Positions 1 to 64,000 of a stretch of DNA of 64,000 bases are shown here, piece after piece (positions within the stretch are counted from its first letter, which is position 1; the number at the start of each line of letters is the position of its first letter). The position numbers were made by a program, and so were the translations under genes. This stretch comes from Candidatus Freyarchaeum deiterrae. Lineage in GTDB: Archaea; Asgardarchaeota; Jordiarchaeia; Jordiarchaeales; Jordiarchaeaceae. The notes beneath the pieces were generated by a model. The model was given only the letters and a program-made list of their open reading frames with translations, ran no database searches and had not been told where the DNA came from. The stretch is from contig CP147778.1 of NCBI GenBank assembly GCA_037305845.1, positions 1,568,001-1,632,000 of the forward strand. The letters are read 5' to 3'.

Positions 1-53
1 ATATTAATAGGTTTTGTATAAAGTAGATATCAATGGTCATGGTATACACCAAT

Positions 54-482
54 TCATTTTTTTTCTTTCTTTATTTTATTTTCTTTAGAGCTTCTTATGT
101 CTAGAGTCTTCAATTTCTGCATAAGTTTTTCGTAACTATCATCCGTTTGAGTGTAACTGGTATATAGGTCTAGTGCTTCGGCAAGTCTTTTAGCTAAAAT
201 ATGATAGCAGGCTTTAATTTTTTTCCGTACAACTACGTTCAGGTAGAAATCATCACATGTACAATAAAAATCAGAAATTATTAGGTAATCCCTATTTTTA
301 CCAGAAACTATCCAAATCTGTTTATTGCTAGGTTTAAAAATGTGTTTTGTCACTTTTTTTTCTGTGATTGTTTTTAGAGCTTTCCACAGACGTTCCCCGA
401 AATTAGTCGCTAGCGTTTCTAGATTTTCCCCACTAATGCACTTGTTGGCGTAGATCTGTTCAATTATTTCCATAATTAGCAC
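54..482 (-). CDS. SWIM-type zinc-finger protein
   Basis: CTCDDF...ACYH (CxC-xn-CxH) motif in a 142-aa ORF. Confidence 0.7.
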   Translation of the reverse strand: MLIMEIIEQIYANKCISGENLETLATNFGERLWKALKTITEKKVTKHIFKPSNKQIWIVSGKNRDYLIISDFYCTCDDFYLNVVVRKKIKACYHILAKRLAEALDLYTSYTQTDDSYEKLMQKLKTLDIRSSKENKIKKEKK

Positions 483-727
483 CTAGCAAATTCTATCCCT
501 AACAAATAGTTAACACACTTTATAAAGGGAACATATTGCCCTTGTTAGCTCAGCTTTATTGCTAAAGTCTGCCTCCGCGATAATTTTTATAGATTTGTTG
601 AGACTGCGATTAACTATTGTTTAGAAAGGTTTTTCACCAAGGGTATTTTATGTATAGTCGTGAATTGTATTTAGAATCTTCTCCAATAATGTGAATGGTT
701 CTATTGCATTGAAAGAGGCGTTCTAGA

Positions 728-1579
728 TTGGTTCAGCCGGTTTTTCCCATTGTTGATGAACCTGCACTTCTTGTTAATTTTTCGGATAAAAAAATTTTAT
801 GTATTTCGGACTTGCACTTGGGTTACGAATTTCTTTTGGCACAAAAAGGAGTTGTAATTCCCTCACAAGCAGAAGAAATGAAGTATAGGATTTTAAATCT
901 AATAGAACGAACAAATGCGGATAACCTAATTATCATTGGAGATGTCAAACATAATATTTTCAGAGTTTCTCAAACGGAATGGCGGGGGGTTACAAGACTT
1001 CTAGAAGATATTTCAAAAAAAGTCGATGTTCAAATAACCTTAGGAAATCATGACACTAATCTTGATTTACTATTACCAAAAAATACCTTGGTTCATTCTT
1101 CAAAGGGATTCCTAATCGAGAATGATGATATTAAAATAGGATTTATTCACGGACATGCTTGGCCTAAACCTGATTTACTTCAAGCAGACTACATTATTAT
1201 TGGACATAATCATCCCGTAATTGAAATGAGGGATGAAATGGGGGGAAAGTGGTTTGAACGTGCATGGATAGAACTGAGGGGGAATAGAGAAAAATTCGCA
1301 TCTTCATTCGCTAATCACCTTGGCTCACGAGAGACTTCGAACACTGTAGAAGATTTGAAAAAGACATCTATTCAAATGGAATACACAAAAATCATTATAG
1401 TCCCAGCATTTAATTCCCTTTTAGGGGGGGTAGCACTTAACAGGCCAGACACAAAATTTCTTGGACCCATATTGTCGTCAAACATAGTAGAAAAAAACAC
1501 AGCCAAAGTTAAATTGTTAGATGGAACATATCTGGGAAGCTTAGAAAATTGTAGTAGTCTAGTTAGACAGAAGGAATAA
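728..1579 (+). CDS. Metallophosphoesterase (Lhr-associated, calcineurin-like)
   Basis: DLHLG, GDVKH, GNHD, HGH, GHNHP motifs; directly upstream of Lhr. Confidence 0.85.
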   Translation: MVQPVFPIVDEPALLVNFSDKKILCISDLHLGYEFLLAQKGVVIPSQAEEMKYRILNLIERTNADNLIIIGDVKHNIFRVSQTEWRGVTRLLEDISKKVDVQITLGNHDTNLDLLLPKNTLVHSSKGFLIENDDIKIGFIHGHAWPKPDLLQADYIIIGHNHPVIEMRDEMGGKWFERAWIELRGNREKFASSFANHLGSRETSNTVEDLKKTSIQMEYTKIIIVPAFNSLLGGVALNRPDTKFLGPILSSNIVEKNTAKVKLLDGTYLGSLENCSSLVRQKE

Positions 1580-1706
1580 GTGTTTTAATCAGCAAAAATA
1601 CATCCGAAATTCTTGATTATAAATACACATAATCTGAATTATTTTAATGTCAAAAAGTATTAATCTCACCGCGCGATTGTTTCGTTGACTTTTAGAGGTA
1701 TGATTT

Positions 1707-4577
1707 TTGGCGAACGCGTTTGATTTACTTTCTAGTGAAGTTAAGAATGTAATTCAGAAAAAGGGTTATTTAGAGGCGACTCCACCTCAGGTTCTAGCAA
1801 TCCCTCGAATTCTTAATGGGGAAAATGTTTTATTAGTCGCTCCCACAGGAAGCGGCAAAACAGAAGCGGTATTTTTCCCTATCTTCCATAAACTATTAGA
1901 ATTGCAGTCCAAAGAGAAAGGTATTTTTGTGTTGTACATCACACCTCTGCGAGCCTTGAACCGTGACATTTTGAAACGAATGGAGGAAATTGCTCAAGAA
2001 CTCGGTATTAAAATGTCCGTTAGACATGGAGATACAACCAGTTATGAGCGTATGAAGCAACTCCATGAACCACCATCTTTGCTAATAACAACACCTGAAA
2101 CTCTTCAAGCCATATTGCCCGCAAGAAAGATGGGTAAACATCTAAAGTGCTTACGTTTTGTGGTTGTAGATGAGATTCATGAACTTGTAACAGACGAGAG
2201 AGGTGCTCAACTCTCATTGGCAATTGAAAGGCTTCGTGAAATCACAAATCAGAATTTCCAGAGAATAGGACTTTCTGCCACAATAGGTAGCATACAAGAA
2301 GTGGCAAAATTTTTAGGAGGTACTGAAGAAGAGGTCAATATTATTTCGGCAAATGAGATGAGAGGTTTCCAAGTAAACGTTGAAACAGTTCCTCCAACTC
2401 CTGAAGATGTCGCTTTGTCTAAAAAACTTAGAACATCAGAAGAGGTTGTAGCTAAATTAAGGCGAATTAAAGAATTAATAGAGGAACACGGCTCGGTTCT
2501 AATTTTCGTCAATACTCGTGAAATGTCAGAGATTCTTGGTTCCAGACTTAGTCTTCTTAATCCAAGTTTCAACTTTGATATACATCATGGCTCACTTTCC
2601 AGAGAGATGAGAGTACAAGCAGAGGAAGATTTTAAAAAAGAAGAGATTAAAGCCGTTATTTGTACCTCTTCTCTCGAGTTAGGTATAGATGTGGGAACGA
2701 TCGACTACGTTATACAATATTTATCGCCCAGACAGGTAACACGTTTAGTTCAGAGAGTTGGTAGAAGTGGGCATAGAATAGGCCTAACCGCACGAGGAAC
2801 AATACTTTCAACGGGCTTAGACGATACCTGCGAATCAGGGGTTATCGCAAAAGATGCTATTAACAACAATTTGGAAAGCGTAATTACGCACAGTATGGCG
2901 CTTGATGTGTTGGCTCACCAAATTGCGGGAGTACTTCTAGATAAGGGTGATACAACCATACAGGAACTTCAAAATATTTTCAGGAGATCTTGGCTCTATA
3001 GAGACATTGATTATGAAACAATTTATGACGTTGCAAATTTGATGAAAGAACTATGGCTCATTAGACTGGAGGGGGATAATCTAAGTAGAAGAGTAAGAAC
3101 ATGGAAGTACTACTATGAAAATCTCTCCATGATTCCTGATGTTAAACATTATAAAATATTTGATATAATATCAGGGAAAAATATTGGAACATTGGACGAA
3201 GAGTTCGTTTCTACAAAAGCAGAAAAAGGACTAAAATTCATTATTCATGGGCAACCATGGAAAATAGTGAGCATCGAGGAGGATAGAATAAATGTGGAGA
3301 GAGTTAACAGCATACTGGGTGCGGTGCCTTCTTGGGTAGGCGAACTTATACCTGTTCCCTTCGCGGTTGCCCAGAAGGTGGGGAAGCTTAGAGAGAGTAT
3401 GGTTAACTGGTTTAATCAGAATGATTCTGATCCCTTTGAGGGCTATCCAATAAGTGAAGAAGCTAAAAAGATGGTGGTAGAAAAAATTAAGGAACAATTG
3501 GAAATTGTAGAGGAGGTACCAACACATGATAGAATCCTAATAGAAAGCGCGGGAGAATTCGTCGTTATACATGCTTGTTTTGGGAGTAATGTTAATGAAA
3601 CTTTAGGTAGAGTAATCTCAGATCTTATAACAACACGTATAGGGGCTTCCATTGGTATGAGAAGTACTCCATACTACATACTTTTTCAAGTACCCAAGAA
3701 TATAGATCCAGAAATAGTTACTAGTGTGTTAGGAGAACTGGATCCAGAACTCATTTATCATATATTGAAAATAACTCTTAAAAGATCAAACTTGTACCAG
3801 TATCGACTTACATACGTTGCAAAAAGGTTTGGAGCCGTTGAGAAGAACAGAGAAGGCTATCAGATTAGTCCCCGAAAACTTGCAAAAATATTTAGCGATA
3901 CACCTATAGAAGATGAAACCATAAGGGAACTACTTACGGAAAAACTCGATGTTAAGGAGACAGAAAATGTTCTAAAGTCGATAAAAGATGGAAGAATTCA
4001 AGTCAACTTCATCAAAAGTGAAAAACCCAGCCCACTCACCGAAATGGCTATACAATGGGAAGCCAGAGAAATCGTTTCCCCCGAAATCCCCATCTCTGAG
4101 CTACTAAAGACAGTAAAGGAACGTTTGCTGAACAAAAGAGTCAAGCTTGTGTGCGTGTGGGCGCCTTGTGAGGGGTGGGAAACTGTTAGAACTGTGGAAA
4201 CACTGCCTGAACAACCACAGTGCCCGAAATGCAAATCACGCTTATTAGCGGTAGTGTCTCCAGAAGACGCGGAATTTGTTAGAATACTAAAAATTAGAAA
4301 ACGCGGAGAGAAACTTTCAAAGGAAGAAGAAAAAATATTAGAGAGAGGCATTAAAACCGCTAATTTAGTAATCAATTACGGAAAACGAGCCATAATTTGC
4401 CTAGCGGGGAGAGGAGTAGGCCCAACGACAGCTAACCGCATTTTTTCTAAGGAGCTAAAAACGGAAAACGATTTGTACCGGGCAATTCTTGATGCGGAAA
4501 AAGAATTTGTAAGAACGAGAGAGTTTTGGGACAAAAAGCCTAATAATCTAAACAAGATCATCGGGAGAAGTAAATGA
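1707..4577 (+). CDS. lhr: Lhr-family SF2 DEAD/DEAH helicase
   Basis: APTGSGKT, PLRALNRD, DEIHE, SAT, HHGSLS, SSLELGID, QRVGRSGH; C-terminal Zn-finger region. Confidence 0.92.
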   Translation: MANAFDLLSSEVKNVIQKKGYLEATPPQVLAIPRILNGENVLLVAPTGSGKTEAVFFPIFHKLLELQSKEKGIFVLYITPLRALNRDILKRMEEIAQELGIKMSVRHGDTTSYERMKQLHEPPSLLITTPETLQAILPARKMGKHLKCLRFVVVDEIHELVTDERGAQLSLAIERLREITNQNFQRIGLSATIGSIQEVAKFLGGTEEEVNIISANEMRGFQVNVETVPPTPEDVALSKKLRTSEEVVAKLRRIKELIEEHGSVLIFVNTREMSEILGSRLSLLNPSFNFDIHHGSLSREMRVQAEEDFKKEEIKAVICTSSLELGIDVGTIDYVIQYLSPRQVTRLVQRVGRSGHRIGLTARGTILSTGLDDTCESGVIAKDAINNNLESVITHSMALDVLAHQIAGVLLDKGDTTIQELQNIFRRSWLYRDIDYETIYDVANLMKELWLIRLEGDNLSRRVRTWKYYYENLSMIPDVKHYKIFDIISGKNIGTLDEEFVSTKAEKGLKFIIHGQPWKIVSIEEDRINVERVNSILGAVPSWVGELIPVPFAVAQKVGKLRESMVNWFNQNDSDPFEGYPISEEAKKMVVEKIKEQLEIVEEVPTHDRILIESAGEFVVIHACFGSNVNETLGRVISDLITTRIGASIGMRSTPYYILFQVPKNIDPEIVTSVLGELDPELIYHILKITLKRSNLYQYRLTYVAKRFGAVEKNREGYQISPRKLAKIFSDTPIEDETIRELLTEKLDVKETENVLKSIKDGRIQVNFIKSEKPSPLTEMAIQWEAREIVSPEIPISELLKTVKERLLNKRVKLVCVWAPCEGWETVRTVETLPEQPQCPKCKSRLLAVVSPEDAEFVRILKIRKRGEKLSKEEEKILERGIKTANLVINYGKRAIICLAGRGVGPTTANRIFSKELKTENDLYRAILDAEKEFVRTREFWDKKPNNLNKIIGRSK

Positions 4578-4617
4578 ACTAAGTTTCTGGAAACGGATAG
4601 TAGAGGATTAGAGAGAA

Positions 4618-5604
<987 letters not shown>

Positions 5605-5661
5605 TTAACTATTGGAAATTCGAAGAGGCAGTGAAATTAGTATTTAAAGGAATTCGACTTT

Positions 5662-6666
5662 TTATACGGAATTATTGGAATTTCTGTAGAAAAGAATGTT
5701 TTCGTTCTCTATAGTTGTAGATATTTTTCCTTCACTTTTTAGGTATTCCAGGTGCGCTAACGTTTCGAAGGTGGCTAGTCTTCGATCCAAATTCTGAAGC
5801 TTATTCCAAGAGCCTGCGTGCCAAGTGATTTCTTGCGCGATTTGATAACCGGTTTTAGGAGTTTTTATAACACTCGAAATTTCTTCAAGCCTCTTTTCAT
5901 GATGTTCTTTTATCTCTAAGAGTCTTTTTTTAAAATTTTTAAATGTATACTCATGAGCTGGAAGTGCACTTTTCACTTTGAGGTTACTGACTTTTTTGAG
6001 AGATTCCAAGTAATCCTTTAATGGATTTCCTGAATCTTTCGTTTGAAGACTAATGTTAGGAGTTATAACGGGTAATACATGATCACCAGAAAAAATAAAT
6101 TTTTTAGAAGGCTCGTAGAGACAAATATGGTCCGGTGTGTGCCCCGGAGTAAAAATAACCTCGAAGTTAAAATTACCCAAATCTAAATTTTCACCATCAG
6201 TAAGAAGATTATCAGGTTCAGGTGGTTCGAAAAATCTTATTGTGGACACACTTTGTTTTATCAGGCCTTCTAGTTCACTGTCAGGGGTTCCGTTTATTTT
6301 TAACCATTCTATGATTTTACTAAAATAGGCAGAAGTATTTTTTGATTGCTTTACGAGTTCATTCGTTTTAGTGTACACTAAAATTTTTGCCTTAGATATC
6401 TTTCGTATTTTATCAGCCAAACCAAAATGGTCTGGATGAAGATGAGTTACCAAAATTAAAGATATGTCAGCCAAGTTCACGTTAATTTCGGAAAGTTGTT
6501 TTTCAAGAACACCAAAGGTTTCCGTTGAATTCCAACCAGGATCTATTAGCAAATATTCGTTTTTACCTGTTACGAGGTATGATAACGAATAAGACAAATC
6601 AAAAGAGGGGAGTGGTAGTTTAATTTGATAGATTCCTTCGAATATCATTTTCGATTTCTCTGACAA
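5662..6666 (-). CDS. Metallo-beta-lactamase fold hydrolase
   Basis: THLHPDHFG, PGHT, SGDH, PAH motifs. Confidence 0.9.
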   Translation of the reverse strand: MSEKSKMIFEGIYQIKLPLPSFDLSYSLSYLVTGKNEYLLIDPGWNSTETFGVLEKQLSEINVNLADISLILVTHLHPDHFGLADKIRKISKAKILVYTKTNELVKQSKNTSAYFSKIIEWLKINGTPDSELEGLIKQSVSTIRFFEPPEPDNLLTDGENLDLGNFNFEVIFTPGHTPDHICLYEPSKKFIFSGDHVLPVITPNISLQTKDSGNPLKDYLESLKKVSNLKVKSALPAHEYTFKNFKKRLLEIKEHHEKRLEEISSVIKTPKTGYQIAQEITWHAGSWNKLQNLDRRLATFETLAHLEYLKSEGKISTTIENENILFYRNSNNSV

Positions 6667-6908
6667 TTGTTCTGATTTTATTTCAATTTTCTTAAGATAA
6701 GATTTAAATTATTTAAATTTTTTGAAAAAAGTTCTATAAGCAGGTTAAAAGCTAATTGGGTTGGCTATCTTTTTTTTATTTTCTTTTAGATTCTAATCAC
6801 ATTTTAAGCAATATTAAATTATTAACCTTAAAATATGGAATTCCGTATAATGTATTTCTATCTATAATAAAACATTTTAATTTCGTTTACTTTGAGTTAT
6901 AGTTAGAA

Positions 6909-7262
6909 GTGATTTACTTGAGTGATGAAAATATTAAGAAAATGGCAGACCTACTGCGGCGAGGCGCTTCCCTCCTCTCTCAGAGTTGTCCTCAGTGTGG
7001 GTCGCCTCTCTTCAAAATTAAGGACGAGATATATTGCCCTACTTGTGGAAAAAGGGTGATAATTGTTAAGGAGGGCGAGCCGATTCCCTCGAATGTTGAG
7101 GGGAGTACTTTATCTGATGTATCAAGTGTTCTGCATAATAAACTGCGAGAAACTGTAGAATCTATAAAAAACGAAACTGATCCTAGTAGACTACAAGAAT
7201 TGCTTAGAATTATTACTGGGATATTAGACGCTCTGGAGCGTCTTAGACGGATTTCTCAGTAG
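6909..7262 (+). CDS. UPF0148/autoantigen p27-like Zn-ribbon protein
   Basis: MADLLRRGA..L..CPQCGSPLF...YCPTC signature. Confidence 0.85.
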   Translation: MIYLSDENIKKMADLLRRGASLLSQSCPQCGSPLFKIKDEIYCPTCGKRVIIVKEGEPIPSNVEGSTLSDVSSVLHNKLRETVESIKNETDPSRLQELLRIITGILDALERLRRISQ

Positions 7263-9537
7263 ATGGGTTATTATCAAGGTATTTGGAAGTTATAACCTTC
7301 CTTATTTTTTCCGCTTTCTTTTTACCAAGCCCCTTAACCTCGGAGAGCCCTTCTTCACTCGTTGTGAAAATCGCCTCTAGCGTGTTAAAAGTATCAAGCA
7401 GCCTTTTTGATAATATTTGATCCACTCCTGGAAGCCCTGTTAGGACTCGTTCTTGTACATCTTTCAAGCTTCCAGGGGTCTTCTCAGCAACGTAAATTCT
7501 TGTTTCTCTTTCTGTTTGTTCTCTTCGAGCTACTGTATGTATCATTCTTGCGGTTTCCTGGGAGTTTGATGTCCATATTATTGGTAACCTAAAATCATTG
7601 GCCACACTTATTAGTGCACCTCTGATGGCTTCTGGATGTATTGCGCGTCTTCCATACAAATCCTGCCCCTCTATAATAAGTAGGGGTTTTTCGTACTTCG
7701 ACGTGATTTCTTTAACTTGTGGGAATAGTCTTTTATCGACTATTGATTGTAAGAAGTCTTCGGCTGTTTTCCGTTCTATGGCAACGCTTTCTGAGACGAG
7801 ATAATCCGCAACCTGTAACTGCATCGGAACAATTTTGACGTTTAATCTTGTGAGTTCCCGTACAACATCAGAACCGATTTCTCGATTATCTACATAAACA
7901 ACTATTTTTTCTTCTTCCTTTTCTTCTTCTTTTCCTTCTTGTAGATAGTTTTCTAATTTGATCTGCTGTTTATCTGCTTCTTTTGCAGGTTCCAATTGTT
8001 TTTTAGCCATACTTTTTATGGTACTTCTCATTTCTTGTTCCTTTTTCTTTGCCGACCAGTAATAAGCTTCATCTCTTGTTCCCTTTGTAATAAGTAATGC
8101 TACACGCCCAGGTCTTTTTCTACCTGTTCTTCCTCTTCTCTGTATGTACCTTATGGCACTTGGTACTGTTTCATAAAATACGACCAAGTCGCATTCGCTA
8201 ATGTCCAAGCCTTCTTCAGCAACACTGGTAGCGACTAAGACATTATAAACACCTTGTTTGAATTTGTCAATAATTTCTGCCTGTTGTTTTTGGGATAGTC
8301 CTTTGTCTCCGATTTTGTTTGATTGACCTACGAATCTTTCTACGCGGTATTCTTCTCCTTGTAAAATTTCACTTATTTTACTTGCAGAGTCTCTATACTG
8401 GGTAAAAATTATTATTCTTGAGTTTGCTTTTTCAGAGAGTTGTTCCTTAACTATTTGAAGCATTTTTTCGATTTTGGGGTGTTTTACTTGGCTTTCAATC
8501 AGATTCTTTATTTTAACTCGTGCGATGACGACATCGTCGTCCATAAGTAAATTCTTAATCCCTTTGGGAGAACCAGTTATTTTTGTTCTCTCCTCCAACT
8601 TGTAAAAAAAGTTTTGGAGGGCTTCCAAACCCTGCGTTTCCAAAAGTTCAAGTGCATGAGATAGTCTTATGGCGGCTGCAACTTTAGCCATTAATTCGAA
8701 TGCTTCTGGCGGGTTCTCCCTACCTTTTGCTAATTGATTTTGAATTTGTATTAATTGCTTTCTAGAAATTGTTTTAGTGTTATAAGATTCAATGAGCCCT
8801 TTTTCTTTTATGGTTTTTAAGCGGTTTGCAAGAGCGGTTTCTAAAATTTTTTTAATTTCCAAAATGCTTGGAGGAAGACTAACTAATATCCAATCCATTT
8901 TAATTTCCATTACATAGGGAAGTACATCAGGGCTTTTCTCTGTTCTGATTTCAATGTTACTTACACCAAGATTTTTACAAACCTCTTCTATCTTTTCTCT
9001 CTCGACCCCGGGTGATGCAGTCAACCCCAGAATCAAAGGTTTGTTGGCTTGTTTTAAATATTGTTCTGCGACAAAAACATATGAATAGTTTCCAACCGCT
9101 CTATGCGCTTCGTCTAATATTAGAAGAGCACATTTTTTGAGATCAACTCTACCAGTAATTATATCATTTTCCACAATTTGTGGTGTAGCCAAAACGACTT
9201 TTGCGTTCCTCCATTTTTCTATCCTTCCTTCGGGGGGAACTTCACCAGTAAAAACCACGATCTCTTTTTCATCCACGTTTAAAATGGATTTAAAAGTTTC
9301 AGCATGTTGAAGCGCTAGAGGTCGAGATGGCGCCAAAAAAATTACAAATGTATCATTAAACATCTGAAGACGGAAAGCAGTAATCATACCCGCAATTAAT
9401 GTCTTGCCTAGGCCTGTGGGGAGTATAACAAGAGAATTTTTGTCAACACAACTCGCTGTAATAGTTTCTTGGTAGAGCCTCTGTTCGATGGCATTCTCTC
9501 TAAGATATGGATGATTGATGTATTTTTTTTCCTCCAT
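7243..9537 (-). CDS. hef: Hef (FANCM/XPF-like helicase plus ERCC4 nuclease)
   Basis: LPTGLGKT, DEAH, TASPG, QRRGRTGR; ERCC4 domain with ADY...IERKT; C-terminal HhH. Confidence 0.93.
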   Translation of the reverse strand: MEEKKYINHPYLRENAIEQRLYQETITASCVDKNSLVILPTGLGKTLIAGMITAFRLQMFNDTFVIFLAPSRPLALQHAETFKSILNVDEKEIVVFTGEVPPEGRIEKWRNAKVVLATPQIVENDIITGRVDLKKCALLILDEAHRAVGNYSYVFVAEQYLKQANKPLILGLTASPGVEREKIEEVCKNLGVSNIEIRTEKSPDVLPYVMEIKMDWILVSLPPSILEIKKILETALANRLKTIKEKGLIESYNTKTISRKQLIQIQNQLAKGRENPPEAFELMAKVAAAIRLSHALELLETQGLEALQNFFYKLEERTKITGSPKGIKNLLMDDDVVIARVKIKNLIESQVKHPKIEKMLQIVKEQLSEKANSRIIIFTQYRDSASKISEILQGEEYRVERFVGQSNKIGDKGLSQKQQAEIIDKFKQGVYNVLVATSVAEEGLDISECDLVVFYETVPSAIRYIQRRGRTGRKRPGRVALLITKGTRDEAYYWSAKKKEQEMRSTIKSMAKKQLEPAKEADKQQIKLENYLQEGKEEEKEEEKIVVYVDNREIGSDVVRELTRLNVKIVPMQLQVADYLVSESVAIERKTAEDFLQSIVDKRLFPQVKEITSKYEKPLLIIEGQDLYGRRAIHPEAIRGALISVANDFRLPIIWTSNSQETARMIHTVARREQTERETRIYVAEKTPGSLKDVQERVLTGLPGVDQILSKRLLDTFNTLEAIFTTSEEGLSEVKGLGKKKAEKIRKVITSKYLDNNPSTEKSV

Positions 9538-9891
9538 TTATATCAACATTCCAATGAGGCTTATAAAACAGAGTTACTCGGTGTAACTTGTAATTTTCGT
9601 AGTTTTAACTACTTCTGACTTTTTAAACCTCTCTAGTTTAAGGATTGAATTTCTTTTTGCTTGTTATTTAGGTATAAAGAAAATCGAATTATTCTATAAT
9701 TTTAGTGGAGCTGAGGTTAAAAATAGGAAGCGTTTTTAAACTAGAGGATTCTCCTAATGTAGCTCAACACTTATATTACAGGGGATATTTCTATCTATTA
9801 TCTGAGTATTACTACATAATATTACTTTCTTCAGAAGAGGGAAAAATAGTTAAAGCATGCAAACTTATTATTTAAATTACTTATCTTTAGA

Positions 9892-10248
9892 ATGATGGAG
9901 GTAGTACGAGTGGTTCAAGATGAGCTAACCCCAGGTGCGGAATCAGAACTATATGAGCTAATAATACCCGGTCAACTGGTTGGAAAAGTAGTTGTAGACT
10001 CTGCGGCCCGTATGGTGGGAATTATTAGAAGTATACGTGTCAGCCTTCCTCCGCTTCGAGTCGAATTAGTGATTAAAGGATTAGAAGTTGAATTCCCAAT
10101 CGACGTGTCCAACGTTACCGCCGTGGGCTCTGTAGTGCAGCTAAAGAATGTAGCAAAGGAGGCAGAAACCGTTGAGCTTAGAGATGTGCAGCGGCTGCGT
10201 AAAGAGCTTGTAGAAGAGATACGTTCGATTGTGGGAAAGGCACCATGA
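9892..10248 (+). CDS. PRC-barrel-like protein
   Basis: LVGKVVVDS..RMVGII pattern and IDVSNVTAVGSVV. Confidence 0.55.
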   Translation: MMEVVRVVQDELTPGAESELYELIIPGQLVGKVVVDSAARMVGIIRSIRVSLPPLRVELVIKGLEVEFPIDVSNVTAVGSVVQLKNVAKEAETVELRDVQRLRKELVEEIRSIVGKAP

Positions 10249-10261
10249 TTATGTTTATTTT

Positions 10262-12202
10262 TTAGTGATTAGCGTACAAAGCACTGCAGGGAGCCTCCAA
10301 ACAATGTGAACAGTGGATGCATTTATTTTCAATAATTTTCAACCTTCCACCTTTTAACGAAAATGCATTACAAGAGCTAAACCACGGGATACATGAGCCG
10401 CACCCTAGGCATCTCATTGCCCTAATGATGGTTGAAGTCACATTTTCGCAGATTTTCTCTGCCTTTTCAGCATCTTTTGTTCTTAACACAAGATTGCCAT
10501 CTTGAAAAATATCACAAAATGAATCCTTCATATCTATTTTAATAGTTCCTAATTCTGGTGCATAAGTCACTTTTCCTAAAATGTTTGAAAGATTGGCAAT
10601 TAGCTCCATGTCAAAAGCACTATTAAACACCACTTGCAAGCAGGTTTCTTCTGATTTAGGATCTGACGGTGTAATTTCAATTTCAAAGCGAAGTTTTTCT
10701 TTTGTGAGGGGTCTTTCTTTGATAGTTTCACTTATTTTAAGCTCTTTCATAAGTTTTAGTTGTCCATCTGGGAGGTTTTTCCATCTCCAAAAGCCATATT
10801 CTATCCATTCTTTTGGAAAATTGTACTTTTTCCTCCATTTTTCAAGCGCTTTTTGCAATTTATCCCATAGTTCGGGGTGTTCCTTCTTGAGCATTTCAAA
10901 TTCTGCTAATTTTGATGCAGGGCATGGCCAACATCCTATTCTGACAAGCCCTTTCTCATACAGAGGGTTGAAGGGAACTTTTTGTTGAAAAATGTAAAGC
11001 CAAACATGTAAAGCAGTCCAGTCTTGTATTGGTGTGGCTGATATCTGATTTGGAACCCAAGGATTTACGCTTACTCTTTTTTCTTTGGCTCTGGTTTCTG
11101 ATTCGTATCTCCTTTGACCGATAAATGTTACACAACCGTTTGGGAAATTTTCTTCAATTAATAGGCTGGTCGGCCCAAGTTTGACACTTTTACAGCATAT
11201 CCTATAGTCTCGTCCAGGTGGGCCGAATTTTTCTGTTAAATTCCAAAAAGTGTTTGGGTCTACTTTCTTTTCTAAAAGTTTTTCGGTGAGCCCCAATTTC
11301 TCTAAAACGCAGTGTGTGTAATCGGTGGTTTCCTTGAATTCTACTCCTGTATCTACGAACAATATCTGGAAGTTATCTCCTAAGGCTTTCATGGTTAATA
11401 GAAGTGTTACCAGCGAATCTTTTCCTCCAGAGAAAGCAACTGTTGAAGGTTTATCATAGGATTTAGAGACATTGCGAATAAAATTTACTGCATTTTGCTC
11501 GTATATTCTTAAAATTTCTTCATTGGCTTTAACAGCATCTTCCCAGTTTTGACCTCCCTTAAGTAAAAATAGCTCTCCTGGTGGCCCGTGCTCTCTTGGT
11601 TTAAGTACGGTTCCTTTTCTTTTCATCAGTATATCGGCGGCGTCTCTTTTCACAGTCCCCGTAGCTATAACTTCGTTCTCGGGGGAAAGGACTATGGCAT
11701 GATCATTTTTTTTAATGTCCTTACTACAATCAATTACGCCGGGTCCTAAAATGTTGGCGCCTTCAATAATAGGTTTTATGGCGCCCGTATCAATTTTTAT
11801 CCACTTGCTACTACCGGCTTTCCAAAGTCTTCTTGCGCCTATCAGTTTAGGGAAGAATTGCCAACTTTTGGAAGAAGGTTCAAATCGAATATTACCTATA
11901 ACCTTTCCATCAATTATTATCTCGTCCATATGGTCCGAGTAAGAGACCTTGTTTAGTAGAATAACCTTATCATCCGGAATCAATTGTTCTCCGATTTTTT
12001 CGCCGTATTGTTCGTCGATTACTCTTCTTATTAATTGTATTTCTTTTCTAAAACCTGGACGGATGTCACCTGGTGGAGATATTTGAACTTTCTTAGCTTT
12101 GTTTCCACAAATTTGGCATGGCGTTTCATCCAAGAGTGGTAAATTACAAGAAATACACCAGCCTAGCTTAATCTTTCCAAGGTAAATGGATCTTTTGCTC
12201 AA
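10262..12202 (-). CDS. PAPS reductase-family protein with PUA and 4Fe-4S domains
   Basis: N-terminal Zn ribbon, PUA domain, FSGGKDS, CC..K, RIGCWPCP, C-terminal CxxCxxC motifs. Confidence 0.88.
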   Translation of the reverse strand: MSKRSIYLGKIKLGWCISCNLPLLDETPCQICGNKAKKVQISPPGDIRPGFRKEIQLIRRVIDEQYGEKIGEQLIPDDKVILLNKVSYSDHMDEIIIDGKVIGNIRFEPSSKSWQFFPKLIGARRLWKAGSSKWIKIDTGAIKPIIEGANILGPGVIDCSKDIKKNDHAIVLSPENEVIATGTVKRDAADILMKRKGTVLKPREHGPPGELFLLKGGQNWEDAVKANEEILRIYEQNAVNFIRNVSKSYDKPSTVAFSGGKDSLVTLLLTMKALGDNFQILFVDTGVEFKETTDYTHCVLEKLGLTEKLLEKKVDPNTFWNLTEKFGPPGRDYRICCKSVKLGPTSLLIEENFPNGCVTFIGQRRYESETRAKEKRVSVNPWVPNQISATPIQDWTALHVWLYIFQQKVPFNPLYEKGLVRIGCWPCPASKLAEFEMLKKEHPELWDKLQKALEKWRKKYNFPKEWIEYGFWRWKNLPDGQLKLMKELKISETIKERPLTKEKLRFEIEITPSDPKSEETCLQVVFNSAFDMELIANLSNILGKVTYAPELGTIKIDMKDSFCDIFQDGNLVLRTKDAEKAEKICENVTSTIIRAMRCLGCGSCIPWFSSCNAFSLKGGRLKIIENKCIHCSHCLEAPCSALYANH

Positions 12203-12404
12203 AATTTTAACCTTCTATTTTTGAAAGTGGGATAAAGTTTTGACGGTTCACATCTAAAAGTTTGACAATTGACTTTTTAAAAGTTTCAGAAACGAGTTAA
12301 ACTACTAAATGATAATCAACATTATTTTTAAAAATTATTTTCATTTTTTGACTATTTTGCAACTATATTCAGAAAAAAAGAAATTAAAGAAAAAGTAAAC
12401 CTTC

Positions 12405-12824
12405 TTAACCGCTTTCCTTAAGAGCTTTCTCTACAATTTCAGCGTATTGTTCGGCGGTGAGTAGACTTTCCTTTTCCTCGTCGAGGTTTGATGCTTTGAT
12501 TACTACCATCCATCCTTTTTTGTATGGGTCCTCGTTTACAAGTTCTGGTGCGTCCTCTAATTCACTGTTAACCTCGACTATCTCACCACTAATTGGTGCA
12601 TATAATTCAGAGACTGCTTTCACTGACTCTATACTACCGAATTCGCTCATTTTTTGTACTTCTGCTCCTGATTCCGGAAGTTCTACGTATACTATATCAC
12701 GTAGTGCCTTTTGAGCGTAGTCAGTTATTCCTACTCGAACATTTTCGCCTTCGATCTTTGCCCACTGGTGTTCCGCTAAGTACATAAGATCATCGGGTAT
12801 GTTCACATCTTCGACTCTAACCAT
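12405..12824 (-). CDS. gcvH: Glycine cleavage system H protein
   Basis: HQW, VGITDYAQ, IESVKAVSE (lipoyl-Lys), VNEDPY..GW. Confidence 0.95.
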   Translation of the reverse strand: MVRVEDVNIPDDLMYLAEHQWAKIEGENVRVGITDYAQKALRDIVYVELPESGAEVQKMSEFGSIESVKAVSELYAPISGEIVEVNSELEDAPELVNEDPYKKGWMVVIKASNLDEEKESLLTAEQYAEIVEKALKESG

Positions 12825-13280
12825 TTTTTTTCCTCCATCTATTCTAAACTCGAAGGATAGATTTCTGTTATTAAATTTTTTGGCTTCTTTTGTCTCGCTA
12901 AATAATTGTTTCTTTCTATATCGCCAGCTCGTGCCCTTTTTTAAGGGCGTAAAAATTATTCTACTTCCCCATCCTATATTTTTTTCCCCTTTAAAGTATG
13001 GTTATGGTTGAAGACTGGTTGACCAAAAGACGGAGTGAGGGTTGAAGATGAACAAGAGCAAAGTGAACTATGGAGCTATAATAATATTTGTTGTATTTAT
13101 GTCTGCAGAAAAATAATTTTTAAGAAAATTTTTTTGATATTCCAAAAGGTCGAAGTATTATGAATTTATTTTTTCTTTATTCAGGTAAGGTATATAAAAT
13201 TTCCAGTATATTGATGAATATCTGTGAACTAAATTAATCCCGCTTGTATCTCTTTGATATTAAAAAATTAGCGGAAAAAC

Positions 13281-15395
13281 GTGGGGTGCAGTGGAACGAG
13301 TTATACGTTGTTGATTACTGAGAAACCAAGTGCTGCTAAACGTATTGCAGAAGCGTTAAATGATGAGAAATCACCAGTAAAATACGAAAAGTACGGTGTG
13401 CCCTATTATGATATTGTGAGAAATGGGGGGAGAATTAGAGTAGTCCCTACCATCGGGCATCTTTATTCGGTTGCTCAAGAAGGGAAGGGGTGGACTTATC
13501 CCATATTTCAAACAAAATGGGTTCCTTCATATACGGTAAGCAAGAAATCAAAAAATACAGAGAACTTTATAAGGGTTATATCCAAACTTGCAGAGGAAGC
13601 TAAAGACTTTATTTCTGCTACAGATTTTGATATTGAGGGTAGTCAGATAGCTTACTGTGTTTTAAAGTATGCTTGTGGTGAACCAAGTCTCAAGAAAGCT
13701 CACAGAATGAAATTTTCGACTTTGACTAATCTCGACATAACTGAAGCTTTTAATTCATTGTCAACCACACTGGACTGGGGGTTAATAGAAGCGGGGCGCA
13801 CACGTCACGAGATAGATTGGATTTATGGCATCAATCTCTCTAGAGCAATGATACTATCATTAAAAAAGGCCTCGGGCATGTATAAAGCATTAAGTACTGG
13901 TCGCGTGCAAGGACCTACTCTAGCCTTTATAGAGAATAGAGAGAGAAAAATTCGAAGCTTCGTTCCGAAACCGTACTGGGCAATTAATGCGGTGGCATTA
14001 ATAAATGACGAGAGATACCCCCTTGAATATTCCCAGAAAAAAATTTGGATAAAGAAAGAAGCTGAAACGATTCTAAACGAGTGCGTTAACAGGAATGGTG
14101 TAATTTCCCAAATTCAGACCAGAAAATCTGTACAGAAGCCTCCCATACCATTTGACATAGGGACTCTACAATCAGAGGCATATAGTAACTTCAGATTTGC
14201 GCCTAGCCGCACACTAAGAATCGCTGAAAGACTTTATCTCGACGCATTAATTTCTTATCCTCGGACTGGCAGTCAAAAGTTTCCGCCATCCATTGACACT
14301 CGGACTATTCTGAAATCATTATCGGGTATTAAACAGTATTCCGAAATGATTAATGAACTTTTATCAAAAGAAAAACTAGTTCCCACACAAGGCAAAAAGG
14401 AAGACTCCGCACACCCGCCTATTCACCCAACTGGGAATCTACCCGAAAGGAAATTAAATGATAACGAGAGAAAAATTTTTGACCTCGTAGTCCGACGATT
14501 TTTAGCGATTTTTGGTGAACCTTCTATTCGAGAAAGTATAATGGTAGAGGTAAATATTAATGAACAGCTTTTTTATATGCATGGACGCCGAATTCTAGAA
14601 CCAGGTTGGCAGAAATATTACGCACCCTATATTAAGAGCGAGGAACTAATTTTACCACGATTGAATAGAGGTCAAGAAATCGGATTGGATTCAATAGAGA
14701 TCACTGAGGGCTACACTTCTCCTCCTTCACGGTACAATCCTAGAAGCATTCTGAATTTAATGGAGAATCAACACATTGGCACCAAGGCTACCAGAGCAGA
14801 TATGATTGATACTCTATACAATAGAGGTTACATCACAGGAGAAAGAATAGTTATGACCACACTTGGTTTTTCGGTAATTAACCTGTTATCAAAATTTTGT
14901 TCAGAAGTTTTATCGGTGGAACTCACCCGCGAACTTGAACAGGAAATGGATGAAATTGAGATACAGAAAAAGACCAGACAAGAAGTAATTATTGACGCTG
15001 TGGATAAACTCACTCCGATTTTGAAGGAATTCAAGCTAAAAGAAGAAGTAATCGGCCAAGGACTGTCAGAAGCAATAACCTCTTTAAGAAATGAACAACG
15101 TACAATAGGTACATGTCCTAAATGTAAGGACGGAGTGCTCACCATAACCTACTCGAGAAAAACGCGTAAAAGGTTCATAGGATGCTCCAATTATTGGGTA
15201 GGAAAGTGCAATTTCAGTGCTCCTATACCTCAAAAAGGAAATATAGATGTAACGGGAAAAAATTGCCCACATTGCGACTATCCAATAATACGCATTAGAG
15301 GGGCTAGAAGGAGACCTTGGAACATGTGTATAAACTGGCAGAATTGCCCCGGAAGAAAAGATAAAGAAGTTCAAAAAGAAGGAGAAGCTGAATGA
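13281..15395 (+). CDS. topA: DNA topoisomerase type IA
   Basis: TEKPS, DFDIEG (TOPRIM), GRVQ, ISYPRT (catalytic Tyr), AHPPIHPT, C-terminal Zn ribbons. Confidence 0.95.
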   Translation: MGCSGTSYTLLITEKPSAAKRIAEALNDEKSPVKYEKYGVPYYDIVRNGGRIRVVPTIGHLYSVAQEGKGWTYPIFQTKWVPSYTVSKKSKNTENFIRVISKLAEEAKDFISATDFDIEGSQIAYCVLKYACGEPSLKKAHRMKFSTLTNLDITEAFNSLSTTLDWGLIEAGRTRHEIDWIYGINLSRAMILSLKKASGMYKALSTGRVQGPTLAFIENRERKIRSFVPKPYWAINAVALINDERYPLEYSQKKIWIKKEAETILNECVNRNGVISQIQTRKSVQKPPIPFDIGTLQSEAYSNFRFAPSRTLRIAERLYLDALISYPRTGSQKFPPSIDTRTILKSLSGIKQYSEMINELLSKEKLVPTQGKKEDSAHPPIHPTGNLPERKLNDNERKIFDLVVRRFLAIFGEPSIRESIMVEVNINEQLFYMHGRRILEPGWQKYYAPYIKSEELILPRLNRGQEIGLDSIEITEGYTSPPSRYNPRSILNLMENQHIGTKATRADMIDTLYNRGYITGERIVMTTLGFSVINLLSKFCSEVLSVELTRELEQEMDEIEIQKKTRQEVIIDAVDKLTPILKEFKLKEEVIGQGLSEAITSLRNEQRTIGTCPKCKDGVLTITYSRKTRKRFIGCSNYWVGKCNFSAPIPQKGNIDVTGKNCPHCDYPIIRIRGARRRPWNMCINWQNCPGRKDKEVQKEGEAE

Positions 15396-15634
15396 AGTGC
15401 CCAATCTGTAATCTAAATAAATATGAAGAATTTGATTACTGCGAAAATCATCAATCTGCTTACCTTAAACTTATGGAGAGATATAATGATTGGAAAAAGG
15501 CCATTAATATTACTTGGCAAGAATACCTGAAAAAAATAATAGAAAATGAAAACACGGGAGAATGGGCAAGAGAAGTAGCTACGCATCTATTGGATGAAAA
15601 TTCAAAACAAGTACCACCAACCAATAGTTATTAA
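15392..15634 (+). CDS. Small Cys/His-rich hypothetical protein coupled to topA
   Basis: ATGA overlap with topA stop; CPIC...CENH. Confidence 0.65.
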   Translation: MKCPICNLNKYEEFDYCENHQSAYLKLMERYNDWKKAINITWQEYLKKIIENENTGEWAREVATHLLDENSKQVPPTNSY

Positions 15635-15717
15635 CATTTGAGAGTAATTTATTTAAGTTAGAGTTGCTAAAAGTTCTTAGCCTATGTTGATTACAGGTAA
15701 AATATGGGTGCCTTGAA

Positions 15718-16110
15718 ATGAAAATACCAAAAATTGGGTTACCCGCCGGGCTCTCGCCTATATTAGCTTTTGGTATTGTTCTAGCCATTATTCTTTTTGT
15801 AATGGGTGGTGGAGTTTACGTTATTACTAGTAACCCTTCATTCAATAATCCTTCTGGCACATCAATCGTCAGTTCTAGCCTATCGGGTCAATATGGCATA
15901 GAAGCTGTATTATCCATTGCATTTATGTTCGTCGGTTTCGTAGGATTTTTGTTAATCTATGAATCCACAAAACATGTTTACAATGCAAGCTTAGCTACAA
16001 AATTGCTGGTTATGGGGATGGTATTGGTAGCTGTTTCGACCTTTTTGCTTTATTGGATGGTAATACCAAAAGCGCCATGGATATTCAGATTCGCTGGAAA
16101 TAGTGGATAA
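15718..16110 (+). CDS. OST3/OST6 (OSTC/DC2)-like oligosaccharyltransferase accessory subunit
   Basis: Three TM helices; GGGVY..I..P...GQYGIE..L...F.F.G..GF matches the OSTC/DC2 pattern as I recall it. Confidence 0.65.
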   Translation: MKIPKIGLPAGLSPILAFGIVLAIILFVMGGGVYVITSNPSFNNPSGTSIVSSSLSGQYGIEAVLSIAFMFVGFVGFLLIYESTKHVYNASLATKLLVMGMVLVAVSTFLLYWMVIPKAPWIFRFAGNSG

Positions 16111-16301
16111 TAGGGAAGTCTCCTTATACCCTTTGTTCAAGTCGTACTGGCTCAAACTTTTTTCATAGTGGAATTATTAAAAAGTAATAACATACACACG
16201 ATCTCAACTAATCTTGTTAATTGTTTGCATGCATGAAAAGGCTTTAAAGAAATTGTTATCCTCGGGTCAGTTAATGTCCAAAAGCTGTTTTTAAGTAGTT
16301 T

Positions 16302-16985
16302 TTACCAAGGTTCCTTTTTGAGTCTTAGTTTATAACCAATTATATTTGCAGCCAAGTGTATTATTGGTGTCAAAACAACTAGTACTATGATAATTTCTAT
16401 TGGTGGAATGAAATCGATAAATGAGAATAGTAACGCTCCTATTATAAAGTCTAATTGGTCTAATGGCGGGGCGGGGCGGCCCCTTTCGAGGTTAAGCCTT
16501 CTTTTTATAAAGGAACCTATTAAATCACCTATTAAAGCACCAAATGATAAAAGAAAACCGTGAAAGATGGTTGGTGCTAATATTGCCTTGGAATTTGTTG
16601 GTAAGTTCATTAGAATAAAGAATAACGAACCGGAAGTTAACCATTGATAGATTATAAAGTCTAAAATGGCTTGAGAAGCTCCTAAGGTAGACGCGAGATA
16701 AAACCAATATACAATTGGTGCATTAGAGCTTATCCAGGGTAGCGCTATTTGTTGTCCGGAGATAAGTTGTAAAGCGCCTATTAGGGTTCCAAACGCGGTT
16801 CCTCCAATGAGCCCACGAACGGTCTTACCGTCTCCGAAGACACGCTTTTTATCTATAAAATTATGTCCAAAATCCAAAGGCTTATTTAATCTATTTCCTC
16901 TTCCAAAAACAACCGCAAGTCCATTTGCTGCATACGCAGGCAAAATAAACCAGAATGCCAGTATAATAGAGGGTAAGAGATCCAT
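16302..16985 (-). CDS. carS: CDP-archaeol synthase
   Basis: PAYAAN, PLDFG, GDGKT.RG, GDL.GSFIKRR, LDQLDF; start placed at ATG 16985 after GGAGG. Confidence 0.93.
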   Translation of the reverse strand: MDLLPSIILAFWFILPAYAANGLAVVFGRGNRLNKPLDFGHNFIDKKRVFGDGKTVRGLIGGTAFGTLIGALQLISGQQIALPWISSNAPIVYWFYLASTLGASQAILDFIIYQWLTSGSLFFILMNLPTNSKAILAPTIFHGFLLSFGALIGDLIGSFIKRRLNLERGRPAPPLDQLDFIIGALLFSFIDFIPPIEIIIVLVVLTPIIHLAANIIGYKLRLKKEPW

Positions 16986-17057
16986 GTCTTTATTGTGCCT
17001 CCGGATAATATAGTTATAGTATTTTGTCACATTTTTTAAACAACTTTGTTATAACGC

Positions 17058-17759
17058 TTACTGCTGTTGGTGTAATCCTTTTTCTGTCAGCAAAACATTA
17101 ATCGTATTTTTTTGGGCGATTTCGAGATTTTTAGTTATACTGATACGTCTTACTCCCATGTTAAGATATTCCAATTTTAAATCTAATGAGGACCAATATG
17201 ATATTATGGTTCCACCAGCAGGTTTGATTTGATTTTCACTCTCTTTGATACCCGCAGAAACTTGATTAGTTACCATAACGGATACGTTGTGTTCGCTAGC
17301 TAAATTTAACAGTTCTGCCATTTGTCTGTTAAGTTCACGGTTTAATGCAACATTTTTGGCTAGATAGTCTAATTCAGCTCTATACAATTTTGTTGCGGTA
17401 TCAATGACTATTAGTCTTACGTCTTTGGTTATGAATAATTCCATTTTGTCAATCAAATTGGATTGCTCGGCAAAAGATTTGGGTCTAATTATATTTAGGA
17501 ATTGTAGAAGGTTCTCAGAACTAGCCATTTGTAGTACTCTAGTAGGATGGACACCATTTTCAGTATCGATAAAGAAGGTTTTCATACCCTTTTTTGCTAT
17601 ACTTAATGCACATTGAATAGCTAGGGTAGTTTTTCCGGTTGCTGAGGCTCCAAAAACATGAGTTAATAAGCCAAGAGGTATTCCTCCGTCCAGCATATCA
17701 TCGAGAGGAGGTATGCCCGTAGAGATTCTGTGATGCCCTTTAGGATTTTCTGGAGCCAT
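17058..17759 (-). CDS. radB: RadB recombination mediator
   Basis: STG...LD.ML.GG, GASATGKT, IDTE, TNQV; short RecA fold without the RadA N-terminal domain. Confidence 0.85.
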   Translation of the reverse strand: MAPENPKGHHRISTGIPPLDDMLDGGIPLGLLTHVFGASATGKTTLAIQCALSIAKKGMKTFFIDTENGVHPTRVLQMASSENLLQFLNIIRPKSFAEQSNLIDKMELFITKDVRLIVIDTATKLYRAELDYLAKNVALNRELNRQMAELLNLASEHNVSVMVTNQVSAGIKESENQIKPAGGTIISYWSSLDLKLEYLNMGVRRISITKNLEIAQKNTINVLLTEKGLHQQQ

Positions 17760-18141
17760 TCCTGCCTCATCTTTTTCTAATTTTGCTAAGATCGTTTAAT
17801 GCTTTGAAAAACCTCTAAACAACATTGATCTACGCCCTATTATAAGCACTTATTTTAAACTCTTGAATATTTATGGGGGCATTCATTTAATGGAACCACT
17901 TTTACTTATAGATTTATCTTTTCTATTCTTGCCGAGTCGAGCAATATACTAATAAATATTTTTTCCAAAAATTTTATTTTGAATTGATTGAATGTTATTT
18001 CAATTGAATTATGGCTAGATCATGTTCCATTCTAGGGCCTTAGTGGTTATATATGGTTCATCAAAAATAATTTTACCGATAGGTTAATATCCAGAATTAT
18101 AGGGAAAAAGGGATAATCTTAATCTTTGGAGAAGTAATACC

Positions 18142-18912
18142 TTGGTTGAAATAGCAGTAGTAACAAGCAACATGCGGCTATATTATAAAGTTGTTAAGGA
18201 GCTTAAGGATGAAGGTATTGCCTTCATTAGCATGAAGCCCGGCGAGGTTATTCCCAAAGAAATAAAATGTGTCATAACGTCTAGTAGTGAGAGAGATTTG
18301 GTTACGCATACGAACATTTTAATTGTTGATAGTGAAGATTCCTCTCCCCTCATACAAAAATTGCGCCTTGTTTTAACTGAGGTTGAACCTCCTATTACTA
18401 TGGTGACCGTCGGTGTTGACCCGGGAAAAACTTATGGTATAGCAGTGCTTGTTAATGAAAATGTGCTTGATACTTACAAAGCATTTTCTTCAAAAAAAAC
18501 CGCTGAAATTATCAAAAATATATTGTTAACCTTTCCTGCGGCGAGAAAAATTATCCGTATTGGAACAGGTGTTCCACTTTACTATAATCAACTTTTAGAG
18601 CTTCTAACTGATGTGAATGCCGAGTTGGAGCTTGTGAATGAATTTGAAACTTCTAGTGGCCCGCGAGCAATAAAAGATACGAATGCGGCTTTAGCAATCG
18701 CAAAGAAAAAAGGATTAAAACCACAGGAATATGAAAAAGTACACAGAATAAAGAGGGGTACAATTAAGCACATTCAAAAAATGAGTCGTCAAGCATCCCA
18801 TGGCAAAATAACAATAAATGAGTCTAGTGCAAGAAAGGTTGCGGTAGGGGAAATTAGCCTTGACCTCGCTATCGCGTCACAAAAAAAGAAAGCTGCGAGG
18901 AAAGATTCGTGA
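18142..18912 (+). CDS. Hypothetical protein with RNase H-like (YqgF-like) domain
   Basis: VGVDPGKTYGIAV, VNEFETS, D..AA..IA; overlaps the next gene. Confidence 0.6.
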   Translation: MVEIAVVTSNMRLYYKVVKELKDEGIAFISMKPGEVIPKEIKCVITSSSERDLVTHTNILIVDSEDSSPLIQKLRLVLTEVEPPITMVTVGVDPGKTYGIAVLVNENVLDTYKAFSSKKTAEIIKNILLTFPAARKIIRIGTGVPLYYNQLLELLTDVNAELELVNEFETSSGPRAIKDTNAALAIAKKKGLKPQEYEKVHRIKRGTIKHIQKMSRQASHGKITINESSARKVAVGEISLDLAIASQKKKAARKDS

Positions 18913-20195
18913 AAAAGGTAGTTGAGGCGAGACCAAATCAAACATTGCTTGTAAAAGGCCCGGCAAAAATAGATATTGTTAAAGGAGAGATTTCAATACT
19001 GGAGAACAATTTGGGGGAGGGAGAGAGTATAGTTATCACCAGAGGAAAAGCACTCCCCATTAAGGCTGTTTCGGAAACAGTATTGGATAGTTACATTGAT
19101 AATGATGACGCCGTCGAGCCCTTAGAGGAGCAATTTCCAAAAGAATGGATCGGTGTTACTAACCTTTTTGAGAATTTGGAATTACCCACACTAATACCCA
19201 TACTGGGGAGTGTAGATTCCGGTAAAACATCACTAACAACTTATTTAGCAAATAATGCTTTTAAAAAAGGTTACAGAGTTGCAATTGTTGATGCGGATGT
19301 TGGGCAAAGTAATATTGGCCAACCATGCTTCGTGAGTATGGGATTTATGGAGAAAACAGTTTCCATGCTTTCCGAGGTTAAATTGAAGGGGACTTACTTT
19401 ATTGGTTCAAATACTCCGTCTCGGTTACTTCATAGAACAATCACAGGAGTAGCAGTAATGGTAAAAAAGGCATTAGACAATAATGCAGAAATAGTTTTTG
19501 TAGACACGGCGGGTTGGGTTTATGGGAGAGGGGCGAGAGAACTTGAGGCATCCCTAATCTCAATGTTACAACCTAGAATTCTAATTGCGTTACAAAGAGG
19601 GAATGAAATAGAGCATCTACTAAGCCCATTCAATGAGTCTTTAGTTAATATTGTTCGACTCCCAGCCCCAAGAACTTATAAAAGAAGTAGAGAGAATAGA
19701 AAATTCCTTAGAGAAATCTCATATCAAAAAGGCCTGCAAGGAGGGCGAGACATAACTTTAAGCTTGGAGCAAATTAACTTGAGGTATACTCTTCTGGGTT
19801 CCGGCTCTCAAGTCAAACCCGAAAAATTCGAAGAAATAAAACGGATTTTAGGTTGTCTTCCCATTTATATTGAAGAATCCACAGATATTTTATACATTGT
19901 TCTGCCAGATTACGAAATTAGAATAAATAAAGACATAACAGAGTATTTAGAGGATCAGTTATATAAAACAGAAGTGTATCTCACCCAAAAAAGAGATTTC
20001 GAAAATGTCCTAGTTGCTTTCCAAGATGAAAACAATGAACCCCTCAACATAGGTATAATTAAAAGAATAGATTTTGAAAAACGTGAAATTACTTTCTATA
20101 CTTCTGCTGACAAAGAAAAAATAAGATCAGCACAATTTGGATTACTGAAGGTCAGCGAAGATGGAGAAGAACTAGGATATACGAAGATACTTTGA
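18909..20195 (+). CDS. Clp1/Grc3/Nol9-family polynucleotide 5'-OH kinase
   Basis: GSVDSGKT, DADVGQ, DTAGW, RSRENRKFLRE lid. Confidence 0.88.
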   Translation: MKKVVEARPNQTLLVKGPAKIDIVKGEISILENNLGEGESIVITRGKALPIKAVSETVLDSYIDNDDAVEPLEEQFPKEWIGVTNLFENLELPTLIPILGSVDSGKTSLTTYLANNAFKKGYRVAIVDADVGQSNIGQPCFVSMGFMEKTVSMLSEVKLKGTYFIGSNTPSRLLHRTITGVAVMVKKALDNNAEIVFVDTAGWVYGRGARELEASLISMLQPRILIALQRGNEIEHLLSPFNESLVNIVRLPAPRTYKRSRENRKFLREISYQKGLQGGRDITLSLEQINLRYTLLGSGSQVKPEKFEEIKRILGCLPIYIEESTDILYIVLPDYEIRINKDITEYLEDQLYKTEVYLTQKRDFENVLVAFQDENNEPLNIGIIKRIDFEKREITFYTSADKEKIRSAQFGLLKVSEDGEELGYTKIL

Positions 20196-20259
20196 GTTTT
20201 CTTCTTAGTCAAGATCCCAATTTTTTATAACCAGTGAATTGGAAAGAAGTATTAACTAA

Positions 20260-21469
20260 TTACTTTCTTCCAATCCATCCTATCTCTTTTATAGTTTCGC
20301 CGGTTTCAATAACTTCAAAAGCCTTTTTCAATACATCTTTCTGTTCTTGTACGGTGACATCTCTGCCACCTAGACCTGCTATAAATTCCAGCACAGGCGG
20401 CCTCTTATCCTCTGTATATAGCGCAGCTTTAATCTCAGATGCTGATGCACCGCCTTTTCCTGCTGAAAGGTTTCTGTCTATTACTGAAATAGCTTTAACG
20501 CGACTAGCAATTCTGCGTATCTCCTCTTCAGGAAAAGGTCTAAAAGTCCTCAGCTTCACTGATCCTGCTCTGTAGCCTTCCTCTCTTAACTCGTCGACAG
20601 CTACCATAGCTTGGTCAGCAAGAGAACCCATACAGAAAATCACCGCGTCTGCATCTTGACACCGATATTCTTCGACCAAATCACCGTGATATCTTCCAAA
20701 TTTCTTTTTGAAATCAGAGGCAACCTCCACGATTTTTCTTTTAGCGTTTTCATGTGCTAAATGTATAAGATACTTGAACTCGTAAAACCAATCATCAGGG
20801 TTCTGTAGATTTCCATAAGTAATGGGGTTATCTATGTCTATACCTATATGCGTTGGATTATATGGAGGAATGAAAGCGTCAACCTCTTCTTGTTCTGGAA
20901 TCACGACTGGTTGAGAGGTATGACTAATAGTGAATCCCTCATAACAAACCATCATTGGTAGAAGAATCTCTTGATCTTCTGCAATTTTAAATGCTTGTAT
21001 AATTGAATCGAACGCGTCCTGATGATTGGCACAATAAACTTGCATCCAGCCAGTATCTCTTTGAGAAACCGAATCGTTGTGATCCGACCAGATGTTCCAA
21101 GGTGGTCCTAAAGCTCTATTAACTACAGCCATAACAATAGGCAAACGCGAAGACGCAGCCCAGTGAACCATCTCATGCATATAGATTAAACCGTGGGCAG
21201 AAGTAGCGGTAAACGTTCTAACCCCAGCGAGAGAAGCGCCGACGCAAGCTGCTAAAGCAGAATGCTCAGATTCGACACGCACAAATTTGGCATTCAATTC
21301 GCCACCATCAACAAGGTCCGACAACTTCTCTACAATACCAGTCTGCGGCGTTATTATCCCCGAACAAGAATCTTGCTCAGTTTGGATAAGCCGCTATAAC
21401 TGCGGGTCTCGATAAAGCAGCAGCGTAAGCCGCAGCATAATTTCCGGTTGTTATCACAGTTTTTGCCAT
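20260..21469 (-). CDS. porA: 2-oxoacid:ferredoxin oxidoreductase alpha subunit, interrupted by a 28-nt BHB intron; join(21382..21469, 20260..21353), 393 aa
   Basis: ATG at 21469 overlaps the upstream stop. Exon 1 reads MAKTVITTGNYAAAYAAALSRPAVIAAYP; removing 21354-21381 gives ...AAYPITPQTGIVEKLSD, continuing into the 354-aa ORF (ESEHSA, TATS, NRA). Confidence 0.92.
21354..21381 (-). other. BHB mRNA intron in porA (28 nt)
   Basis: GCGGCUU-AUCC-AA^A-CUGAGCAAG(AUU)CUUGUUCGG-GGAU-AA^U-AACGCCGC: 4-bp central helix, two 3-nt bulges, inner and outer helices. Confidence 0.88.
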
Positions 21470-22398
21470 TACGCTTCCTCCTTTTCTCTAACTGAGTGCA
21501 TGTTCTTTTTTGGACAAACAGATGCACAAACGCCACAACCTTTACAATAGGTATAATTAATTACAGGATATCCTTCCTCGTCAACACTAATCGCGTTTTC
21601 TGGGCAGAACATCCAACAAGCCAAACAACCATTACATTCTTCTCGATCATAAACTGGTTTAAAAACTCTCCACTCACCAGTTATTCCCATACTTGCCTCT
21701 GAAGGTTTGGAAACTGGTATCGGCGGCAGATCACCCCAAGTCTGAAATTGTGAAACTCTCACCCGCCTGGAAACAGGCATACTGCCCTCAATGTACTGCT
21801 CCTCCGGCACAACATGTTCCACTGTCTTTTCATAAGCTTTTTCAACTGCCTTAAGATTCTTTTCGCCTTCACCACCACTAAATATGCCACTTAAGGCCTC
21901 CAACATAGAATCCAAACTGATTAACCCCGTAGCCTTCGCAAAAGCACCGAGCATGGGTGTGGCAGAAAGTGCCAGCCCCGCCACTTCCAAACCAAATTCT
22001 ATAGAAGTAGAAGTAGCGTCCACAGTAAAAATTTTGGCACCCTTAGGAAGTTTTCCAATCTTGCTAACGGTGTCAGAGTTACCTGGAGTATTAATCACAA
22101 GGATTCCGTCAGTTTTTAAACCATCAGTAATGTTAACCATACCAGATTCAAACAATGTGGGATCAACAACAATCACAATATCAGGAGTATATACATTAGA
22201 ATGGATTCGAATCGGCTCTTTTGAAAACCTTGTATAGGCTGCCACAGGAGCACCACGGCGTTCAGCGCCGAAAAAGGGTATTGTTTGGACTCCTTGGAAG
22301 CCTTCATGGAACGCTGCCTCAGCCAATGTTCTGGCAGCTGTTACTGTGCCCTGGCCACCGCGTCCATGCCATCGTGTCTCGTAAACTTTAGCAGGCAT
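21469..22398 (-). CDS. 2-oxoacid:ferredoxin oxidoreductase gamma-delta fusion
   Basis: HGRGGQG, FGAERRGAP (gamma); TGEWR..KP and two CxxCxxCxxxCP motifs (delta). Confidence 0.92.
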   Translation of the reverse strand: MPAKVYETRWHGRGGQGTVTAARTLAEAAFHEGFQGVQTIPFFGAERRGAPVAAYTRFSKEPIRIHSNVYTPDIVIVVDPTLFESGMVNITDGLKTDGILVINTPGNSDTVSKIGKLPKGAKIFTVDATSTSIEFGLEVAGLALSATPMLGAFAKATGLISLDSMLEALSGIFSGGEGEKNLKAVEKAYEKTVEHVVPEEQYIEGSMPVSRRVRVSQFQTWGDLPPIPVSKPSEASMGITGEWRVFKPVYDREECNGCLACWMFCPENAISVDEEGYPVINYTYCKGCGVCASVCPKKNMHSVREKEEA

Positions 22399-22648
22399 TT
22401 ACGTACCTCCAAGCTGAAGTGTTCTTATCTTAAATTGTTTGATTTATTAGGGATACACAATTTTGTACTTAAAACAGTTTTGGGTAATAAAATTTAACTA
22501 GATAGGAGAGACACAAAACATTTTTAACACTTAAAATTTACGCAAGAGGGCTGAAAACAAATATGCAACCGTCATTACGCACTAACTTTTTAAGTAAACA
22601 ATCTTTTGTTTTACCACTCAAAAAGCTAAGAGAAAGGGAATTAGAAAA

Positions 22649-23560
22649 ATGGCATATAAAGCACTACATGCTGAAGCTTCTGAGGAGCTTTGGCTACCAG
22701 GAAGTTCCGCATGTCAAGGATGCGGGTCAACACTGGCTTTGAGATGGGTTCTAAAAGCTTTAGGAAAAAAAACCGTCGTGGTAGCACCCGCCTCCTGCGC
22801 GAACGTTTATGTCGGATGGTGGCCCCGTTCATCTGCGGGCGTGACATATTTCGACATGGCATTCGCCGCCGGCGGAGCCGCGGCTTCAGGAATTGCAGCA
22901 GCCCTAGACTATCTGAACAGGAAAGATATTACTGTATTAACATGGGCAGGCGACGGAGGATCGGTAGATATCGGGATTCAGGCGTTGAGCGGTGCCGCTG
23001 AGAGAGGTACTAATTTCATTTACATATGTTACGACAACGAAGCTTACATGAATACGGGAACTCAGAGAAGTGGCTCTACTCCACTAGGTGCTTGGACCAC
23101 TACGACGCCCTTCGGTAAAAAACAAAAAAAGAAGGACTTAGCCATGATCATGGCTGCTCACAATATTCCTTATGTTGCCACTGCAACGCCTAGCTATCCA
23201 AAGGACCTTTATGAAAAAGTGAAAAAGGCGAAGGATATAGAAGGCACTAAGTACATTCACATTCTGGCGCCTTGTCCTCCTGGCTGGCGGTTTGATACCG
23301 AGTTAATAGTGGATATTGGCAAATCAGCTGTAGAGACAGGTATGTGGGTTCTTTATGAGATTGAGAACGGCAAATTCAAATTGAGCTCTCCTAGTGAGCG
23401 ATTGTTAGATCCATCAAAAAGGAAACCAATTGAGGAATACATTAGACTTCAGGGTAGGTTCAAGGACATTAAGGACGAGGAAATCCAAGAACTCCAGCGT
23501 GGAGTTAATGAACAGTGGGAAAAGTATAAGAAAATGGAAGAAGGCTGCGGCACATTTTAA
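22649..23560 (+). CDS. porB: 2-oxoacid:ferredoxin oxidoreductase beta subunit
   Basis: ACQGCG, GDGG..DIG, DNEAYMNTG, PCPPGW. Confidence 0.93.
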   Translation: MAYKALHAEASEELWLPGSSACQGCGSTLALRWVLKALGKKTVVVAPASCANVYVGWWPRSSAGVTYFDMAFAAGGAAASGIAAALDYLNRKDITVLTWAGDGGSVDIGIQALSGAAERGTNFIYICYDNEAYMNTGTQRSGSTPLGAWTTTTPFGKKQKKKDLAMIMAAHNIPYVATATPSYPKDLYEKVKKAKDIEGTKYIHILAPCPPGWRFDTELIVDIGKSAVETGMWVLYEIENGKFKLSSPSERLLDPSKRKPIEEYIRLQGRFKDIKDEEIQELQRGVNEQWEKYKKMEEGCGTF

Positions 23561-23779
23561 AACAAGTAGTTATTTTTTAGAGCAGCCTCTAACTTTGCCA
23601 CCTTTTTTGAGGTATATTTATTAGTAACATATATTCCAAATTTTATTATCCCAAAATTAACGGAATAGGCGAATCTATCTGCCGAATCAAAATATTAACT
23701 TATCGTACTCTTTATAGGATGTTTTACTCCAAATAATTTGGAGGCTCCTATAGCAGTAGGGTACTTTCAGAGGTGTACT

Positions 23780-24055
23780 GTGTTGTCTGAGGAAAATACA
23801 ATTTTCATTGGAAGTAAAGGTGTTATGGCTTATGTTTTAGCCTGCGTTACGCAGTTAAACAAGGGCAATAAGGACATTGTGTTAAAAGCAAGAGGTAGAG
23901 CTATTAGTCGAGCTGTTGATGTTGCAGAAATTTTGCGAACCAGATTCGTAAGCGATCTCAAGGTAAAGGAAATTAAAATAAGCACAGAGCAAATCAAAGA
24001 GTCCGAGGGAGGCACCGCGAACGTTTCTGCTATAGAGATCAGTCTGGGCAAGTAA
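23780..24055 (+). CDS. albA: Alba chromatin protein
   Basis: [32 protein letters not shown]; start at GTG/TTG 23780-23783 after GAGGTG. Confidence 0.95.
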
Positions 24056-24266
24056 AGAATTCAAATGCATTGACTAGGATTCAAGTATTTTTATTTCCAA
24101 CTGCTCTCATGATTGAATCAAGAGGTATATGGTCAGAGCAGCCAGTATAGAGATTTGAAAAAGTATAGGAAAACCTGCATGAAGAGCAGTTTTTTGTTTT
24201 CTTTTTTGTTAAGGAAGAAAAATCAAATAGGGAATTGTAGGTGCTGACTTTTCGTTTGTGGTCGGC

Positions 24267-25190
24267 TTAAGTTAAATTCTGTAATTTAATTAATTCTTCC
24301 CATTTTTTATCAACGTAGTCCTGCATCTCTTGTATTAATGATTCTTGACGTTTTGGCTTGAATAAGTGACTGAACTTACCCTGGTATTTTAGGTACTCTT
24401 CAACCGGCTTTTTCTTAACAATATCCTTCGTTATTTTGTACTTTCCGTTTTCAACCTCGTAAAGTGGCCAGTAACGGGTAAGTACAGCTTCTCTAGCTAT
24501 CTCTATTGTTAATTCTGATTCAGTTCTCCATCCTCTAGGACAGGGAGCCAAAATTATTATGAATGAGGGGCCTTCAACCGCAACCGCTTTACGAACTTTT
24601 TTTATCAAGTCTAAGGGGTAGGCCGGGTTCGCAGTAGCGGCGTAGGGGATGTCATGCGCAACCACAATTTTCATAATATCCTTCTGAAATCGAACTTTAC
24701 CTGGGGTTACTTTACCCGTAGGGCTGGTCGTTGTCCACCCAAACTTTGGTGTAGCACCGCTCTGTTGAATACCGGTGTTCATGTACGCTTCATTAGTATA
24801 ACAAATGTACGTAAAATTATGACCCCGCTCCAACGCACCAGACAAAGCCTGCAAACCGATATCATATGTGCCGCCGTCTCCAGCTATAGCGATTACACGA
24901 TTATTCGTCTTCGGAATTCTGCCTTTATGTTGTAGAACTTTAAGTCCCACTTCCACGCCGGATGCCGCCGCGGCGGTGCACTCGAAAGCGGTATGTATCC
25001 AAGGGACGCTCCATGCCGTGTAGGGGTAGGGCGTAGTTGCTACTTCAACGCAGCTTGTAGCGTTAACTATTATGGGGGGTTTTTCAAGAGCCGTGAATAC
25101 TTGTCTTAGTGTTATTGCAGCTCCACAACCCGAACACAATCTATGTCCTGGTGTAAAATATTCTTGTGTAGGTAAACTTTTTAGGGACAT
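24267..25190 (-). CDS. porB: 2-oxoacid (pyruvate):ferredoxin oxidoreductase beta subunit, second set
   Basis: GHRLCSGCG, GDGGTYDIG, NEAYMNTG, PCPRGW. Confidence 0.93.
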   Translation of the reverse strand: MSLKSLPTQEYFTPGHRLCSGCGAAITLRQVFTALEKPPIIVNATSCVEVATTPYPYTAWSVPWIHTAFECTAAAASGVEVGLKVLQHKGRIPKTNNRVIAIAGDGGTYDIGLQALSGALERGHNFTYICYTNEAYMNTGIQQSGATPKFGWTTTSPTGKVTPGKVRFQKDIMKIVVAHDIPYAATANPAYPLDLIKKVRKAVAVEGPSFIIILAPCPRGWRTESELTIEIAREAVLTRYWPLYEVENGKYKITKDIVKKKPVEEYLKYQGKFSHLFKPKRQESLIQEMQDYVDKKWEELIKLQNLT

Positions 25191-25195
25191 AGTTT

Positions 25196-26407
25196 TTACG
25201 CTCCATCATAAGTTACGTTTATACATCCTGGGCCTCTGCAGCCCACGATTTTGTAGTTCTCTTCAATCTTGTCTTTTTTGGCAACTTCGAGAAGTATTTC
25301 GGAAACTTTTTCGAAATGTTCGGTTCTTGTGTCTCTCCCGCCAAGGCCTGTGGGGAACCCCATAATATGGGGGCGGTCTTTGAGCTCATATAATGCGGAT
25401 CTTGCTTCCATACTCAGTGCGCCACCCATTGATCCGAAACTAATGTTTCGATCTATTACTCCAACAGCCTTTATGTTTTTGAGTGATTTTTGTAAGTCCT
25501 CGACTGGGAAGGGGCGGAATACTCGAAGTTTAAGGAGGCCTATCTTTTTCCCCTCTTTTCGCAGCTTATTAACTGCTTCTTGGGCGGTTCCTGCTAGTGA
25601 TCCTATGGTTAATAATGCGACTTCTGCGTCCTCCATTTTGTATTGAGAAATGACCTCGTAATTTGTGTCGAATCTGTTGTTGAAGTCGCTGAATACTTTT
25701 TTGATGACTTTTAGAGAGTTTTGTGTGGCTACTTCTTGTTGGACTTTGATTTCGGGGTAGTATTCGGGCCCGCCGACGCATCCAACTGTTACTGGGTTAT
25801 CTACATCTACTGAGGTATCTGCTTCTCGGAGGGGTAGAAAGTCGTCGATATCTTCTTGATCCAGAAGTTCTAAACCCTCTGTGGCGTGGCTTACGATGAA
25901 GCCGTCGTGGCAGGACATTACCGGTAGCAGGGTGCCTTTGTCTTCCGCTATTCTGTATGCCTGTATGATGGCGTGGTATGATTCTTGGGCGTTCTGGTTA
26001 TAGATTTGTATCCAGCCTGAGTCTCTCACTCCCATGGAGTCGCTCATGTCGTTCCAGATGCTCAGAGGGCTGTTCAATGCTCTGTTGGATACTCCCATAA
26101 CTATTGGTAGTCTAAAAGAAGAGGCGATAAACATCATCTCAAACATCAGAGCAATTCCTTGAGAGGCGGAGGCGGTGAATACTCTTGCTCCAGTCAGAGA
26201 GGCGCCTATACATGCTGCCATTGCTGAATGTTCGGATTCCGCGGATATAAGCTCGGCGTCGATTTCACCATTTGCATAATACTGAGCTAATTCTTCAACG
26301 ATCTGGGTTTGGGGAGTTATGGGGTACATGGCGATTACGTCCGGTCTGCATTGTTTTACCGAATGGGCTACAGCTTCATTTCCAGTTAATGCGGTTAGTT
26401 TTGCCAT
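25196..26407 (-). CDS. porA: 2-oxoacid (pyruvate):ferredoxin oxidoreductase alpha subunit, second set (no intron)
   Basis: GNEAVA, YPITPQT uninterrupted, ESEHSA. Confidence 0.94.
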   Translation of the reverse strand: MAKLTALTGNEAVAHSVKQCRPDVIAMYPITPQTQIVEELAQYYANGEIDAELISAESEHSAMAACIGASLTGARVFTASASQGIALMFEMMFIASSFRLPIVMGVSNRALNSPLSIWNDMSDSMGVRDSGWIQIYNQNAQESYHAIIQAYRIAEDKGTLLPVMSCHDGFIVSHATEGLELLDQEDIDDFLPLREADTSVDVDNPVTVGCVGGPEYYPEIKVQQEVATQNSLKVIKKVFSDFNNRFDTNYEVISQYKMEDAEVALLTIGSLAGTAQEAVNKLRKEGKKIGLLKLRVFRPFPVEDLQKSLKNIKAVGVIDRNISFGSMGGALSMEARSALYELKDRPHIMGFPTGLGGRDTRTEHFEKVSEILLEVAKKDKIEENYKIVGCRGPGCINVTYDGA

Positions 26408-26410
26408 TTT

Positions 26411-26701
26411 TTATTCTTCCTCCATTTCTATCGCTTTCACAGGGCATTCTTGGCAACATATTCCACAACCTTTGCAGTAAAAATAATTAATTTTGACCTT
26501 GTTTTCCTCTCTTTCTATGGCTCCTTCAGGGCAGTAAATCCAGCATAGTAGACAGTTGTTGCATTTGTTTTCTTTTAGTACAGGTTTTTTTCCTTCTCTC
26601 CAGTCGCCGGTTTTGTATTCTCTGGCATTACCTGACTCTGTGATGTACCCACCTTTGGGAATCTCGTTCCAAGATTTTAGTTTCTTTTCAGATTCGCTCA
26701 A
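26411..26701 (-). CDS. porD: 2-oxoacid:ferredoxin oxidoreductase delta subunit
   Basis: TGDWR, two 4Fe-4S motifs, YCKGCGIC. Confidence 0.93.
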   Translation of the reverse strand: MSESEKKLKSWNEIPKGGYITESGNAREYKTGDWREGKKPVLKENKCNNCLLCWIYCPEGAIEREENKVKINYFYCKGCGICCQECPVKAIEMEEE

Positions 26702-27255
26702 CCCATCTTTACCTCCTCATACGCCCTTTTTATCGCATTTATGTTTTTTTCCGCCAAGTCTTGTCTGAATCTTTCTTTGGTCACCTCAATGATGGTGTTC
26801 AAACTTACGATTCCTGTAGCTTTTGCTAAGGCTCCTAGGATGGAAGTATTGGTTATTGAATTGCCTAGGGTTTCCACTGCGATTTTTGTTGCGTTAATTG
26901 TTGCAACCTTGTTATTTACTTTCAACTCGGATTTTATTTGAGGGGGATTTTTATCGGTGTTAACGATTATGATTCCGTCTTTCTTCAGACCCTCTGTGAC
27001 TTTTTCAACTTTTAGTAGTGTGGGATCCAGTACAACAACGATATCAGGGTCGTAGATCTGCGATCTGTTAAGTATCGGCTCATCACTTACTTTGGTGAAT
27101 GCCTTTATTGGTGCCCCTTTTCTCTCTGCTCCAAAGCTCGGAAAACCTTGAGCCATTTTTCCTTCCTTTATAGCAGCTTCTGTAACCAGTCTACTTGCAG
27201 TGACTACTCCTTGTCCTCCTCTACCATGGAATCTAATTTTAATAACATCGCCCAA
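26698..27255 (-). CDS. porC: 2-oxoacid:ferredoxin oxidoreductase gamma subunit
   Basis: HGRGGQG, FGAERKGAP. Confidence 0.93.
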   Translation of the reverse strand: MGDVIKIRFHGRGGQGVVTASRLVTEAAIKEGKMAQGFPSFGAERKGAPIKAFTKVSDEPILNRSQIYDPDIVVVLDPTLLKVEKVTEGLKKDGIIIVNTDKNPPQIKSELKVNNKVATINATKIAVETLGNSITNTSILGALAKATGIVSLNTIIEVTKERFRQDLAEKNINAIKRAYEEVKMG

Positions 27256-27491
27256 AGGGTTTCCTCCAACTTTTTTAGAATAATTTTCTTTGGTGTTATT
27301 CCCCTATGATTGTTAACTTCGAAGAGGTCTTTTGTTTATAATGAATTCAGATTATCGGGGGTATTAAATCGTTATGCTAAAAATGTGGGTTATGCATAGA
27401 ACAGTTTACGCTCACTTTTTTTAAGTATTACGCTTTTCATCATCTTTTTGGAGCATCTACTAGTGCGATTTTTATTTATTTAAATACCTTT

Positions 27492-29336
27492 TTATAAAAC
27501 AAAGAGCAAAAATTGAAGTAGGATGTTCAGTAAAGCCGCTGAGACTAATATTAAAAGTGATTTCTTCGCGGTTGAAACAGATTTTAATATTTGAGAAGTC
27601 AGAATTTCCATCTGTTTTTCGCCAACGATTTTGATTTTCTCCACATTTTTTATACTGTAAGCTACTTTCACTGGCTGAACTTTTACCAGTGCTTCTTTTA
27701 CCATGTTTGTGATGGTTTTTATCAGTTTTTTATGGTCCCCAACCAACCCTACAGGGTTATACCCCCTGGGATTTAGAGATACAGCATTAACAATGTGGGT
27801 ATCGCTGGTCATTGCTTCCGCTTCATCAACGCCTGTTTTTTTAACTACTTCAAGTATTTCTTCCCTTAACCCAGGAATCATATTATTACCATCGATTATA
27901 ATGTACGCAGTTTTTTGCCCTTCAACTTCAACCACATAAACTGTGGTGCCTGTAGGCCCTATACCCTCCCATTTATCAGAATCGCTGGGGGCTGATTGAA
28001 CAGCGTAAACTTTGAATTTTGTGCTCATTTTGGATTTTGCCTGTTTAACCGCCATTTTCGCAGCGTAAATCATCTTTTTTGCAGTTTCGGTGTTTGATGA
28101 AACAGCGTCCACGGTTTCGCCGCCACAATTATGGGCATCGATTAGAAAGGCGTCCTTTATCCCTTCACTTAAAGCCGCCTCTCTTATCTTTTCTCCTAAA
28201 TCTGGAGTTATATCATCAAAACTCATGGGTGCTAATGTAGCTACCAGCAGAGCAAGATTCCCAAAAATTTGACAGCCCATTTTCACTTCATCTTTTTCAT
28301 ATCTAACAAATTGACTGGCTTCCGATACAAAACTAGTTTGCTCTAAAGAACTCTCAACTGTTCTTAAAACCTTTTCAATTTCTTTAGCCGCGACCAAATT
28401 TTGTCCGTGTGTTGAAGGGCCGTGTGCTACGGAAGCAACAGCCCCCGTTTTTTTCTCTATCTGCTTTGCCACAATATATGGCATTTCGCTACTTCCGACA
28501 GTTTTGAATGGGCCTGGATGAATGTTTGGAACCACCAATACCCCCCTCAAGGCCTCCAAATCTTTGAATAATAATGTAAGCACTGGGAGCGACGTGGTTT
28601 CTCCAATCTTTTCAAAATTTTCTTCCATCAAATCTGATTTGTTTTCTATCCAGTCTAAAAGAAAGCCGTAAAAAAATCTTAATCCTTTTACCCCTAAACC
28701 CTTGAGTATAGGCCTGTTCACCAACCAAAGGTATACTAGGGTAGCCACACCAAATACAGCTGAAGTAATTGCAAACATTATTGCAATCTGGACTATTTCA
28801 GGAATTGAATAAGAAGGAAACATTTCAAAAAGTAAAAATGCAACTACGCAAATCACAGGCTGTGAAAAAGCCGCCGCTAGCGGTCTAAGAATACTAAACT
28901 CGGTCATTACGTAGAGTACCAAGAGCCTTACCATGAATATAAAAGAGACCCCGAAAATAAACGCTACAGAAACTATGATAGAGATATTTGTGAACCGAAA
29001 TAGTATAGCCCCAATGAAATAAGCTATTCCTAAAAAGAGTACGCATATAAAGGATAATGCAGTTAACCTCCGACTATCCCAAACACTTCTATTACCCCTC
29101 ATTAGAGAAAGCGTTATTGGAATCGATAGAATGGTAGGAATAAATAGTATAGAAGCCCCTTCAATGATCCCCACTAGTACATTACTTTCAAGCGGCAGAG
29201 CAAGGTAAACAATAACCCTAGCAATAACTCCGATAATTAGGGATGTCACTAAAGAAAATATCAACAATTTTTTCATCGAAGGCAATTGAAATAGCCACTT
29301 ATATAATGAAGCAGTTTGTTCTATAGAAGTACTCAT
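27492..29336 (-). CDS. DUF2070-family membrane protein
   Basis: N-terminal TM helices; HPGPF, HGPSTH, DAHN, DGNNM, TSDTH. Confidence 0.85.
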   Translation of the reverse strand: MSTSIEQTASLYKWLFQLPSMKKLLIFSLVTSLIIGVIARVIVYLALPLESNVLVGIIEGASILFIPTILSIPITLSLMRGNRSVWDSRRLTALSFICVLFLGIAYFIGAILFRFTNISIIVSVAFIFGVSFIFMVRLLVLYVMTEFSILRPLAAAFSQPVICVVAFLLFEMFPSYSIPEIVQIAIMFAITSAVFGVATLVYLWLVNRPILKGLGVKGLRFFYGFLLDWIENKSDLMEENFEKIGETTSLPVLTLLFKDLEALRGVLVVPNIHPGPFKTVGSSEMPYIVAKQIEKKTGAVASVAHGPSTHGQNLVAAKEIEKVLRTVESSLEQTSFVSEASQFVRYEKDEVKMGCQIFGNLALLVATLAPMSFDDITPDLGEKIREAALSEGIKDAFLIDAHNCGGETVDAVSSNTETAKKMIYAAKMAVKQAKSKMSTKFKVYAVQSAPSDSDKWEGIGPTGTTVYVVEVEGQKTAYIIIDGNNMIPGLREEILEVVKKTGVDEAEAMTSDTHIVNAVSLNPRGYNPVGLVGDHKKLIKTITNMVKEALVKVQPVKVAYSIKNVEKIKIVGEKQMEILTSQILKSVSTAKKSLLILVSAALLNILLQFLLFVL

Positions 29337-29630
29337 AGACTACCCTTCCAAAGTTAATAATGAACGGGGGCGCAACCTTTTTTCTTTAGCCATTGAAGTC
29401 GGGGCATTATTAAATTTTGCCCAGACAATTCCTCTATATAAACAATGACCTCAATTGTTAGAAGTTCAAAAAGCTATGCACTCTAATAGTATAAAAGTTA
29501 ACTTTAGCCTCCTGCTCAAGAAGGTTTCAAAACTTTGAGGTAATTTTAATTAAATAGTTACTTTTATGAACCAAATTAGTTAAAAAAACATTAATTTACC
29601 AAGATGAAATATTAAATTGGAGGGATTTTA

Positions 29631-30059
29631 ATAGCCGGTTATCGTTTTCTGGGGCACACAGCAGATGTTAAAGTAGAAGCCTATGGTAAAACAATCAATG
29701 AAGCCTTTCAAGAAGCAGCCCTGGCGCTAACCGAAGTAATGACAGACACATCGAAAATACACCCAATAATAAAGCGAAAAATAGAAATTGAAGCCGAAGA
29801 TCCACAATCCTTACTCTACGAATGGCTAGAGGAATTCATTTATCTATTTGATTCCCAGGGACTAATTTTCTCAAAGTTTAACGTCGAAAACATCCAACAA
29901 ACAGAAGGAAAATTAAAACTAAACGGAGAAGCCGCCGGAGAAGAATACGATGAAGAGAAACACCCACAAAGAACCGCAATAAAAGCAGCAACATACCATG
30001 AAATGAAAATCAAACAATCCCCAAAAAAAACAATTTTAGAATTTGTATTGGACATTTAA
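29631..30059 (+). CDS. Archease (RtcB tRNA-ligase cofactor), apparent ATA start
   Basis: Frame extends upstream of the ORF-track ATG to IAGYRFLGHTADV (HTAD motif); C-terminal IKAATYH...VLDI; GGAGGG 6 nt before ATA; in-frame TAA at 29613. Confidence 0.88.
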   Translation: MAGYRFLGHTADVKVEAYGKTINEAFQEAALALTEVMTDTSKIHPIIKRKIEIEAEDPQSLLYEWLEEFIYLFDSQGLIFSKFNVENIQQTEGKLKLNGEAAGEEYDEEKHPQRTAIKAATYHEMKIKQSPKKTILEFVLDI

Positions 30060-30106
30060 TTTATGCCAAATCCATGCTTTTGAAACTCAAATTTACAAGA
30101 AAGATA

Positions 30107-30205
30107 TGGCGCAGGGAGAGGGATTCGAACCCCCGCATCCCTTACGGGATACTGGCTCTCAAGGCCTACGCTTGAAGGAGATTCCTCATTCAATCAGCGC
30201 CGTTT
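30107..30205 (-). repeat. att-like partial copy of tRNA-Ser(UGA): 3' ~99 nt including the 29/30 intron
   Basis: Direct repeat of 50246-50344 with 8 mismatches; lacks the 5' acceptor and D-stem strands. Confidence 0.9.
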
Positions 30206-30390
30206 CCAGACACCTTTCCAGTGGATCCATAAAGATAGGGTTACATGAGGGGGTGTTCTAAAACTCAATCCTCCGGAAGCCTAGTACCTTAGCTTCGTTT
30301 TCTTTTTTTGAAATTAATTTAAATATAAGTTTAAAAATTTTTTAAAAAACCTTAAATATCCCATAAACAAAATCTTTATACATTGAATGA

Positions 30391-31419
30391 GTGTCATTTG
30401 AGGGATATCCGTTGGGAAGGGATGATTCTGATTTTTTTGAACAGCGGAAAGATTATGAAGAACCAGAACCAGAAGAACAAGAACCACCAGAACTAGAACC
30501 AGAAGAACAAGTTCAAGAAGAACCAGAAGAACAAGTTCAAGAAGAACCAGAAGAACAAGTTCAAGAAGAACCACCAGAACTAGAAGAAGAGAAAGTAGAC
30601 CATTATGAGGAAGATGCTAGAGATAGAGTTATAGAGATTGTTACAAATTTCAAGGCAGTAACTGCAAGAGAATTACAAGTACGACTTGAAAAAGAATTCT
30701 TCCCTTGGGTGGTTGGAAGAGCAACCATCGCTTTGTGGCGTGGGAGAAAACTACGTAGGCATGGATATAGAGGACGCAGACGCATAGGTAATAATAGCGT
30801 TCCTAATGTGTATTATAGTCTGCCTGGTACTCCATATACTGAGATAAAGAATATCATCAAAAGAAAACGTGAGGTAAGTGCACTCATTAATAATGAGCTA
30901 ACTCATGGATCCCCTGCGGGTTATCATGCAGAGAATATTTTTTTGGAAGCCCTAACTAGCTCTCTAAGCTTCAAACTTCATGTTCGAGATGCATCTGAAT
31001 TTAGAGGGCGCTCTGTTAAAGGCGAAGAGGGGAAGGAACCTCCGAATCTTGATTTCATTGTTGAAAGAGACGGAGTAGTATATGGAGTTGACGTTAAAAA
31101 CTGGATAAAATATGACACTGACGCAAAAAAAGAAATCGAAAAAAAGGTTTCTGTTGCCTTGGCTTTAGGGGTTGTACCTTTTATCATAGCTAGGTACGTT
31201 GATAAACAAACCATTTTTAAGGACGTTATACAAATGGGGGGGATAATCTATATTTATGGTACTCTTTTTTTGCAACCTGATTTGTTAAGTCTTGCTGAGC
31301 AGGCTAGAACACTTTTAGGATATCCCGTACTAGCTGTGGATTCGTTACCTGACTATAAAATTTCATGGATTGAAAAGATTCACAACAGCTATATACGTCG
31401 TCTTAACGAAAAAAGTTAA
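30391..31419 (+). CDS. Hypothetical protein with acidic repeat N-terminus and PD-(D/E)xK nuclease-like C-terminus
   Basis: GYHAE...PNLDFIVERDGVVYGVDVKNW pattern. Confidence 0.6.
   Translation: MSFEGYPLGRDDSDFFEQRKDYEEPEPEEQEPPELEPEEQVQEEPEEQVQEEPEEQVQEEPPELEEEKVDHYEEDARDRVIEIVTNFKAVTARELQVRLEKEFFPWVVGRATIALWRGRKLRRHGYRGRRRIGNNSVPNVYYSLPGTPYTEIKNIIKRKREVSALINNELTHGSPAGYHAENIFLEALTSSLSFKLHVRDASEFRGRSVKGEEGKEPPNLDFIVERDGVVYGVDVKNWIKYDTDAKKEIEKKVSVALALGVVPFIIARYVDKQTIFKDVIQMGGIIYIYGTLFLQPDLLSLAEQARTLLGYPVLAVDSLPDYKISWIEKIHNSYIRRLNEKS
30496..30567 (+). repeat. Three perfect 24-nt tandem repeats (GAACCAGAAGAACAAGTTCAAGAA; EPEEQVQE)
   Basis: Read directly; flanked by a duplicated GAACCACCAGAACTAGAA. 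Confidence 0.9.
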
Positions 31420-31598
31420 TTTTTGCCTTTTTTAATCCCTTTTTTTATTTTTTCAAGATTTATAATCGCTTCTTTTTAAATTTAAAGTAATCTGCATCTT
31501 GTAACCCTATGAATACTCACATTCCTATGTTCAGTTTAATAGGAGGGTTTATGTTTTTTATTTATTTGGTAAATTCGCAGAATAAATACAAAACGCTT

Positions 31599-32438
31599 TT
31601 ACAACTGGGCGTTTTCAGTTCTTTTTTTGAATAACTCTTCATGTGCCTTTATTAATTGTAGCGCCTCCTTAGCAGCTTTTTGAAGCGCTTTGTCCTCACT
31701 CAATGACGCCTTTTTGAGGGCTTCTATTGCGGGTTCTCCTATCTTTGCAAGAGAACTTGCTACCATCGTTCGAACATATTCTTTTTCGTCTTTTAGTGTT
31801 TGGATGAGGGGTTTAATCGCTCTATTATCTCCTATAGCTCCAAGAGCCTGTGCTACGTCCTTTCGAAATTCCCAGTCTTCATTTTTTAGTTCTTGTATTA
31901 GTGGTTCCACCGCCCTCTCATCTCTTATGTATCCAAGAGACAGGGCTGCTCGCCTTCGAATTTCTATGGGGGTCTCTTCATTTTTTAGTGCTTGTATTAG
32001 TGGTTCTACAGCTCTCTCGTCCCCTATATCTCCGAGGCTTGCTATTGCTTCCTCTCGGATGTTTGCATCATTATAACCTAGTGCTTGTATTAGTGGTTCC
32101 ACAGCTCTCTCGTCCCCTATATCTCCGAGAGCGTCTGCTGCCCTAGTTCGAACTTCTTTGTCTTCATCCTCTTTTAGTGTCTTTATGAGTGGGGTCACCG
32201 CTCTTTTGTCTCCTATTTCTCCTAGGGCTGATGCGGCTTGTTCTCGGATGCCGCTGTGTTCGTTTTCCTCTAGAGCCCGTATTAGTGGTTCCACCGCTCT
32301 CTCATCTCCTATATCTCCTAGAAGTCTTGCTGCTTCCAAAGAATACCTATCGTTCTCTAGGAGTTTTATTAATCCTTCGATATCGCCGTATCTTGCCATA
32401 TTTTCTAAATCTGGCTTGTTTTGCTCAAATTCGTCCAT
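31599..32438 (-). CDS. HEAT (PBS-lyase-like) repeat protein
   Basis: About six repeats of R..AA.ALG.IGDERAVEPLI.AL. Confidence 0.92.
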   Translation of the reverse strand: MDEFEQNKPDLENMARYGDIEGLIKLLENDRYSLEAARLLGDIGDERAVEPLIRALEENEHSGIREQAASALGEIGDKRAVTPLIKTLKEDEDKEVRTRAADALGDIGDERAVEPLIQALGYNDANIREEAIASLGDIGDERAVEPLIQALKNEETPIEIRRRAALSLGYIRDERAVEPLIQELKNEDWEFRKDVAQALGAIGDNRAIKPLIQTLKDEKEYVRTMVASSLAKIGEPAIEALKKASLSEDKALQKAAKEALQLIKAHEELFKKRTENAQL

Positions 32439-32450
32439 CTCAACACCTGC

Positions 32451-35400
32451 TCATGCAAAATTATCTATACTGAATATTAGAAATTCAGCAAACGCATCCA
32501 TTTTACCAGTTTTTCGCTCACTTATCCCCCAATTCTGCATCGCATCTAGTATTTTCCGCATCGGAGAAGGTAAAATAAGATAGTGGGTATCCTTGTAGTT
32601 ATCGTTAAATTTCATTTCAAGACCCTTTAACGTCTCAGCCGGGGGTTGTTTAAATTTATCCCAAGCATTTCTAACCTTTACAGCATATCTCTCGTCTTCG
32701 TAATCAATCCATTTTTTTTTGAGATTAAAGAACCAAGTATCTAAATCAAATTTTTCACCTACTGAAATTTTAGTGAATGTATTCCAATATAGATTAATTT
32801 CATCCATTCTTTCTTGAGTAAGATTTTTTTCATATGGGATAAAATTAGGGCAATTAAGTTGAGCGAACTTTGGACTAAATATCTCCATAATAACTGATGG
32901 TGCCAAGTCACTCTTGAGTTTAGTTCCTACACAAATCTGCTGTCCATCTATTTCTATCTTATATTCTTCACCAAGACGGGGATCATGGTTAGGATAAAGC
33001 GCCTCTTTCCCCCTAAACTTATCGATAGGAAGAATTACCTTAGCTTTTCTGCTTAAACCAAACATATGCAACATAAGTATAAATGATTTCATTGACGCCG
33101 GAACAGTTTCACGACTAGTATTAAGTGCGCATATTAAATCTAATTCCGATTTAGGAGCAAGTATAGCATTTCTTATATCTTCTTCGGTTCCCTCGCTCCT
33201 GTAAATGTTATATACAAAAATACCCTCTCCATAAATACTAGAACTTGCTGATAAAAGCATCCTTTCACGTAGGGATGCTATTCTCTCTAAAATGCCCATA
33301 GAATCTAACAAACGTAAACACTCCGTAGGATTGGTGAAAAGAAATCCTTGAAGCTGTTCATAAATTTTAGCAATACTACCGTGACTTGTTCCCTGCTCAG
33401 TACTGAGAAGTTCATGTGCATACTCGAACGTTTTTAGACCCTGATATACATCATTCAAAGCAATTGGAACGGATTTGCATTTATCCCAAACATTTGACCC
33501 TTTCAGTAAGTGATCATAACCGGGGATGGTTGTAATTTCTGGATTGGTAACGGGAGTTAAATCAAGTTTTCCATTAGAACCTATTTTGAGCCTGTATACT
33601 AAAAAGGAGTCAATTCTTGAAAAAAGTTTTTGTTCACAACTGGAAATTGGCATTTGTGGGCGTCTAGGGTCTCTGTTCCAAAATTTGAATAGTATTGATT
33701 CTGAGACAGTATCTTGAGTAATAGTAAATTTGTCGCCGTCAATAAGGCTTTGCTCACTTTTACTCTTCCAGATTGGAACATAGACATACGTATCACCATT
33801 TGGATCCCTTAGGCTACGTGCTTGATCTATAAAAGCAATAGTATCTTTAGCAGGGTCAAATTTTTCTTTAGAAAGCCACATAGTCTGGTCGTCTGGGTCT
33901 CTAGGACGCTCACTAATAGTATCTTTTGGAATTATCATAAATCCAAGGTTATCTATGTACTGTCCAAAATGCTTATGGAGTGAGGAGAGCTGGAGATTAT
34001 CAATTGTTTTGTCAATACTAATCTCTTTACCATCGTCAGTCTTCACTCTCCATCTATTATAGTTGAGCATATCGGCTGCTCTGTACTCGCCTAATAGGGC
34101 TACACCTTTTTGAGTCATTATTAAATGTTCAGTCATAAAACTTGCCTTATCGATGATATAAGTAACTCTTGAAAGTTCATTGCTAGGAATTGTAAGAAGC
34201 TTCTTCAACAAGTCTGGGTAGGATACACTTGATGCCCATTTACCTGACACATCTTTTTTTAACTCGGAGCCTAATCTGCCGTGAACATACCAAAGTGGTT
34301 TTCCAAGTATGTTCATGTATATTCCCCGCAATAAACTTCTAAGATGCTTGTTATCCGAAAATTTACCCTTTTCCGAGTTCCAAATGGGGGTCCATAATAG
34401 ACCAGTAACATGATCTAAGTTTTTTCTGAAAAAGCTGACCACTTCTGTAAAACCATCGTTCGACGCCGACCTTCTCCAAAATTCATATTCAGTACTACCA
34501 GACTGTGTTCGCATACCCTCTTCAGTTACATCAGTAGGAGGTTGCTTCAGATCTATCCATAGACCTGTATCTGGTTGGAAGAAAGCGATAATTTTCCCTG
34601 TTTTCCGATCGACTGTAAGCCGCACAATCGGCTGACCAGTCTGTGGGTCTATCGTTCTTCTAGCTAATCCGTTGTGTAATAGCCACTCATCATCCAGTAG
34701 ATATTTAGGATCTCTTGGGTCAGATTGTGAGGCAGTTAATTGTAAGAGTCCGATTCTTTTAGAACAAGCGTATGGACCATTATCAATTACTACTGTTACT
34801 TTGGGAACCGCATGCTCAGTGTCCTCAGTTACAATATATGAATATTTGAAAACCATTCCCCAAAAATCTAGACTAAATTCATTCTCATAATCGTCATATG
34901 CCCCAATTAAAGTTGATGTACGGTTGAAAAACACATTAGCAAAATCAACGGTATGCTCCCATAAAATTCCATAAAGCCCTAGTCCACCAGTAAACTTGCC
35001 TAATCCTCCGACGTACTCGTTTCGCCAAGTATAATACTTCGCCATTTTTTGATGTATTACGTTCCACGTGTTGTCCCTCTTTCCTACGATTTTATACGGG
35101 TTATAAGTCATCATAAGCCTTAGTAACATATTACCCCAAGTGGTTTGGCTCTCATCTCCATACCCGCCTGCTCTAGGCACATACACTATGAAATCATTCC
35201 AGATACCTGCGTGGTTTTTTGGGTCTAGAATCTCCTTTTGCCCATCCTTTAAAAGTTTATAAATCTCATTCCAATCGTATCCCAACCAATATTGCACAGC
35301 ATTAGTAGGCAAAGGTTCAGGATCGGCGTTGGTAGCGAAGCTGGTTTTTGAACTCCTTATCAATTGGGAGTACGATTTCTGGAATATCTGGTTGATTCTT

Positions 35401-37541
35401 CGCTGGACTTTTTCACTTGTTTCTTCCACGTATTTGAGGGCATCCATAAACACATCATATGGGAATTCGTGGCTCATGAGCCACTCGTCGAACAAGGTGT
35501 CGTAGAATATTGCTCTTCTTTTTTCCTTTCCCTCTTGCTCCGCAGGCTCTTTCATGCTATCCGCTTTCTTCGACACTTCCCCAGATAGTTTCAGAATCTC
35601 ATCCAAGGTTATGAAGTGAACTGTTCCATTTGGTTCACGGATGCGGAAAAATCCTTCAAGATTCAACGCTCCTTCCGTAGCGCGTAGAGCTTCCTTCGCG
35701 TTTTCATATATCTTGTTCAGAGTTTCCATCGTTCTTTTGGGTGTTCTCTCCAGTATTTTTACGAGTGATACGAAGGTCTGCTTATCCATTATTTTGTTCG
35801 TGTTGTACTCGTATCCGCGAATCTGTTTCTCGTCGAAGGGCAGTTTCCTTTTCTCCAGCGCCTGCACGACGTGATTCACATTACCCTTAAATTTCTCAAG
35901 AACTCTTTGCATCACGTTATCCATATCTCTACTCATAACCGGTTTGGGCATCACTACCCTGCGTTCACCAGCCTCTCTTCCCGAATCTCTTCCTTCAACC
36001 TTATTACCTTCTTTGGATGATTCCCCGCTTCTCTCTGCTGGTTCTCGCCTTTCTGCTTTCTCCGTCTTTTCGGGGGATTTATTGGAATCTGCTTCTTGGT
36101 TTTGTGGAATTTTTTCGGTTTCAGTCTTTTCTATTGGAGATAGGACTTGTTTTTCATCCTCGCTCTTCACTTCTTCTCCGGTGCTTCTCTCCTTAGGTGT
36201 GTATTCGACACTTACAGCCTTTTCCTCTGAGGAAATAAGGTATCTGTCTTCCTTCGCCTCGCCTCCACCCATCATTACATGTAGTGTTCCATTAGCTCCT
36301 CTATGCTCAGTTTCCACAGAGCCGATGTATTTCCCCTCAACTTTTCTTTCCCCCATTCCGAGGCTCCCCTCGCTTTTCTCAGAGCCTTCCGATGTGTGCT
36401 TCACCTCTTTTAGGGGTAAGTCTCCTTCTCTCTTCCAGAAATCCACCTCAATTGTTTTAACTGCGCCTTTGCCGTCTTCTCCCTCGGTTTTTTCGCGAAC
36501 CAGCATAGTTCCACTTATATGAGAATAACGAATATTCCCATCGCGGCTCAACCATTGCTCGGTTTTAGTCTTCCAGCCTAGTACGTTGGCGTAAGCGGGG
36601 TCGCTAGTTTGTTTTATTTCCGTCTTCACTTCGGGGGAATCCTTTAAAACGAGGATTGAGGCTTTATCTGAAGTGGTTTCCAATTTACTTTCCGATCTTT
36701 GCAGAGAAACGTCTAGGATATGTTTGATGTTGTCTACGAAGTCCTTCTGCTCCATGCTGAGCTCGAAACTTTTCCATTCTTGGCTCTGAATCCCTTCGGG
36801 TGTTTCGTGCGGTGGAACATTGGAACTCATACCACGAATATCCATGGAAAACGTTCCATCGTCATAATGAATTTCAACAGGTGGAAGATTCTCGTACCCG
36901 CTAACCCGCTCACCACTCGTTTCACTGTCCTTATTCTCTCCCTTCTTCTCTTCTTCTCTCCCTGCTTTCTCATATTCCCGCTTTTCCTTCTCCTCTACAT
37001 CATGTTCCCTCCTTAGTTCCTCCTCCTTCTCCTGCTGCTTCTCCTCTCTTTTCTCTGTCTCTTTCTCCGGTTCTTCTTCGCGATTTCTATCAGAGGCGGA
37101 CTCACTTTCTGGTTTTTCTGCGGTTTCCGGCTGGTCTCGGTTCTCCGCAAATTCCCCAGCTGGTTCAGAGTCTTCAGGTTTCTCTTTATCCTTTTCAGAC
37201 TCCTCTTCATGGCCTTCGGACGAAGGATGCTCTTCCTCAGTCTCTTTGGCGGCTTCCAACTGTTCTTCAGTCTCTACGTCTTCTCTGTTAGCCACTAAAT
37301 CCTCAGCACTACGCTCATCCATCTCCAAGTCTTCTCTGTTAGCCACTAAATCCTCTGCGCTTCGCTCATCTGCTTCCACATCTTCTCTATTCGCAACTAA
37401 ATCTTCAGCACTCCGCTCATCGTCCTCTAATCCCTTTTCATGAGCTTCGTCGCTATGAGGTTCCCTGTCTTCGTGTTTATCGGACGACCCTCTCTCTCCT
37501 CGCTCCATATGATTATTCCTTCCTCTGAGGGTATTTTTCAA
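32451..37541 (-). CDS. Giant hypothetical protein (1696 aa) with disordered acidic N-terminus and globular C-terminal region
   Basis: Long ORF overlapping the ATPase stop; no family recognised. Confidence 0.75.
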   Translation of the reverse strand: MKNTLRGRNNHMERGERGSSDKHEDREPHSDEAHEKGLEDDERSAEDLVANREDVEADERSAEDLVANREDLEMDERSAEDLVANREDVETEEQLEAAKETEEEHPSSEGHEEESEKDKEKPEDSEPAGEFAENRDQPETAEKPESESASDRNREEEPEKETEKREEKQQEKEEELRREHDVEEKEKREYEKAGREEEKKGENKDSETSGERVSGYENLPPVEIHYDDGTFSMDIRGMSSNVPPHETPEGIQSQEWKSFELSMEQKDFVDNIKHILDVSLQRSESKLETTSDKASILVLKDSPEVKTEIKQTSDPAYANVLGWKTKTEQWLSRDGNIRYSHISGTMLVREKTEGEDGKGAVKTIEVDFWKREGDLPLKEVKHTSEGSEKSEGSLGMGERKVEGKYIGSVETEHRGANGTLHVMMGGGEAKEDRYLISSEEKAVSVEYTPKERSTGEEVKSEDEKQVLSPIEKTETEKIPQNQEADSNKSPEKTEKAERREPAERSGESSKEGNKVEGRDSGREAGERRVVMPKPVMSRDMDNVMQRVLEKFKGNVNHVVQALEKRKLPFDEKQIRGYEYNTNKIMDKQTFVSLVKILERTPKRTMETLNKIYENAKEALRATEGALNLEGFFRIREPNGTVHFITLDEILKLSGEVSKKADSMKEPAEQEGKEKRRAIFYDTLFDEWLMSHEFPYDVFMDALKYVEETSEKVQRRINQIFQKSYSQLIRSSKTSFATNADPEPLPTNAVQYWLGYDWNEIYKLLKDGQKEILDPKNHAGIWNDFIVYVPRAGGYGDESQTTWGNMLLRLMMTYNPYKIVGKRDNTWNVIHQKMAKYYTWRNEYVGGLGKFTGGLGLYGILWEHTVDFANVFFNRTSTLIGAYDDYENEFSLDFWGMVFKYSYIVTEDTEHAVPKVTVVIDNGPYACSKRIGLLQLTASQSDPRDPKYLLDDEWLLHNGLARRTIDPQTGQPIVRLTVDRKTGKIIAFFQPDTGLWIDLKQPPTDVTEEGMRTQSGSTEYEFWRRSASNDGFTEVVSFFRKNLDHVTGLLWTPIWNSEKGKFSDNKHLRSLLRGIYMNILGKPLWYVHGRLGSELKKDVSGKWASSVSYPDLLKKLLTIPSNELSRVTYIIDKASFMTEHLIMTQKGVALLGEYRAADMLNYNRWRVKTDDGKEISIDKTIDNLQLSSLHKHFGQYIDNLGFMIIPKDTISERPRDPDDQTMWLSKEKFDPAKDTIAFIDQARSLRDPNGDTYVYVPIWKSKSEQSLIDGDKFTITQDTVSESILFKFWNRDPRRPQMPISSCEQKLFSRIDSFLVYRLKIGSNGKLDLTPVTNPEITTIPGYDHLLKGSNVWDKCKSVPIALNDVYQGLKTFEYAHELLSTEQGTSHGSIAKIYEQLQGFLFTNPTECLRLLDSMGILERIASLRERMLLSASSSIYGEGIFVYNIYRSEGTEEDIRNAILAPKSELDLICALNTSRETVPASMKSFILMLHMFGLSRKAKVILPIDKFRGKEALYPNHDPRLGEEYKIEIDGQQICVGTKLKSDLAPSVIMEIFSPKFAQLNCPNFIPYEKNLTQERMDEINLYWNTFTKISVGEKFDLDTWFFNLKKKWIDYEDERYAVKVRNAWDKFKQPPAETLKGLEMKFNDNYKDTHYLILPSPMRKILDAMQNWGISERKTGKMDAFAEFLIFSIDNFA
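37269..37421 (-). repeat. Three 51-nt (17-aa) tandem repeats DERSAEDLVANREDxEx
   Basis: Visible in translation; synonymous differences between units. Confidence 0.88.
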
Positions 37542-40002
37542 CAGCTAGTTTTTGGAGAGTGCTTAGAATTTCCTCTTTTCTGTCTGGGGCGTTTTGGAAA
37601 CTGGCTATGTTTTCCGCGGTTCTCTCAAGAAAACGCGTCAGCTTTTGATACGGGGGTTGATTCATCTCTTGGTATATCTCGCCGAACTTTGCGGTGTTAA
37701 CTACCTCCCTGACTTTTGCATACAACCTATCCTCAACCGGCTCCTTCCCCACAACTGCTGCTGCTTTTACTGCATTTTCTCCTGTGTTTTCCTGATGGCT
37801 TGCGTGTTGAGCGTAGACTTCGCTGGGCATCACGTCTAGTAAGGGGTTGTGTTCACGCCAGCGGTACCTCTTGTAGAGGTGCTCCATGCTTTTCTTCACC
37901 GTCTCGTTGCTGACCGGCTGGAGGTCGTATCCCAGCTCCTTGAGGTTGGGTACCTTGACCTGCTTCACCGGCTGGCCCTGATTCCATAGGAGGGCGACCC
38001 CGGTCTCGAAGTCCAGTATGGCCCGCATCTGCTCCTCGTTCAGCCCAATGCTCAACCCCATGCGCTTCCGATCCTCCTCGTCCGGCAGCTGGAGCAGAAA
38101 CTTGGTGTTAGTGTTCTTCATAGCGTCCTCAGGCAGCCTCCCCGGGTACTGGTCGACGAGAACCACTCCCAACCCGAAGGATCGCGCCTCACTCAGAAGC
38201 TGACTCAGAACCTTGCTCGAGAACTCCCCCACACGTGATTTATCATCCCCGAAACTGCCCTTCCTGTTTCCAACGACACGGTGAGCCTCCTCTATGACGC
38301 ACAGCATATCCACACCCTCCTTCTTTTTCTCCCCATCTTTTTCCCTGACGCGTTGGTTCTCGTATATCCAGTTGAGGAGCAGGGAAGCTACGAGGGCTTT
38401 GTCATCATCTGACAGGCTCTGAAGCTCGAATACAGCGGGTTTCTCCAGGAGGACTTCGAAGGGCATGCTCTCAGTGGGAACCAGCATTCTGCCCCGAACG
38501 TCCATGGTTAGGCTGCGTATACGAGTTATGAAGGCTCCGATAACGTTGCGCTTGAATTCCTCATCGTAGGTTGCGTTTTGGGCGACCTCCCTCATCGCGT
38601 CGCACAGGTCTATTAGGTTTGGGGTGGTCTCTCCGTGAGCTTCTCCCTCCGTGTCCCATCCCTTCTTTCTGTAGGCTTGATTTAGAGACATTCGGAGGAA
38701 CTCGGGCATCGGGTCCCAGAGGTAGAAAACGTAGCTGAATATCTCGACGAGTTCCGCGATGTGCGTCGCCACCAGTATTCCCTTAGTCACTTCTAGCGGG
38801 TTGAATCTTATGGGGCAGAGGAGTTCGTTGCCAGCCGTGAACACGTTTATGTCCATGTAGTTCAGGAGGGCTCGGTACTCCTGCTTTATGGGTTCAATCA
38901 CGATAAAGTTTATCCCCATCTCTTGGAGTTTAATGCAGAAGTAGAGCATAAGGTTGCTCTTCCCAGCCTTAGTCGACCCCACAACCAGTACGTGCGCGTC
39001 GAGGAATCTGAGCTCGAGACCCACCTTCATATCCAGCATACGCCCATCCCTCATGAGGCTGCCCACCGGTAGGCTCGGACTCTTTGGGGACGTCGGGGCG
39101 TGGGCGAAGGCCGCAACCTTCCTGATCCTGACCCCCACATCCTTTCTGGGTAGCTGGAGCAGGGCTGAAGCTTCCCAGCGGGATATGTTCATGGGGGCTT
39201 CGCAGCGCAGGTTGATGAGTTCCTCCAGAATCTTTTGAGCCTTTGTGCCAGAGGCGGTCTTCAGATGATTGGGTTTCGGGTTCTCGAGACCTGAGGCTAG
39301 TGAGCCGGCTAGGGTTTCGGCGTTCAGTTGGGCTTCCTCGGCTGTTTTTCCGGAGACCACTACGTAGATGCCCATTTTCACCAGGCCGTGCTCTATTTCG
39401 AGCTGGAGCCGCTTCTCTCTGAGGGACATCTGGTAGTTTTTCTTCTCCGCCCTCTTCTGGGTGAGTTCATTGAACAGTTTTCTTCTCCGGTACAGGTGGA
39501 GCCTTTCGGATATGGGGGTGAGGGGTTCCACGTAGATGTACACGAAGCCGTTCAGCTCGCGCTGTACGAGTTGCTCGTAGACTGCTTCCAGGGGAAATTC
39601 CGCGAGGGGGCGGGCTTTTCCAGACAGGTGAATTATGAAGGCGTTCGGAACCACGATGTTCGCGTGTTTGGTATGTTCTGTTTTCAGCCCCGGGATGCGG
39701 GATTCGTAGATTGCTCCAAGGTATTGTGCCGCCTGTTCTCCGCCCTGAACTATGAAGAACATGCTTCCCACGCCCTTCGTGAAGCCGGTGATAAAAGCGA
39801 ACCTTCTCCTCTTAGCCGCCATGGCGTGGATGAGTGCCCTGGCTTCGGAGTTCTCCGGGACGGGGAGGGCGTCTGGTGGAGGCGTCTCGTGGTCTTGATC
39901 CTTCTTCAGTTGCCGTATGAGGTAGTTTTCGGGAATCTCTAGAATCTTGACGTATCCCAGTTCATACTTCTTCTTCCTGCGTCTCTTACTACTATTAGGC
40001 AC
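37513..40002 (-). CDS. HerA/FtsK/VirB4-like ATPase
   Basis: HVLVVGSTKAGKS (Walker A), FNPL, IEEAHR (Walker B), EARSFG...DQ.P..L....KNT. Confidence 0.85.
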   Translation of the reverse strand: MPNSSKRRRKKKYELGYVKILEIPENYLIRQLKKDQDHETPPPDALPVPENSEARALIHAMAAKRRRFAFITGFTKGVGSMFFIVQGGEQAAQYLGAIYESRIPGLKTEHTKHANIVVPNAFIIHLSGKARPLAEFPLEAVYEQLVQRELNGFVYIYVEPLTPISERLHLYRRRKLFNELTQKRAEKKNYQMSLREKRLQLEIEHGLVKMGIYVVVSGKTAEEAQLNAETLAGSLASGLENPKPNHLKTASGTKAQKILEELINLRCEAPMNISRWEASALLQLPRKDVGVRIRKVAAFAHAPTSPKSPSLPVGSLMRDGRMLDMKVGLELRFLDAHVLVVGSTKAGKSNLMLYFCIKLQEMGINFIVIEPIKQEYRALLNYMDINVFTAGNELLCPIRFNPLEVTKGILVATHIAELVEIFSYVFYLWDPMPEFLRMSLNQAYRKKGWDTEGEAHGETTPNLIDLCDAMREVAQNATYDEEFKRNVIGAFITRIRSLTMDVRGRMLVPTESMPFEVLLEKPAVFELQSLSDDDKALVASLLLNWIYENQRVREKDGEKKKEGVDMLCVIEEAHRVVGNRKGSFGDDKSRVGEFSSKVLSQLLSEARSFGLGVVLVDQYPGRLPEDAMKNTNTKFLLQLPDEEDRKRMGLSIGLNEEQMRAILDFETGVALLWNQGQPVKQVKVPNLKELGYDLQPVSNETVKKSMEHLYKRYRWREHNPLLDVMPSEVYAQHASHQENTGENAVKAAAVVGKEPVEDRLYAKVREVVNTAKFGEIYQEMNQPPYQKLTRFLERTAENIASFQNAPDRKEEILSTLQKLAVEKYPQRKE

Positions 40003-40137
40003 TTATATTACCCTTTCAGAAATTTTTGTAAACAGCAAAATATTTTCTGAAGAAACTATTTAAAGACAGCAAATCTGGTGTTCTTTTGAAAAGGTAGAAG
40101 ATGTTATCGAAAAACTAATCTAGCTGTGAACTTTTTA

Positions 40138-40473
40138 TTAGATTAGTAGGAGTGCTGCGGCTGCGGCGGTTGTTGTGCCTCCTTGCTGGGCTAGCCATTG
40201 GTAGATGAGCGTGTAGAGGTAGATTGAGAGGTACTGCACCACTCCGCCCATGGCTTCCGAGATGAGGGGCAGGACGGTTTGCCATGTAACGGAGAGTCCG
40301 ATGATGAACAGGCTGACAATCAAACCTATAATGGGACCCGTGCGGTTGTAGGAGGTCGCCAGCTTCACCAGGTTAAGTACGAGCAGACCTATTCCGACCA
40401 CTAGGACAATCCCGAAGACAATGTTGAGCAGGCCATTAGTCAGAGGGTTGTACACAAACCAGAACGGATCCAT
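40138..40473 (-). CDS. Small hydrophobic membrane protein
   Basis: Two to three TM segments; GGGAGG upstream of ATG. Confidence 0.7.
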   Translation of the reverse strand: MDPFWFVYNPLTNGLLNIVFGIVLVVGIGLLVLNLVKLATSYNRTGPIIGLIVSLFIIGLSVTWQTVLPLISEAMGGVVQYLSIYLYTLIYQWLAQQGGTTTAAAAALLLI

Positions 40474-41217
40474 GATAAACCATTCCTCCCTCTACTTTTT
40501 CAGGAAAGATATATGAACACCACGAAAAATGAAAAAACGGTGGGGGAAGAGAAACTCGCTCACTCACTCAAACCTCTAAACGTGTACATGTTTTACTCTA
40601 GGGAATAAGTACGCACCAGGCTACAAAAATAGAGATACTCCTATTCCGAAAAATAGGAGGAGAGGATTTGTGATGGACACGTACTGGAGCCTAGTGCGCT
40701 ACTTTATAGTTGCCCTAAAGACTACATTCTCTAGTGGCAGCCTCAAATACTATGAAATCTCTTAAAAACCCCGCGTTACTGCAAATATTCCAAAATTTCT
40801 AGCAATATCCTCATTGCCAAGGCGATTTCAAGCGCCATTCTTCATATTCTCTAGATAATCCCATGTCTAAAGAACTATAACTAGAAGATAACTCTGAAAC
40901 AACAGAAGTACGGTGAGCAATTATATATAACGAACTATGTATAACGAATGGATAACAGATATCTGTAGAAAACACGATGGGGAAATATTTTGCCTGCCTG
41001 ATTCATAAACAGTATTCAGTAACTTGAACACGAGTTATGGATCAACCAAGTATAGCAACTACGTTTACGAGAAAAAATTTCCAGTGCATGTCCGAATATA
41101 TTTCAAAAAATTTTTATGAGGCCTAGGATCTCTCGGCATTTCTGTAATAATTATGAGATATTAATAACCATAAAAATTTTATCTATTAACCTCAAATATA
41201 TTTCAGCAACGAGAAGG

Positions 41218-44200
41218 ATGAGAGTAATGAACGTTAAAAATGAAACAAATTTAAGTGAAACGTTCTTGAAGCCGGGGAGTATTCTAGAAGGCCCTTTCTG
41301 GCCTGAACGCATAAAGATTATTTCTTATAAAGAAATTGGAACTGGCGTCGAAGTTCAAGGTATAGGTTTAAAGTCTGAGCGATTCTACTCGCGCATTCTG
41401 CGGAAAAGTGATTTGGAAAAGGTGAAGAGAGTTGATTTGAGAAGGAAGGATTTTTCTGGAGATTCGGAAGCTTTCTTTTTAGTAATGGAAGGTAAGAGAA
41501 TTCGTTTTGCTTTCCAGTTTGACCCTCTATACGCAGTTAATGTCTCACAAATCGACCCTTTGCCTCACCAGATCGACGCTGTTTATCACTACGTCCTAAA
41601 GCAGCCGAGAATTAGATTCCTTATTGCCGATGACCCTGGCGCCGGCAAAACCATCATGGCCGGGCTTATACTTAAAGAGCTAAAGCAGAGGGGAATAGTT
41701 GAGAGAGTTCTTATAGTTATACCTGGACACCTCAGGGATCAGTGGGTTAGAGAGCTTAAGGAGAAGTTTGGCGAAACTTTCCGTACTATGGATAGGTCTG
41801 TAATGGACGCTTCGTGGGGGCGTAACATTTGGCTGGAAGAGAACCAAGCAATAACTTCAATGGATTTTGCAAAACAGAAAGATGTTATATTGAGCTTGGC
41901 GGAAACAAGATGGGATTTGGTCATTGTTGATGAAGCACACAAGATGGCAGCTTACGAGTATGGCGAGAAATTAAAGAAAACTGATAGGTACCAGCTCGGA
42001 GAGCTTTTATCAAAAAACAGCAACTTCATGCTCTTTTTGACCGCCACACCCGACAGGGGAGACCCGAGCAATTTTAGGCTTTTCTTAGACTTGCTTGAAC
42101 CCGGATTCTTTGCAACGAATGAGATGCTTGCAGAATCCATACAAAATAAAGACAATCCTCTCTTCCTAAGACGAATGAAAGAACATTTAAAGAACTTTGA
42201 CAATACGCCTTTGTTCCCTCCAAGAAAAGTAATAACAATCAAATATCGTCTGAGCGAAGATGAGAAACGTCTCTACAATGCTGTAACAGAATACGTTGAG
42301 AAACATTATAATAGAGCTATGCAAAAAAATAAGAGGAATGTCGCTTTCGCTCTCCTGATTCTTCAGAGGCGATTGGCATCTAGTGTAAGAGCTGTGAGAA
42401 GATCCTTGGAACGGAGAAGAGACCGTCTTCTAGAATTACACGAGCAGGGAACAATAATACAAGAAGCAGGATATATAGACGAAGAAGCCTTGGATGATTC
42501 CACAGAGCTTGAGAGATGGAAAAAGGAAGACGAACTGCTAGAAAAACTCACTTCCGCCGAAACACTCGATGAACTTGAAGATGAAATCGAGAGACTTAAC
42601 GAACTCATTAAATTGGCTAAGGAAGCCGAAAAGAAAGAAGTTGAAACAAAGCTTAACGAGCTCAAAAAGGTGATAGATGAAGAGAAACTTAAGAATGGAG
42701 AAAAGCTCCTGATATTCAGCGAATCTAAAGACACACTTGAATACCTAGTTGAAAAAATACGCAAGTGGGGCTATTCTGTAACATACATTCACGGCGCAAT
42801 GAACCTTGATAAAAGAATAAACGCGGAGCATGAGTTCAAAGAGAAGGTCCAGATAATGGTTTCTACAGAGGCTGGTGGAGAAGGAATAAACCTTCAGTTT
42901 TGCTGGATAATGGTTAACTATGACATTCCTTGGAATCCTAATAGGCTCGAGCAGAGGATGGGACGGATACACAGATATGGACAGAAGTACGAAGCCCACA
43001 TTTACAATCTCGTAGCTATTGACACAAGGGAAGGCAGAATTCTTGAAACACTTTTCAACAAGCTTGACATCATCAGGATGCATCTGGGAAGTGACAGAGT
43101 TTTCGATGTCATTGGAGATGTGCTACCTGGACGGAGCCTTCAAGACCTTATTATAGAAGCCATCACAAACAAACGCTCTTTAGAGGATATATTGAAGGAT
43201 ATCGAAAGAATTCCTAATGAGGAAGCTATTAAAAGGACAAGAGAAGCAACTCTTGAAGGTCTCGCAACAAAATACATCGACTTGACCCGCATTCTGGGCG
43301 AGACAAGAATAGCAAGAGAAAGCAGATTAGTCCCAGAATACATCGAGAAATTCTTCCTCAAAGCCTCAGAGAAGCTCGGCTTGAAGGTAGAGAAGAGAAA
43401 GGACGGTTTCTACAGAATAGCTAGTATTCCATATGAACTTAGAAAACTTCCTTTCGAATTCAAAACCAAGTTCGGCGAAGTTTACAGAGAATATGGCAAG
43501 CTTTCTTTTGATAAAGAGCAAGCATCAAAGGGACAAGCAGAGTTTGCAGCACCCGGACATCCTCTTCTTGAGGCAGTGGTGGAGAAGATTTTCGAAAAAT
43601 ACAGTGATGATGTTGAGAAGGGCACTGTTTTCTTAGATCCTTCTTGCAATATGAATGGTTATATCTGGTTTTTAGAGAGTATGATAAATGACGGGACAGG
43701 CTCTGTTGCTGGCAAGAGAATTTTCGCGCTATATCAAGACAGCCAGAATGAAATAAGACAGATTTCTCCCTCGGTTCTCTGGGACTTAAAGCCTCATCAC
43801 GCTTCGATGAACACGGAATTGCTGAACGCAGTGCCAAATGAAGATGTGATTCTTACTTTTGCTGTGGAAACTGTTTTGCCAAAATACCTTGACGAGTTAA
43901 AGAAGCAAAGGGAGCATGATGCAGAAATCAAAAGAAAGTACGGAGTTAGGTCTATTAAAGAACTAATTCTGCAATCCGAGGGAAAATTGCTCGATTATGA
44001 AACGAGAAGAGCGAAGGGGGAAAACATTCCAGAAGCCACAATCCAGAATGAGAGGAGAAACCGGGAGGAGTTGGAGAGAAAGAAGGAACAGCTTGAAAAG
44101 CAAATAGAGGCAGAAGTCAACCTTTTACTGTCGCCGCCGAAAATTCTTGGGGTTGTGGTTGTGTTGCCTAAGCTACCCGAAGACGATACTCTTAAAGAGG

Positions 44201-44580
44201 ATAAGGAGATTGAAGAAATTGGGATGCGTGTTGCAATGGATTTTGAAATTGCTCAAAGTCGAAGCCCGGAGGATGTTGCCGCTCAGAATTTAGGCTTTGA
44301 CATACGTTCAAAAGCGACAGATGAGAACATTAGGTACATAGAGGTTAAAGCTAGGGCAAGAGAAAGCAAGATAGCACTTACCCCTAATGAATGGTTAATG
44401 GCTCATAGATTGGGAAACGAATACTGGCTTTATGTTGTGGTAAATGCTTCCAAGACACCTGAACTTTACACAATACAAAATCCAGCAGAGAAACTAAAAC
44501 CTGAGGAAGAGACAGAAGTCGTTCGATACATCGTAACAGAGTGGAAAGACGCAGCTAACAAAGAGATAGTAGATGGTTGA
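41218..44580 (+). CDS. SNF2-family helicase with C-terminal DUF3883-like nuclease domain
   Basis: [38 protein letters not shown]; GFDIRS...YIEVK...LTPNEW; start uncertain (41116-41227). Confidence 0.9.
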
Positions 44581-47285
44581 TATGGAGGATAAAAGGCTTA
44601 TAGAAGTTGATTTCCCATTAAAAGAAGTAAGTGAAGAATCAGCGAGGGAGAAGAGCATTCATCGTGGTCATATTTCCGCCCTTCACATTTGGTGGGCTCG
44701 TCGACCACTAGCTGCGTCTAGAGCAACTACTTTTGAAGCTTTAGTTCTTGTGCCAGATAATCATGAAAAGTTAATGAAAAAACTCGAGTTTGTTGCAGAA
44801 CTTTCGAAATGGGAAAACTCTCTGAACCAAAATTTAATAGAAAAGGCTAGAGGAGAGATTAGAGATTTTTTTGGTGAAAGAATACCTAAAGTCTTAGATT
44901 GTTTCGCTGGCGGAGGAGCAATCCCTTTAGAGGCGCTAAGGTTGGGATGCAACACTTATGCGTTGGAATACAACCCTGTTGCTGTTTTGATACTTAAGGC
45001 TATACTCGAATATCCCCAAAAGTTTGGAAAAGGAAAAACTACAGTAAAAAGAGAGCTTCATTCAGCGAACAATCAGCTCATTGACGATGTTAAAAAATGG
45101 GGAAACTGGGTATTGGAGGAAACTAGGAAAGAAATCGGAAAGTTTTATCCACCAGACCCTGACGGAAGCACTCCTGTGGGTTATATATGGGCAAGGACTG
45201 TAAGATGCAATAATCCCTCCTGCGGCACTGAAATCCCTCTTGTAAGGCAAACTTGGCTTGCTAAGAAGAATGTCAAGAAGGTTGCTTACAAGGTTATTTC
45301 TGAAAACAATAAAATTGGGTTTAAAATTAAGGAAGATAATGGAATAGACTTTGACCCAGAAATAGGCACTGTTTCAAGAGCAAAGGTCATTTGCCCTTGT
45401 TGTAGAGGGGGGCTATCAGATAAAGAAGTAAGAAAACAATTTGTTGATAGAAAAGCGGGGCAGATGATGGTTGCAGTCGTGCTTCATCATTCGAAAAGGC
45501 CAGGCAAAATCTACCGGCCCTGTACTGAAAATGATATACACGTTTTCAGAGAAGCCGAGAAATATCTACAGAAGAAGAGAAAAGACCTCTTTGACAAATG
45601 GGGGTTCGATCCTGTGCCAGATGAACCAACACCAGAAGGAAAGGGTAGCGGGGCTGAAAGAGCATTTTCAGTACGTAGCTATGGTCTCGATACCTGGGGT
45701 GATCTTTTCAACTCAAGACAGAAATTAGCGTTAATAACCTTTGTAGAAAAAGTGAGAAATATAAATAAGAGTATAATCGAGAAAGGGTACGAGGAAGAAT
45801 ATGCAAAGGTCGTGGCGAGTTATTTGGCACTGGGAGTCGATAAAGTAGCAGATTATAATAATGTCTTATGTCAGTGGAGAAATAATCTTGAGACTGTTGG
45901 ACATGCCTTCGCAAGGCAAGCGTTACCAATGCTTTGGGATTATGTGGAGGGAAATCCAATAACGGGTACTTCAGGAACATGGTCAGGCGCAATTGAATGG
46001 ATTGGAATGGCAGTCGATGCTTCCGAAAAAGTTTCTTCTTTCTCTGCTACTTTATCTCTATCCTCTGCCACAGATCTTCCATATTCCGACGACTTCTTCG
46101 ACGCAGTAATCACTGATCCACCCTATTACGACAATGTGCCTTATTCTTACCTGTCTGATTTCTTTTACGTTTGGCTCAAAAGGACAATAGGGGATTTATA
46201 CCCTGAATTCTTCTCAACTCCTCTTACACCCAAATCAAAGGAGATCGTGGCTTATTCTCATGGTAAGAGTGGCTTAAGAAGGAAAAAGATCCTTTGAGGG
46301 TATGATTACTCAATCCTTTAAAGAAATCCATAGAGTTTTGAAGTATGATGGTATAGCCGTAATAGTGTTTGCTTACAAATCTACCGAGGCATGGGAAACC
46401 ATCATTAATAGTCTTCTAAAATCAGGTTTGGTACTCACAGCTTCTTGGCCAATTCATACAGAGATGAAGGCAAGGCTTAGAGCTATGGAAAGCGCAGCCT
46501 TAGCTTCTTCTGTCTATATGGTGTGTAGAAAGCGCACGGAAGAAAAGATTGCATATTTTAACGAAATAAAAGAAGAGATTGAAAGTAGAATCAAGGAAAA
46601 ACTTACCCAGTTTTGGCAACAGGGCATAAGCGGTGCGGACTTCTTTGTTAGCGCAATAGGTCCTGCTGTAGAAGTATTTGGAAAATACTCAAAGGTCGAA
46701 AAATTTTCGGGTGAAGAGGTTTCTGTTCAGGAATTGTTAGAATATGTGAGAAAAATTGTGAGTGAATTCGCTTTGGAAAGAGTTTTAAAAAGAGCGGATC
46801 TGGGAGGAATAGACGCTGAAACAAGATTCTACTTGCTGTGGAGATGGACATTTGGCAATGCCAAAGTGCCTTTTGACGACGCAATAAAACTTTCCAGACC
46901 CATGGGCGTTGAGCTTACAAAATTATGGGATGGTGGAGAACTCGTCAGAAAAGAAAAAGGATCCGTCAAAGTCCTTACTTCTCAAGACAGGGCAAAAGAT
47001 CCTTCCTTCTTAAGAAAAACAAAGTTCAAATCCATGATAGATGTTCTTCATTACGTGTTAGTGTTGTGGGAACATGGAGAAAGAGAAAAAGTCAAGGAAA
47101 TCTTGAGTGAGACAGGGTATGCTGGAAACGAGATATTTTGGCAAACTGCTCAAGCCATTTCAGAAATTCTTCCAAAAGGGGATAAAGAAAAGCAATTACT
47201 TCAAGGATTTCTTTACGGTAAAGAAGTTTATGTTAAAGCAGCTAGAGGAAAAACAAGTTTACTTGATTATATGGAGAGTGAATAA
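44573..47285 (+). pseudogene. DUF1156-family adenine DNA methyltransferase with Zn ribbon, frameshifted near 46277
   Basis: [27 protein letters not shown] in the 574-aa part; the C-terminal 327 aa continue in another frame ([14 protein letters not shown]). Confidence 0.8.
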
Positions 47286-49946
47286 ATGAGCGTAAAGCCT
47301 TGGTGGCAAGTCGCAGTCCCACATAAGGACATTCGAGAAGGCAGATTGGAAGAAGCTGTCTTCGCAGCTAATCTCGGGGATGTATTCCAAAACAAAGGCC
47401 CTATAGACTACAGAGACCCAGAACTCTTCTTTAAAGGAACATACTTCACCGCTGGACTAACCAATCTAATCGGAGCTGTTCTATCAAAACTCTCAGGCAA
47501 AAGAAAAGGCGACACAGTCGTCCAAATTCAAACACCTTTCGGTGGTGGCAAAACCCACGCGTTACTCGCATTATATCACACTTTCAAATATGGCAACAAA
47601 ATTGCACACATACCAATAGTTAAAAAAATACTGGAAGAAAATAAACTTGAAGGCATACCAGAAACAAAGGTCGTAGTTTTTGTAGGAGAATATGGAGACC
47701 CGCTTAAGGGCAAAACCCTCTGGGGAGAAATAGCCCACCAACTTAAATCTTATAAACTTATGGAGGAATACGACCAAAAGCGTGTAGCCCCTGGAAAAGA
47801 GCTAATAGCTGGCCTCCTCTCGAAAAACCAACCCGTTCTCATACTGATAGACGAACTCCTGCAATACGTTGTAAGAACCATGGGCGTTAAAGTTGAAGAA
47901 GGAACACTGAAAGGTCAGGTCGAAGCTTTTCTCAAGACGCTCACAGAAGCTGTGGCGTCCGCTGATAACTGCGCCATAATCTCTACGCTTCCTTCAAGTG
48001 TCTCTGAAGGCTTTGAAGATGCAGAAAAATCCGAAAGAATCTTGGGAGAACTTCAGAAAATCTTCGGAAGAGTAGAAAAAATCTATGCTCCAGTTGAGGG
48101 CGAAGAAATCTACGAAATAATAAGAAAGAGACTTTTCGAAGAGCTAGGAGATGAAAGCGAACATAGAACAGTCGCAGAAGAATACTTTAATATGTACCAA
48201 AAACTCGGCGAGGACATCCCATCCGAGTACAGAGAAGTGGCTTACAAAGAAAGAATTGTGCGAGCTTACCCTTTTCATCCAGAAACGATAGATATACTCT
48301 TTGAAAGATGGGCAACAATTCCCGGTTTTCAGAGAACTAGAGGGGTGCTGAGACTCTTAGCCGAAGTTGTGGCAGACCTTTTCATGAAAGAACATTCAGC
48401 TCCACTAATCCAGCCAGCCCACTTAAATTTCGAAAATACCTCCATAAGAAGAGAATTCGTTAAACATATTGGAAACGCATTCGAAGGAGTAATTGCTTCA
48501 GATGTTGACGGCCCAGCGGCTAAGGCACCGAAAATAGACAGAGAAATGGGAACAGAATATGCAAGGTTCAAAGTTGCAACAGGCCTAGCAACTTCCGTAT
48601 TTTTCTACTCATTTAGCGGCAGCGAAAGAAAAGGAGTAACTACTCAAAGACTTAGACTAGCGTTTCTCCGTCAAGGCATACCTGCTACAATTGTAACCGA
48701 CGCCTTAAGAAGACTTGAAGACGAACTTTGGTTCCTCCACTTCGAAAAGAACCTTTACTCCTTTAGCAGCACAGTTGGTCTTAACCGAGTCGTGATAGAA
48801 AAGGAAGAAGCAGTAAAAGATGAGGAAGTGGAAGGAGAAATTAGATGGAGAATAGAAAAGATCCAAGGCACAGACTTCACTGTCTACACATGGCCAAAAA
48901 CAAACAGCGATGTCCCAGACAACAAGAAACTCAAACTCATAGTGCTTTCCCCAGAGTTAATGATAAATGACCCAACAACCGAAAATTTCGTTCAAAATAT
49001 AATTAACAAATATTCAACTGGGTTCAGAACATACAAAAACACTTTAATGTTCCTGATAACCGATCCTAACGAGTACGAAGGACTTAAAAGAATCACTCGT
49101 CGCTTTTTAGCTCTCAACGCAATAAAGGAAGACAGTGAAACCATGAAAAGGCTCACCGAAGAGGACAGTAAACGAGTGGAGCAGAAGCTAAAAGATGCCG
49201 ATGCTTCCCTACCAATTAAACTTCTTTCAGCATATCGCTACTTGGCTAAGGCTTCAAGAGACGGAAACCAAACATTCGATCTAGGCATACCAACCATAGG
49301 TGAAAAGCCAAATCTCGCAAAAAGGGCAAAACAATATCTCAAAGACCAAGAAATAATACTAGGCAAAGTTTCCCCAAAATTCCTTTTAGAAAAAACATTT
49401 TCTAAAGAGGACGAACACAAAAGCGTCACAGAAATATGGGAAGCCTTTCTCAAATACCCAGAATTGCCAATACTTGAAGACGAAAAAGTGCTAAAAGACG
49501 CCGTAGTTCAAGGGATTCAAAACGGAACCTTCGGACTGCTGATAGATGACAAAATACAATACGGAGAAGTTATTTCTCTTCTAAAAGTTGCAGAAGAAGC
49601 TCAAATCATAAGAAAGGAAATCGCCCAAAGAATAAAAGGAGAAGAAGAAAATCCCACAATCAGAATAGAAACAAAACCCAAACCAGAGGATCAAGGCATA
49701 AAGGGCGCAAGCAAAAGTGGGGCCGTAAGGAAATTTATACTTAGAGCAAATGTGCCATGGGATAAACTTTCAGAACTAATGCGAGGAGTCTTCACACCCC
49801 TAAGTCACGAGGGAGCCCAAATATCTCTAGAGGTCAAAATAGAAGCGCAGTCTGAACAGGGAATCAGCAAAGATACCTTAAACCTGAAAATAAAAGAAAC
49901 ACTATGCCAAATAGGAGCAATTGTTTTAGAAGAGAAGGAAGAATAA
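47286..49946 (+). CDS. DUF499-family AAA+ ATPase
   Basis: PW..VA.PH.D, FAANL, QTPFGGGKTH, LIDE, YPFHP, FQRTRGVLR. Confidence 0.9.
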   Translation: MSVKPWWQVAVPHKDIREGRLEEAVFAANLGDVFQNKGPIDYRDPELFFKGTYFTAGLTNLIGAVLSKLSGKRKGDTVVQIQTPFGGGKTHALLALYHTFKYGNKIAHIPIVKKILEENKLEGIPETKVVVFVGEYGDPLKGKTLWGEIAHQLKSYKLMEEYDQKRVAPGKELIAGLLSKNQPVLILIDELLQYVVRTMGVKVEEGTLKGQVEAFLKTLTEAVASADNCAIISTLPSSVSEGFEDAEKSERILGELQKIFGRVEKIYAPVEGEEIYEIIRKRLFEELGDESEHRTVAEEYFNMYQKLGEDIPSEYREVAYKERIVRAYPFHPETIDILFERWATIPGFQRTRGVLRLLAEVVADLFMKEHSAPLIQPAHLNFENTSIRREFVKHIGNAFEGVIASDVDGPAAKAPKIDREMGTEYARFKVATGLATSVFFYSFSGSERKGVTTQRLRLAFLRQGIPATIVTDALRRLEDELWFLHFEKNLYSFSSTVGLNRVVIEKEEAVKDEEVEGEIRWRIEKIQGTDFTVYTWPKTNSDVPDNKKLKLIVLSPELMINDPTTENFVQNIINKYSTGFRTYKNTLMFLITDPNEYEGLKRITRRFLALNAIKEDSETMKRLTEEDSKRVEQKLKDADASLPIKLLSAYRYLAKASRDGNQTFDLGIPTIGEKPNLAKRAKQYLKDQEIILGKVSPKFLLEKTFSKEDEHKSVTEIWEAFLKYPELPILEDEKVLKDAVVQGIQNGTFGLLIDDKIQYGEVISLLKVAEEAQIIRKEIAQRIKGEEENPTIRIETKPKPEDQGIKGASKSGAVRKFILRANVPWDKLSELMRGVFTPLSHEGAQISLEVKIEAQSEQGISKDTLNLKIKETLCQIGAIVLEEKEE

Positions 49947-50245
49947 CAAGAGTTTAGTGTCTTGATGGAGAACGAGAATACAGGACATTACTTGATACAG
50001 CTGAAAAGATGTTAAATGTATGCCTACTCAACCAACTATGACGAATTCCATTCATTAATGAAAACATAGTAAAGTCATCTAACCTCATATTTATTCACTC
50101 ACAAATTAGTAGTGCTTAAGAAGTTCACTAAAATTTTTTTGACACCTTTAATTTCTTGCCGACCGGTATTTGTACGAAATTAAGCCGGTTGTTTCCTTCT
50201 TATTCTAATTTTTGATTTTCGACTTGTTAATTTTCAAAAAGGAGA

Positions 50246-50383
50246 TGGCGCACGGAGAGGGATTTGAACCCCCGCATCCCGCAAGGGATACTGGCTCTCA
50301 AGGCCTACGCTTGAAAGAGATACCTCATTCAACCAGCGCCGTTTGGTGGCACATTTCATGTGCTTCCGCTTGGCTATCCGTGC
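50246..50383 (-). tRNA. tRNA-Ser(UGA) with two introns (50344-50363 in the D-loop; 50305-50333 at 29/30), encoded CCA
   Basis: Spliced: GCACGGA TA GCC AAGCGGAAAAC GGC G CTGGC CTTGAGA GCCAG T ATCCC TTGC GGGAT GC GGGGG TTCAAAT CCCTC TCCGTGC G CCA. Confidence 0.9.
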
Positions 50384-50513
50384 TTTCTGTTATTTGTTAG
50401 GTGTGATTGGAATATATTTATTTTTAACTTTTCTTGTTCTTTAATAACTTACCGTTTATATTCGAATGTTCGGATATGAAATAGTGTTTATGAATGTTTT
50501 TCTATTTAAAAGT

Positions 50514-51332
50514 TTATTTTTTGCTAAGCTGGTATAGTTCATCGAATATTTCGGGTCTAAGGTCTCGTAGTACTGGTGCTGCTATTCTTGATGCTTTTAA
50601 ATCCGAATAGTCGATTGTTGCGGTTACTAGGTCTTCCTCATCGTATTTTGCTTTTATTATTATTGTGCCGTCTGGGCCAACTATGCGGCTTCCTCCCCAG
50701 AAAATTAAACCGTCTTCAACTCCTACTAGGTTCACGTAAGCCAAAAAAACCGTATTTTCCATGGCTCTGGAGGATATAAATGTTTCAAAGTACCCGGTGC
50801 GGGTGGCAGGTGAAGCTGATATACAAACTATTAATTGTGAACCCATGAGCGTGAGCTGGCGTGCGATTTCTGGGAAGTATATGTCGTAGCAAATCATTAA
50901 ACCGATTTTTCCAATTTCGGTTTCCAGTATTTGTGTCTCGTATCCTTGTCTGAAATATCTTTTTTCTTCGAAAACTAAGTGTGTTGGTAGATATTTCTTA
51001 CGGTACTTTCCAATATACCCTTTTGGCCCCACCATTACTGAAGTGTTATATAAGACGCCTTCTCCGGCTTCTTCTACCATTCCGAATACTACATGTATAT
51101 CATTCTTGTTTGCAGTGTTCTCTATTTTTTTCACCGAGGTTCCAGGGATGCTTTCTGCTAGGGAGTAGTATTGGTCTTTGCATGAGTAGCCGGTGAGTAT
51201 TAGTTCTGGGAAGATTACTAGCTGTGCTTTTTGGCTTGCCGCTTCGGCTATTATTTTATTCATTTTTTGCAGATTCTTTTCTTTGTCTTCGAGTGTTGGT
51301 ACCATTTGTGCTAGGGCTAGCTTTACTTTCAT
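50514..51332 (-). CDS. Carbon-nitrogen hydrolase (nitrilase family), possible glutaminase partner of NadE
   Basis: FPEL, YRK, ICYD (E-K-C triad); divergent from nadE. Confidence 0.88.
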   Translation of the reverse strand: MKVKLALAQMVPTLEDKEKNLQKMNKIIAEAASQKAQLVIFPELILTGYSCKDQYYSLAESIPGTSVKKIENTANKNDIHVVFGMVEEAGEGVLYNTSVMVGPKGYIGKYRKKYLPTHLVFEEKRYFRQGYETQILETEIGKIGLMICYDIYFPEIARQLTLMGSQLIVCISASPATRTGYFETFISSRAMENTVFLAYVNLVGVEDGLIFWGGSRIVGPDGTIIIKAKYDEEDLVTATIDYSDLKASRIAAPVLRDLRPEIFDELYQLSKK

Positions 51333-51429
51333 AAGTTCGTCTCCAACAATTTAATATATTTTGGGAATTATAGTAGCTTGATACACTTTTATGTTTATAC
51401 AAGTTATTTCTTATGGAGGCTTTAGTAGA

Positions 51430-52305
51430 ATGAAACTTTCAAAAGAGGTACTTAATATTGAGCCAGAATTTGTTGAGAAGCGTGTTCTTAAATTTATTCG
51501 TGCTCGGGTTACTGATGTGGGTGTTTCAGGAGTGGTTATGGGTCTGAGTGGAGGTATTGATTCTTCGGTTGTTGCTGCTCTTTGTGTAAAAGCTTTGGGC
51601 CCGGAAAGAGTATTAGGGCTGATGTTACCCGAGAAGGATAGCGATCCTAACGATATTAAAGATGCTGTAAAAATAGCTAAGCAGCTTGAAAATCCCTATG
51701 AAGTAGTAGATATAACTTCAATAATTAATGCTTGCCGGGAAACCTATTTAAAGGATGCCTCGGATGCTCCTACAGTAGTGGGAAATGTGAAGGCACGTGT
51801 ACGCATGTTAACACTTTATTGCTATGCAAATAAACTGCATCGCTTGGTCGTTGGTACTGGAAATAAAAGTGAAATATTAATCGGATACAGTTAACGGTTG
51901 ATCACCGTAACTGCCGAAAACTTTACCAAGTACGGCGACGGCGGCTCAGATATATTACCAATAGGTGATCTTTATAAAACCCAAGTTCGTCAACTGGCAG
52001 ATTTCCTAGAAATCCCAAAAGAAATAATTAAGAAAACTCCTACTGCGGGACTTTGGAAGGGTCAAACGGACGAAGCCGAAATTGGTGTTTCATACGATGT
52101 TTTGGACCTGATACTTTATGGTTTAGAACATTGGATGAATGAGTCGGAAATAGCGGAAGAACTCAATGTACCACTTGAAAAAGTGAATAAAATAGTAGAA
52201 ATGTGGAGGAAAAGTGAACATAAAAGAAAAGGCCCGGTTGTCTTTAAATTATCACATAGAACTCCAAGTTTAGACTGGAGGATTCCATTTAACTATTATG
52301 TGTAA
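51430..52305 (+). CDS. nadE: NAD+ synthetase interrupted by a 33-nt BHB/BHL intron; join(51430..51886, 51920..52305), 280 aa
   Basis: GLSGGIDS, NVKARVRM, GTGNKSE; splicing restores IGYFTKYGDGG; PIGDLYKT, PTAGLW.GQTDE, SEHKR. Confidence 0.93.
51887..51919 (+). other. BHB/BHL mRNA intron in nadE (33 nt, contains in-frame TAA)
   Basis: UCGG-AU^A-CAGUUAACGGU(UGAUC)ACCGUAACUG-CCGA-AA^A-CUUU. Confidence 0.88.
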
Positions 52306-52328
52306 AATAATGAAAAGGAGTGAATGAA

Positions 52329-52583
52329 ATGGGGCGTAGAAGAAGGAAAAAGGTTCAAAGAAGACCCGAAAAACGGATACCCACGGTGTTTACCTGCCCC
52401 TCATGTGGAGAGGATAGTGTAAAAGTGGAGATTAAAAAAAACGAGGGATACGCAGTGGTAGGATGTGGTAATCCTAATTGCGGGTTAAAGAAGAATATAA
52501 AAATTGGCAAACTTACGGAACCGGTAGATGCGTATAGCGAATTTGTGGATTCATTTTATGAAGAAGAAAAAGCAGCCAAATAA
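52329..52583 (+). CDS. elf1: Transcription elongation factor Elf1
   Basis: MGRRRRK...FTCPSC...C...C...EPVDAYSEFVD. Confidence 0.9.
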   Translation: MGRRRRKKVQRRPEKRIPTVFTCPSCGEDSVKVEIKKNEGYAVVGCGNPNCGLKKNIKIGKLTEPVDAYSEFVDSFYEEEKAAK

Positions 52584-52613
52584 GAAAGATATGGGGGCTT
52601 TTATTCTCTTTTT

Positions 52614-53522
52614 CTAGAATAGTAATAGGTAGATAGCAAAGGCACTAATTGCTCCAACGGCTGTTGAAACAAAATTAACGATATTGTTATCAATGGCTTT
52701 GTGTCCTCTCAAGTGGACTGTTATCTCTCCGCAGTGAATATCGTGCTCAGTGATTTTACCGCACACTGGACATTTGTAGAGTGCTTGAATCGTGGCGCCT
52801 ATTACACTATCCGCTGTGCTTCCAACAAATCCTGCTCCTATAGCTATTATCAGTAGTTTTAATCCAGTAGGTAAGCCGAAGCTTAGCGTATCTAACCAGG
52901 GGAACAAACCTAATCCAAGAAGGTTAAAATGCTGCATGAGAAAAGCCATACCACCAGTGAGTAAACCACCCAAGAGTATTGCAAGTTCTCCTAGAGGTGA
53001 AACCCCTCCTGAAGTGCCTGCTACGACTTTTTTCTTTAGGTTTGTTATTAATCTGGGAGGATGAGGATTTAACAAGCCGACCTCAGTGGCTAATGTATCT
53101 GCAGCGGCTGTAGCTACTACCCCCAGGAAGCCAGCAAAGAAAATGTCAAAGGGGCCTGATGGAATGAAAAATAAGAATACTCCTTCCATTACTGCAAGGA
53201 ATGCGGCGAGTCCTCCGTTGGCGATGACGTTTGTCCATGCTCTGGCTCCACCTTTTTCCTGAGCTGCTCCCAATCTTCTTTTTCGTTCATACTTGAATTT
53301 CGTGAACACCGCGGAAGCTAAGAAGAATACCAGTATAACTAAAAACCACGCCCAGTTGCCAAATATCCATACCGCTAAACCCACGACTAGCCCAGCTAAG
53401 AACCCCGAAAAATCGACGGCGTGTAATTTGATCGAGAGAGCTCCTACTCCTCCGACTACCGCAATACCAATTAAGAGATAAATTATATTTGTGAATTCGT
53501 TACTGAACAATGATTCAAACAT
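52614..53522 (-). CDS. DUF92/TMEM19 membrane protein
   Basis: R.W.NV.ANG, ADTLATEVG, GTSGGVS..G, DSVIGATIQ, NNIVNF. Confidence 0.9.
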   Translation of the reverse strand: MFESLFSNEFTNIIYLLIGIAVVGGVGALSIKLHAVDFSGFLAGLVVGLAVWIFGNWAWFLVILVFFLASAVFTKFKYERKRRLGAAQEKGGARAWTNVIANGGLAAFLAVMEGVFLFFIPSGPFDIFFAGFLGVVATAAADTLATEVGLLNPHPPRLITNLKKKVVAGTSGGVSPLGELAILLGGLLTGGMAFLMQHFNLLGLGLFPWLDTLSFGLPTGLKLLIIAIGAGFVGSTADSVIGATIQALYKCPVCGKITEHDIHCGEITVHLRGHKAIDNNIVNFVSTAVGAISAFAIYLLLF

Positions 53523-53846
53523 TTTTCACGCGCCTCAATGTAAAGCATTTGCAAGGTAACGGCGGTATTTACATCCGGGGTGAATATAAAGTACTAATAT
53601 TTTGCATAGTCTTTTTTGTTTTTAAGATAAAAACGTTTCCCAAGTTCTATGCTTTAAATCGTGTTGTGTCGAAATAATAGTGGTTCTACATAAAAAGCCG
53701 AAAAATATAAGAGCTAATAATAATCCCCTGAACCTTAAAAAATATACAAGTCCATGTTTAAATTTGTACAGCACCGAAGGTGTAAAACTTTATAAAAACT
53801 AGTATAGGTATACTTTTCTAAGATTGATAGGAAGCGATGAAAAGAC

Positions 53847-54548
53847 ATGTCAAAAGTCCTTTGTGTCTCTCCAGCTTATAACGAGGAAAAAGCAGTTTCT
53901 AAAGTAATAGAAGGCGCCTTAAAAAGTACTGATGGAATAATTGTCGTCGATGATGGAAGCATAGATAACACCTTCAAAGAGGCAAGCAAGGCAGGGGCTA
54001 CAGTCGTTCAGCATGATAGAAACAGGGGCAAAGGAGTTGCACTAAAGACTGGTTTTAAAAAGGCTTTAGAGATGAACGCAGATATAGTAGTTGTTTTGGA
54101 TGCAGATGGTCAACATAATCCAGAAGAGATACCCAAACTGCTTAAAACCATGAATCGTGAGAATTCAGATGTAGTGGTGGGATCCAGATTTCTAGGGGAT
54201 ATAAAGGGTATGCCTCGAGCTCGAATTCTAAGCAACACATTAACTACAAGGATTTTACGCTTGTATTTTGGCTTACCTATCACTGATAGTCAAAGTGGTT
54301 ATAGGGCGTATAAAAGACAGCTTTTGGAAAAAGTCGAGTTTTCAGCTACCCGATTTTCTGCCGAAACAGAGATATTGGTTGATGCGTGTAGGAAAGGCTT
54401 TAAAATATCAGAGACAAAAATTCAAACGATTTATGGAGAAGAAAAATCGAAAATGCGAGTTTTTGGAGACACAGTACGTTGGCTTTGGGATGTCGACAAG
54501 CAACTAATTAAAAGTCTGAGCTATAGGCTCTCACATCGAAGCAGATAG
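53847..54548 (+). CDS. GT2 glycosyltransferase (DPM1-like)
   Basis: PAYNE, VDDGS.D, N.GKG, DADGQH, VGSRF, DSQSGYR. Confidence 0.9.
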   Translation: MSKVLCVSPAYNEEKAVSKVIEGALKSTDGIIVVDDGSIDNTFKEASKAGATVVQHDRNRGKGVALKTGFKKALEMNADIVVVLDADGQHNPEEIPKLLKTMNRENSDVVVGSRFLGDIKGMPRARILSNTLTTRILRLYFGLPITDSQSGYRAYKRQLLEKVEFSATRFSAETEILVDACRKGFKISETKIQTIYGEEKSKMRVFGDTVRWLWDVDKQLIKSLSYRLSHRSR

Positions 54549-54594
54549 GTGACCTATCATTCACCTATTGAAAGTTTTTAGAGACAAATATTTT

Positions 54595-56895
54595 TTAAAG
54601 ATAGTATTGTTTATCTCTGATTTCGTGTTCCTCCCATTTGGGGGTTGTGGGTAAGATAAAGTAATGGCCAATATTGCGGCTATATCTTGCTAAGTTGTCC
54701 ATTGAAGAACCACATTCCGGGCACTTGCTTTGAACACCATTGAATGATTTCGAGCAATGAAAACAGTATGTAATATCTCTAGTAAAGGCAAAATTTCCGA
54801 TTTGTGTCTCTTTACAAATCTTTTCACTTAACTCTATTAGTTTATCAGAAGATACTTTTTTTTCAAATGAAATATTCATTAGGTGTCCACCTGAGAGTAA
54901 TGGATGAAACATATTTTCTAATTTTATTCTTTCATCAAGAGTTAAGGGCGATGAAACTCGAATATTACTGGTTGAATAATAAACATTACTACCCGTGCCT
55001 CTCACATTAACGTTTTTTTTGCCAAATTTTTCAACATCTAGCTTCGCTAGTCTATTTACAGAGGAATCGGTTGTAGGTTGAGTTACTACCCATCTTAGCC
55101 CTGTGTTCGTTTTTAACTCATTTGCACGCTCGTTAAAATATTTTAAAATCTTTAACGCAAAATCTAAAGAGGACTTATTACTATCGATTGGTGTGCCTAC
55201 TTGTTTTTTAGTTGCTTCATCTAATCCAACAAAACTCAGCGAAAGTGCCGCGTTATCTATTCTATAGTATGATTCGCCTTCCAAGTCAGAACTTAGAGCA
55301 GTTAGTGTTTTATCATTAAACATTCGTTCTCTAATTGCTTCTAATTTTATTGTAAGTGCAGTTGAAGCCAAGTTTAGTCTATCATTAAGCAACTCAAAAA
55401 AAAGTTCATCATCACCATTTGATTCATAAGCAATTCTAGGCAGATTAACGATTACTGTACCGAGATTCCCAGTTCTTAGAGTATCAAGCTCCCAATCTTT
55501 ACTCCAGTCAGTACCTAGGCGTTCTAACCCTCCAGTGTAGTTAACGTTCCCATTTTGCCATATAGGTGAAAAATTGGCAAAAAATGGGTTCCCCCAAGTG
55601 GCTGAGAGTTCAAACATCTTATTAAGAACTGGCAGCAGTGTATCATCTCCCCAAATGTCAGGTCTTAATTTAAAAACTATGTTGCAATTAAGAGTCGGCT
55701 TGTCTGCCAAAGTTTCTTCTTTCATTAAAACTTCAATTAAGGCATTAACGAATAATTGGGCTTCTGCCTCAAAATCTTCGTATTTTCCTACAATTTTTCC
55801 GTTTGGGCCTATCGCAGGTTTGTTTTTCAAATGTTTGGGTGTTATGAGCTCTAAATTAAGGCTGGTTGAATGATTTATGTTACGGCATAATTCACTAATT
55901 AAACAATGCGCAACCCTTTTTGTTTCCTCGTAAGACATACCCTTTAGAAAGGGGGCCAAAAGAATGTTAAAATTGTCAATAGACTGCTCCCCACTTAAAT
56001 CGGTTTGAAACAATTCCAGCAATCTAGACAATTGCGCAATTATAGTCTCTGCAGAGACTATACTGCTTAGTGGGGTAAATAACCCTGCTTTGGATCTCAA
56101 TTCTAAGGAGAGCAGACTGTAGATATCATGTTGAATGTTATTCGGGCGTAGTACCCAGTAACTGGCATCAGGAATATGTATGACTCCAGAAAGGTGAGCA
56201 TCAGCTATTTCTCTAGGCAAGACCTTCAAAAGAAGATACTGTTCTAGAACAGCGTCCCCCGCAAGCTTATGAATGCTTTCAGAGTTTGAAAACTCAGTCT
56301 TGGGATTTTTTATTATAGTCGTAACATCGTAAACTGGAAGCCCTAGACGGGTTAATGCGTGACGATACTCTTCCAATCCTTTCTCTAATAAAATTGCATT
56401 AACAAATTCACGAATTAAGGGGGCGGTTAGATATCTTATTTTAGATTTAATCAACCGCTCTTCAGCTTCGGTAGCGATATTTTCTGCGAGTTGCCGTGGA
56501 ACTTTAGCTTCTCTTACCAATGAATCTGCAATTTTTTTTCTTTCAAATCTTTCTATTGCTAATCTTGAAGTTCTAACGAAGAGTTCCCCCTTTTCTCGTC
56601 GACTAAACTCTTCTAACATTCTAATAAATTCAACTACCTTTTCTCCTAAACTTGTTAGTGTATAGTTGTTATCTTCATCGCAGTTTACTAGCTGAGCTTT
56701 TTTGGTTAGTTCCCCAAGATGATAAGCAAACTTTCCTGCTTCTTTTTTTGTATCCATTTCCAGTAGCTGCATAATTTTAGTAAAAGAGAGAGAGCTTTTC
56801 ATACTGAGAGCTTTTAATATCTGGATGCGTGTTTCGCTAGATAACGCAGACAAGACCGCTGAAGTCAACTCCCAGTCTTCTGATTCTCCAGACAA
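54595..56895 (-). CDS. wHTH + ATP-cone + class III RNR (NrdD)-like protein, probably catalytically inactive
   Basis: ArsR-like N-terminus, ATP-cone (LTAPLIREFV), AHLSG.IH, GNLGTVIVNLPRIA, SGGH, CxxC..CxxC; catalytic Cys positions appear substituted. Confidence 0.75.
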   Translation of the reverse strand: MSGESEDWELTSAVLSALSSETRIQILKALSMKSSLSFTKIMQLLEMDTKKEAGKFAYHLGELTKKAQLVNCDEDNNYTLTSLGEKVVEFIRMLEEFSRREKGELFVRTSRLAIERFERKKIADSLVREAKVPRQLAENIATEAEERLIKSKIRYLTAPLIREFVNAILLEKGLEEYRHALTRLGLPVYDVTTIIKNPKTEFSNSESIHKLAGDAVLEQYLLLKVLPREIADAHLSGVIHIPDASYWVLRPNNIQHDIYSLLSLELRSKAGLFTPLSSIVSAETIIAQLSRLLELFQTDLSGEQSIDNFNILLAPFLKGMSYEETKRVAHCLISELCRNINHSTSLNLELITPKHLKNKPAIGPNGKIVGKYEDFEAEAQLFVNALIEVLMKEETLADKPTLNCNIVFKLRPDIWGDDTLLPVLNKMFELSATWGNPFFANFSPIWQNGNVNYTGGLERLGTDWSKDWELDTLRTGNLGTVIVNLPRIAYESNGDDELFFELLNDRLNLASTALTIKLEAIRERMFNDKTLTALSSDLEGESYYRIDNAALSLSFVGLDEATKKQVGTPIDSNKSSLDFALKILKYFNERANELKTNTGLRWVVTQPTTDSSVNRLAKLDVEKFGKKNVNVRGTGSNVYYSTSNIRVSSPLTLDERIKLENMFHPLLSGGHLMNISFEKKVSSDKLIELSEKICKETQIGNFAFTRDITYCFHCSKSFNGVQSKCPECGSSMDNLARYSRNIGHYFILPTTPKWEEHEIRDKQYYL

Positions 56896-57104
56896 ATTTA
56901 AACCCCGTGCTAATTAGGTTTCATTTATTTTAAATACTTATTGAACAACATATTGAAAAAAATTTTTGTTTTTTACTTATTCCCATCTTTGATTAAATGT
57001 ATAAACGTAATTGTACAGCAAGCCGCCTCTCCTCACCATCTTACAAAGCACCCTATAGATAAAACGAATTTAAATGAATTAGAAATTAATGAAGAATTTA
57101 AAAT

Positions 57105-57833
57105 TCATGAAGGACTAATCTGCCTTAATTCTTTAATCATGTCCTCAACGGATTCTATTTTGGATATTGCCAATGGAATGCCTTCCTTCTTTGCCAGCTC
57201 GATTGCAAGAGGATCAGGATCTACAAGCCCATGTAAAACGATCAGACTTGGTTTGCGCGCATTAATTTTTATGGTGATTAACGGGGAGCGCCCCGTACTA
57301 GCATTTGTGAAAATAACTCCTCTTTCGCTAGATGCATCGTACAACTTAAGAAAAGCATCACCAGAAAGCTCTCTAAAAGCACTAATACTATCAACAACTA
57401 CATATCCAAATAAATTCCTATCTAGAAACTCCTCTCCTACAACACATTCCGCCCGGATAGTAGAACAAAACTGCCGGGCATTTACAGGAGTAGTGAATTC
57501 CCGTATATCTAGAATTATGTCCGTAGGAATCTCAACACTCATTAACCGCCCAAACGCAACAGTTATTTGCCCTCCATTCTTTTCATCGATTGCAAGTAGC
57601 CCCTCAACAAAACGCTTTATAGTTTTAGTTCCAGGAGACTTTCTCCTGCTTCCCTCATAATCACTAATAACTGAAGGAGAAACATCCAAATATTCTGCTA
57701 AAATAATTTGAGGTACATGAAAAAGTTCCCGCCACTTACGCATCATCTTGCCCGGATCATCTGAAAGAGAAACCTCACCTGCCACTCTTCGAGCTAACCT
57801 CTCTGAACTACTTTTATAGATGTTCATATTCAA
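57105..57833 (-). CDS. Archaeal XRE-HTH transcriptional regulator (COG1709-like)
   Basis: AGEV.LS.DPG...RKWRE.F, SPSVISDYE..RRKSPG, FTN.STGRSP. Confidence 0.85.
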   Translation of the reverse strand: MNMNIYKSSSERLARRVAGEVSLSDDPGKMMRKWRELFHVPQIILAEYLDVSPSVISDYEGSRRKSPGTKTIKRFVEGLLAIDEKNGGQITVAFGRLMSVEIPTDIILDIREFTTPVNARQFCSTIRAECVVGEEFLDRNLFGYVVVDSISAFRELSGDAFLKLYDASSERGVIFTNASTGRSPLITIKINARKPSLIVLHGLVDPDPLAIELAKKEGIPLAISKIESVEDMIKELRQISPS

Positions 57834-57967
57834 GTTTCATAGAATTAACGCACATAAATATTTCGGCTATTATCGAAAATTATAAAAATCAGAAATTCGA
57901 AATCCTCAACAAAAATCTTATCTGTTAAAACAACTTAACCCAAACAAAGGATTTTCTAATAAACTAT

Positions 57968-58071
57968 GGGCGGATGGTCTAGAACTCTTCCTATGAGAAG
58001 AGGAGTGGAAAGTTTGGTATGATTCCTGGTTCGGGACCAGGAGGCCGTCGGTTCAAATCCGGCTCCGCCCA
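57968..58071 (+). tRNA. tRNA-Pro(CGG) with one 30-nt intron at 15/16 (57983-58012)
   Basis: Spliced: GGGCGGA TG GTCT AGTTTGGTA TGAT T CCTGG TTCGGGA CCAGG AGGCC GTCGG TTCAAAT CCGGC TCCGCCC A; CCA not encoded. Confidence 0.9.
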
Positions 58072-58214
58072 TCAAAAATACAAGGTATTTATTCTCCACT
58101 TTGGGGCGCTGATTCCGGCATTTCATTTAAGGAATTTTCCGGCAAATATTTTTAAGTAGATACAATTCTAAGTGTAATCAATTCGAATTAAGCTAATTTA
58201 GCGGTTAAAGGAGA

Positions 58215-60014
58215 TTGCTGAAATTGGCGGTTAAAGAAAGAATCGGAAAGATAATTAGAGTTACCGGACCTGTAATCGAAGCGGAAGGACTAATCGGAAT
58301 TCAAATGTATGAAGTATGCCGAGTTGGAGACGAAGAATTAATTGGCGAAGTAAACAGAGTTGAAGGTTCAAACGCAACAATTCAGGTTTACGAAGAAACG
58401 ACGGGCTTGAAGCCGGGCGAAAAGGTCGTAGCTACTGGAGCACCTCTATCTGTAGAGCTGGGTCCTGGTCTTATAGGTCAGATTTTTGACGGCATTCAAA
58501 GACCATTACCTATTCTCAAAGAGCAGACTGGAGACTTTATTCATAGGGGAGTGTTAGCAAAAGCTCTGCCTCGAGATAAAAAATGGAAATTTACACCAAC
58601 TGTTGAAGAAGGTGCTACGGTATCTCAGGGAGATATTGTAGGACTCGTACCCGAAACAACTACAGTAACCACTAAAATATTGGTACCGGTAGGCATCAAC
58701 GGTAAGATTACCAGCTTGGTCTCAGAAGGGGAATATACTATAGAGGACACCATAGCGCGTATTAAAACACCCCGTGGAGAGCAGGAAATCACCCTTATGA
58801 CTACTTGGCCTGTACGGCAGGGGCGTCCTTATCTCAGAAAAATGGGATCAACAACCCCCCTGATAACCGGACAGCGTGTAATCGATACTTTCTTCCCCAC
58901 AGCGAAAGGCGGAACAGCAGCAATACCCGGAGGGTTTGGCACAGGAAAAACAGTAATGCTTCACCAGCTTGCAAAATGGGCAGACAGCCAAATAGTAGTA
59001 TACTGTGGTTGTGGTGAAAGGGGTAATGAGATGACGGAGGTTTTGGAAGATTTTCCAAAGCTGGAAGACCCACGCACTGGTGAACCGCTTATGCAGCGTA
59101 CAATACTGATCGCTAACACTTCAAACATGCCCGTAGCCGCTCGAGAAGCCTCTATCTACACTGCGATTACTTTAGCCGAGTATTTCAGGGATCAAGGATA
59201 TGACATTGCGTTAATGGCCGATTCAACTTCGAGATGGGCTGAGGCACTGAGAGAGATAAGTGGAAGACTCGAAGAAATGCCTGGTGAAGAGGGGTATCCA
59301 GCATATTTGGCCTCGCGTCTCGCAGAGTTTTATGAAAGAGCTGGACGCGTTGAAACATTAGGCTCCACAGAGAGCAACCAAAGACTAGGTTCAATAACCG
59401 TTACCGGAGCTGTGAGCCCACCAGGAGGCGACTTTTCCGAGCCTGTTACCTCAAACACACTCCGCGTGGTGAAGGTCTTTTGGGGGCTAGATAAGGATTT
59501 AGCAAGCAGAAGGCATTTCCCAGCGATTAATTGGTTAAATAGTTATAGTTTGTATATTGAAAATCTAAAGGAATGGTTTTCGGCTAATGTTAATAAAGAA
59601 TTTTTAGATTTACGAAGTGAGGCTATGACATTGCTTCAGCGCGAAGATGAACTCCGTGAGGTTGTACAATTAGTTGGCCCTGACGCGCTTCCAGAAAGTG
59701 AGCGTGTGGTGCTTGAGGCAGCCCGTATGATCCGTGAGGATTACTTGATGCAATCAGCTTTGCATCCTGTTGATACTTATTGTAGCCCAGAAAAGTCGTA
59801 TGAGATGCTGAAAATTATTTTGAAATTTTATAATCAAATGAAGAACGCAGTGGAAAAGGGGGTTCCTATCACTTCGATTCAGAAAATGAGTGTACTTAGC
59901 GATATTTCTCGTTTTAAAATTGTGCCCCCAGATGAAGTTGACAAGCGTGTTAATGAAGTGTTTAAAAAGATTGACGCAGAATTCGCATCTCTGACAGTAG
60001 AAAGCCTAGCTTAA
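58215..60014 (+). CDS. atpA: A/V-type ATP synthase subunit A
   Basis: [52 protein letters not shown]. Confidence 0.97.
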
Positions 60015-60225
60015 ATTTTCCCACATTTCTATTTTTCCATAAAAATTTCTTATATTTTTATCTTTATTTCATATTCTTGATTAGCAATATAAATTCAGAA
60101 AATCTTAATAGTCTATTGTCAGAGACTAGGAAATTAGCTTAATTGCAAAATTAATTAGACCTTTCCCAAGAATAAATTAAGAATTAGTAAGAGAGATTTT
60201 TCAATATAGTTTTGTTATTTTATTT

Positions 60226-60549
60226 TCAAACCTTGATTTCTATTCCCACGGCTCGTTTGATTAGAGTTAATATTGGATCCTCACCTTTTCTTTCACCTAA
60301 CCGGCTCGGAATTTCTAGTATAATAGGAGTTGGGCTGTCTTCGGTTAGTTTATTCAGAAAGGGGCGTATTTGATCTGCTAAAATATCTGTTGTTATGATG
60401 AGCCCCACCTCTGGTTCCTGAAAAAATTCTCGTATCTTGTGCTGCGCTTCTTCCTTATTGTTTGTCTCGAATGTTTTCGAGACTCCTGCTAGTTTTAATC
60501 CCAATATAGTATCTTTGTCCCCGACAATAGCGATTTCCAAATTCTTCAC
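60226..60549 (-). CDS. atpF: A/V-type ATP synthase subunit F
   Basis: IAIVGDKDTILGLKLAG, P.ILEIPS, IKRAVG. Confidence 0.9.
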   Translation of the reverse strand: MKNLEIAIVGDKDTILGLKLAGVSKTFETNNKEEAQHKIREFFQEPEVGLIITTDILADQIRPFLNKLTEDSPTPIILEIPSRLGERKGEDPILTLIKRAVGIEIKV

Positions 60550-60730
60550 CTTGATTTACTGAGTTTTTCTTTCCATTCCCCCAATAAGGGAAGGGGATTA
60601 ATATTCTTTATGCTTGAATTTAAAATCAAAACACATTATCGTGTTGTAAATGTGCTATCTTATATTGGTTAAAATTGTTTTTTACAGAGACTTGTACAAT
60701 TTTAGATTTCTCTCATTATTTGGGGGGAAT

Positions 60731-61195
60731 TTAGATATTAGCAACTATATCCTCGAACTCCATTATTAAGTTACAATATCTGCATCTAATTCTTACTGGA
60801 TCCTTGGATATAACTGTAAATGAGGGCTGGGCTGGCTCTCTACTATTTATAATACAGTTAGGATTAACACAGCGGGGAAAACCAGTAATAACGGAGGGTA
60901 GCGATACTCTTTGCTTTTCAACTACCTCGTAGTTACGAATAATATTGATTGTTGCTTTGGGGGAAATCAGTGCTATTTTGTCCACCTCTCGGGGGTCCAA
61001 CTCTCTTCCTTCAATTTTTACTACATCCTTTCTTCCTAATTTACTGCTAGGTGTATTAATCAAAATGCTTATCGTGTATCCTTCTTTACCAGTTAACCCA
61101 AGTATTTTAAAAACGTCCAAAGCGGTACCGGCGGATATATGATCAATTACCGTACCGTCACGAATTTTACGAATCCTAAGCTCCTTTTCGGTCAT
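60731..61195 (-). CDS. pyrI: Aspartate carbamoyltransferase regulatory subunit
   Basis: KIRDGTVIDHI, KDVVKIE, ATINII, C.NPNCI, C.YC; start at ATG 61195. Confidence 0.95.
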   Translation of the reverse strand: MTEKELRIRKIRDGTVIDHISAGTALDVFKILGLTGKEGYTISILINTPSSKLGRKDVVKIEGRELDPREVDKIALISPKATINIIRNYEVVEKQRVSLPSVITGFPRCVNPNCIINSREPAQPSFTVISKDPVRIRCRYCNLIMEFEDIVANI

Positions 61196-61476
61196 AAAAT
61201 GCCTCTCGAAATTAATTCTATAACATTTCAAGTGCATAAATAATTTATTACTCTTTGGTATAACTAACTCCAATTACACTCCAAAAGATTTGCAGTAACA
61301 CCAATCTAGATAAGAACTCTATTAAATAAAGCCTCATGAAACGACAAGTATAAGTATCATGAATAGATATTACCAATCGAGACAGCGACTTATGTTTTGA
61401 GAGAACCAAGTCATTAATAAAAAGGTTTAAATGAAGGTTTTAAAAGACAAATAAAATTAGAAAGAGGGAAAAAAAT

Positions 61477-61743
61477 ATGAGCGGTACCGCAGAAAAAATG
61501 GAACAAGCGATGTTTATTTTAAAACAAATCTCAGAGGATACTGCAACCCCCCGTAACATACGCAGAGCAGCGATACAAGCAATGGATGCGTTGCAGACTA
61601 ACGAGGATTCTTCGGCAGTTAAAGCCTCAAACGCTATATCCATACTGGATGAAGTATCACAGGACCCAAATTGTCCATTACATAGCAGGACAAAAATTTG
61701 GAACACAGTTTCGATATTAGAAACGATTAGCGACGAGGAGTAA
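61477..61743 (+). CDS. UPF0147 family protein
   Basis: D..TPRNIRRAA...AISILDEVSQDPN.P.H.RT.IW. Confidence 0.9.
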   Translation: MSGTAEKMEQAMFILKQISEDTATPRNIRRAAIQAMDALQTNEDSSAVKASNAISILDEVSQDPNCPLHSRTKIWNTVSILETISDEE

Positions 61744-61988
61744 TCTGAAAAATGTTTTGTTTAAAAAAGAAAATTGAAGCCCATAAATTAATTATTGGTA
61801 AAAGTATAAACACAGCTGTTCTTGCAAGTTTAATCAAATTCTTTGCAGCTTGACTTTTTCTAGATACATTTTGAAATCTAGAATTAATATGATATCATTT
61901 GGTTAATAAAGTCATATTTACAAATTTTAATATTTTTGATACAAAAAAACTATAAGTAATTGAGAACGATTATTTTTTGGTTTTATAA

Positions 61989-63416
61989 TTGACTCGGCAA
62001 TCAATTTTAATTAAAATTCGAGGAATATATTCAACAGCATTTACTAAAATTGTGAGAGACAGTGGATTTAAAATTACGCAAGCCACACCCGTACAAGTTG
62101 AAAGATTTAATTTAGAGAATAATTTTGAGCAGCCAGATGTGGATATAGTTGATTTCGAGAATAAACAGGGAGTTATAATTACCGGAGAAACCAGTAAAGT
62201 AAAAAAATTTGAAGAAGTATTAAGAACAGAACTCGAAGATGCAGTGTTTAGAATACCAATTATTAAATTGAACTCGCTGTATAAAGGAAAAGTAGTAAAA
62301 ATTGCAGGCAATAAAGCATTTGTTGATATTGGTAACTGTCACGCTCTTCTCCTAGACGAGGCAGTAAATGAAGGAGAAGAACATGTGATCGAAATTGTAA
62401 AAACAAATATACAAAATCCCATAGCAACAACCGAGATTTCAATAATCGGAAAGTATGTAATACTAATCGAGCAAGAAGGCATCAAAATCAGTAAAAAAAT
62501 CAGAAACAGCGAAAACAGACAAGAGCTATACTCACTGGGGGAGAAAATAAAACCAGATAACTGGGGGATAATTTTTAGGACCGGAGCAGCAAATCAAGAT
62601 CCAAACGTTTTAATTCAAGAAGTATCCGAACTAAACAAAAAAGCAAAGGAGTTAATGAAAAGAAAAAAAGAAACCACAAGCCCAGCACTTCTGTTGGAAG
62701 GCAATGAAAATATATTCATCGAGTTTACAAGCAAAGCTAAGAAAAAGCTGGATGATATCAGACAAGAAATCGTAAAAACCATTAATCAGCATCATTACTA
62801 TAAATCAATAGGACATGAATATTCTCTACTCGTTGACTTTGCAGAAGAAATTTTAACAAAATACCCAAAAATGGAAAATAGCGTCCTAGAAATTTTTAAC
62901 AAAATATACAACAGCGAATTTCCCAAAGAAGGTGACCCAATCCTAATCGAACACATAAAAATAAACGGCTATCAATTCATACTTTCCGGCATTCTAACCG
63001 ACATAGAACCCCACAATCACAATTTGGTTGTGAGACGGCAGTTTAAAGGCGGCGGATACTTTGATGGACTCAATACACCTAAGCAAACAGGAGACTACGG
63101 AATAACCGAAATCAAACTCGGATCCTGGAACCTACAAACAGAATATTACTCAAAAAATGGTGAATTTAAGGGAGCATACTACAACATAAACTCGGGAATA
63201 GAGTTTTATCCACCTAACAGACTTAGATACATAGACCTCGCTATAGACGTAATAAAATGGCCCAATGGAGAAGCAAAAATCATAGATAGAGAAGAACTCA
63301 ACGAAGCGTGCAAAAGCAAGCTAATATCAGAAAAGCTGAAAATAAAGGCTGAACAAGAAGCCGAGGGAATACTTGAAAAATTGGAAACGGAAAACAAAAC
63401 TAATAATTCCACATAG
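61989..63416 (+). CDS. FAU-1-like RNA-binding ribonuclease (RNase E/G-like plus DUF402)
   Basis: IRGIYSTA.T, HHYYK, IEH.K, G.FDGL, YYNIN...E....RYIDL.IDV. Confidence 0.85.
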   Translation: MTRQSILIKIRGIYSTAFTKIVRDSGFKITQATPVQVERFNLENNFEQPDVDIVDFENKQGVIITGETSKVKKFEEVLRTELEDAVFRIPIIKLNSLYKGKVVKIAGNKAFVDIGNCHALLLDEAVNEGEEHVIEIVKTNIQNPIATTEISIIGKYVILIEQEGIKISKKIRNSENRQELYSLGEKIKPDNWGIIFRTGAANQDPNVLIQEVSELNKKAKELMKRKKETTSPALLLEGNENIFIEFTSKAKKKLDDIRQEIVKTINQHHYYKSIGHEYSLLVDFAEEILTKYPKMENSVLEIFNKIYNSEFPKEGDPILIEHIKINGYQFILSGILTDIEPHNHNLVVRRQFKGGGYFDGLNTPKQTGDYGITEIKLGSWNLQTEYYSKNGEFKGAYYNINSGIEFYPPNRLRYIDLAIDVIKWPNGEAKIIDREELNEACKSKLISEKLKIKAEQEAEGILEKLETENKTNNST

Positions 63417-63534
63417 AGAAAAAATAATATATAATGGGAAAACTTTTAAAAAAACACGACCATTCTCCTTTAGAAAATCTAATAAAAATTTTTGTCTACA
63501 AATGAGCCCCAAAGTGTAATGTGGTATTAAAGTT

Positions 63535-63720
63535 GCGGGGATTTCCAAGTGGTCAAAGCCTGACGGGTGGCCAGAGGAGGCAGACAGGAATCAAATCCCT
63601 GGCCGAGGCTCAGGACCTGCTGGCGCAGAGGCTCTCTGAAAGCTAGAGCCGCGAAAGCCTTCGCGTGTTCGAATAGAAGCATCATAAAGATGCTCCTCGA
63701 GTGTCACGCTCCCCGCACCA
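63535..63720 (+). tRNA. tRNA-Leu(CAG) with four introns: 63557-63574 (21/22), 63584-63607 (30/31), 63629-63656 (variable arm), 63674-63703 (59/60); encoded CCA
   Basis: Spliced 86 nt: GCGGGGA TT TCC AAGTGGTCAAA GGA G GCAGG CTCAGGA CCTGC T GGC GCAG GCC TTC GCGTG TTCGAAT CACGC TCCCCGC A CCA. Confidence 0.88.
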
Positions 63721-63872
63721 TTTTCTAAATTTTTCAAATTTTAATTCTGAGTACCAATGTTTAGTTTTATGTATTAGAAATACTAATAGAAGGTAATAAG
63801 TTTCATAATATTTATAAGTTAATGGGGTGAATGTTAGTCTAGCTTTGCAAGTTTGTTTTGAGGCTGAAAGGT

Positions 63873-64000
63873 TTGAAGAAAATTACGGTTGTAATATCTA
63901 GTGGGCCTTACACTCATGAGAGGTCTTATACTGCATTGAGACTAGCCCTTACATCTCTGGTTGAGGGGATGGAAGTTAATTTATTTTTGGTTGAAGATGG
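63873..64000 (+). CDS. DsrE/TusD-like protein (partial, runs off the window)
   Basis: TTG start; MKKITVVISSGPYTHERSYTALRLALTSLVEGMEVNLFLVEDG. Confidence 0.75.
   Translation, partial: MKKITVVISSGPYTHERSYTALRLALTSLVEGMEVNLFLVED

Follow-up and report, generated by a model that had tools for sequence, protein, structure and literature searches.

Short bulge-helix-bulge introns in at least 26 protein genes of an Asgard archaeon point to mRNA splicing by tRNA-splicing enzymes

Interrupted protein and tRNA genes at the locus

The window analyzed is a stretch of 64,000 nucleotides from the 3.58-Mb genome of an archaeon of the genus Jordarchaeum/Freyarchaeum, which bears out the preliminary description of its source as a probable Asgard archaeon. 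Two protein genes within it are interrupted by short inserts. The first, on the reverse strand, encodes the alpha subunit of a porA/vorA-type 2-oxoacid:ferredoxin oxidoreductase. Exon 1 (21382..21469, with the ATG at 21469) comprises 29 codons plus one nucleotide, and exon 2 (20260..21353) contains Pfam POR_N (17-229) and PFOR_II. They are separated by a 28-nt, phase 1, frameshifting bulge-helix-bulge (BHB) intron (21354..21381) that interrupts the YP^ITPQ motif. Its sequence is ATCC-AA/A, a 9-bp stem and then GGAT-AA/T, where hyphens close the helix strands and slashes mark the cuts. Matches to a "full-length" porA product of 392 aa were rejected as wrong-frame calls across the unspliced intron, and the search for a joined porA contig found none.

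The second gene is nadE, on the forward strand. Exon 1 (51430..51886) matches positions 4-136 of Pfam NAD_synthase and exon 2 (51920..52305) positions 138-242. The 33-nt intron between them (51887..51919) contains an in-frame TAA and interrupts IG^YFTKYG, and splicing it yields a Tyr that corresponds to position 137, lying between the two exon matches. The motif is TCGG-AT/A followed by CCGA-AA/A, with an outer exon helix that is relaxed, i.e. not directly adjacent. The window also has an ordinary frameshifted gene, a DUF1156 methylase at about 46290, without a convincing BHB.

Three tRNA genes carry seven further introns. The tRNA-Ser(UGA) gene (50246..50383, reverse strand) has one of 20 nt in the D-loop (50344-50363) and one of 29 nt in the anticodon stem (50305-50333). 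The tRNA-Pro(CGG) gene (57968..58070, forward strand) has a single D-loop intron of 30 nt (57983-58012), with an ambiguous boundary that allows a 28- or 30-nt register, and the tRNA-Leu(CAG) gene (63535..63720, forward strand) has four (63557-63574, 63584-63607, 63629-63656 and 63674-63703). Once the introns are removed in silico, ARAGORN recognizes all three genes as normal tRNAs (Leu, Ser and Pro); unspliced, tRNA-Leu is missed and tRNA-Ser is miscalled as Leu. Rfam gave no intron match in the window. A truncated tRNA-Ser gene that keeps the 3' part (30107..30205, reverse strand) contains a tenth intron copy, the same as the 29-nt intron (30166-30194); this gene fragment is probably the duplicated attachment site of a 20-kb island.

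The preliminary description had listed nine sites of 18-33 nt, two in mRNAs and seven in tRNAs, and all are present at the kind of position given. The common architecture of a 4-bp helix and 3-nt bulges that it proposed holds overall, apart from a single central-helix mismatch at three of the seven tRNA sites. Cutting after the second nucleotide of each bulge does restore the protein motifs and the cloverleaves, as it stated.

Genome-wide census of BHB introns

Across the genome 31 BHB introns were verified in 26 protein genes, so that the expectation of many more such introns was confirmed. The genes include rtcB, cbf5, tyrS, gatE, kae1, rps26e, fbp, ahcY and queE (three introns in each of the last two), together with porA, nadE, alba, ychF, pcm, moaE and hypD. 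All 31 introns are frame-breaking or stop-carrying, and unspliced messages reach a stop within 0-17 codons. Where the length is a multiple of three a stop was seen in 8/8, four of these having come from stop-dependent searches. The introns are 20-191 nt long (median 30-31), their ends are mostly A...AA, and a single geometry with A-rich bulges is found throughout.

That geometry consists of two 3-nt bulges on opposite strands with a central helix of 4 bp between them. The helix is fully paired (4/4) in 25 of the 28 mRNA introns tallied and 3/4 paired in three, compared with full pairing at 2.1% of random positions, a contrast inflated by sites that were ascertained through the motif. The pairs comprise 98 Watson-Crick, 11 GU and three mismatches, and the rtcB, ychF and fbp introns have a central-helix mismatch. 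All sites have an intron hairpin; the outer exon helix adjoins directly at 23 of the 28 and is relaxed at the other five. The motifs of hypD (-2.9 kcal/mol) and kae1 (-4.7 kcal/mol) are weak. In a motif-free census, a strong BHB was found in 10 of 30 frame-breaking insertions vs 8 of 503 in-frame insertions. A combined motif and ORF scan with a score of at least 16 gave 17 sites at the true length, vs two at +1 and two at -1. Motif scans for introns longer than 50 nt performed no better than decoys, and long introns without a homologue will therefore have been missed.

Four candidates were rejected (genome coordinates): asnS is continuous at 1241308, those at 1477305 and 850199 are gene junctions, and that at 1805166 is in 16S rRNA, not mRNA. 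Further candidate introns lie at 2434719 and 678105. Group I, group II and spliceosomal introns were also dismissed, since lengths of 20-191 nt and ends that are mostly A...AA do not fit a ribozyme core of hundreds of nucleotides or GU-AG ends.

It had been suggested that the introns spread from tRNAs. This direction finds no support, as the mRNA introns do not resemble tRNA introns in sequence. Nor is any of them convincingly duplicated elsewhere in the genome; the best match covers 17 nt of the cbf5 intron and lies outside any tRNA. The predicted misannotation is real, and public databases contain truncated or wrong-frame products of these genes. Asgard annotations thus hold key enzymes in this state, as seen with Alba and PorA, and this has consequences for metabolic reconstructions and marker-gene phylogenies.

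Conservation and turnover in relatives

Inserts of this kind might be inactivating, leaving pseudogenes, or be errors of assembly. Paralogues of porA (41-44% identity) and nadE (31-35%) do occur in the genome, and the frameshifted methylase gene lies in the same window. Yet congeners and another family, assembled independently, have inserts at the same sites, single-copy translation genes are affected, and the flanking codons are highly conserved (the intact orthologue agrees at 6-10 of 10 residues). Paralogues of fbp, rtcB, gatE, cbf5, tyrS, ahcY, ychF, kae1, pcm, rps26e, moaE, hypD or queE were not found, and with 13 such genes among them the interrupted genes cannot all be dead. Conservation largely refutes inactivation or misassembly, to which we give virtually no credence.

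Some introns are specific to this genome and some are genus-wide. Several are kept in congeners and nine are common to another family, which has its own extra set; the intron-bearing genes of the sister family are largely different. The porA intron is present in all four congeners that cover the site, and is absent from the other Jordarchaeales family. In its alignment the paired state is kept in 99.4% of pair cells, with pair variation (covariation) not above a shuffle control. The nadE intron is shared with J. madagascariense, with one C-G to U-A change in the stem, and is absent in three other congeners. That of rtcB is genus-wide. The cbf5 intron is 17-41 nt in 27 metagenome loci, with a 4/4 helix in all, and splits the catalytic Asp codon after its first base, as it does in Crenarchaeota (PMC2738675); a pattern search found it in one of five genomes, the pattern being too narrow to decide the other four. 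rps26e is apparently intact in congeners, and ahcY has one break there vs three introns here; no close full-length ahcY and no joined ahcY contig were found.

Orthologous inserts vary in length modulo 3 yet retain the fold, with 28 nt here and 33 nt in congeners for porA, and 29 or 30 nt for rtcB. This bears on translational recoding, in which ribosomes would hop or frameshift past the hairpin with the RNA uncut. The inserts all form hairpins and most of them bring an early stop, which makes them resemble bypass signals, for which T4 gene 60 is the comparison. Variable length modulo 3 argues against recoding, as do the many introns that split a codon and the scarcity of matched take-off and landing codons (3/26 genes) and of slippery heptamers (1/26). 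The mRNA inserts also have the geometry of tRNA introns, and joined contigs exist. We consider recoding highly improbable.

Joined alba contigs

The joined contigs are those of alba. In Logan contigs SRR28530378_12881 and SRR28530379_8677 the 30-nt alba intron is precisely missing, and every other base agrees with SRR28530383_13503 (13,155 and 8,041 aligned bases); the intron is retained in sister runs of the same strain. The same loss is seen in a second congeneric species (SRR28530378_181039 vs SRR28530379_39746, with three other differences). The two junctions permit cut offsets of -2, -1 or 0 and of 0, 1 or 2, and only 0, the EndA rule, is common to both. These contigs may derive from DNA or RNA libraries and cannot reveal strand or RNA level.

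They might therefore be DNA alleles that have lost the intron, and be uninformative on RNA splicing. The 13-kb contig covers genes on both strands, as expected of DNA, and intron-less alba is present in sister-family genomes (P0008), where the intron is absent at the DNA level in contigs of up to 80 kb. Against this, the site is interrupted in six of six genomes of the genus (the Alba family search covered 150 Asgard genomes and is informative for the genus only), and of about 30 members of the close cluster the only two that are full-length and insert-free belong to runs SRR28530378/79. The allele reading requires that one and the same intron disappeared from two species in a single sample while 13 kb stayed otherwise unchanged, and a deletion placed exactly on the EndA register would in its own right imply that the template had been spliced. 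DNA alleles thus seem unlikely.

A proposed pathway for intron removal

The genome encodes two EndA paralogues, RtcB and an archease-like gene. The last, for an RtcB cofactor, is in the window (29631..30059, forward strand). Its start codon is uncertain, with an HTAD motif upstream of the listed ORF, and its match to PRK00407 positions 37-139 falls below the cut-off because the query was only part of the ORF. EndA alpha keeps the Tyr/His/Lys residues and the specificity loop, and the closest solved chain is presumably the catalytic subunit of Aeropyrum pernix.

We are strongly confident that the inserts are true pre-mRNA introns excised by the tRNA-splicing pathway. As read in the sequence, four exon nucleotides would pair with four of the intron, flanked by the two 3-nt bulges and the intron hairpin. 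Established EndA chemistry and the enzyme of this genome suggest that cleavage follows the second nucleotide of each bulge and that the nuclease is an EndA of two subunits with broad specificity, of the Aeropyrum type. RtcB with archease would join the exons. In the sequence, no message but the joined one encodes the full enzyme. In at least 26 ordinary protein genes of this archaeon the mRNA is almost certainly spliced by tRNA-splicing enzymes, and routine splicing of many mRNAs in Jordarchaeia by the tRNA endonuclease and RtcB is very likely.

Splicing might in addition be mainly regulatory, with EndA/RtcB capacity gating translation, cofactor and energy genes and with a feedback loop on rtcB; this is compatible with excision by the tRNA-splicing pathway, differing in purpose only. 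The rtcB intron is genus-wide, several RNA-handling genes carry introns (cbf5, kae1, queE, gatE, tyrS and alba), every intron of 3n length seen carries a stop (with the ascertainment noted above), and either the joined or the unjoined alba form predominates depending on the sister run. A regulatory role has been proposed for the cbf5 intron (PMC2738675). The introns are patchy even inside the genus, however (nadE in two of five examined; rps26e and ahcY differ between this genome and its congeners), the sister family has a largely different gene set, the introns share no sequence, and tRNA introns have accumulated in parallel, apparently neutrally (10.64898/2026.10.13.758758). A mainly regulatory purpose is possible but doubtful. 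The introns are probably tolerated insertions under selection to remain spliceable and not a regulatory program. They are gained at individual sites, seemingly at any place that allows a spliceable BHB.

Relation to known splicing systems

Archaeal coding sequences are treated as intron-free except for cbf5. In eukaryotic IRE1/XBP1 (HAC1) splicing a protein nuclease excises a short structured mRNA intron and a tRNA ligase, which in animals is RtcB, joins the exons with a shift of frame. Excision by a protein nuclease and joining by a tRNA ligase are likewise proposed here, but IRE1 uses a different nuclease and motif on one regulated target, and homology of the introns is not implied. This unconventional splicing is mentioned in PMC13149111. 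It is conceivable, if rather improbable, that routine splicing of dozens of core genes serves as a regulatory layer, RtcB splicing its own message, with a possible Asgard-TACK ancestry via the cbf5 site, and that it might prefigure eukaryotic IRE1/RtcB-type splicing. Confidence in such a regulatory role or ancestry is far lower than in routine multi-gene splicing. Intron-split protein genes can build up without a spliceosome, here in an archaeon from the lineage nearest to eukaryotes, and the arrival of introns becomes testable on many dated gains and losses.

The cbf5 pre-mRNA intron of Sulfolobales and Desulfurococcales is a BHB of 16-44 nt for which spliced cDNA and EndA cleavage were shown (PMC2738675). 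It too is cut after the second bulge nucleotide and interrupts a catalytic motif, at the same codon position and with a similar hetero-oligomeric EndA. There one gene is affected, whereas here at least 26 are, with up to three introns each and the ligase gene included. Haloferax volcanii HVO_1309 likewise has an EndA-cut BHB intron in an mRNA, but in the 5' UTR, non-coding and a single case; a systematic Haloferax search found no coding-region introns (PMC7714728). Beyond cbf5 and this 5' UTR, we found no multi-gene archaeal mRNA splicing in print. Among archaeal coding sequences such splicing has been published for cbf5 only. The tRNA part is already published: heavily interrupted tRNA genes are described for Freyarchaeia and Atabeyarchaeia in papers that do not mention introns in protein-coding genes (PMC11291895; 10.64898/2026.10.13.758758), and the seven tRNA introns of the window are of that kind.

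Introns in porA and nadE

The window spans positions 1,568,001–1,632,000 of a genome that forms one contig of 3,576,204 bp. The preliminary description proposed two mRNA introns of shared bulge-helix-bulge (BHB) architecture, and the folds and rejoined motifs of porA and nadE confirm this. In the porA/vorA-type alpha subunit gene a 28 nt insert (window 21381–21354, minus strand) interrupts YP^ITPQ, and in nadE a 33 nt insert containing TAA (window 51887–51919) interrupts IG^YFTKYG. Both fold as a 4-bp helix, a 3-nt bulge, a hairpin, the complementary helix and a 3-nt bulge. The NadE exons occupy profile positions 4–136 and 138–242, and the gap between them is exactly the spliced Tyr.

Every congener that covers the site (four in all) has the porA insert, at a length of 33 nt; in the window genome and four more assemblies it is 28 nt. 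The other Jordarchaeales family lacks the insert, as do the remaining Asgard genomes examined. The pair cells of the insert are paired in 99.4% of 160 cases, compared with 41–53% with slid partners; covariation is not above that of shuffles. The nadE insert is shared with Candidatus Jordarchaeum madagascariense, the closest relative of the window nadE (90%), the two differing by a C-G to U-A change; three other congeners lack it. Only one of the two alpha subunits is interrupted, the paralogue (window 25196–26407) having an uninterrupted YPITPQ, and an alba paralogue lies between the two 2-oxoacid:ferredoxin oxidoreductase gene sets (window 21469–27255). The gene convergent with porA (window 18909–20195) is syntenic to a Clp1-type RNA 5′-kinase gene (PF16575) on congeneric contigs. 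In eukaryotes, Clp1 is linked to tRNA splicing.

tRNA introns and a neighboring island

As was also proposed, tRNA-Leu(CAG), tRNA-Ser(UGA) and tRNA-Pro(CGG) contain seven inserts of the same design, whose removal leaves normal tRNAs. A single helix mismatch occurs in three of the seven, and the boundary of the Pro insert is ambiguous. No copying of mRNA introns from tRNA introns was seen. The tRNA introns are already in print, in two papers that make no mention of introns in mRNAs (PMC11291895; 10.64898/2026.10.13.758758). For mRNA introns, our search of a literature collection with few subscription papers turned up two precedents only, cbf5 and a Haloferax 5′ UTR (PMC7714728). For other archaeal coding genes, introns had been predicted by 2009 but were unconfirmed.

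A 20-kb island (window 30107–50383) is bounded by a partial 3′ copy of tRNA-Ser, which retains the 29-nt intron, and by the full tRNA-Ser. It contains genes for an SNF2 helicase, a DUF1156 methylase, a DUF499 ATPase and a HerA/VirB4-like ATPase, and it resembles an anti-phage module. No integrase was recognized within it. The DUF1156 gene is broken by a plain frameshift (window about 46270–46305) without a convincing BHB; this gene is broken in the ordinary way and makes a useful negative control.

A genome-wide set of mRNA introns

In a motif-free census, insertions were scored after tiling about 2.1 Mb of G006, a genome of the same order. A strong BHB was present in 10 of 30 frame-breaking versus 8 of 503 in-frame insertions; of those eight, four are mRNA introns containing a stop and one lies in 16S rRNA. 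Scanning independently for the motif plus an ORF yielded 17 sites that scored ≥16, where the two decoy lengths yielded 2 each. The verified total, a lower bound, is 31 BHB introns across 26 protein genes, so the expectation of many more genome-wide was correct. The introns of tyrS, hypD, kae1, pcm, rps26e and queE, the third of ahcY and the second of RLP were each tested and upheld. There are three introns in ahcY, three in queE and two in a RuBisCO-like gene. Single introns occur in the HD hydrolase, fbp, alba, mvhD, hdrC, rtcB, gatE, cbf5, CxxC protein, porA, nadE, moaE, radical SAM, tyrS, ychF, kae1, pcm, rps26e, EndoQ/PHP, selD, NADH:flavin oxidoreductase, hypD and leuC genes. Ten of the names are based on Pfam; the remainder were assigned from conserved motifs that we recognized.

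The mRNA introns are 20–191 nt long (median 30–31). Among 28 tallied, the central helix is 4/4 in 25 (2.1% at random) and bulge 1 starts with A in 25; bulge 2 is mostly AA(A/T). Every unspliced frame meets a stop within 17 codons, partly a consequence of how the introns were found. The folds and the restoration of motifs are established. Pseudogenes and translational recoding are both unlikely; at least 13 of the 26 genes have no paralogue. All 31 introns lie at 0.98–2.64 Mb, the region of the genome densest in conserved core genes. For two further strong BHB candidates in protein genes (genome 2434719 and 678105, both minus strand; 31 and 40 nt) homologue support is not decisive. The third ahcY intron (L254; genome 1876203–1876393), with 191 nt and extensive inner structure (−65 kcal/mol), far exceeds the others in length and could hold a small RNA or mobile remnant. 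The BHB-bounded 90-nt insert in 16S rRNA (L298; genome 1805166–1805255) may be why the published Freyarchaeia genome was reported to have a short 16S.

In cbf5 the intron splits the catalytic Asp codon after its first base, the same position as in Crenarchaeota (PMC2738675). Five Asgard families, Atabeyarchaeia among them, have a short 5′ reading frame for cbf5; most others have a full one. Inserts of 17–41 nt occupy this site in 27 of 70 parsed metagenome loci (taxonomy unassigned), with a 4/4 helix in all 27. Throughout one Asgard genus (family f12, e.g. G020, G064 and G070), the match to the cbf5 N-terminal domain stops at profile position 47, and the open frames are short or long; these genomes may have another kind of interruption, upstream of the known site.

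Contigs lacking the alba intron

Searching with Alba exon 2 gave mainly truncated products of 73–86 aa, plus two close full-length proteins whose contigs originate from runs SRR28530378 and SRR28530379. Their species are congeners, with about 76% nucleotide identity over the region, and not the window genome. For species 1, the SRR28530378/79 contigs differ from those of SRR28530382/83 only in lacking the 30-nt intron, over up to 13,155 bases. For species 2, the intron is missing from the SRR28530378 contig and kept by the SRR28530379 and MAG contigs. The two junctions permit offsets of {−2,−1,0} and {0,1,2} from cutting after the second nucleotide of each bulge, and therefore the EndA register alone fits both. 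Precisely joined contigs are established for one gene. The simplest reading is that they are putative cDNA, a spliced message of high expression outvoting the unspliced form.

Three alba genes in the protein collection (L391, L395 and L405) have TAG read as Gln, with the frame running through the intron stop. On short contigs, a BHB intron can pass for stop-codon recoding. For alba, misannotation is evident in these calls and in the truncated products.

Probable splicing machinery

The enzyme genes are present. One of two EndA paralogues retains the Tyr/His/Lys triad and the specificity loop of the closest solved chain, 3p1z_B, which we take to be the Aeropyrum pernix catalytic subunit. RtcB is encoded by a single-copy gene, itself interrupted by an intron, and an archease-like gene is located within the window. 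Cleavage of cbf5 pre-mRNA is reported to depend on EndA in the Aeropyrum pernix group (PMC2738675). EndA would cut the folded pre-mRNA junctions, and RtcB with archease would ligate the exons; we infer splicing at the other 30 sites. The chemistry is already known; the novelty lies in the scale, in genes with several introns and in the self-dependent gene for the ligase.

Distribution among relatives

Nine sites (alba, gatE, cbf5, radical SAM gene, pcm, EndoQ, selD, leuC and hypD) are common to G006, at identical nucleotide positions with differing sequence, establishing conservation at orthologous sites. Sixteen sites are uninterrupted in G006, which has at least ten introns of its own, e.g. 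in EF-2, IF2, dnaG and leuD. All six genomes of the genus have an interrupted rtcB, the sister family an uninterrupted one, and in every congener the fbp break falls at the same profile position. In congeners ahcY has one break and rps26e is apparently uninterrupted, so gain or loss is ongoing. A regulatory purpose for the introns is possible, though unsupported; their patchy distribution favors insertions that are tolerated and filtered for spliceability. One candidate intron, of 35 nt in a nucleoside phosphorylase gene, turned up in 220 kb of Atabeyarchaeia.

What the first reader, a model, noticed from the sequence alone, without database searches (positions are those of the whole stretch)
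21354..21381. 28-nt BHB intron splits the conserved YPITP motif of porA
Seen: the minus strand reads GCG GCT TAT CCA A[ACTGAGCAAGATTCTTGTTCGGGGATAA]TA ACG CCG CAG. The insert shifts the frame, and removal gives AAYPITPQT. Central helix AUCC/GGAU, bulges AAA and AAU, 9-bp inner hairpin with G-U pairs, exon-exon outer helix GCGGCUU/AA(C)GCCGC. The paralogous porA at 25196-26407 has an uninterrupted YPITPQT and serves as an internal control. Both exons are otherwise intact and exon 1 is translationally coupled to the upstream gene, which argues against pseudogenisation.
Basis: partly seen in the sequence, partly recalled or inferred. Interest (0 to 1): 0.93.

Follow-up and report, generated by a model that had tools for sequence, protein, structure and literature searches.

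The report
tRNA-type intron splitting Asgard porA gene
A core metabolic enzyme gene of an Asgard archaeon is broken inside its substrate-binding motif by a 28-base hairpin shaped like the introns archaea cut out of tRNAs, and it is one of at least 26 such introns in this genome's protein genes, whereas the papers I could search document only one archaeal protein-coding sequence spliced this way.

Summary
Confirmed. The 28-nt insert (21381-21354, minus strand) forms a canonical bulge-helix-bulge (BHB). Cutting after the second base of each bulge gives an intact 393-aa PorA/VorA-type subunit with YPITP; unspliced, the frame stops at codon 31. Fifteen variants in related Jordarchaeaceae (28, 29 or 33 nt) share the site. 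The BHB register is the only one restoring YPITP in all 15. Both exons are under strong purifying selection (dN/dS 0.03-0.08 for exon 2), and the paired synonymous sites beside the insert are frozen. The sister family and other Asgard lack it. A genome scan plus checks of earlier notes gives at least 26 such introns in 23 genes of this genome (size matches Ca. Freyarchaeum deiteterre). They include cbf5 at the known crenarchaeal position and nadE in this window; some are shared across the order, some are recent gains. An (alpha-beta)2-type EndA pair and RtcB are encoded. Published precedent is cbf5 plus one 5'UTR intron. This scan has noted the same phenomenon before, in this genome and in about 160 others.

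The parts
21382..21469 (-). porA/vorA-type alpha subunit exon 1 (29 codons + 1 nt); ATG overlaps the upstream stop (TAATG)
   Evidence: dN 0.02-0.05 vs dS 1.2-1.8 against congeners
21354..21381 (-). 28-nt BHB intron; shifts the frame and holds TGA at intron nt 3-5 (21379-21377)
20260..21353 (-). exon 2 (POR_N from profile position 17, PFOR_II)
   Evidence: dN/dS 0.03-0.08
21384..21387 (-). 5' (exon) strand of the 4-bp central helix, AUCC
   Evidence: invariant in 15 variants
21381..21383 (-). 5' bulge AA^A, predicted cut between 21382 and 21381
   Evidence: BHB rule (PMC2738675); first intron base varies A/T
21360..21380 (-). intron inner hairpin: 9-bp stem (21380-21372 with 21368-21360), 3-nt loop
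21356..21359 (-). 3' (intron) strand of the central helix, GGAU
   Evidence: GGAU in 14 of 15 variants, GGGU in one, still pairing
21353..21355 (-). 3' bulge AA^U, predicted cut between 21354 and 21353
   Evidence: last intron base varies A/T/G
21345..21394 (-). whole BHB element including the exon-exon outer helix (21394-21388 with 21352-21345)
   Evidence: third codon positions in this helix are frozen
21469..22398 (-). upstream fused gamma-delta subunit gene, translationally coupled to exon 1
22649..23560 (+). divergent beta subunit gene (best hit PRK11864, 2-ketoisovalerate type)
25196..26407 (-). uninterrupted paralogous alpha subunit (internal control)
51887..51919 (+). second mRNA BHB intron in this window: 33 nt with in-frame TAA in nadE (gene about 51430-52305), junction ILIG|YFTKYGD
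   Evidence: exons end and start at profile 148 and 150

Best explanation
The insert is a tRNA-type intron in a messenger RNA. The transcript folds locally into a bulge-helix-bulge. The tRNA splicing endonuclease (EndA; one catalytic-type and one structural-type subunit are encoded) cuts after the second base of each bulge, and RtcB joins the exons, giving CCA-AUA-ACG (Pro-Ile-Thr) and a full 393-aa 2-oxoacid:ferredoxin oxidoreductase alpha subunit. Unspliced messages yield only a 30-aa peptide. By parsimony the intron was gained in the ancestor of this genus/family and has been kept because it is removable. It is one of at least 26 mRNA introns of this kind in the genome. Shown here: the anatomy, the conservation of site and structure, selection on both exons, and presence of the enzyme genes. 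Inferred: cleavage by EndA, ligation by RtcB, and the time of gain.
For: (1) 15 distinct variants, 28/29/33 nt (all three frames), proteins 84-99% identical. Central helix 4/4 in all; inner stem 128 of 135 cells paired; register 0 is the only one giving YPITP in all 15 and the sole valid one in 4. (2) Exon 2 dN/dS 0.03-0.08 with dS above 1 in 7 of 10 pairs; exon 1 likewise constrained. (3) The six paired third-codon positions around the insert have at most 1 deviant in 15, against about 21% of comparable sites gene-wide; the neighbouring unpaired codons 25, 33 and 34 vary. (4) YPITP is essential for catalysis (PMC5020499) and is the most conserved 9-residue window of the protein. (5) The top hit of an ab initio scan was cbf5 with the insert between nt 1 and 2 of the catalytic Asp codon, the position where splicing is shown in crenarchaea. 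(6) Of 75 orthologous inserts in other genomes whose length was chosen by protein homology alone, 67 have a 4/4 and 8 a 3/4 central helix, with exon-intron compensatory changes in cbf5, endoQ and gatE. (7) Two EndA paralogues and RtcB are present; 92-95% of tRNA genes carry introns in the complete genomes of that paper (PMC11291895). (8) A public contig lacks exactly the 30-nt alba intron, while a near-identical gene with it exists; library type unknown.
Against: The strict BHB is about 3 kcal/mol above the predicted minimum fold. Two-sided covariation inside the porA stem itself is slight and not above the shuffle control on five sequences. The genome-wide list was found using BHB shape, so its fit to the BHB is partly circular; only the comparisons with other genomes are independent of that.
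Confidence: 0.93

Rival explanations
1. Programmed ribosomal bypass or frameshift (T4 gene 60 hop, or the byps of yeast mitochondria; recalled from memory): the ribosome skips the hairpin without the RNA being cut.
For: A stop codon right after the take-off point followed by a hairpin resembles a hop signal; the stop (TGA or TAA) at intron nt 3-5 is kept in all 15 variants.
Against: No matched take-off and landing codon at porA; identical codons at only 5 of 26 introns. Insert length covers all three frames. A hop does not explain two 3-nt bulges flanking a 4-bp helix at exactly the EndA register (23 of 26 at register 0, 0-1 at slid registers, background 0.4%, partly circular) nor the same geometry at the cbf5 site.
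Confidence: 0.03
2. Pseudogene or assembly error: the gene is dead, or the insert is not real, and a paralogue does the job.
For: The genome has two further close alpha-subunit paralogues, so the gene could be dispensable.
Against: Same insert in 15 variants from independent assemblies; all give 393 aa with no other lesion; strong purifying selection on both exons with dS above 1. Single-copy essential genes (kae1, gatE, cbf5, tyrS) carry the same kind of insert.
Confidence: 0.01
3. The insert is removed at the DNA level (an excisable mini-element), or the gene works as two separately translated pieces.
For: An intron-less alba contig exists; TTG starts lie at codons 40 and 49 after the insert.
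Against: No intron-less porA among 44 close records. No terminal repeat beyond 2 nt. Codons 30-34 (ITPQT) lie before any restart codon yet are conserved with synonymous changes, so they are translated in the joined frame.
Confidence: 0.03

Closest known systems
BHB intron of the cbf5 pre-mRNA of Desulfurococcales and Sulfolobales (Watanabe 2002; Yoshinari 2006; Yokobori 2009, PMC2738675)
   Same: Short (16-44 nt there, 28-33 nt here), no ORF, BHB at the borders, cut after the second bulge base, breaks an essential motif, hetero-oligomeric EndA. This genome also has a cbf5 intron at the identical position.
   Different: Host is a metabolic enzyme gene of an Asgard archaeon; one of at least 26 introns in 23 genes, two genes holding several; gains apparently continuing; splicing not yet shown on RNA here.
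BHB intron in the 5' UTR of HVO_1309 of Haloferax volcanii (Schwarz 2020, PMC7714728)
   Same: EndA substrate in an mRNA.
   Different: That one is untranslated; this one interrupts the coding frame and must be removed for any protein to be made.
Multiple non-canonical tRNA introns of Jordiarchaeia/Freyarchaeia and Atabeyarchaeia (PMC11291895; bioRxiv 10.64898/2026.10.13.758758)
   Same: Same lineages, same motif, similar size (T-loop introns of 27-31 nt in this genome), repeated gains of unknown route.
   Different: Those papers report tRNA genes; keyword searches of them found no mRNA introns.
IRE1/RtcB splicing of HAC1/XBP1 mRNA in eukaryotes (from general knowledge; mentioned in PMC13149111)
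   Same: Protein endonuclease plus RtcB-type ligase removes a short frame-shifting insert from an mRNA.
   Different: Different nuclease and signal (two stem-loops), and stress-regulated; no regulation is shown here.

Membership tests
Archaeal EndA-spliced (BHB) introns | [quoted passage not shown] | tested here: met
   strict form about 3 kcal/mol above the minimum fold
Archaeal EndA-spliced (BHB) introns | Cut after the second base of each bulge gives the functional product | tested here: met
   only register giving YPITP in all 15 variants
Archaeal EndA-spliced (BHB) introns | Uninterrupted homologues exist and the structure, not the sequence, is conserved | tested here: met
   two-sided covariation weak within porA, clear across other genes
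Archaeal EndA-spliced (BHB) introns | Host encodes EndA and an RNA ligase | tested here: met
   two PF01974 genes, one with the Tyr/His/Lys-bearing motif read by eye; RtcB
Archaeal EndA-spliced (BHB) introns | Joined RNA observed in vivo or cleavage in vitro | not testable with these tools
Mobile archaeal introns with homing endonuclease (rRNA type) | Intron-encoded endonuclease ORF | tested here: not met
   28 nt; the longest intron checked in the genome (191 nt, ahcY) has no ORF spanning it
Translational bypass elements (gene 60 hop, byps) | Matched take-off and landing codons | tested here: not met
   none at porA; identical at 5 of 26 introns
Self-splicing group I/II introns or other curated RNA families | Ribozyme core / Rfam match | tested here: not met
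   far too short; the only Rfam hit in the window is a tRNA
PorA/VorA four-subunit 2-oxoacid:ferredoxin oxidoreductase alpha | POR_N and PFOR_II domains, YPITP motif, gamma/delta/beta genes adjacent | tested here: met
   substrate specificity not resolved

The most novel reading that the evidence does not exclude
Beyond being a tolerated, removable insert, the intron set forms a post-transcriptional control layer. One endonuclease-ligase pair gates tRNAs and two dozen metabolic and translation genes, including the ligase gene rtcB itself, so that splicing capacity sets enzyme levels. The stop codon kept at intron nt 3-5 in all 15 porA variants (TGA exchanged for TAA in one) would ensure that unspliced message gives nothing. 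The weaker claim, routine multi-gene mRNA splicing in Jordiarchaeia without regulation, I put at about 0.88.
Probability: 0.2. Interest if true: 0.92.

Novelty: new variant of a known kind. Interest (0 to 1): 0.82.

Why it matters
Archaeal protein genes are generally treated as intron-free, with cbf5 as the exception (PMC7714728 states so in 2020; nothing later turned up in nine literature searches). Here an Asgard archaeon appears to need splicing for at least 23 genes, among them essential ones (kae1, gatE, tyrS, rtcB, cbf5), with up to three introns per gene and both old and recent gains. That makes intron gain in protein genes, and the conflict between splicing and coupled translation, directly testable in a relative of the eukaryote ancestor, by a protein-enzyme route unrelated to the spliceosome. 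In practice public annotation is wrong for these genes: none of 44 close records of this porA has the correct N-terminus, so metabolic reconstructions of Jordiarchaeia miss or truncate core enzymes.

Tried and rejected
A search for a joined porA protein in the protein collection found none. A pattern search for an insert at YP|ITP in 400 Asgard genomes and in all GTDB species found real porA hits only in this genus; other matches were at control level and not porA (the patterns demand particular codons, so this is not proof of absence). Formal pair counting on five porA sequences gave 99 of 100 cells paired but no signal above shuffles. The test for insertion at conserved motifs gave only a trend (10 of 22 in the top quartile, p = 0.03, median percentile 0.71; biased low where relatives share the intron), so 'always in catalytic motifs' is not claimed. 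Scan candidates over 60 nt, and short ones such as +2568255, +1231795, -1863270 (purA), -2594867, -1551376 and +1567327, restored no recognisable motif and were dropped without a homology test. Wrong-geometry control scans gave 0-2 hits at the strict cut-off against 6 for the true geometry; a larger control run timed out. The library type of SRR28530378 could not be found in papers. The bacterial promoter scan was uninformative. Pseudogene, bypass and DNA excision were rejected as set out under rivals.

Full report
Observation. On the minus strand an ORF starts at ATG 21469, overlapping the stop of a fused gamma-delta subunit gene, runs 29 codons to ...AAYP and then meets a 28-nt insert (21381-21354) with TGA at its nt 3-5. 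Removing the insert gives 393 codons, 44% identical to the uninterrupted paralogue at 25196-26407 and without a gap at the junction. The region folds at -24.6 kcal/mol, z = -5.0. The elements are outer exon helix, AUCC, bulge AA^A, 9-bp hairpin, GGAU, bulge AA^U, outer helix. The strict BHB is about 3 kcal/mol above the minimum fold, in which two 3' bulge bases pair with exon 1. Exon 2 matches POR_N from profile position 17 and the archaeal PorA/VorA models from position 30-34. YPITP positions the threonine that binds the substrate carboxylate, and single changes in it abolish or strongly reduce activity (PMC5020499).

Organism. The genome is one contig of 3,576,204 bases, matching the 3.58-Mb complete Freyarchaeia genome, Ca. 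Freyarchaeum deiteterre (PMC11291895; identification by size and kinship). Congeners carry names such as Ca. Jordarchaeum madagascariense. In the three complete genomes of that paper 92-95% of tRNA genes have introns. A 2026 preprint ranks two Jordiarchaeia families first for tRNA intron load.

Relatives. All four congeners with the 5' end assembled have an insert at the same place (33 nt, in-frame stop). All five genomes of the sister family and the 20 other Asgard best hits are uninterrupted. Public contigs raise the set to 15 distinct variants of 28, 29 or 33 nt. The central helix pairs 4/4 in all and the inner stem in 128 of 135 cells. The two intron-side bulge bases vary freely (A/T; A/T/G). 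Because of that variation the BHB register is the only one that gives YPITP in every variant, and in four variants no other register works. All 15 joined proteins are 393 aa. Exon 2 has dN/dS of 0.03-0.08, with dS above 1 in seven of ten pairs, and exon 1 is equally constrained. Third positions of codons 26-28 and 30-32, which pair in the structure, have at most one deviant in 15, against about 21% of comparable sites elsewhere; codons 25, 33 and 34 vary. So the RNA structure, not only the protein, is under selection. Formal covariation within this short stem is weak. By parsimony the intron was gained on the stem of this genus/family; no tree was built.

Genome-wide context. A scan for canonical BHBs whose removal mends a broken reading frame, using only structure and codon statistics, ranked a set of 25-34-nt inserts at the top, each restoring a family motif. 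Its best hit was cbf5, cut between nt 1 and 2 of the catalytic Asp codon, exactly where crenarchaeal splicing is documented. Others are in kae1, an aconitase-family (LeuC-like) gene, pimt, alba, a selD-like gene, gatE, hypD, ahcY (two), a TIGR00375 gene, a radical SAM gene, moaE, an HD hydrolase, ychF, an NADH:flavin oxidoreductase, a RuBisCO-like gene (two, 18 nt apart) and nadE, which lies in this window at 51887-51919. Profile searches show the exon pairs abutting (TsaD 61/64, PCMT 59/61, NadE 148/150). Six more named in earlier scan notes (rtcB, mvhD, hdrC, a second radical SAM gene, tyrS, a 191-nt third ahcY intron) were checked in this genome and hold as BHBs that restore an open, motif-bearing frame; they were not compared with relatives. 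The total is at least 26 introns in 23 genes, a lower bound, since my scan missed six and cannot see stop-free in-frame inserts. Of the 26, 23 have a full BHB at the predicted register and 0-1 at slid registers, against 0.4% background; that figure is partly circular. The independent test is in other genomes: of 75 orthologous inserts whose length was set by protein homology alone, 67 have a 4/4 and 8 a 3/4 central helix. Inner stems differ in sequence and length (14-41 nt introns) yet mostly pair, and exon and intron strands change together (cbf5 CACT/AGTG, CTCT/AGAG, CCTT/AAGG; endoQ ATGG/CCAT, ACGG/CCGT; gatE GATG/CATC, GACG/CGTC). Ages differ. Eleven occur in both families of the order; porA and moaE only in the genus; nadE and one RuBisCO-like intron in two genomes; HD, ychF, the oxidoreductase, one ahcY and one RuBisCO-like intron only here among the genomes tested. 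The cbf5 intron also occurs in three other Asgard families and is missing from eight.

Machinery. Two EndA-family genes are present, one with the catalytic-type motif and one without, consistent with the (alpha-beta)2 type linked to cbf5 splicing. RtcB is present and is itself interrupted.

Mechanism. Most likely EndA cuts the pre-mRNA in both bulges and RtcB ligates the exons; ribosomes on unspliced message stop after 30 residues. Anatomy, conservation, selection and enzyme genes are shown. Cleavage and ligation are inferred from the established cbf5 and tRNA pathway. Ribosomal bypass lacks matched codons; a pseudogene is excluded by selection; DNA excision or a two-piece protein conflicts. 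How the introns arrive is open: none encodes an endonuclease, and the tRNA preprint found no general route.

Direct evidence. A 1,057-base Logan contig (SRR28530378), 91-93% identical to congener DNA, lacks exactly the 30-nt alba intron, and a record of the same N-terminal protein sequence with the insert exists. It may be spliced RNA or a precise loss in DNA; I could not determine the library type. Earlier scan notes report RNA-derived joined contigs for other Jordarchaeia genes; I did not test them and do not count them as support.

Novelty. In the literature searched, coding-sequence BHB introns are documented only for cbf5, with one 5'UTR case; the 2009 paper mentions unconfirmed predictions in other genes. 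Subscription journals are largely outside the library. The intron works like, and meets every testable criterion of, the EndA-spliced class. What is new is the host gene, the lineage and the scale. The scan has recorded the phenomenon before (228 notes in at least 160 genomes, several in this genome, one in a DPANN porA). Verdict: real; new variant of a known kind; confidence in splicing 0.93; interest 0.82.

Noticed in passing
window 51887-51919 (+): 33-nt BHB intron with in-frame TAA in nadE; also in one congener, absent from three others and from the other Asgard orthologues read.
   Followed up: yes
G000:C1:1876203-1877066 (-), L043: ahcY holds three introns (56, 29, 191 nt). The 56-nt one is bounded by a 7-nt direct repeat built on a palindromic central helix (CCGG), which hints at birth by short duplication.
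   Followed up: partly
G000:C1:2174580-2174686 (-), L035: RuBisCO-like gene with two introns (30 and 59 nt) separated by an 18-nt exon.
   Followed up: yes
   Followed up: partly
L091, L092, L102, L103: In the sister family the kae1 and hypD introns shrink to 14 and 17 nt with almost no inner stem.
   Followed up: no
L073, L080, L087, L088: The cbf5 intron at the crenarchaeal Asp position also occurs in three other Asgard families and is missing from eight: repeated gain at a hot spot or repeated loss.
   Followed up: partly
L292 (Logan SRR28530378) 366-692: alba gene lacking exactly the 30-nt intron; library type unknown. Other Jordarchaeales alba proteins on long genomic contigs are also intron-less (P0055).
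   Followed up: partly
window 18909-20195 (+): Clp1/Nol9-family polynucleotide kinase gene converges on porA, conserved in synteny in related contigs; no link to splicing tested.
   Followed up: no
window 30165-30194 (-) and 63674-63703 (+): 29- and 30-nt BHB introns in tRNA genes, of the same size class as the mRNA introns; ARAGORN finds only 17 tRNA genes in the genome, several wrongly.
   Followed up: no
L045 about 390-400 (+): The selD-like ORF begins just after an in-frame stop before SCKLP, as expected for a selenocysteine codon; codon not checked.
   Followed up: no
window 21469-22398 (-) and 22649-23560 (+): In this operon the gamma and delta subunits are fused and the beta gene is transcribed divergently, unlike the second operon at 24267-27255.
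   Followed up: no

What the first reader, a model, noticed from the sequence alone, without database searches (positions are those of the whole stretch)
51887..51919. 33-nt stop-containing BHB/BHL intron in nadE
Seen: ATC GGA T[ACAGTTAACGGTTGATCACCGTAACTGCCGAAA]AC TTT ACC AAG TAC GGC GAC. The insert is in frame but carries TAA; removal restores the NadE motif IGYFTKYGDG. Central helix UCGG/CCGA, bulges AUA and AAA, 10-bp inner stem. The outer exon helix is weak (AAAGU/ACUUU, displaced), so this is a relaxed bulge-helix-loop substrate. Established: NadE catalyses the last step of NAD synthesis and is usually essential. Inference: splicing is obligatory unless another nadE exists, and could link NAD supply to splicing capacity.
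Basis: partly seen in the sequence, partly recalled or inferred. Interest (0 to 1): 0.92.

Follow-up and report, generated by a model that had tools for sequence, protein, structure and literature searches.

The report
tRNA-type intron in Asgard nadE
An NAD-synthetase gene of an Asgard archaeon is interrupted by a conserved 33-base hairpin shaped like the introns archaea cut out of tRNAs, one of at least 13 in this genome's protein genes, so these cells probably splice many mRNAs, which the papers I could search document for only one archaeal coding sequence.

Summary
The insert at 51887-51919 is real. It carries an in-frame TAA, and removing it at the endonuclease cut sites restores IGYFTKYGDG. 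The host is an Asgard archaeon (Jordarchaeales/Freyarchaeia). The same 33-nt insert, with the same stop and fold, occurs in eight related lineages whose synonymous sites are strongly diverged. Both exons are under purifying selection. A tree indicates one gain and at least two exact losses. Artefact, pseudogene, split-gene and read-through readings fail or fit poorly. The genome encodes a two-subunit EndA with the broad-specificity loop, RtcB and archease. A motif-free census found frame-breaking inserts strongly enriched for this motif (8 strict against 0.3 expected); with targeted checks, at least 13 introns in 11 genes. A second family of the order has them too. This scan has already noted such introns in this and other archaeal genomes. 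Verdict: a cbf5-type mRNA intron in a new gene and phylum, part of a multi-gene system.

The parts
51430..51886 (+). nadE exon 1 (NH3-dependent NAD+ synthetase, N-terminal part; an alternative ATG lies at 51391)
   Evidence: Matches NF010587 positions 4-149; dN/dS 0.09-0.22 among intron carriers
51887..51919 (+). 33-nt BHB-type (HBh') intron, phase 1, inside the Tyr codon of GYFTKYGD
51920..52305 (+). nadE exon 2
   Evidence: Matches NF010587 positions 150-264, contiguous with exon 1; dN/dS about 0.03-0.15
51881..51884 (+). 5' strand of the central 4-bp helix (UCGG, exonic)
   Evidence: Invariant in 8 of 8 carriers, including two synonymous third positions
51885..51887 (+). 5' bulge AUA; predicted cut after 51886
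   Evidence: invariant
51888..51913 (+). Intron hairpin: 10 bp, one bulged A, variable loop at 51899-51903
   Evidence: 97.5% of cells paired in 8 sequences; one two-sided and two one-sided pair changes
51892..51894 (+). In-frame TAA inside the intron stem
   Evidence: Present in all carriers
51914..51917 (+). 3' strand of the central helix (CCGA)
   Evidence: Invariant
51918..51920 (+). 3' bulge/loop AAA; predicted cut after 51919
21354..21381 (-). Second mRNA intron in the window: 28-nt BHB insert in a 2-oxoacid:ferredoxin oxidoreductase alpha-subunit gene
   Evidence: Found by the motif-free census; removal restores AAYPITPQT against an uninterrupted homologue

Best explanation
The insert is a protein-spliced archaeal intron of the tRNA/cbf5 type in the nadE mRNA. 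The transcript folds into a 4-bp helix flanked by two 3-nt A-rich bulges, closed on the intron side by a 10-bp hairpin. The cell's two-subunit splicing endonuclease (EndA) cuts after the second base of each bulge. RtcB, probably helped by archease, joins the exons and rebuilds the Tyr codon of the GYFTKYGD motif. Unspliced mRNA stops at the intron's UAA and gives a 154-aa fragment that is presumably inactive. The intron entered once, in the ancestor of this family, is kept under constraint to stay spliceable, and was lost exactly at least twice. It is one member of a multi-gene set and most likely a tolerated insertion, not an NAD-specific switch. Shown: sequence, fold, conservation, selection on the exons, the enzyme genes, the other introns and the second nadE. 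Inferred: cleavage, ligation, the fate of unspliced mRNA and the route of loss.
For: (1) The BHB cut rule gives the exact frame- and motif-restoring boundaries. (2) The same 33-nt insert and TAA occur in 8 lineages. In the first four compared, intron identity was 27-33 of 33 while fourfold sites were 42-76% identical. (3) The central helix is invariant and the inner helix 97.5% paired; changes gather in the loop, and a C-G/U-A swap and two A-to-G wobble changes keep pairing. (4) dN/dS is far below 1 in both exons, as in intronless relatives. (5) AU tests reject the carriers as one clade (p = 0.0002) and the two intronless groups as one clade (p = 0.003); one intronless clade keeps the exact spliced junction GTCGGAT|ACTTC. 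(6) The EndA alpha subunit has the Tyr/His/Lys triad and the loop lysine matching Aeropyrum K44, which is linked to cleavage of relaxed motifs (PMC5829648); RtcB and archease are present. (7) Motif-free census: 8 strict and 10 relaxed BHB among 16 frame-breaking inserts, against 0.28 and 1.67 expected; 3 of 80 in-frame indels against 2.16 expected. The pattern repeats in a genome of the sister family. (8) The genome's cbf5 has an intron at the same codon position as the validated crenarchaeal one.
Against: No full-length protein close to the spliced product turned up in the protein search, where the best hits were 72-75% identical. Covariation alone is weak: there is one two-sided change, and 54 of 500 shuffles reach it. 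There is no exon helix directly beside the bulges. No reverse transcriptase (PF00078) was found in this genome to explain exact loss.
Confidence: 0.9

Rival explanations
1. Split gene: the two halves are translated separately, the second from a start codon inside the insert, and assemble into an enzyme.
For: Gene callers annotate two ORFs of 154 and 135 aa, with TTG three bases after the TAA in this genome and TTG/ATG in some relatives.
Against: Three carrier lineages (L249, L250, L251) have TTA at that codon and no start codon in the insert, yet exon 2 is conserved from the junction onward. The break falls inside the GYFTKYG motif, which is nearly invariant among 150 homologues. A split gene does not predict the BHB geometry or the frame-shifting inserts in other genes.
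Confidence: 0.03
2. Stop-codon read-through or recoding gives an enzyme with an 11-residue insertion.
For: The insert is always 33 nt, a multiple of three.
Against: The insert changes as RNA, not as protein: loop codons vary non-synonymously (I/M/G/T) while third positions in the stem are fixed. Neighbouring genes end in TAA. Similar inserts of 28, 29, 31, 34, 56 and 191 nt shift the frame.
Confidence: 0.02
3. Pseudogene or assembly artefact, tolerated because a second nadE exists.
For: An intact glutamine-dependent NadE is present here and in the other intron-bearing GTDB genome. One Logan contig shows a frameshifted first half (L236).
Against: The insert recurs in independent assemblies and species, and dN/dS is 0.03-0.22 in both exons over dS up to saturation.
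Confidence: 0.02
4. The motif is cut by EndA, but mainly as a regulatory device: cleavage without ligation, or condition-dependent splicing, sets the level of the ammonia-dependent enzyme. This is compatible with the intron reading and differs only in purpose.
For: The intron sequence is very strongly conserved. Both intron-bearing GTDB genomes keep an intact glutamine-dependent backup, whereas the three intronless ones have none found or a broken one. A regulatory role was proposed for the cbf5 intron (PMC2738675).
Against: The intron was lost at least twice. The backup correlation rests on two genomes against one clade of three. Similar introns sit in unrelated genes. The need to remain cleavable explains the conservation by itself.
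Confidence: 0.2

Closest known systems
cbf5 pre-mRNA intron of Desulfurococcales and Sulfolobales (PMC2738675)
   Same: Short (16-44 nt in cbf5) ORF-less intron with a relaxed BHB motif that splits a codon of a conserved motif; host has a two-subunit EndA; history of gain and exact loss.
   Different: Different gene and phylum. Here it is one of at least 13 introns in 11 genes, not a single case. Splicing was shown experimentally for cbf5 and is not shown here.
HVO_1309 5'-UTR intron of Haloferax volcanii (PMC7714728; PMC10485636)
   Same: BHB intron in an mRNA, cut by EndA.
   Different: It lies in the 5' UTR and does not interrupt a reading frame; the enzyme is the homodimeric type.
Non-canonical tRNA introns of Freyarchaeia and Atabeyarchaeia (PMC11291895; bioRxiv 10.64898/2026.10.13.758758)
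   Same: Same lineage, same motif and presumably the same enzymes; repeated gains.
   Different: The passages retrieved from these papers concern tRNA introns. The preprint has no occurrence of 'mRNA' or 'cbf5'.
NadE inteins
   Same: They interrupt the same motif, right after GYF, two residues from the intron site.
   Different: They are about 370-residue in-frame elements with Hint or LAGLIDADG domains, removed at the protein level.

Membership tests
Archaeal BHB (EndA/RtcB) pre-mRNA intron, cbf5 type | 4-bp central helix with two 3-nt bulges, or a relaxed form, at the exon-intron borders | tested here: met
   UCGG/CCGA with AUA and AAA; HBh' form; invariant in 8 lineages
Archaeal BHB (EndA/RtcB) pre-mRNA intron, cbf5 type | Cuts after the second base of each bulge restore the reading frame and the conserved motif | tested here: met
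   Gives IGYFTKYGDG; the two halves are contiguous on NF010587; intronless relatives show the same junction
Archaeal BHB (EndA/RtcB) pre-mRNA intron, cbf5 type | Host encodes a broad-specificity two-subunit EndA and RtcB | tested here: met
   Alpha subunit with triad and CSL/L1 lysine, beta subunit without the His, RtcB and archease
Archaeal BHB (EndA/RtcB) pre-mRNA intron, cbf5 type | The interrupted gene is functional (exons under purifying selection) | tested here: met
   dN/dS 0.03-0.22
Archaeal BHB (EndA/RtcB) pre-mRNA intron, cbf5 type | Spliced RNA exists in vivo | not testable with these tools
Archaeal BHB (EndA/RtcB) pre-mRNA intron, cbf5 type | EndA cleaves the substrate in vitro | not testable with these tools
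   Needs a biochemical assay
Strict hBHBh' motif | Exon-exon helix directly adjacent to the bulges | tested here: not met
   1 of 3 adjacent pairs; only a displaced helix across an internal loop
Group I/II self-splicing intron or other described RNA family | Ribozyme core of hundreds of bases; Rfam match | tested here: not met
   Only 33 nt; no Rfam match over the insert at E <= 1
Mobile repeat or MITE | Multiple copies in the genome | tested here: not met
   No second copy; the longest perfect match elsewhere is 13 nt

The most novel reading that the evidence does not exclude
Jordarchaeales run routine, protein-catalysed splicing of many mRNAs. At least 13 BHB introns in 11 genes of this genome and at least 7 in a genome of the sister family are gained and lost gene by gene. 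Those whose length is a multiple of three carry in-frame stops, as if selected so that unspliced messages are not read through. Asgard archaea would then have intron-rich protein genes without a spliceosome.
Probability: 0.8. Interest if true: 0.85.

Novelty: new variant of a known kind. Interest (0 to 1): 0.74.

Why it matters
The papers I could search list only cbf5 (coding sequence) and HVO_1309 (5' UTR) as archaeal mRNAs spliced by the tRNA endonuclease. A dozen or more such introns in housekeeping genes of an Asgard archaeon would make mRNA splicing routine in a lineage close to eukaryotes, although the chemistry is unrelated to the spliceosome. The nadE intron adds a well-sampled history of one gain and at least two exact losses, a test case for how these introns arrive and leave. 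There is also a practical consequence: databases hold the gene as two fragments, and the truncated half is even a cluster representative, so Asgard gene inventories probably miss or mis-call such genes.

Tried and rejected
A search for the spliced protein among longer homologues found only 72-75% identical genes from intronless lineages; the contigs fetched for them span oppositely oriented genes and look like DNA. Purely de novo BHB scans of the genome had almost no power: offsets did not separate from controls, apart from a modest excess at 26-35 nt, and a loose version gave mostly noise. I therefore used homology-defined inserts. Selection for an extended outer exon helix was not supported. 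No source for the intron sequence was found in the genome. No Rfam family matches. The promoter/terminator scan uses a bacterial consensus and gave nothing useful. The structure had a mis-registered inner helix and is superseded. Exon-1 dN/dS values for L251 are an artefact of a one-codon indel and were ignored. Ten literature searches found no report of mRNA introns in Asgard archaea, but the library lacks most subscription journals.

Full report
Observation. The window has the insert exactly as described. The nadE frame from ATG 51430 stops at TAA 51892-51894. Deleting 51887-51919 gives an open 280-codon protein with SEILIGYFTKYGDG. The two halves match positions 4-149 and 150-264 of the NAD+ synthase model NF010587 without gap or overlap. 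The core folds at -14.5 kcal/mol (z = -3.7) and holds in a 240-nt context, with pair probabilities of 0.94-1.0 at 37 C. No exon helix adjoins the bulges, so this is the relaxed HBh'/BHL form.

Host. The genome is one contig of 3,576,204 bases. The closest named relative of this nadE is Ca. Jordarchaeum madagascariense. I infer, but did not confirm, that it is the complete Freyarchaeia genome of PMC11291895, which reports introns in 92-95% of tRNA genes. ARAGORN finds only 17 tRNAs, which fits heavily interrupted tRNA genes.

Conservation. The same 33-nt insert at the same site was found in J. madagascariense, three JGI contigs and four further assemblies: eight lineages in all. All keep the TAA. 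Among the first four lineages compared, the intron was 27-33 of 33 identical while fourfold-degenerate sites were 42-76% identical. Across eight sequences the central helix never varies and the inner helix is 97.5% paired. There is one two-sided change (C-G to U-A) and two pairs with wobble changes; the rest of the variation is mostly in the loop. Covariation is not significant by itself (54 of 500 shuffles); the evidence is the invariance against diverged synonymous sites. Both exons evolve under purifying selection (dN/dS 0.09-0.22 and about 0.03-0.15), like intronless relatives.

History. On a tree of exon sequences the earliest branch of the family carries the intron, the sister family lacks it, and two nested groups lack it. 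AU tests reject the carriers as one clade (p = 0.0002) and the two intronless groups as one clade (p = 0.003), and they reject either group joining the outgroup (p = 0.008 and 0.015). I named the groups after seeing the first tree, so these p-values are optimistic. The simplest reading is one gain and at least two exact losses; spread of the intron by recombination is not excluded. One intronless group keeps the exact predicted splice product with the UCGG strand, while in the other these synonymous sites have drifted. No reverse transcriptase was found in this genome, so the route of loss is open.

Machinery. Two EndA subunits are encoded. One aligns with Aeropyrum EndA alpha, with the Tyr/His/Lys triad and the loop lysine equivalent to K44; that loop is reported to allow cleavage of relaxed motifs and to be conserved in Asgard archaea (PMC5829648). 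The other lacks the His and is read as the structural subunit. RtcB and archease are present.

A multi-gene system. I aligned the proteome of a genome from the sister family (G004) to this genome and located inserts by homology alone. Of 16 frame-breaking inserts of at least 14 nt (two are spurious hits in the 16S gene), 8 fit a strict and 10 a relaxed BHB, against 0.28 and 1.67 expected from shifted positions. Of 80 in-frame indels, 3 fit, against 2.16 expected. Further checks added an HD-domain gene, gatE and cbf5; the cbf5 intron lies between the first and second base of the catalytic Asp codon, as in Crenarchaeota. That makes at least 13 introns in 11 genes, including rtcB, alba, three in ahcY and a 28-nt one at window 21354-21381. 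It is a lower bound, because sites shared with G004 are mostly missed. The reciprocal search found 9 strict hits among 18 breaks in G004, of which two are tandem duplications, and 0 among 57 in-frame indels. All eight introns whose length is a multiple of three carry an in-frame stop. No stop-free counterparts with a hairpin were found, although chance would put a stop in only 38-51% of them. The sample is small and the census favours broken genes, so this is a lead.

The NAD argument. The genome has an intact 560-aa glutamine-dependent NAD+ synthase that passes the equivalog cut-off, and a divergent third paralogue. Splicing is therefore needed for this enzyme but probably not for NAD synthesis. 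Both intron-bearing GTDB genomes keep the backup, and the three intronless ones have none found or a broken copy; that is too few independent cases to interpret.

Rivals. A split gene is unlikely because three carrier lineages have no start codon in the insert. Read-through is unlikely because the insert varies as RNA and its counterparts shift the frame. Pseudogene and artefact readings are contradicted by recurrence and selection. A regulatory purpose remains possible but has no positive evidence beyond the weak backup correlation.

Comparison and novelty. The intron works like, and meets every feature I could test of, the cbf5 pre-mRNA intron. The papers read name only cbf5 and HVO_1309. 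A 2026 preprint on Asgard introns covers tRNA only. Ten searches found no report of Asgard mRNA introns, within a library that lacks most subscription journals. This scan has noted similar introns in this genome and in others. I used those notes as leads, verified rtcB, gatE, cbf5, alba, ahcY and the second window intron myself, and do not count the notes as support. The nadE intron alone is a new member of a known kind; with the multi-gene set it is a new variant. Confidence in the intron reading is 0.9; interest 0.74.

Noticed in passing
window 30107-50339: Two near-identical tRNA-Leu genes (90% over 116 bp) bound a stretch of about 20 kb that holds DUF1156 and DUF499 genes and a GC-rich segment. 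In relatives archease lies within about 350 bases of the nitrilase gene, so this looks like an element integrated at the tRNA.
   Followed up: partly
window 44573-47285: The DUF1156 gene seems to be split into 574-aa and 327-aa ORFs in different frames, near an A-run at about 46280-46290; possibly a frameshift or a pseudogene.
   Followed up: partly
window 50514-51332 (-): A nitrilase-family amidohydrolase sits head-to-head with nadE in the loci of this genus that reach that far. It resembles the glutaminase domain of glutamine-dependent NadE and could supply ammonia.
   Followed up: no
P0019, P0023, P0126: Intein-like inserts in NadE from other organisms lie right after GYF, two residues from the intron site, so this motif is hit by two unrelated kinds of intervening element.
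   Followed up: partly
genome 294030-294998 (-), L107: Third NadE-like paralogue with SNYDEHGDG in place of GYFTKYGDG and an internal insertion; two or three copies in some genomes of the genus; the substrate may differ.
   Followed up: partly
G004 (L114-L223): A genome of the sister family has its own BHB inserts in protein genes, including two in one small GTPase gene and others that appear, from their motifs, to be in EF-2, dnaG and alba; the alba and gatE sites are shared with this genome.
   Followed up: partly
genome 1804896-1806517 (L011) and about 1838700-1839500: The 16S rRNA gene spans 1622 bases and carries inserts relative to G004; the 23S region also shows short inserts.
   Followed up: no
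genome 1737243-1739147 (-): A cluster of five 1-2-base frameshifts relative to G004 ORFs within 2 kb; pseudogenes, local errors or spurious ORFs.
   Followed up: no
L236: One Logan contig of this species has a frameshifted first half of nadE (147-aa product); a strain variant or an assembly error.
   Followed up: no
G008:C58:12410-13463: The glutamine-dependent nadE is broken into pieces in this genome, whose other nadE is intronless.
   Followed up: no

Follow-up and report, generated by a model that had tools for sequence, protein, structure and literature searches.

A four-intron tRNA-Leu(CAG) gene in the Asgard archaeon Candidatus Freyarchaeum deiterrae

The window, a 64,000-nt stretch of the genome of Candidatus Freyarchaeum deiterrae, carries a real tRNA-Leu(CAG) gene that is interrupted by four introns. 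The gene is an ordinary member of the known, heavily interrupted Asgard tRNA genes and sets no record. It very probably supplies the single functional tRNA-Leu(CAG) of the genome, one precursor presumably being converted by four rounds of EndA and RtcB action into an 86-nt type II tRNA.

Structure of the locus and its spliced product

The gene occupies positions 63535-63720 on the plus strand of the window (genome C1:1631535-1631720) as a 186-nt precursor body with the CCA encoded, a GC-rich stretch in an AT-rich gap that separates an RNase E/G-DUF402 gene from a short gene downstream. As the preliminary description had proposed, the 186 nt resolve into five exons and introns of 18, 24, 28, and 30 nt at 21/22, 30/31, the variable loop, and 59/60, and removal of these 100 nt leaves 86 nt. 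Exon 1 (63535-63556, nucleotides 1-21) holds the 5' acceptor strand, the 5' D stem, and the D loop, and is followed by intron 1 (63557-63574). Exon 2 (63575-63583, nucleotides 22-30) has the 9 nt ascribed to it earlier and precedes intron 2 (63584-63607). Exon 3 (63608-63628, nucleotides 31-47d) contains the CAG anticodon at 63611-63613 and A47c/G47d at 63627-63628, and intron 3 (63629-63656) lies in the variable-arm loop at 47d/47e. Exon 4 (63657-63673) covers nucleotides 47e-59 and is separated by intron 4 (63674-63703) from exon 5 (63704-63720, nucleotides 60-76), which includes the discriminator A73 and, also as described earlier, an encoded CCA. All these elements lie on the plus strand. 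The five exons are collinear within the 186 nt and join into a cloverleaf, as in a multi-intron tRNA gene, and with the exon order intact the locus does not have a split or permuted tRNA layout. Parses of the locus with two or three introns left stems broken.

The junctions were assigned by the rule that the cut separates the second and third nucleotides of each 3-nt bulge. When the registers from -3 to +3 nt were scanned, the best BHB for every intron was the one given above. A BHB or relaxed BHB motif with flanking helices was found at all four junctions, and the strict canonical form with 4/4 central pairs at only introns 1 and 4. Intron 1 has the central helix GGTC/GGCC (4/4) with an intron helix of 4 bp and an exon helix of 1 bp (HBh' class), and intron 4 has a canonical hBHBh' motif (TTCG/CGAG, 4/4) in which the T stem is the exon helix. 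Introns 2 (AGGC/GCCG, 3/4; intron helix 4 bp, exon helix 2 bp) and 3 (GCGC/GCGA, 3/4; intron helix 6 bp) are of the relaxed type, each with a purine-purine mismatch (A.G and G.A, respectively) at the exon-proximal central pair and the other three central pairs formed. The earlier term "BHB-type" is thus strictly apt for introns 1 and 4, whereas introns 2 and 3 are better described as relaxed. Shifting intron 3 to 63630-63657 gave an equal ARAGORN score, but with one central pair and a broken variable stem, and this register was rejected.

The spliced product was called by ARAGORN as tRNA-Leu(cag) with a score of 114.6 and 20 of 21 stem pairs formed, in agreement with the well-formed 86-nt type II tRNA ending in CCA that had been predicted. 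It has the CAG anticodon and a 3-bp variable stem with a GCAG loop, and all the features of an archaeal type II tRNA-Leu are present, namely a Leu anticodon, a long variable arm, A73, A47c, and G47d. A73 and A47c/G47d are the determinants recognized by archaeal LeuRS (PMC4005665). By contrast, the unspliced locus gave no ARAGORN call and no Rfam/Infernal match, which bears out the earlier warning that standard scanners may miss the gene.

A parse with four free gaps makes a tRNA-like result easier to reach, and the locus could in principle be a chance parse or an assembly artefact. We give this reading practically no credence. A spliced profile aligner, trained on 19 other tRNAs of the same genome and supplied only with the anticodon and the type II arm, returned the same four introns at the locus. 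In a single-pass test, the profile score was 52.2 for the real locus, compared with a maximum of 35.9 and a mean of 12.1 for 300 dinucleotide shuffles. None of the 300 shuffles reached an ARAGORN score of 100 or approached the score of the real locus. The stem count from the single pass did not separate the two (17 for the real and 17 for the shuffled sequence), a consequence of the suboptimal parse that this pass gave for the real locus. Furthermore, the same architecture is present in four independently assembled genomes, and these orthologues already refute an artefact.

Downstream of the gene, a T-rich flank (63721-63745, plus strand) is a possible archaeal terminator, judged from composition alone. 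A bacterial promoter scan, which is of a type unsuited to archaea, detected nothing beyond chance. A GGT at window positions 63523-63525, roughly 10-12 nt upstream of the mature 5' end, is shared by all five orthologous leaders, which otherwise diverge.

Conservation in relatives and the tRNA set of the genome

The tRNA-Leu(CAG) gene with the same four introns and the same neighbours was found in four of five congeneric genomes. Identity to these four was 93-94% in exons, 76-82% in introns, and 22-64% in the 45 nt upstream, and exon 2 was invariant across the five genomes. Every central-helix pair formed here also pairs in the four congeners (e.g., G-C to G-T, T-G to T-A, and C-G to T-A), including all those of intron 1; the pairs were retained through one-sided changes and one double change, and double changes are also present in the acceptor and T stems. 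The mismatch of intron 2 is A.G here and A.A in the congeners, and the G.A mismatch of intron 3 is common to all five genomes. Since five genomes are few and not independent, we take this conservation as support for the predicted structure and not as statistical proof. The locus had no match in the fifth congener, a 220-contig draft (G005). Among more distant Asgard genomes, Leu(CAG) genes with the same exons have only the variable-loop intron (G018) or no intron (G051), and the predicted mature sequence therefore occurs in nature. The variable-loop position is used by these distant Leu(CAG) genes and also by Leu(GAG) and Leu(TAG) of the genome under study. The Leu(CAG) gene of another genome (G009) has an apparent third intron of 13 nt at 56/57 in an uncurated parse.

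A scan of the whole genome, in which four parses were fixed by hand, recovered one gene for each of the 46 standard archaeal anticodons and a total of 110 introns. Three genes have no intron, 7 have a single one, and 15, 12, and 8 genes have two, three, and four, respectively, while one gene has five; those with four are Cys(GCA), Arg(TCT), Ala(GGC), Phe(GAA), Leu(CAG), Ile2(CAT), Leu(GAG), and His(GTG). The search for another Leu(CAG) gene that had been advised returned none, and the gene at C1:1631535 fills the Leu(CAG) slot of the set. ARAGORN placed a further Leu(CAG) at C1:1647848, but that gene is in fact a three-intron Ser(CGA). CTG codons are common, with 11,704 in long open frames. 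Central helices are imperfect in 34 of the 110 introns, those of sole decoders included; 30 of the 110 have 3/4 central pairs, with the mismatch mostly at the exon-proximal position and mostly G.A.

We consider it very improbable that the gene is decaying or silent, with its inserts incompletely spliced and CUG read by tRNA-Leu(UAG). By general wobble rules, tRNA-Leu(UAG) might also read CUG, and given this the Leu(CAG) gene might not be essential. Decay would fit the two relaxed junctions, the absence of the gene from the published annotation, and the missing match in the fifth congener. However, the exons and the pairing are conserved in five genomes while the flanks diverge, the stems show double changes, the LeuRS identity elements are intact, helices as imperfect as these occur in sole decoders, and the genome that lacks a match is a draft in many contigs.

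Splicing enzymes and the order of intron removal

The genome encodes two EndA subunits and RtcB. The alpha subunit of EndA (211 amino acids) best matched the Aeropyrum-type chains 3P1Z_B/3AJV_B (E 8e-43) and contains the loop GQPLGIRKP and the Tyr/His/Lys triad motifs; with its L1/CSL loop it is of the broad-specificity kind. An EndA of this type, reported for Asgard archaea, cuts non-canonical and relaxed introns by means of its specificity loop (PMC5829648). The second subunit (198 amino acids) is without the catalytic His motif and is probably structural, and its sequence is consistent with an (alpha-beta)2 arrangement. On the same strand, about 300 nt separate the catalytic EndA gene from the four-intron tRNA-His(GTG) gene downstream of it (L031; G000:C1:1920679-1921790, G000 being the genome under study).

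For the Leu(CAG) RNA, we infer the following course. The gene would be transcribed as a single precursor, in which the last nucleotides of each hairpin intron would pair with the exon just upstream to form the BHB or relaxed motif. The (alpha-beta)2 EndA with the L1/Crenarchaea-specific loop would cleave each 3-nt bulge between its second and third nucleotides, RtcB would join the exons, and four such rounds would give the 86-nt type II tRNA. Intron 3 is located immediately after G47d, so that the variable arm would form only once this intron has been removed, and LeuRS would then recognize the mature tRNA through A73 and A47c/G47d. Four introns are also present in the only genes found for His, Cys, Phe, and Ile2, and splicing in four rounds must therefore work in the cell. 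Against the proposed course, two of the four junctions have a mismatched central helix, and the relaxed BHB class often arises by chance (bioRxiv 10.64898/2026.10.13.758758).

The preliminary description had regarded ordered splicing as plausible from the 9-nt length of exon 2. The four central helices occupy non-overlapping nucleotides, each confined to its own intron and flanking exon, and are unchanged with or without removal of the neighbouring introns; no order is therefore forced, and no junction motif of Leu(CAG) depends on removal of a neighbour, as obligately ordered (nested) splicing would entail. What is left of the proposal is at most a folding preference. In the full precursor, the cost of forming each motif calculated with ViennaRNA was 1.6 kcal/mol for intron 4, 2.2 for intron 3, 4.9 for intron 1, and 5.4 for intron 2, decreasing to 2-3 kcal/mol as other introns leave. 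The minimum-energy fold of the precursor differs from the fold with four BHB motifs, and forcing all four costs 13.3 kcal/mol, a point against the course proposed above. These folding energies, from models of a type that treats BHB motifs poorly, suggest that introns 4 and 3 would be removed first, followed by introns 2 and 1, without the order being obligatory.

An obligatory order imposed by the short exon 2 on the same gene is unlikely, even if it deserves more weight than decay of the gene. G23-G24 of exon 2 are claimed by both the D stem and the exon helix of intron 2; the cost of the first BHB decreases from 4.9 to 2.8 kcal/mol after loss of intron 2, and that of the second from 5.4 to 2.2-2.4 kcal/mol after loss of intron 3 or 1. 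In addition, ordered removal has been demonstrated experimentally for three-intron tRNAs of Cyanidioschyzon (PMC3728597). Against this stand the central helices, which are identical whether or not the neighbours are present, and the scarcity of neighbour-dependent introns in the genome, where there are only three, in Ala(GGC), iMet, and Pro(GGG). We thus prefer splicing in four rounds without a fixed order. The precursor, in which two of the junctions are strict and two relaxed and one intron adjoins the LeuRS identity bases, is for these reasons a convenient substrate for testing Asgard EndA on several relaxed introns.

The five-intron gene of the genome, Pro(GGG) (L033; G000:C1:1798836-1799053), has introns at 15/16, 24/25, 25/26, 37/38, and 59/60, and the published table gives three. 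An exon of a single nucleotide (T25) separates two of its hairpin introns, and its second junction requires prior removal of the first intron; the layout is kept in three congeners.

Published record, intron origin, and other tRNA genes

The genome under study is the complete Freyarchaeia (Asgard) genome of Valentin-Alvarado et al. 2024, who reported introns in 92-95% of tRNA genes (PMC11291895). The tRNA coordinates in their Supplementary Data 4 coincide with tRNAs of the genome under study. This table already records genes with four introns, namely Arg(TCT), Ile2(CAT), and Leu(GAG) here and some tRNA genes in Atabeyarchaeia, and has neither a Leu(CAG) row for the genome nor a row at the position of the locus. 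Four introns in one tRNA are accordingly no novelty, even within this genome. The published Leu(GAG) shares three of the four intron positions with Leu(CAG) (21/22, the variable loop, and 59/60). The published tRNA table comprises 37 standard tRNAs and 76 introns (last column summed), compared with 46 and 110 here. Nine tRNA genes are absent from Supplementary Data 4: Pro(TGG) (1501840-), Ala(GGC) (1547141), Phe(GAA) (1547648), Leu(CAG) (1631535), Ser(CGA) (1647848), Ser(GCT) (1690305-), iMet (about 1729306), Glu(TTC) (1790195-), and His(GTG) (about 1921600). Two others are typed differently there, "Ser AGA" at 1326639 being Cys(GCA) with four introns and "Met CAT" at 1545739 being Glu(CTC). 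What is new is small: with Leu(CAG) and the eight other genes, the tRNA set of this published reference genome becomes complete. The annotation gap closes once heavy interruption is allowed for, and the known maximum of introns is not raised.

The limit of three introns per archaeal tRNA named in the preliminary description is the classical figure, given for Thermoproteales, e.g., tRNA-Glu(UUC) of Pyrobaculum calidifontis (Kanai 2015, PMC4390854), but it is outdated, since genes with four and five have been published (PMC11291895; bioRxiv 10.64898/2026.10.13.758758). The Thermoproteales introns resemble those of Leu(CAG) in being short, BHB-type, non-canonically positioned, and removed by EndA; the difference is the lineage and the number, at most three per gene compared with four here. 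Several BHB introns per tRNA gene are also present in Cyanidioschyzon merolae, but in a eukaryotic nucleus, with a maximum of three and with some genes permuted (Soma et al. 2013, PMC3728597). The Asgard tRNA intron census of Goswami, Ghosh, and Sinha (preprint, October 2026, bioRxiv 10.64898/2026.10.13.758758), which covers the same families as the gene described here, reports a mean of 2.2 inserts per gene, a maximum of five, BHB enrichment, and repeated gains. The census is restricted to genes detected by tRNAscan-SE, and Leu(CAG) may lie outside it; its authors note that none of their new Asgard inserts has yet been demonstrated as spliced.

The same census names intron arrival as the central open problem. 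In our genome, intron 4 of Leu(CAG) shares 33-57% identity with the 22 other 59/60 introns, whereas it is 70-73% identical to the 59/60 intron of the same length (30 nt) in Leu(TAG) of four congeners, with near-identical flanking exons. Leu(TAG) of one congener (G002) has no 59/60 intron, and that of the genome under study has a diverged one. Elsewhere in the genome, none of the four introns has a close copy (the best match was 73%, and BLAST also returned none), and intron matches of 70% are common by chance (bioRxiv 10.64898/2026.10.13.758758). The likeness of intron 4, which could also be due to chance, would be explained equally by conversion between isoacceptors or by descent from a duplicated gene, and we treat it only as a lead. 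A match of ~30 nt and 90% to intron 4 in another genome (G007) lies inside an open reading frame with no tRNA and was treated as chance. We advance only tentatively, as something short of probable, the broader reading that Leu(CAG) is one of a class of genes that tRNAscan-SE misses because of their heavy interruption (9 of 46 genes untabulated), and that its introns record copying between tRNA sites. If gene conversion is true, it would be one concrete route of intron arrival.

Several other tRNA genes showed features of their own. In Phe(GAA) (L034:648-842, L041-L044), the 30/31 and 53/54 introns are near-copies (83-97% in four of five genomes) that share genome-specific changes, a pattern that conversion inside a single gene would produce. 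In four of five cases, the two resemble each other more closely within a genome than across genomes. Only the genome under study has a 59/60 intron in Phe(GAA), which is cleanly absent from four congeners. Acceptor nucleotides 1-7 are copied in the 5' leaders of Phe(GAA) (L034:600-860), iMet (G000:C1:1729280-1729320), and Thr(CGT) (G000:C1:1545400-1545420), the three genes with a first intron at 8/9, 9/10, or 10/11. The match is 7/7 in Phe and iMet, has one extra base in Thr, and is at most 5/7 in the other 43 genes, with no such copy in Leu(CAG); in Phe(GAA) it is invariant in four congeners. With nucleotides 4-7 engaged in the BHB helix, the 3' acceptor strand could be held by the leader copy.

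A second copy of Leu(GAG) (L036; G000:C1:about 1888900-1889092; 89% over 189 nt, four introns) is missing its first seven acceptor-stem bases and is probably a pseudogene. C33 is found in place of the usual U in tRNA-Arg(TCT) (G000:C1:1544068) and tRNA-Gly(TCC) (1548153). Within the window, a diverged intron-bearing 3' copy of tRNA-Ser(TGA) at about 30107-30220 (88% over 112 nt) lies 20 kb away from the intact gene at 50246-50383. Between the copies (30107-50383) is a block of 42% GC with HerA/DUF87, SNF2 helicase, DUF1156, and DUF499 genes, an integrated island that probably serves defence and both ends of which ARAGORN miscalls as Leu(TAG).
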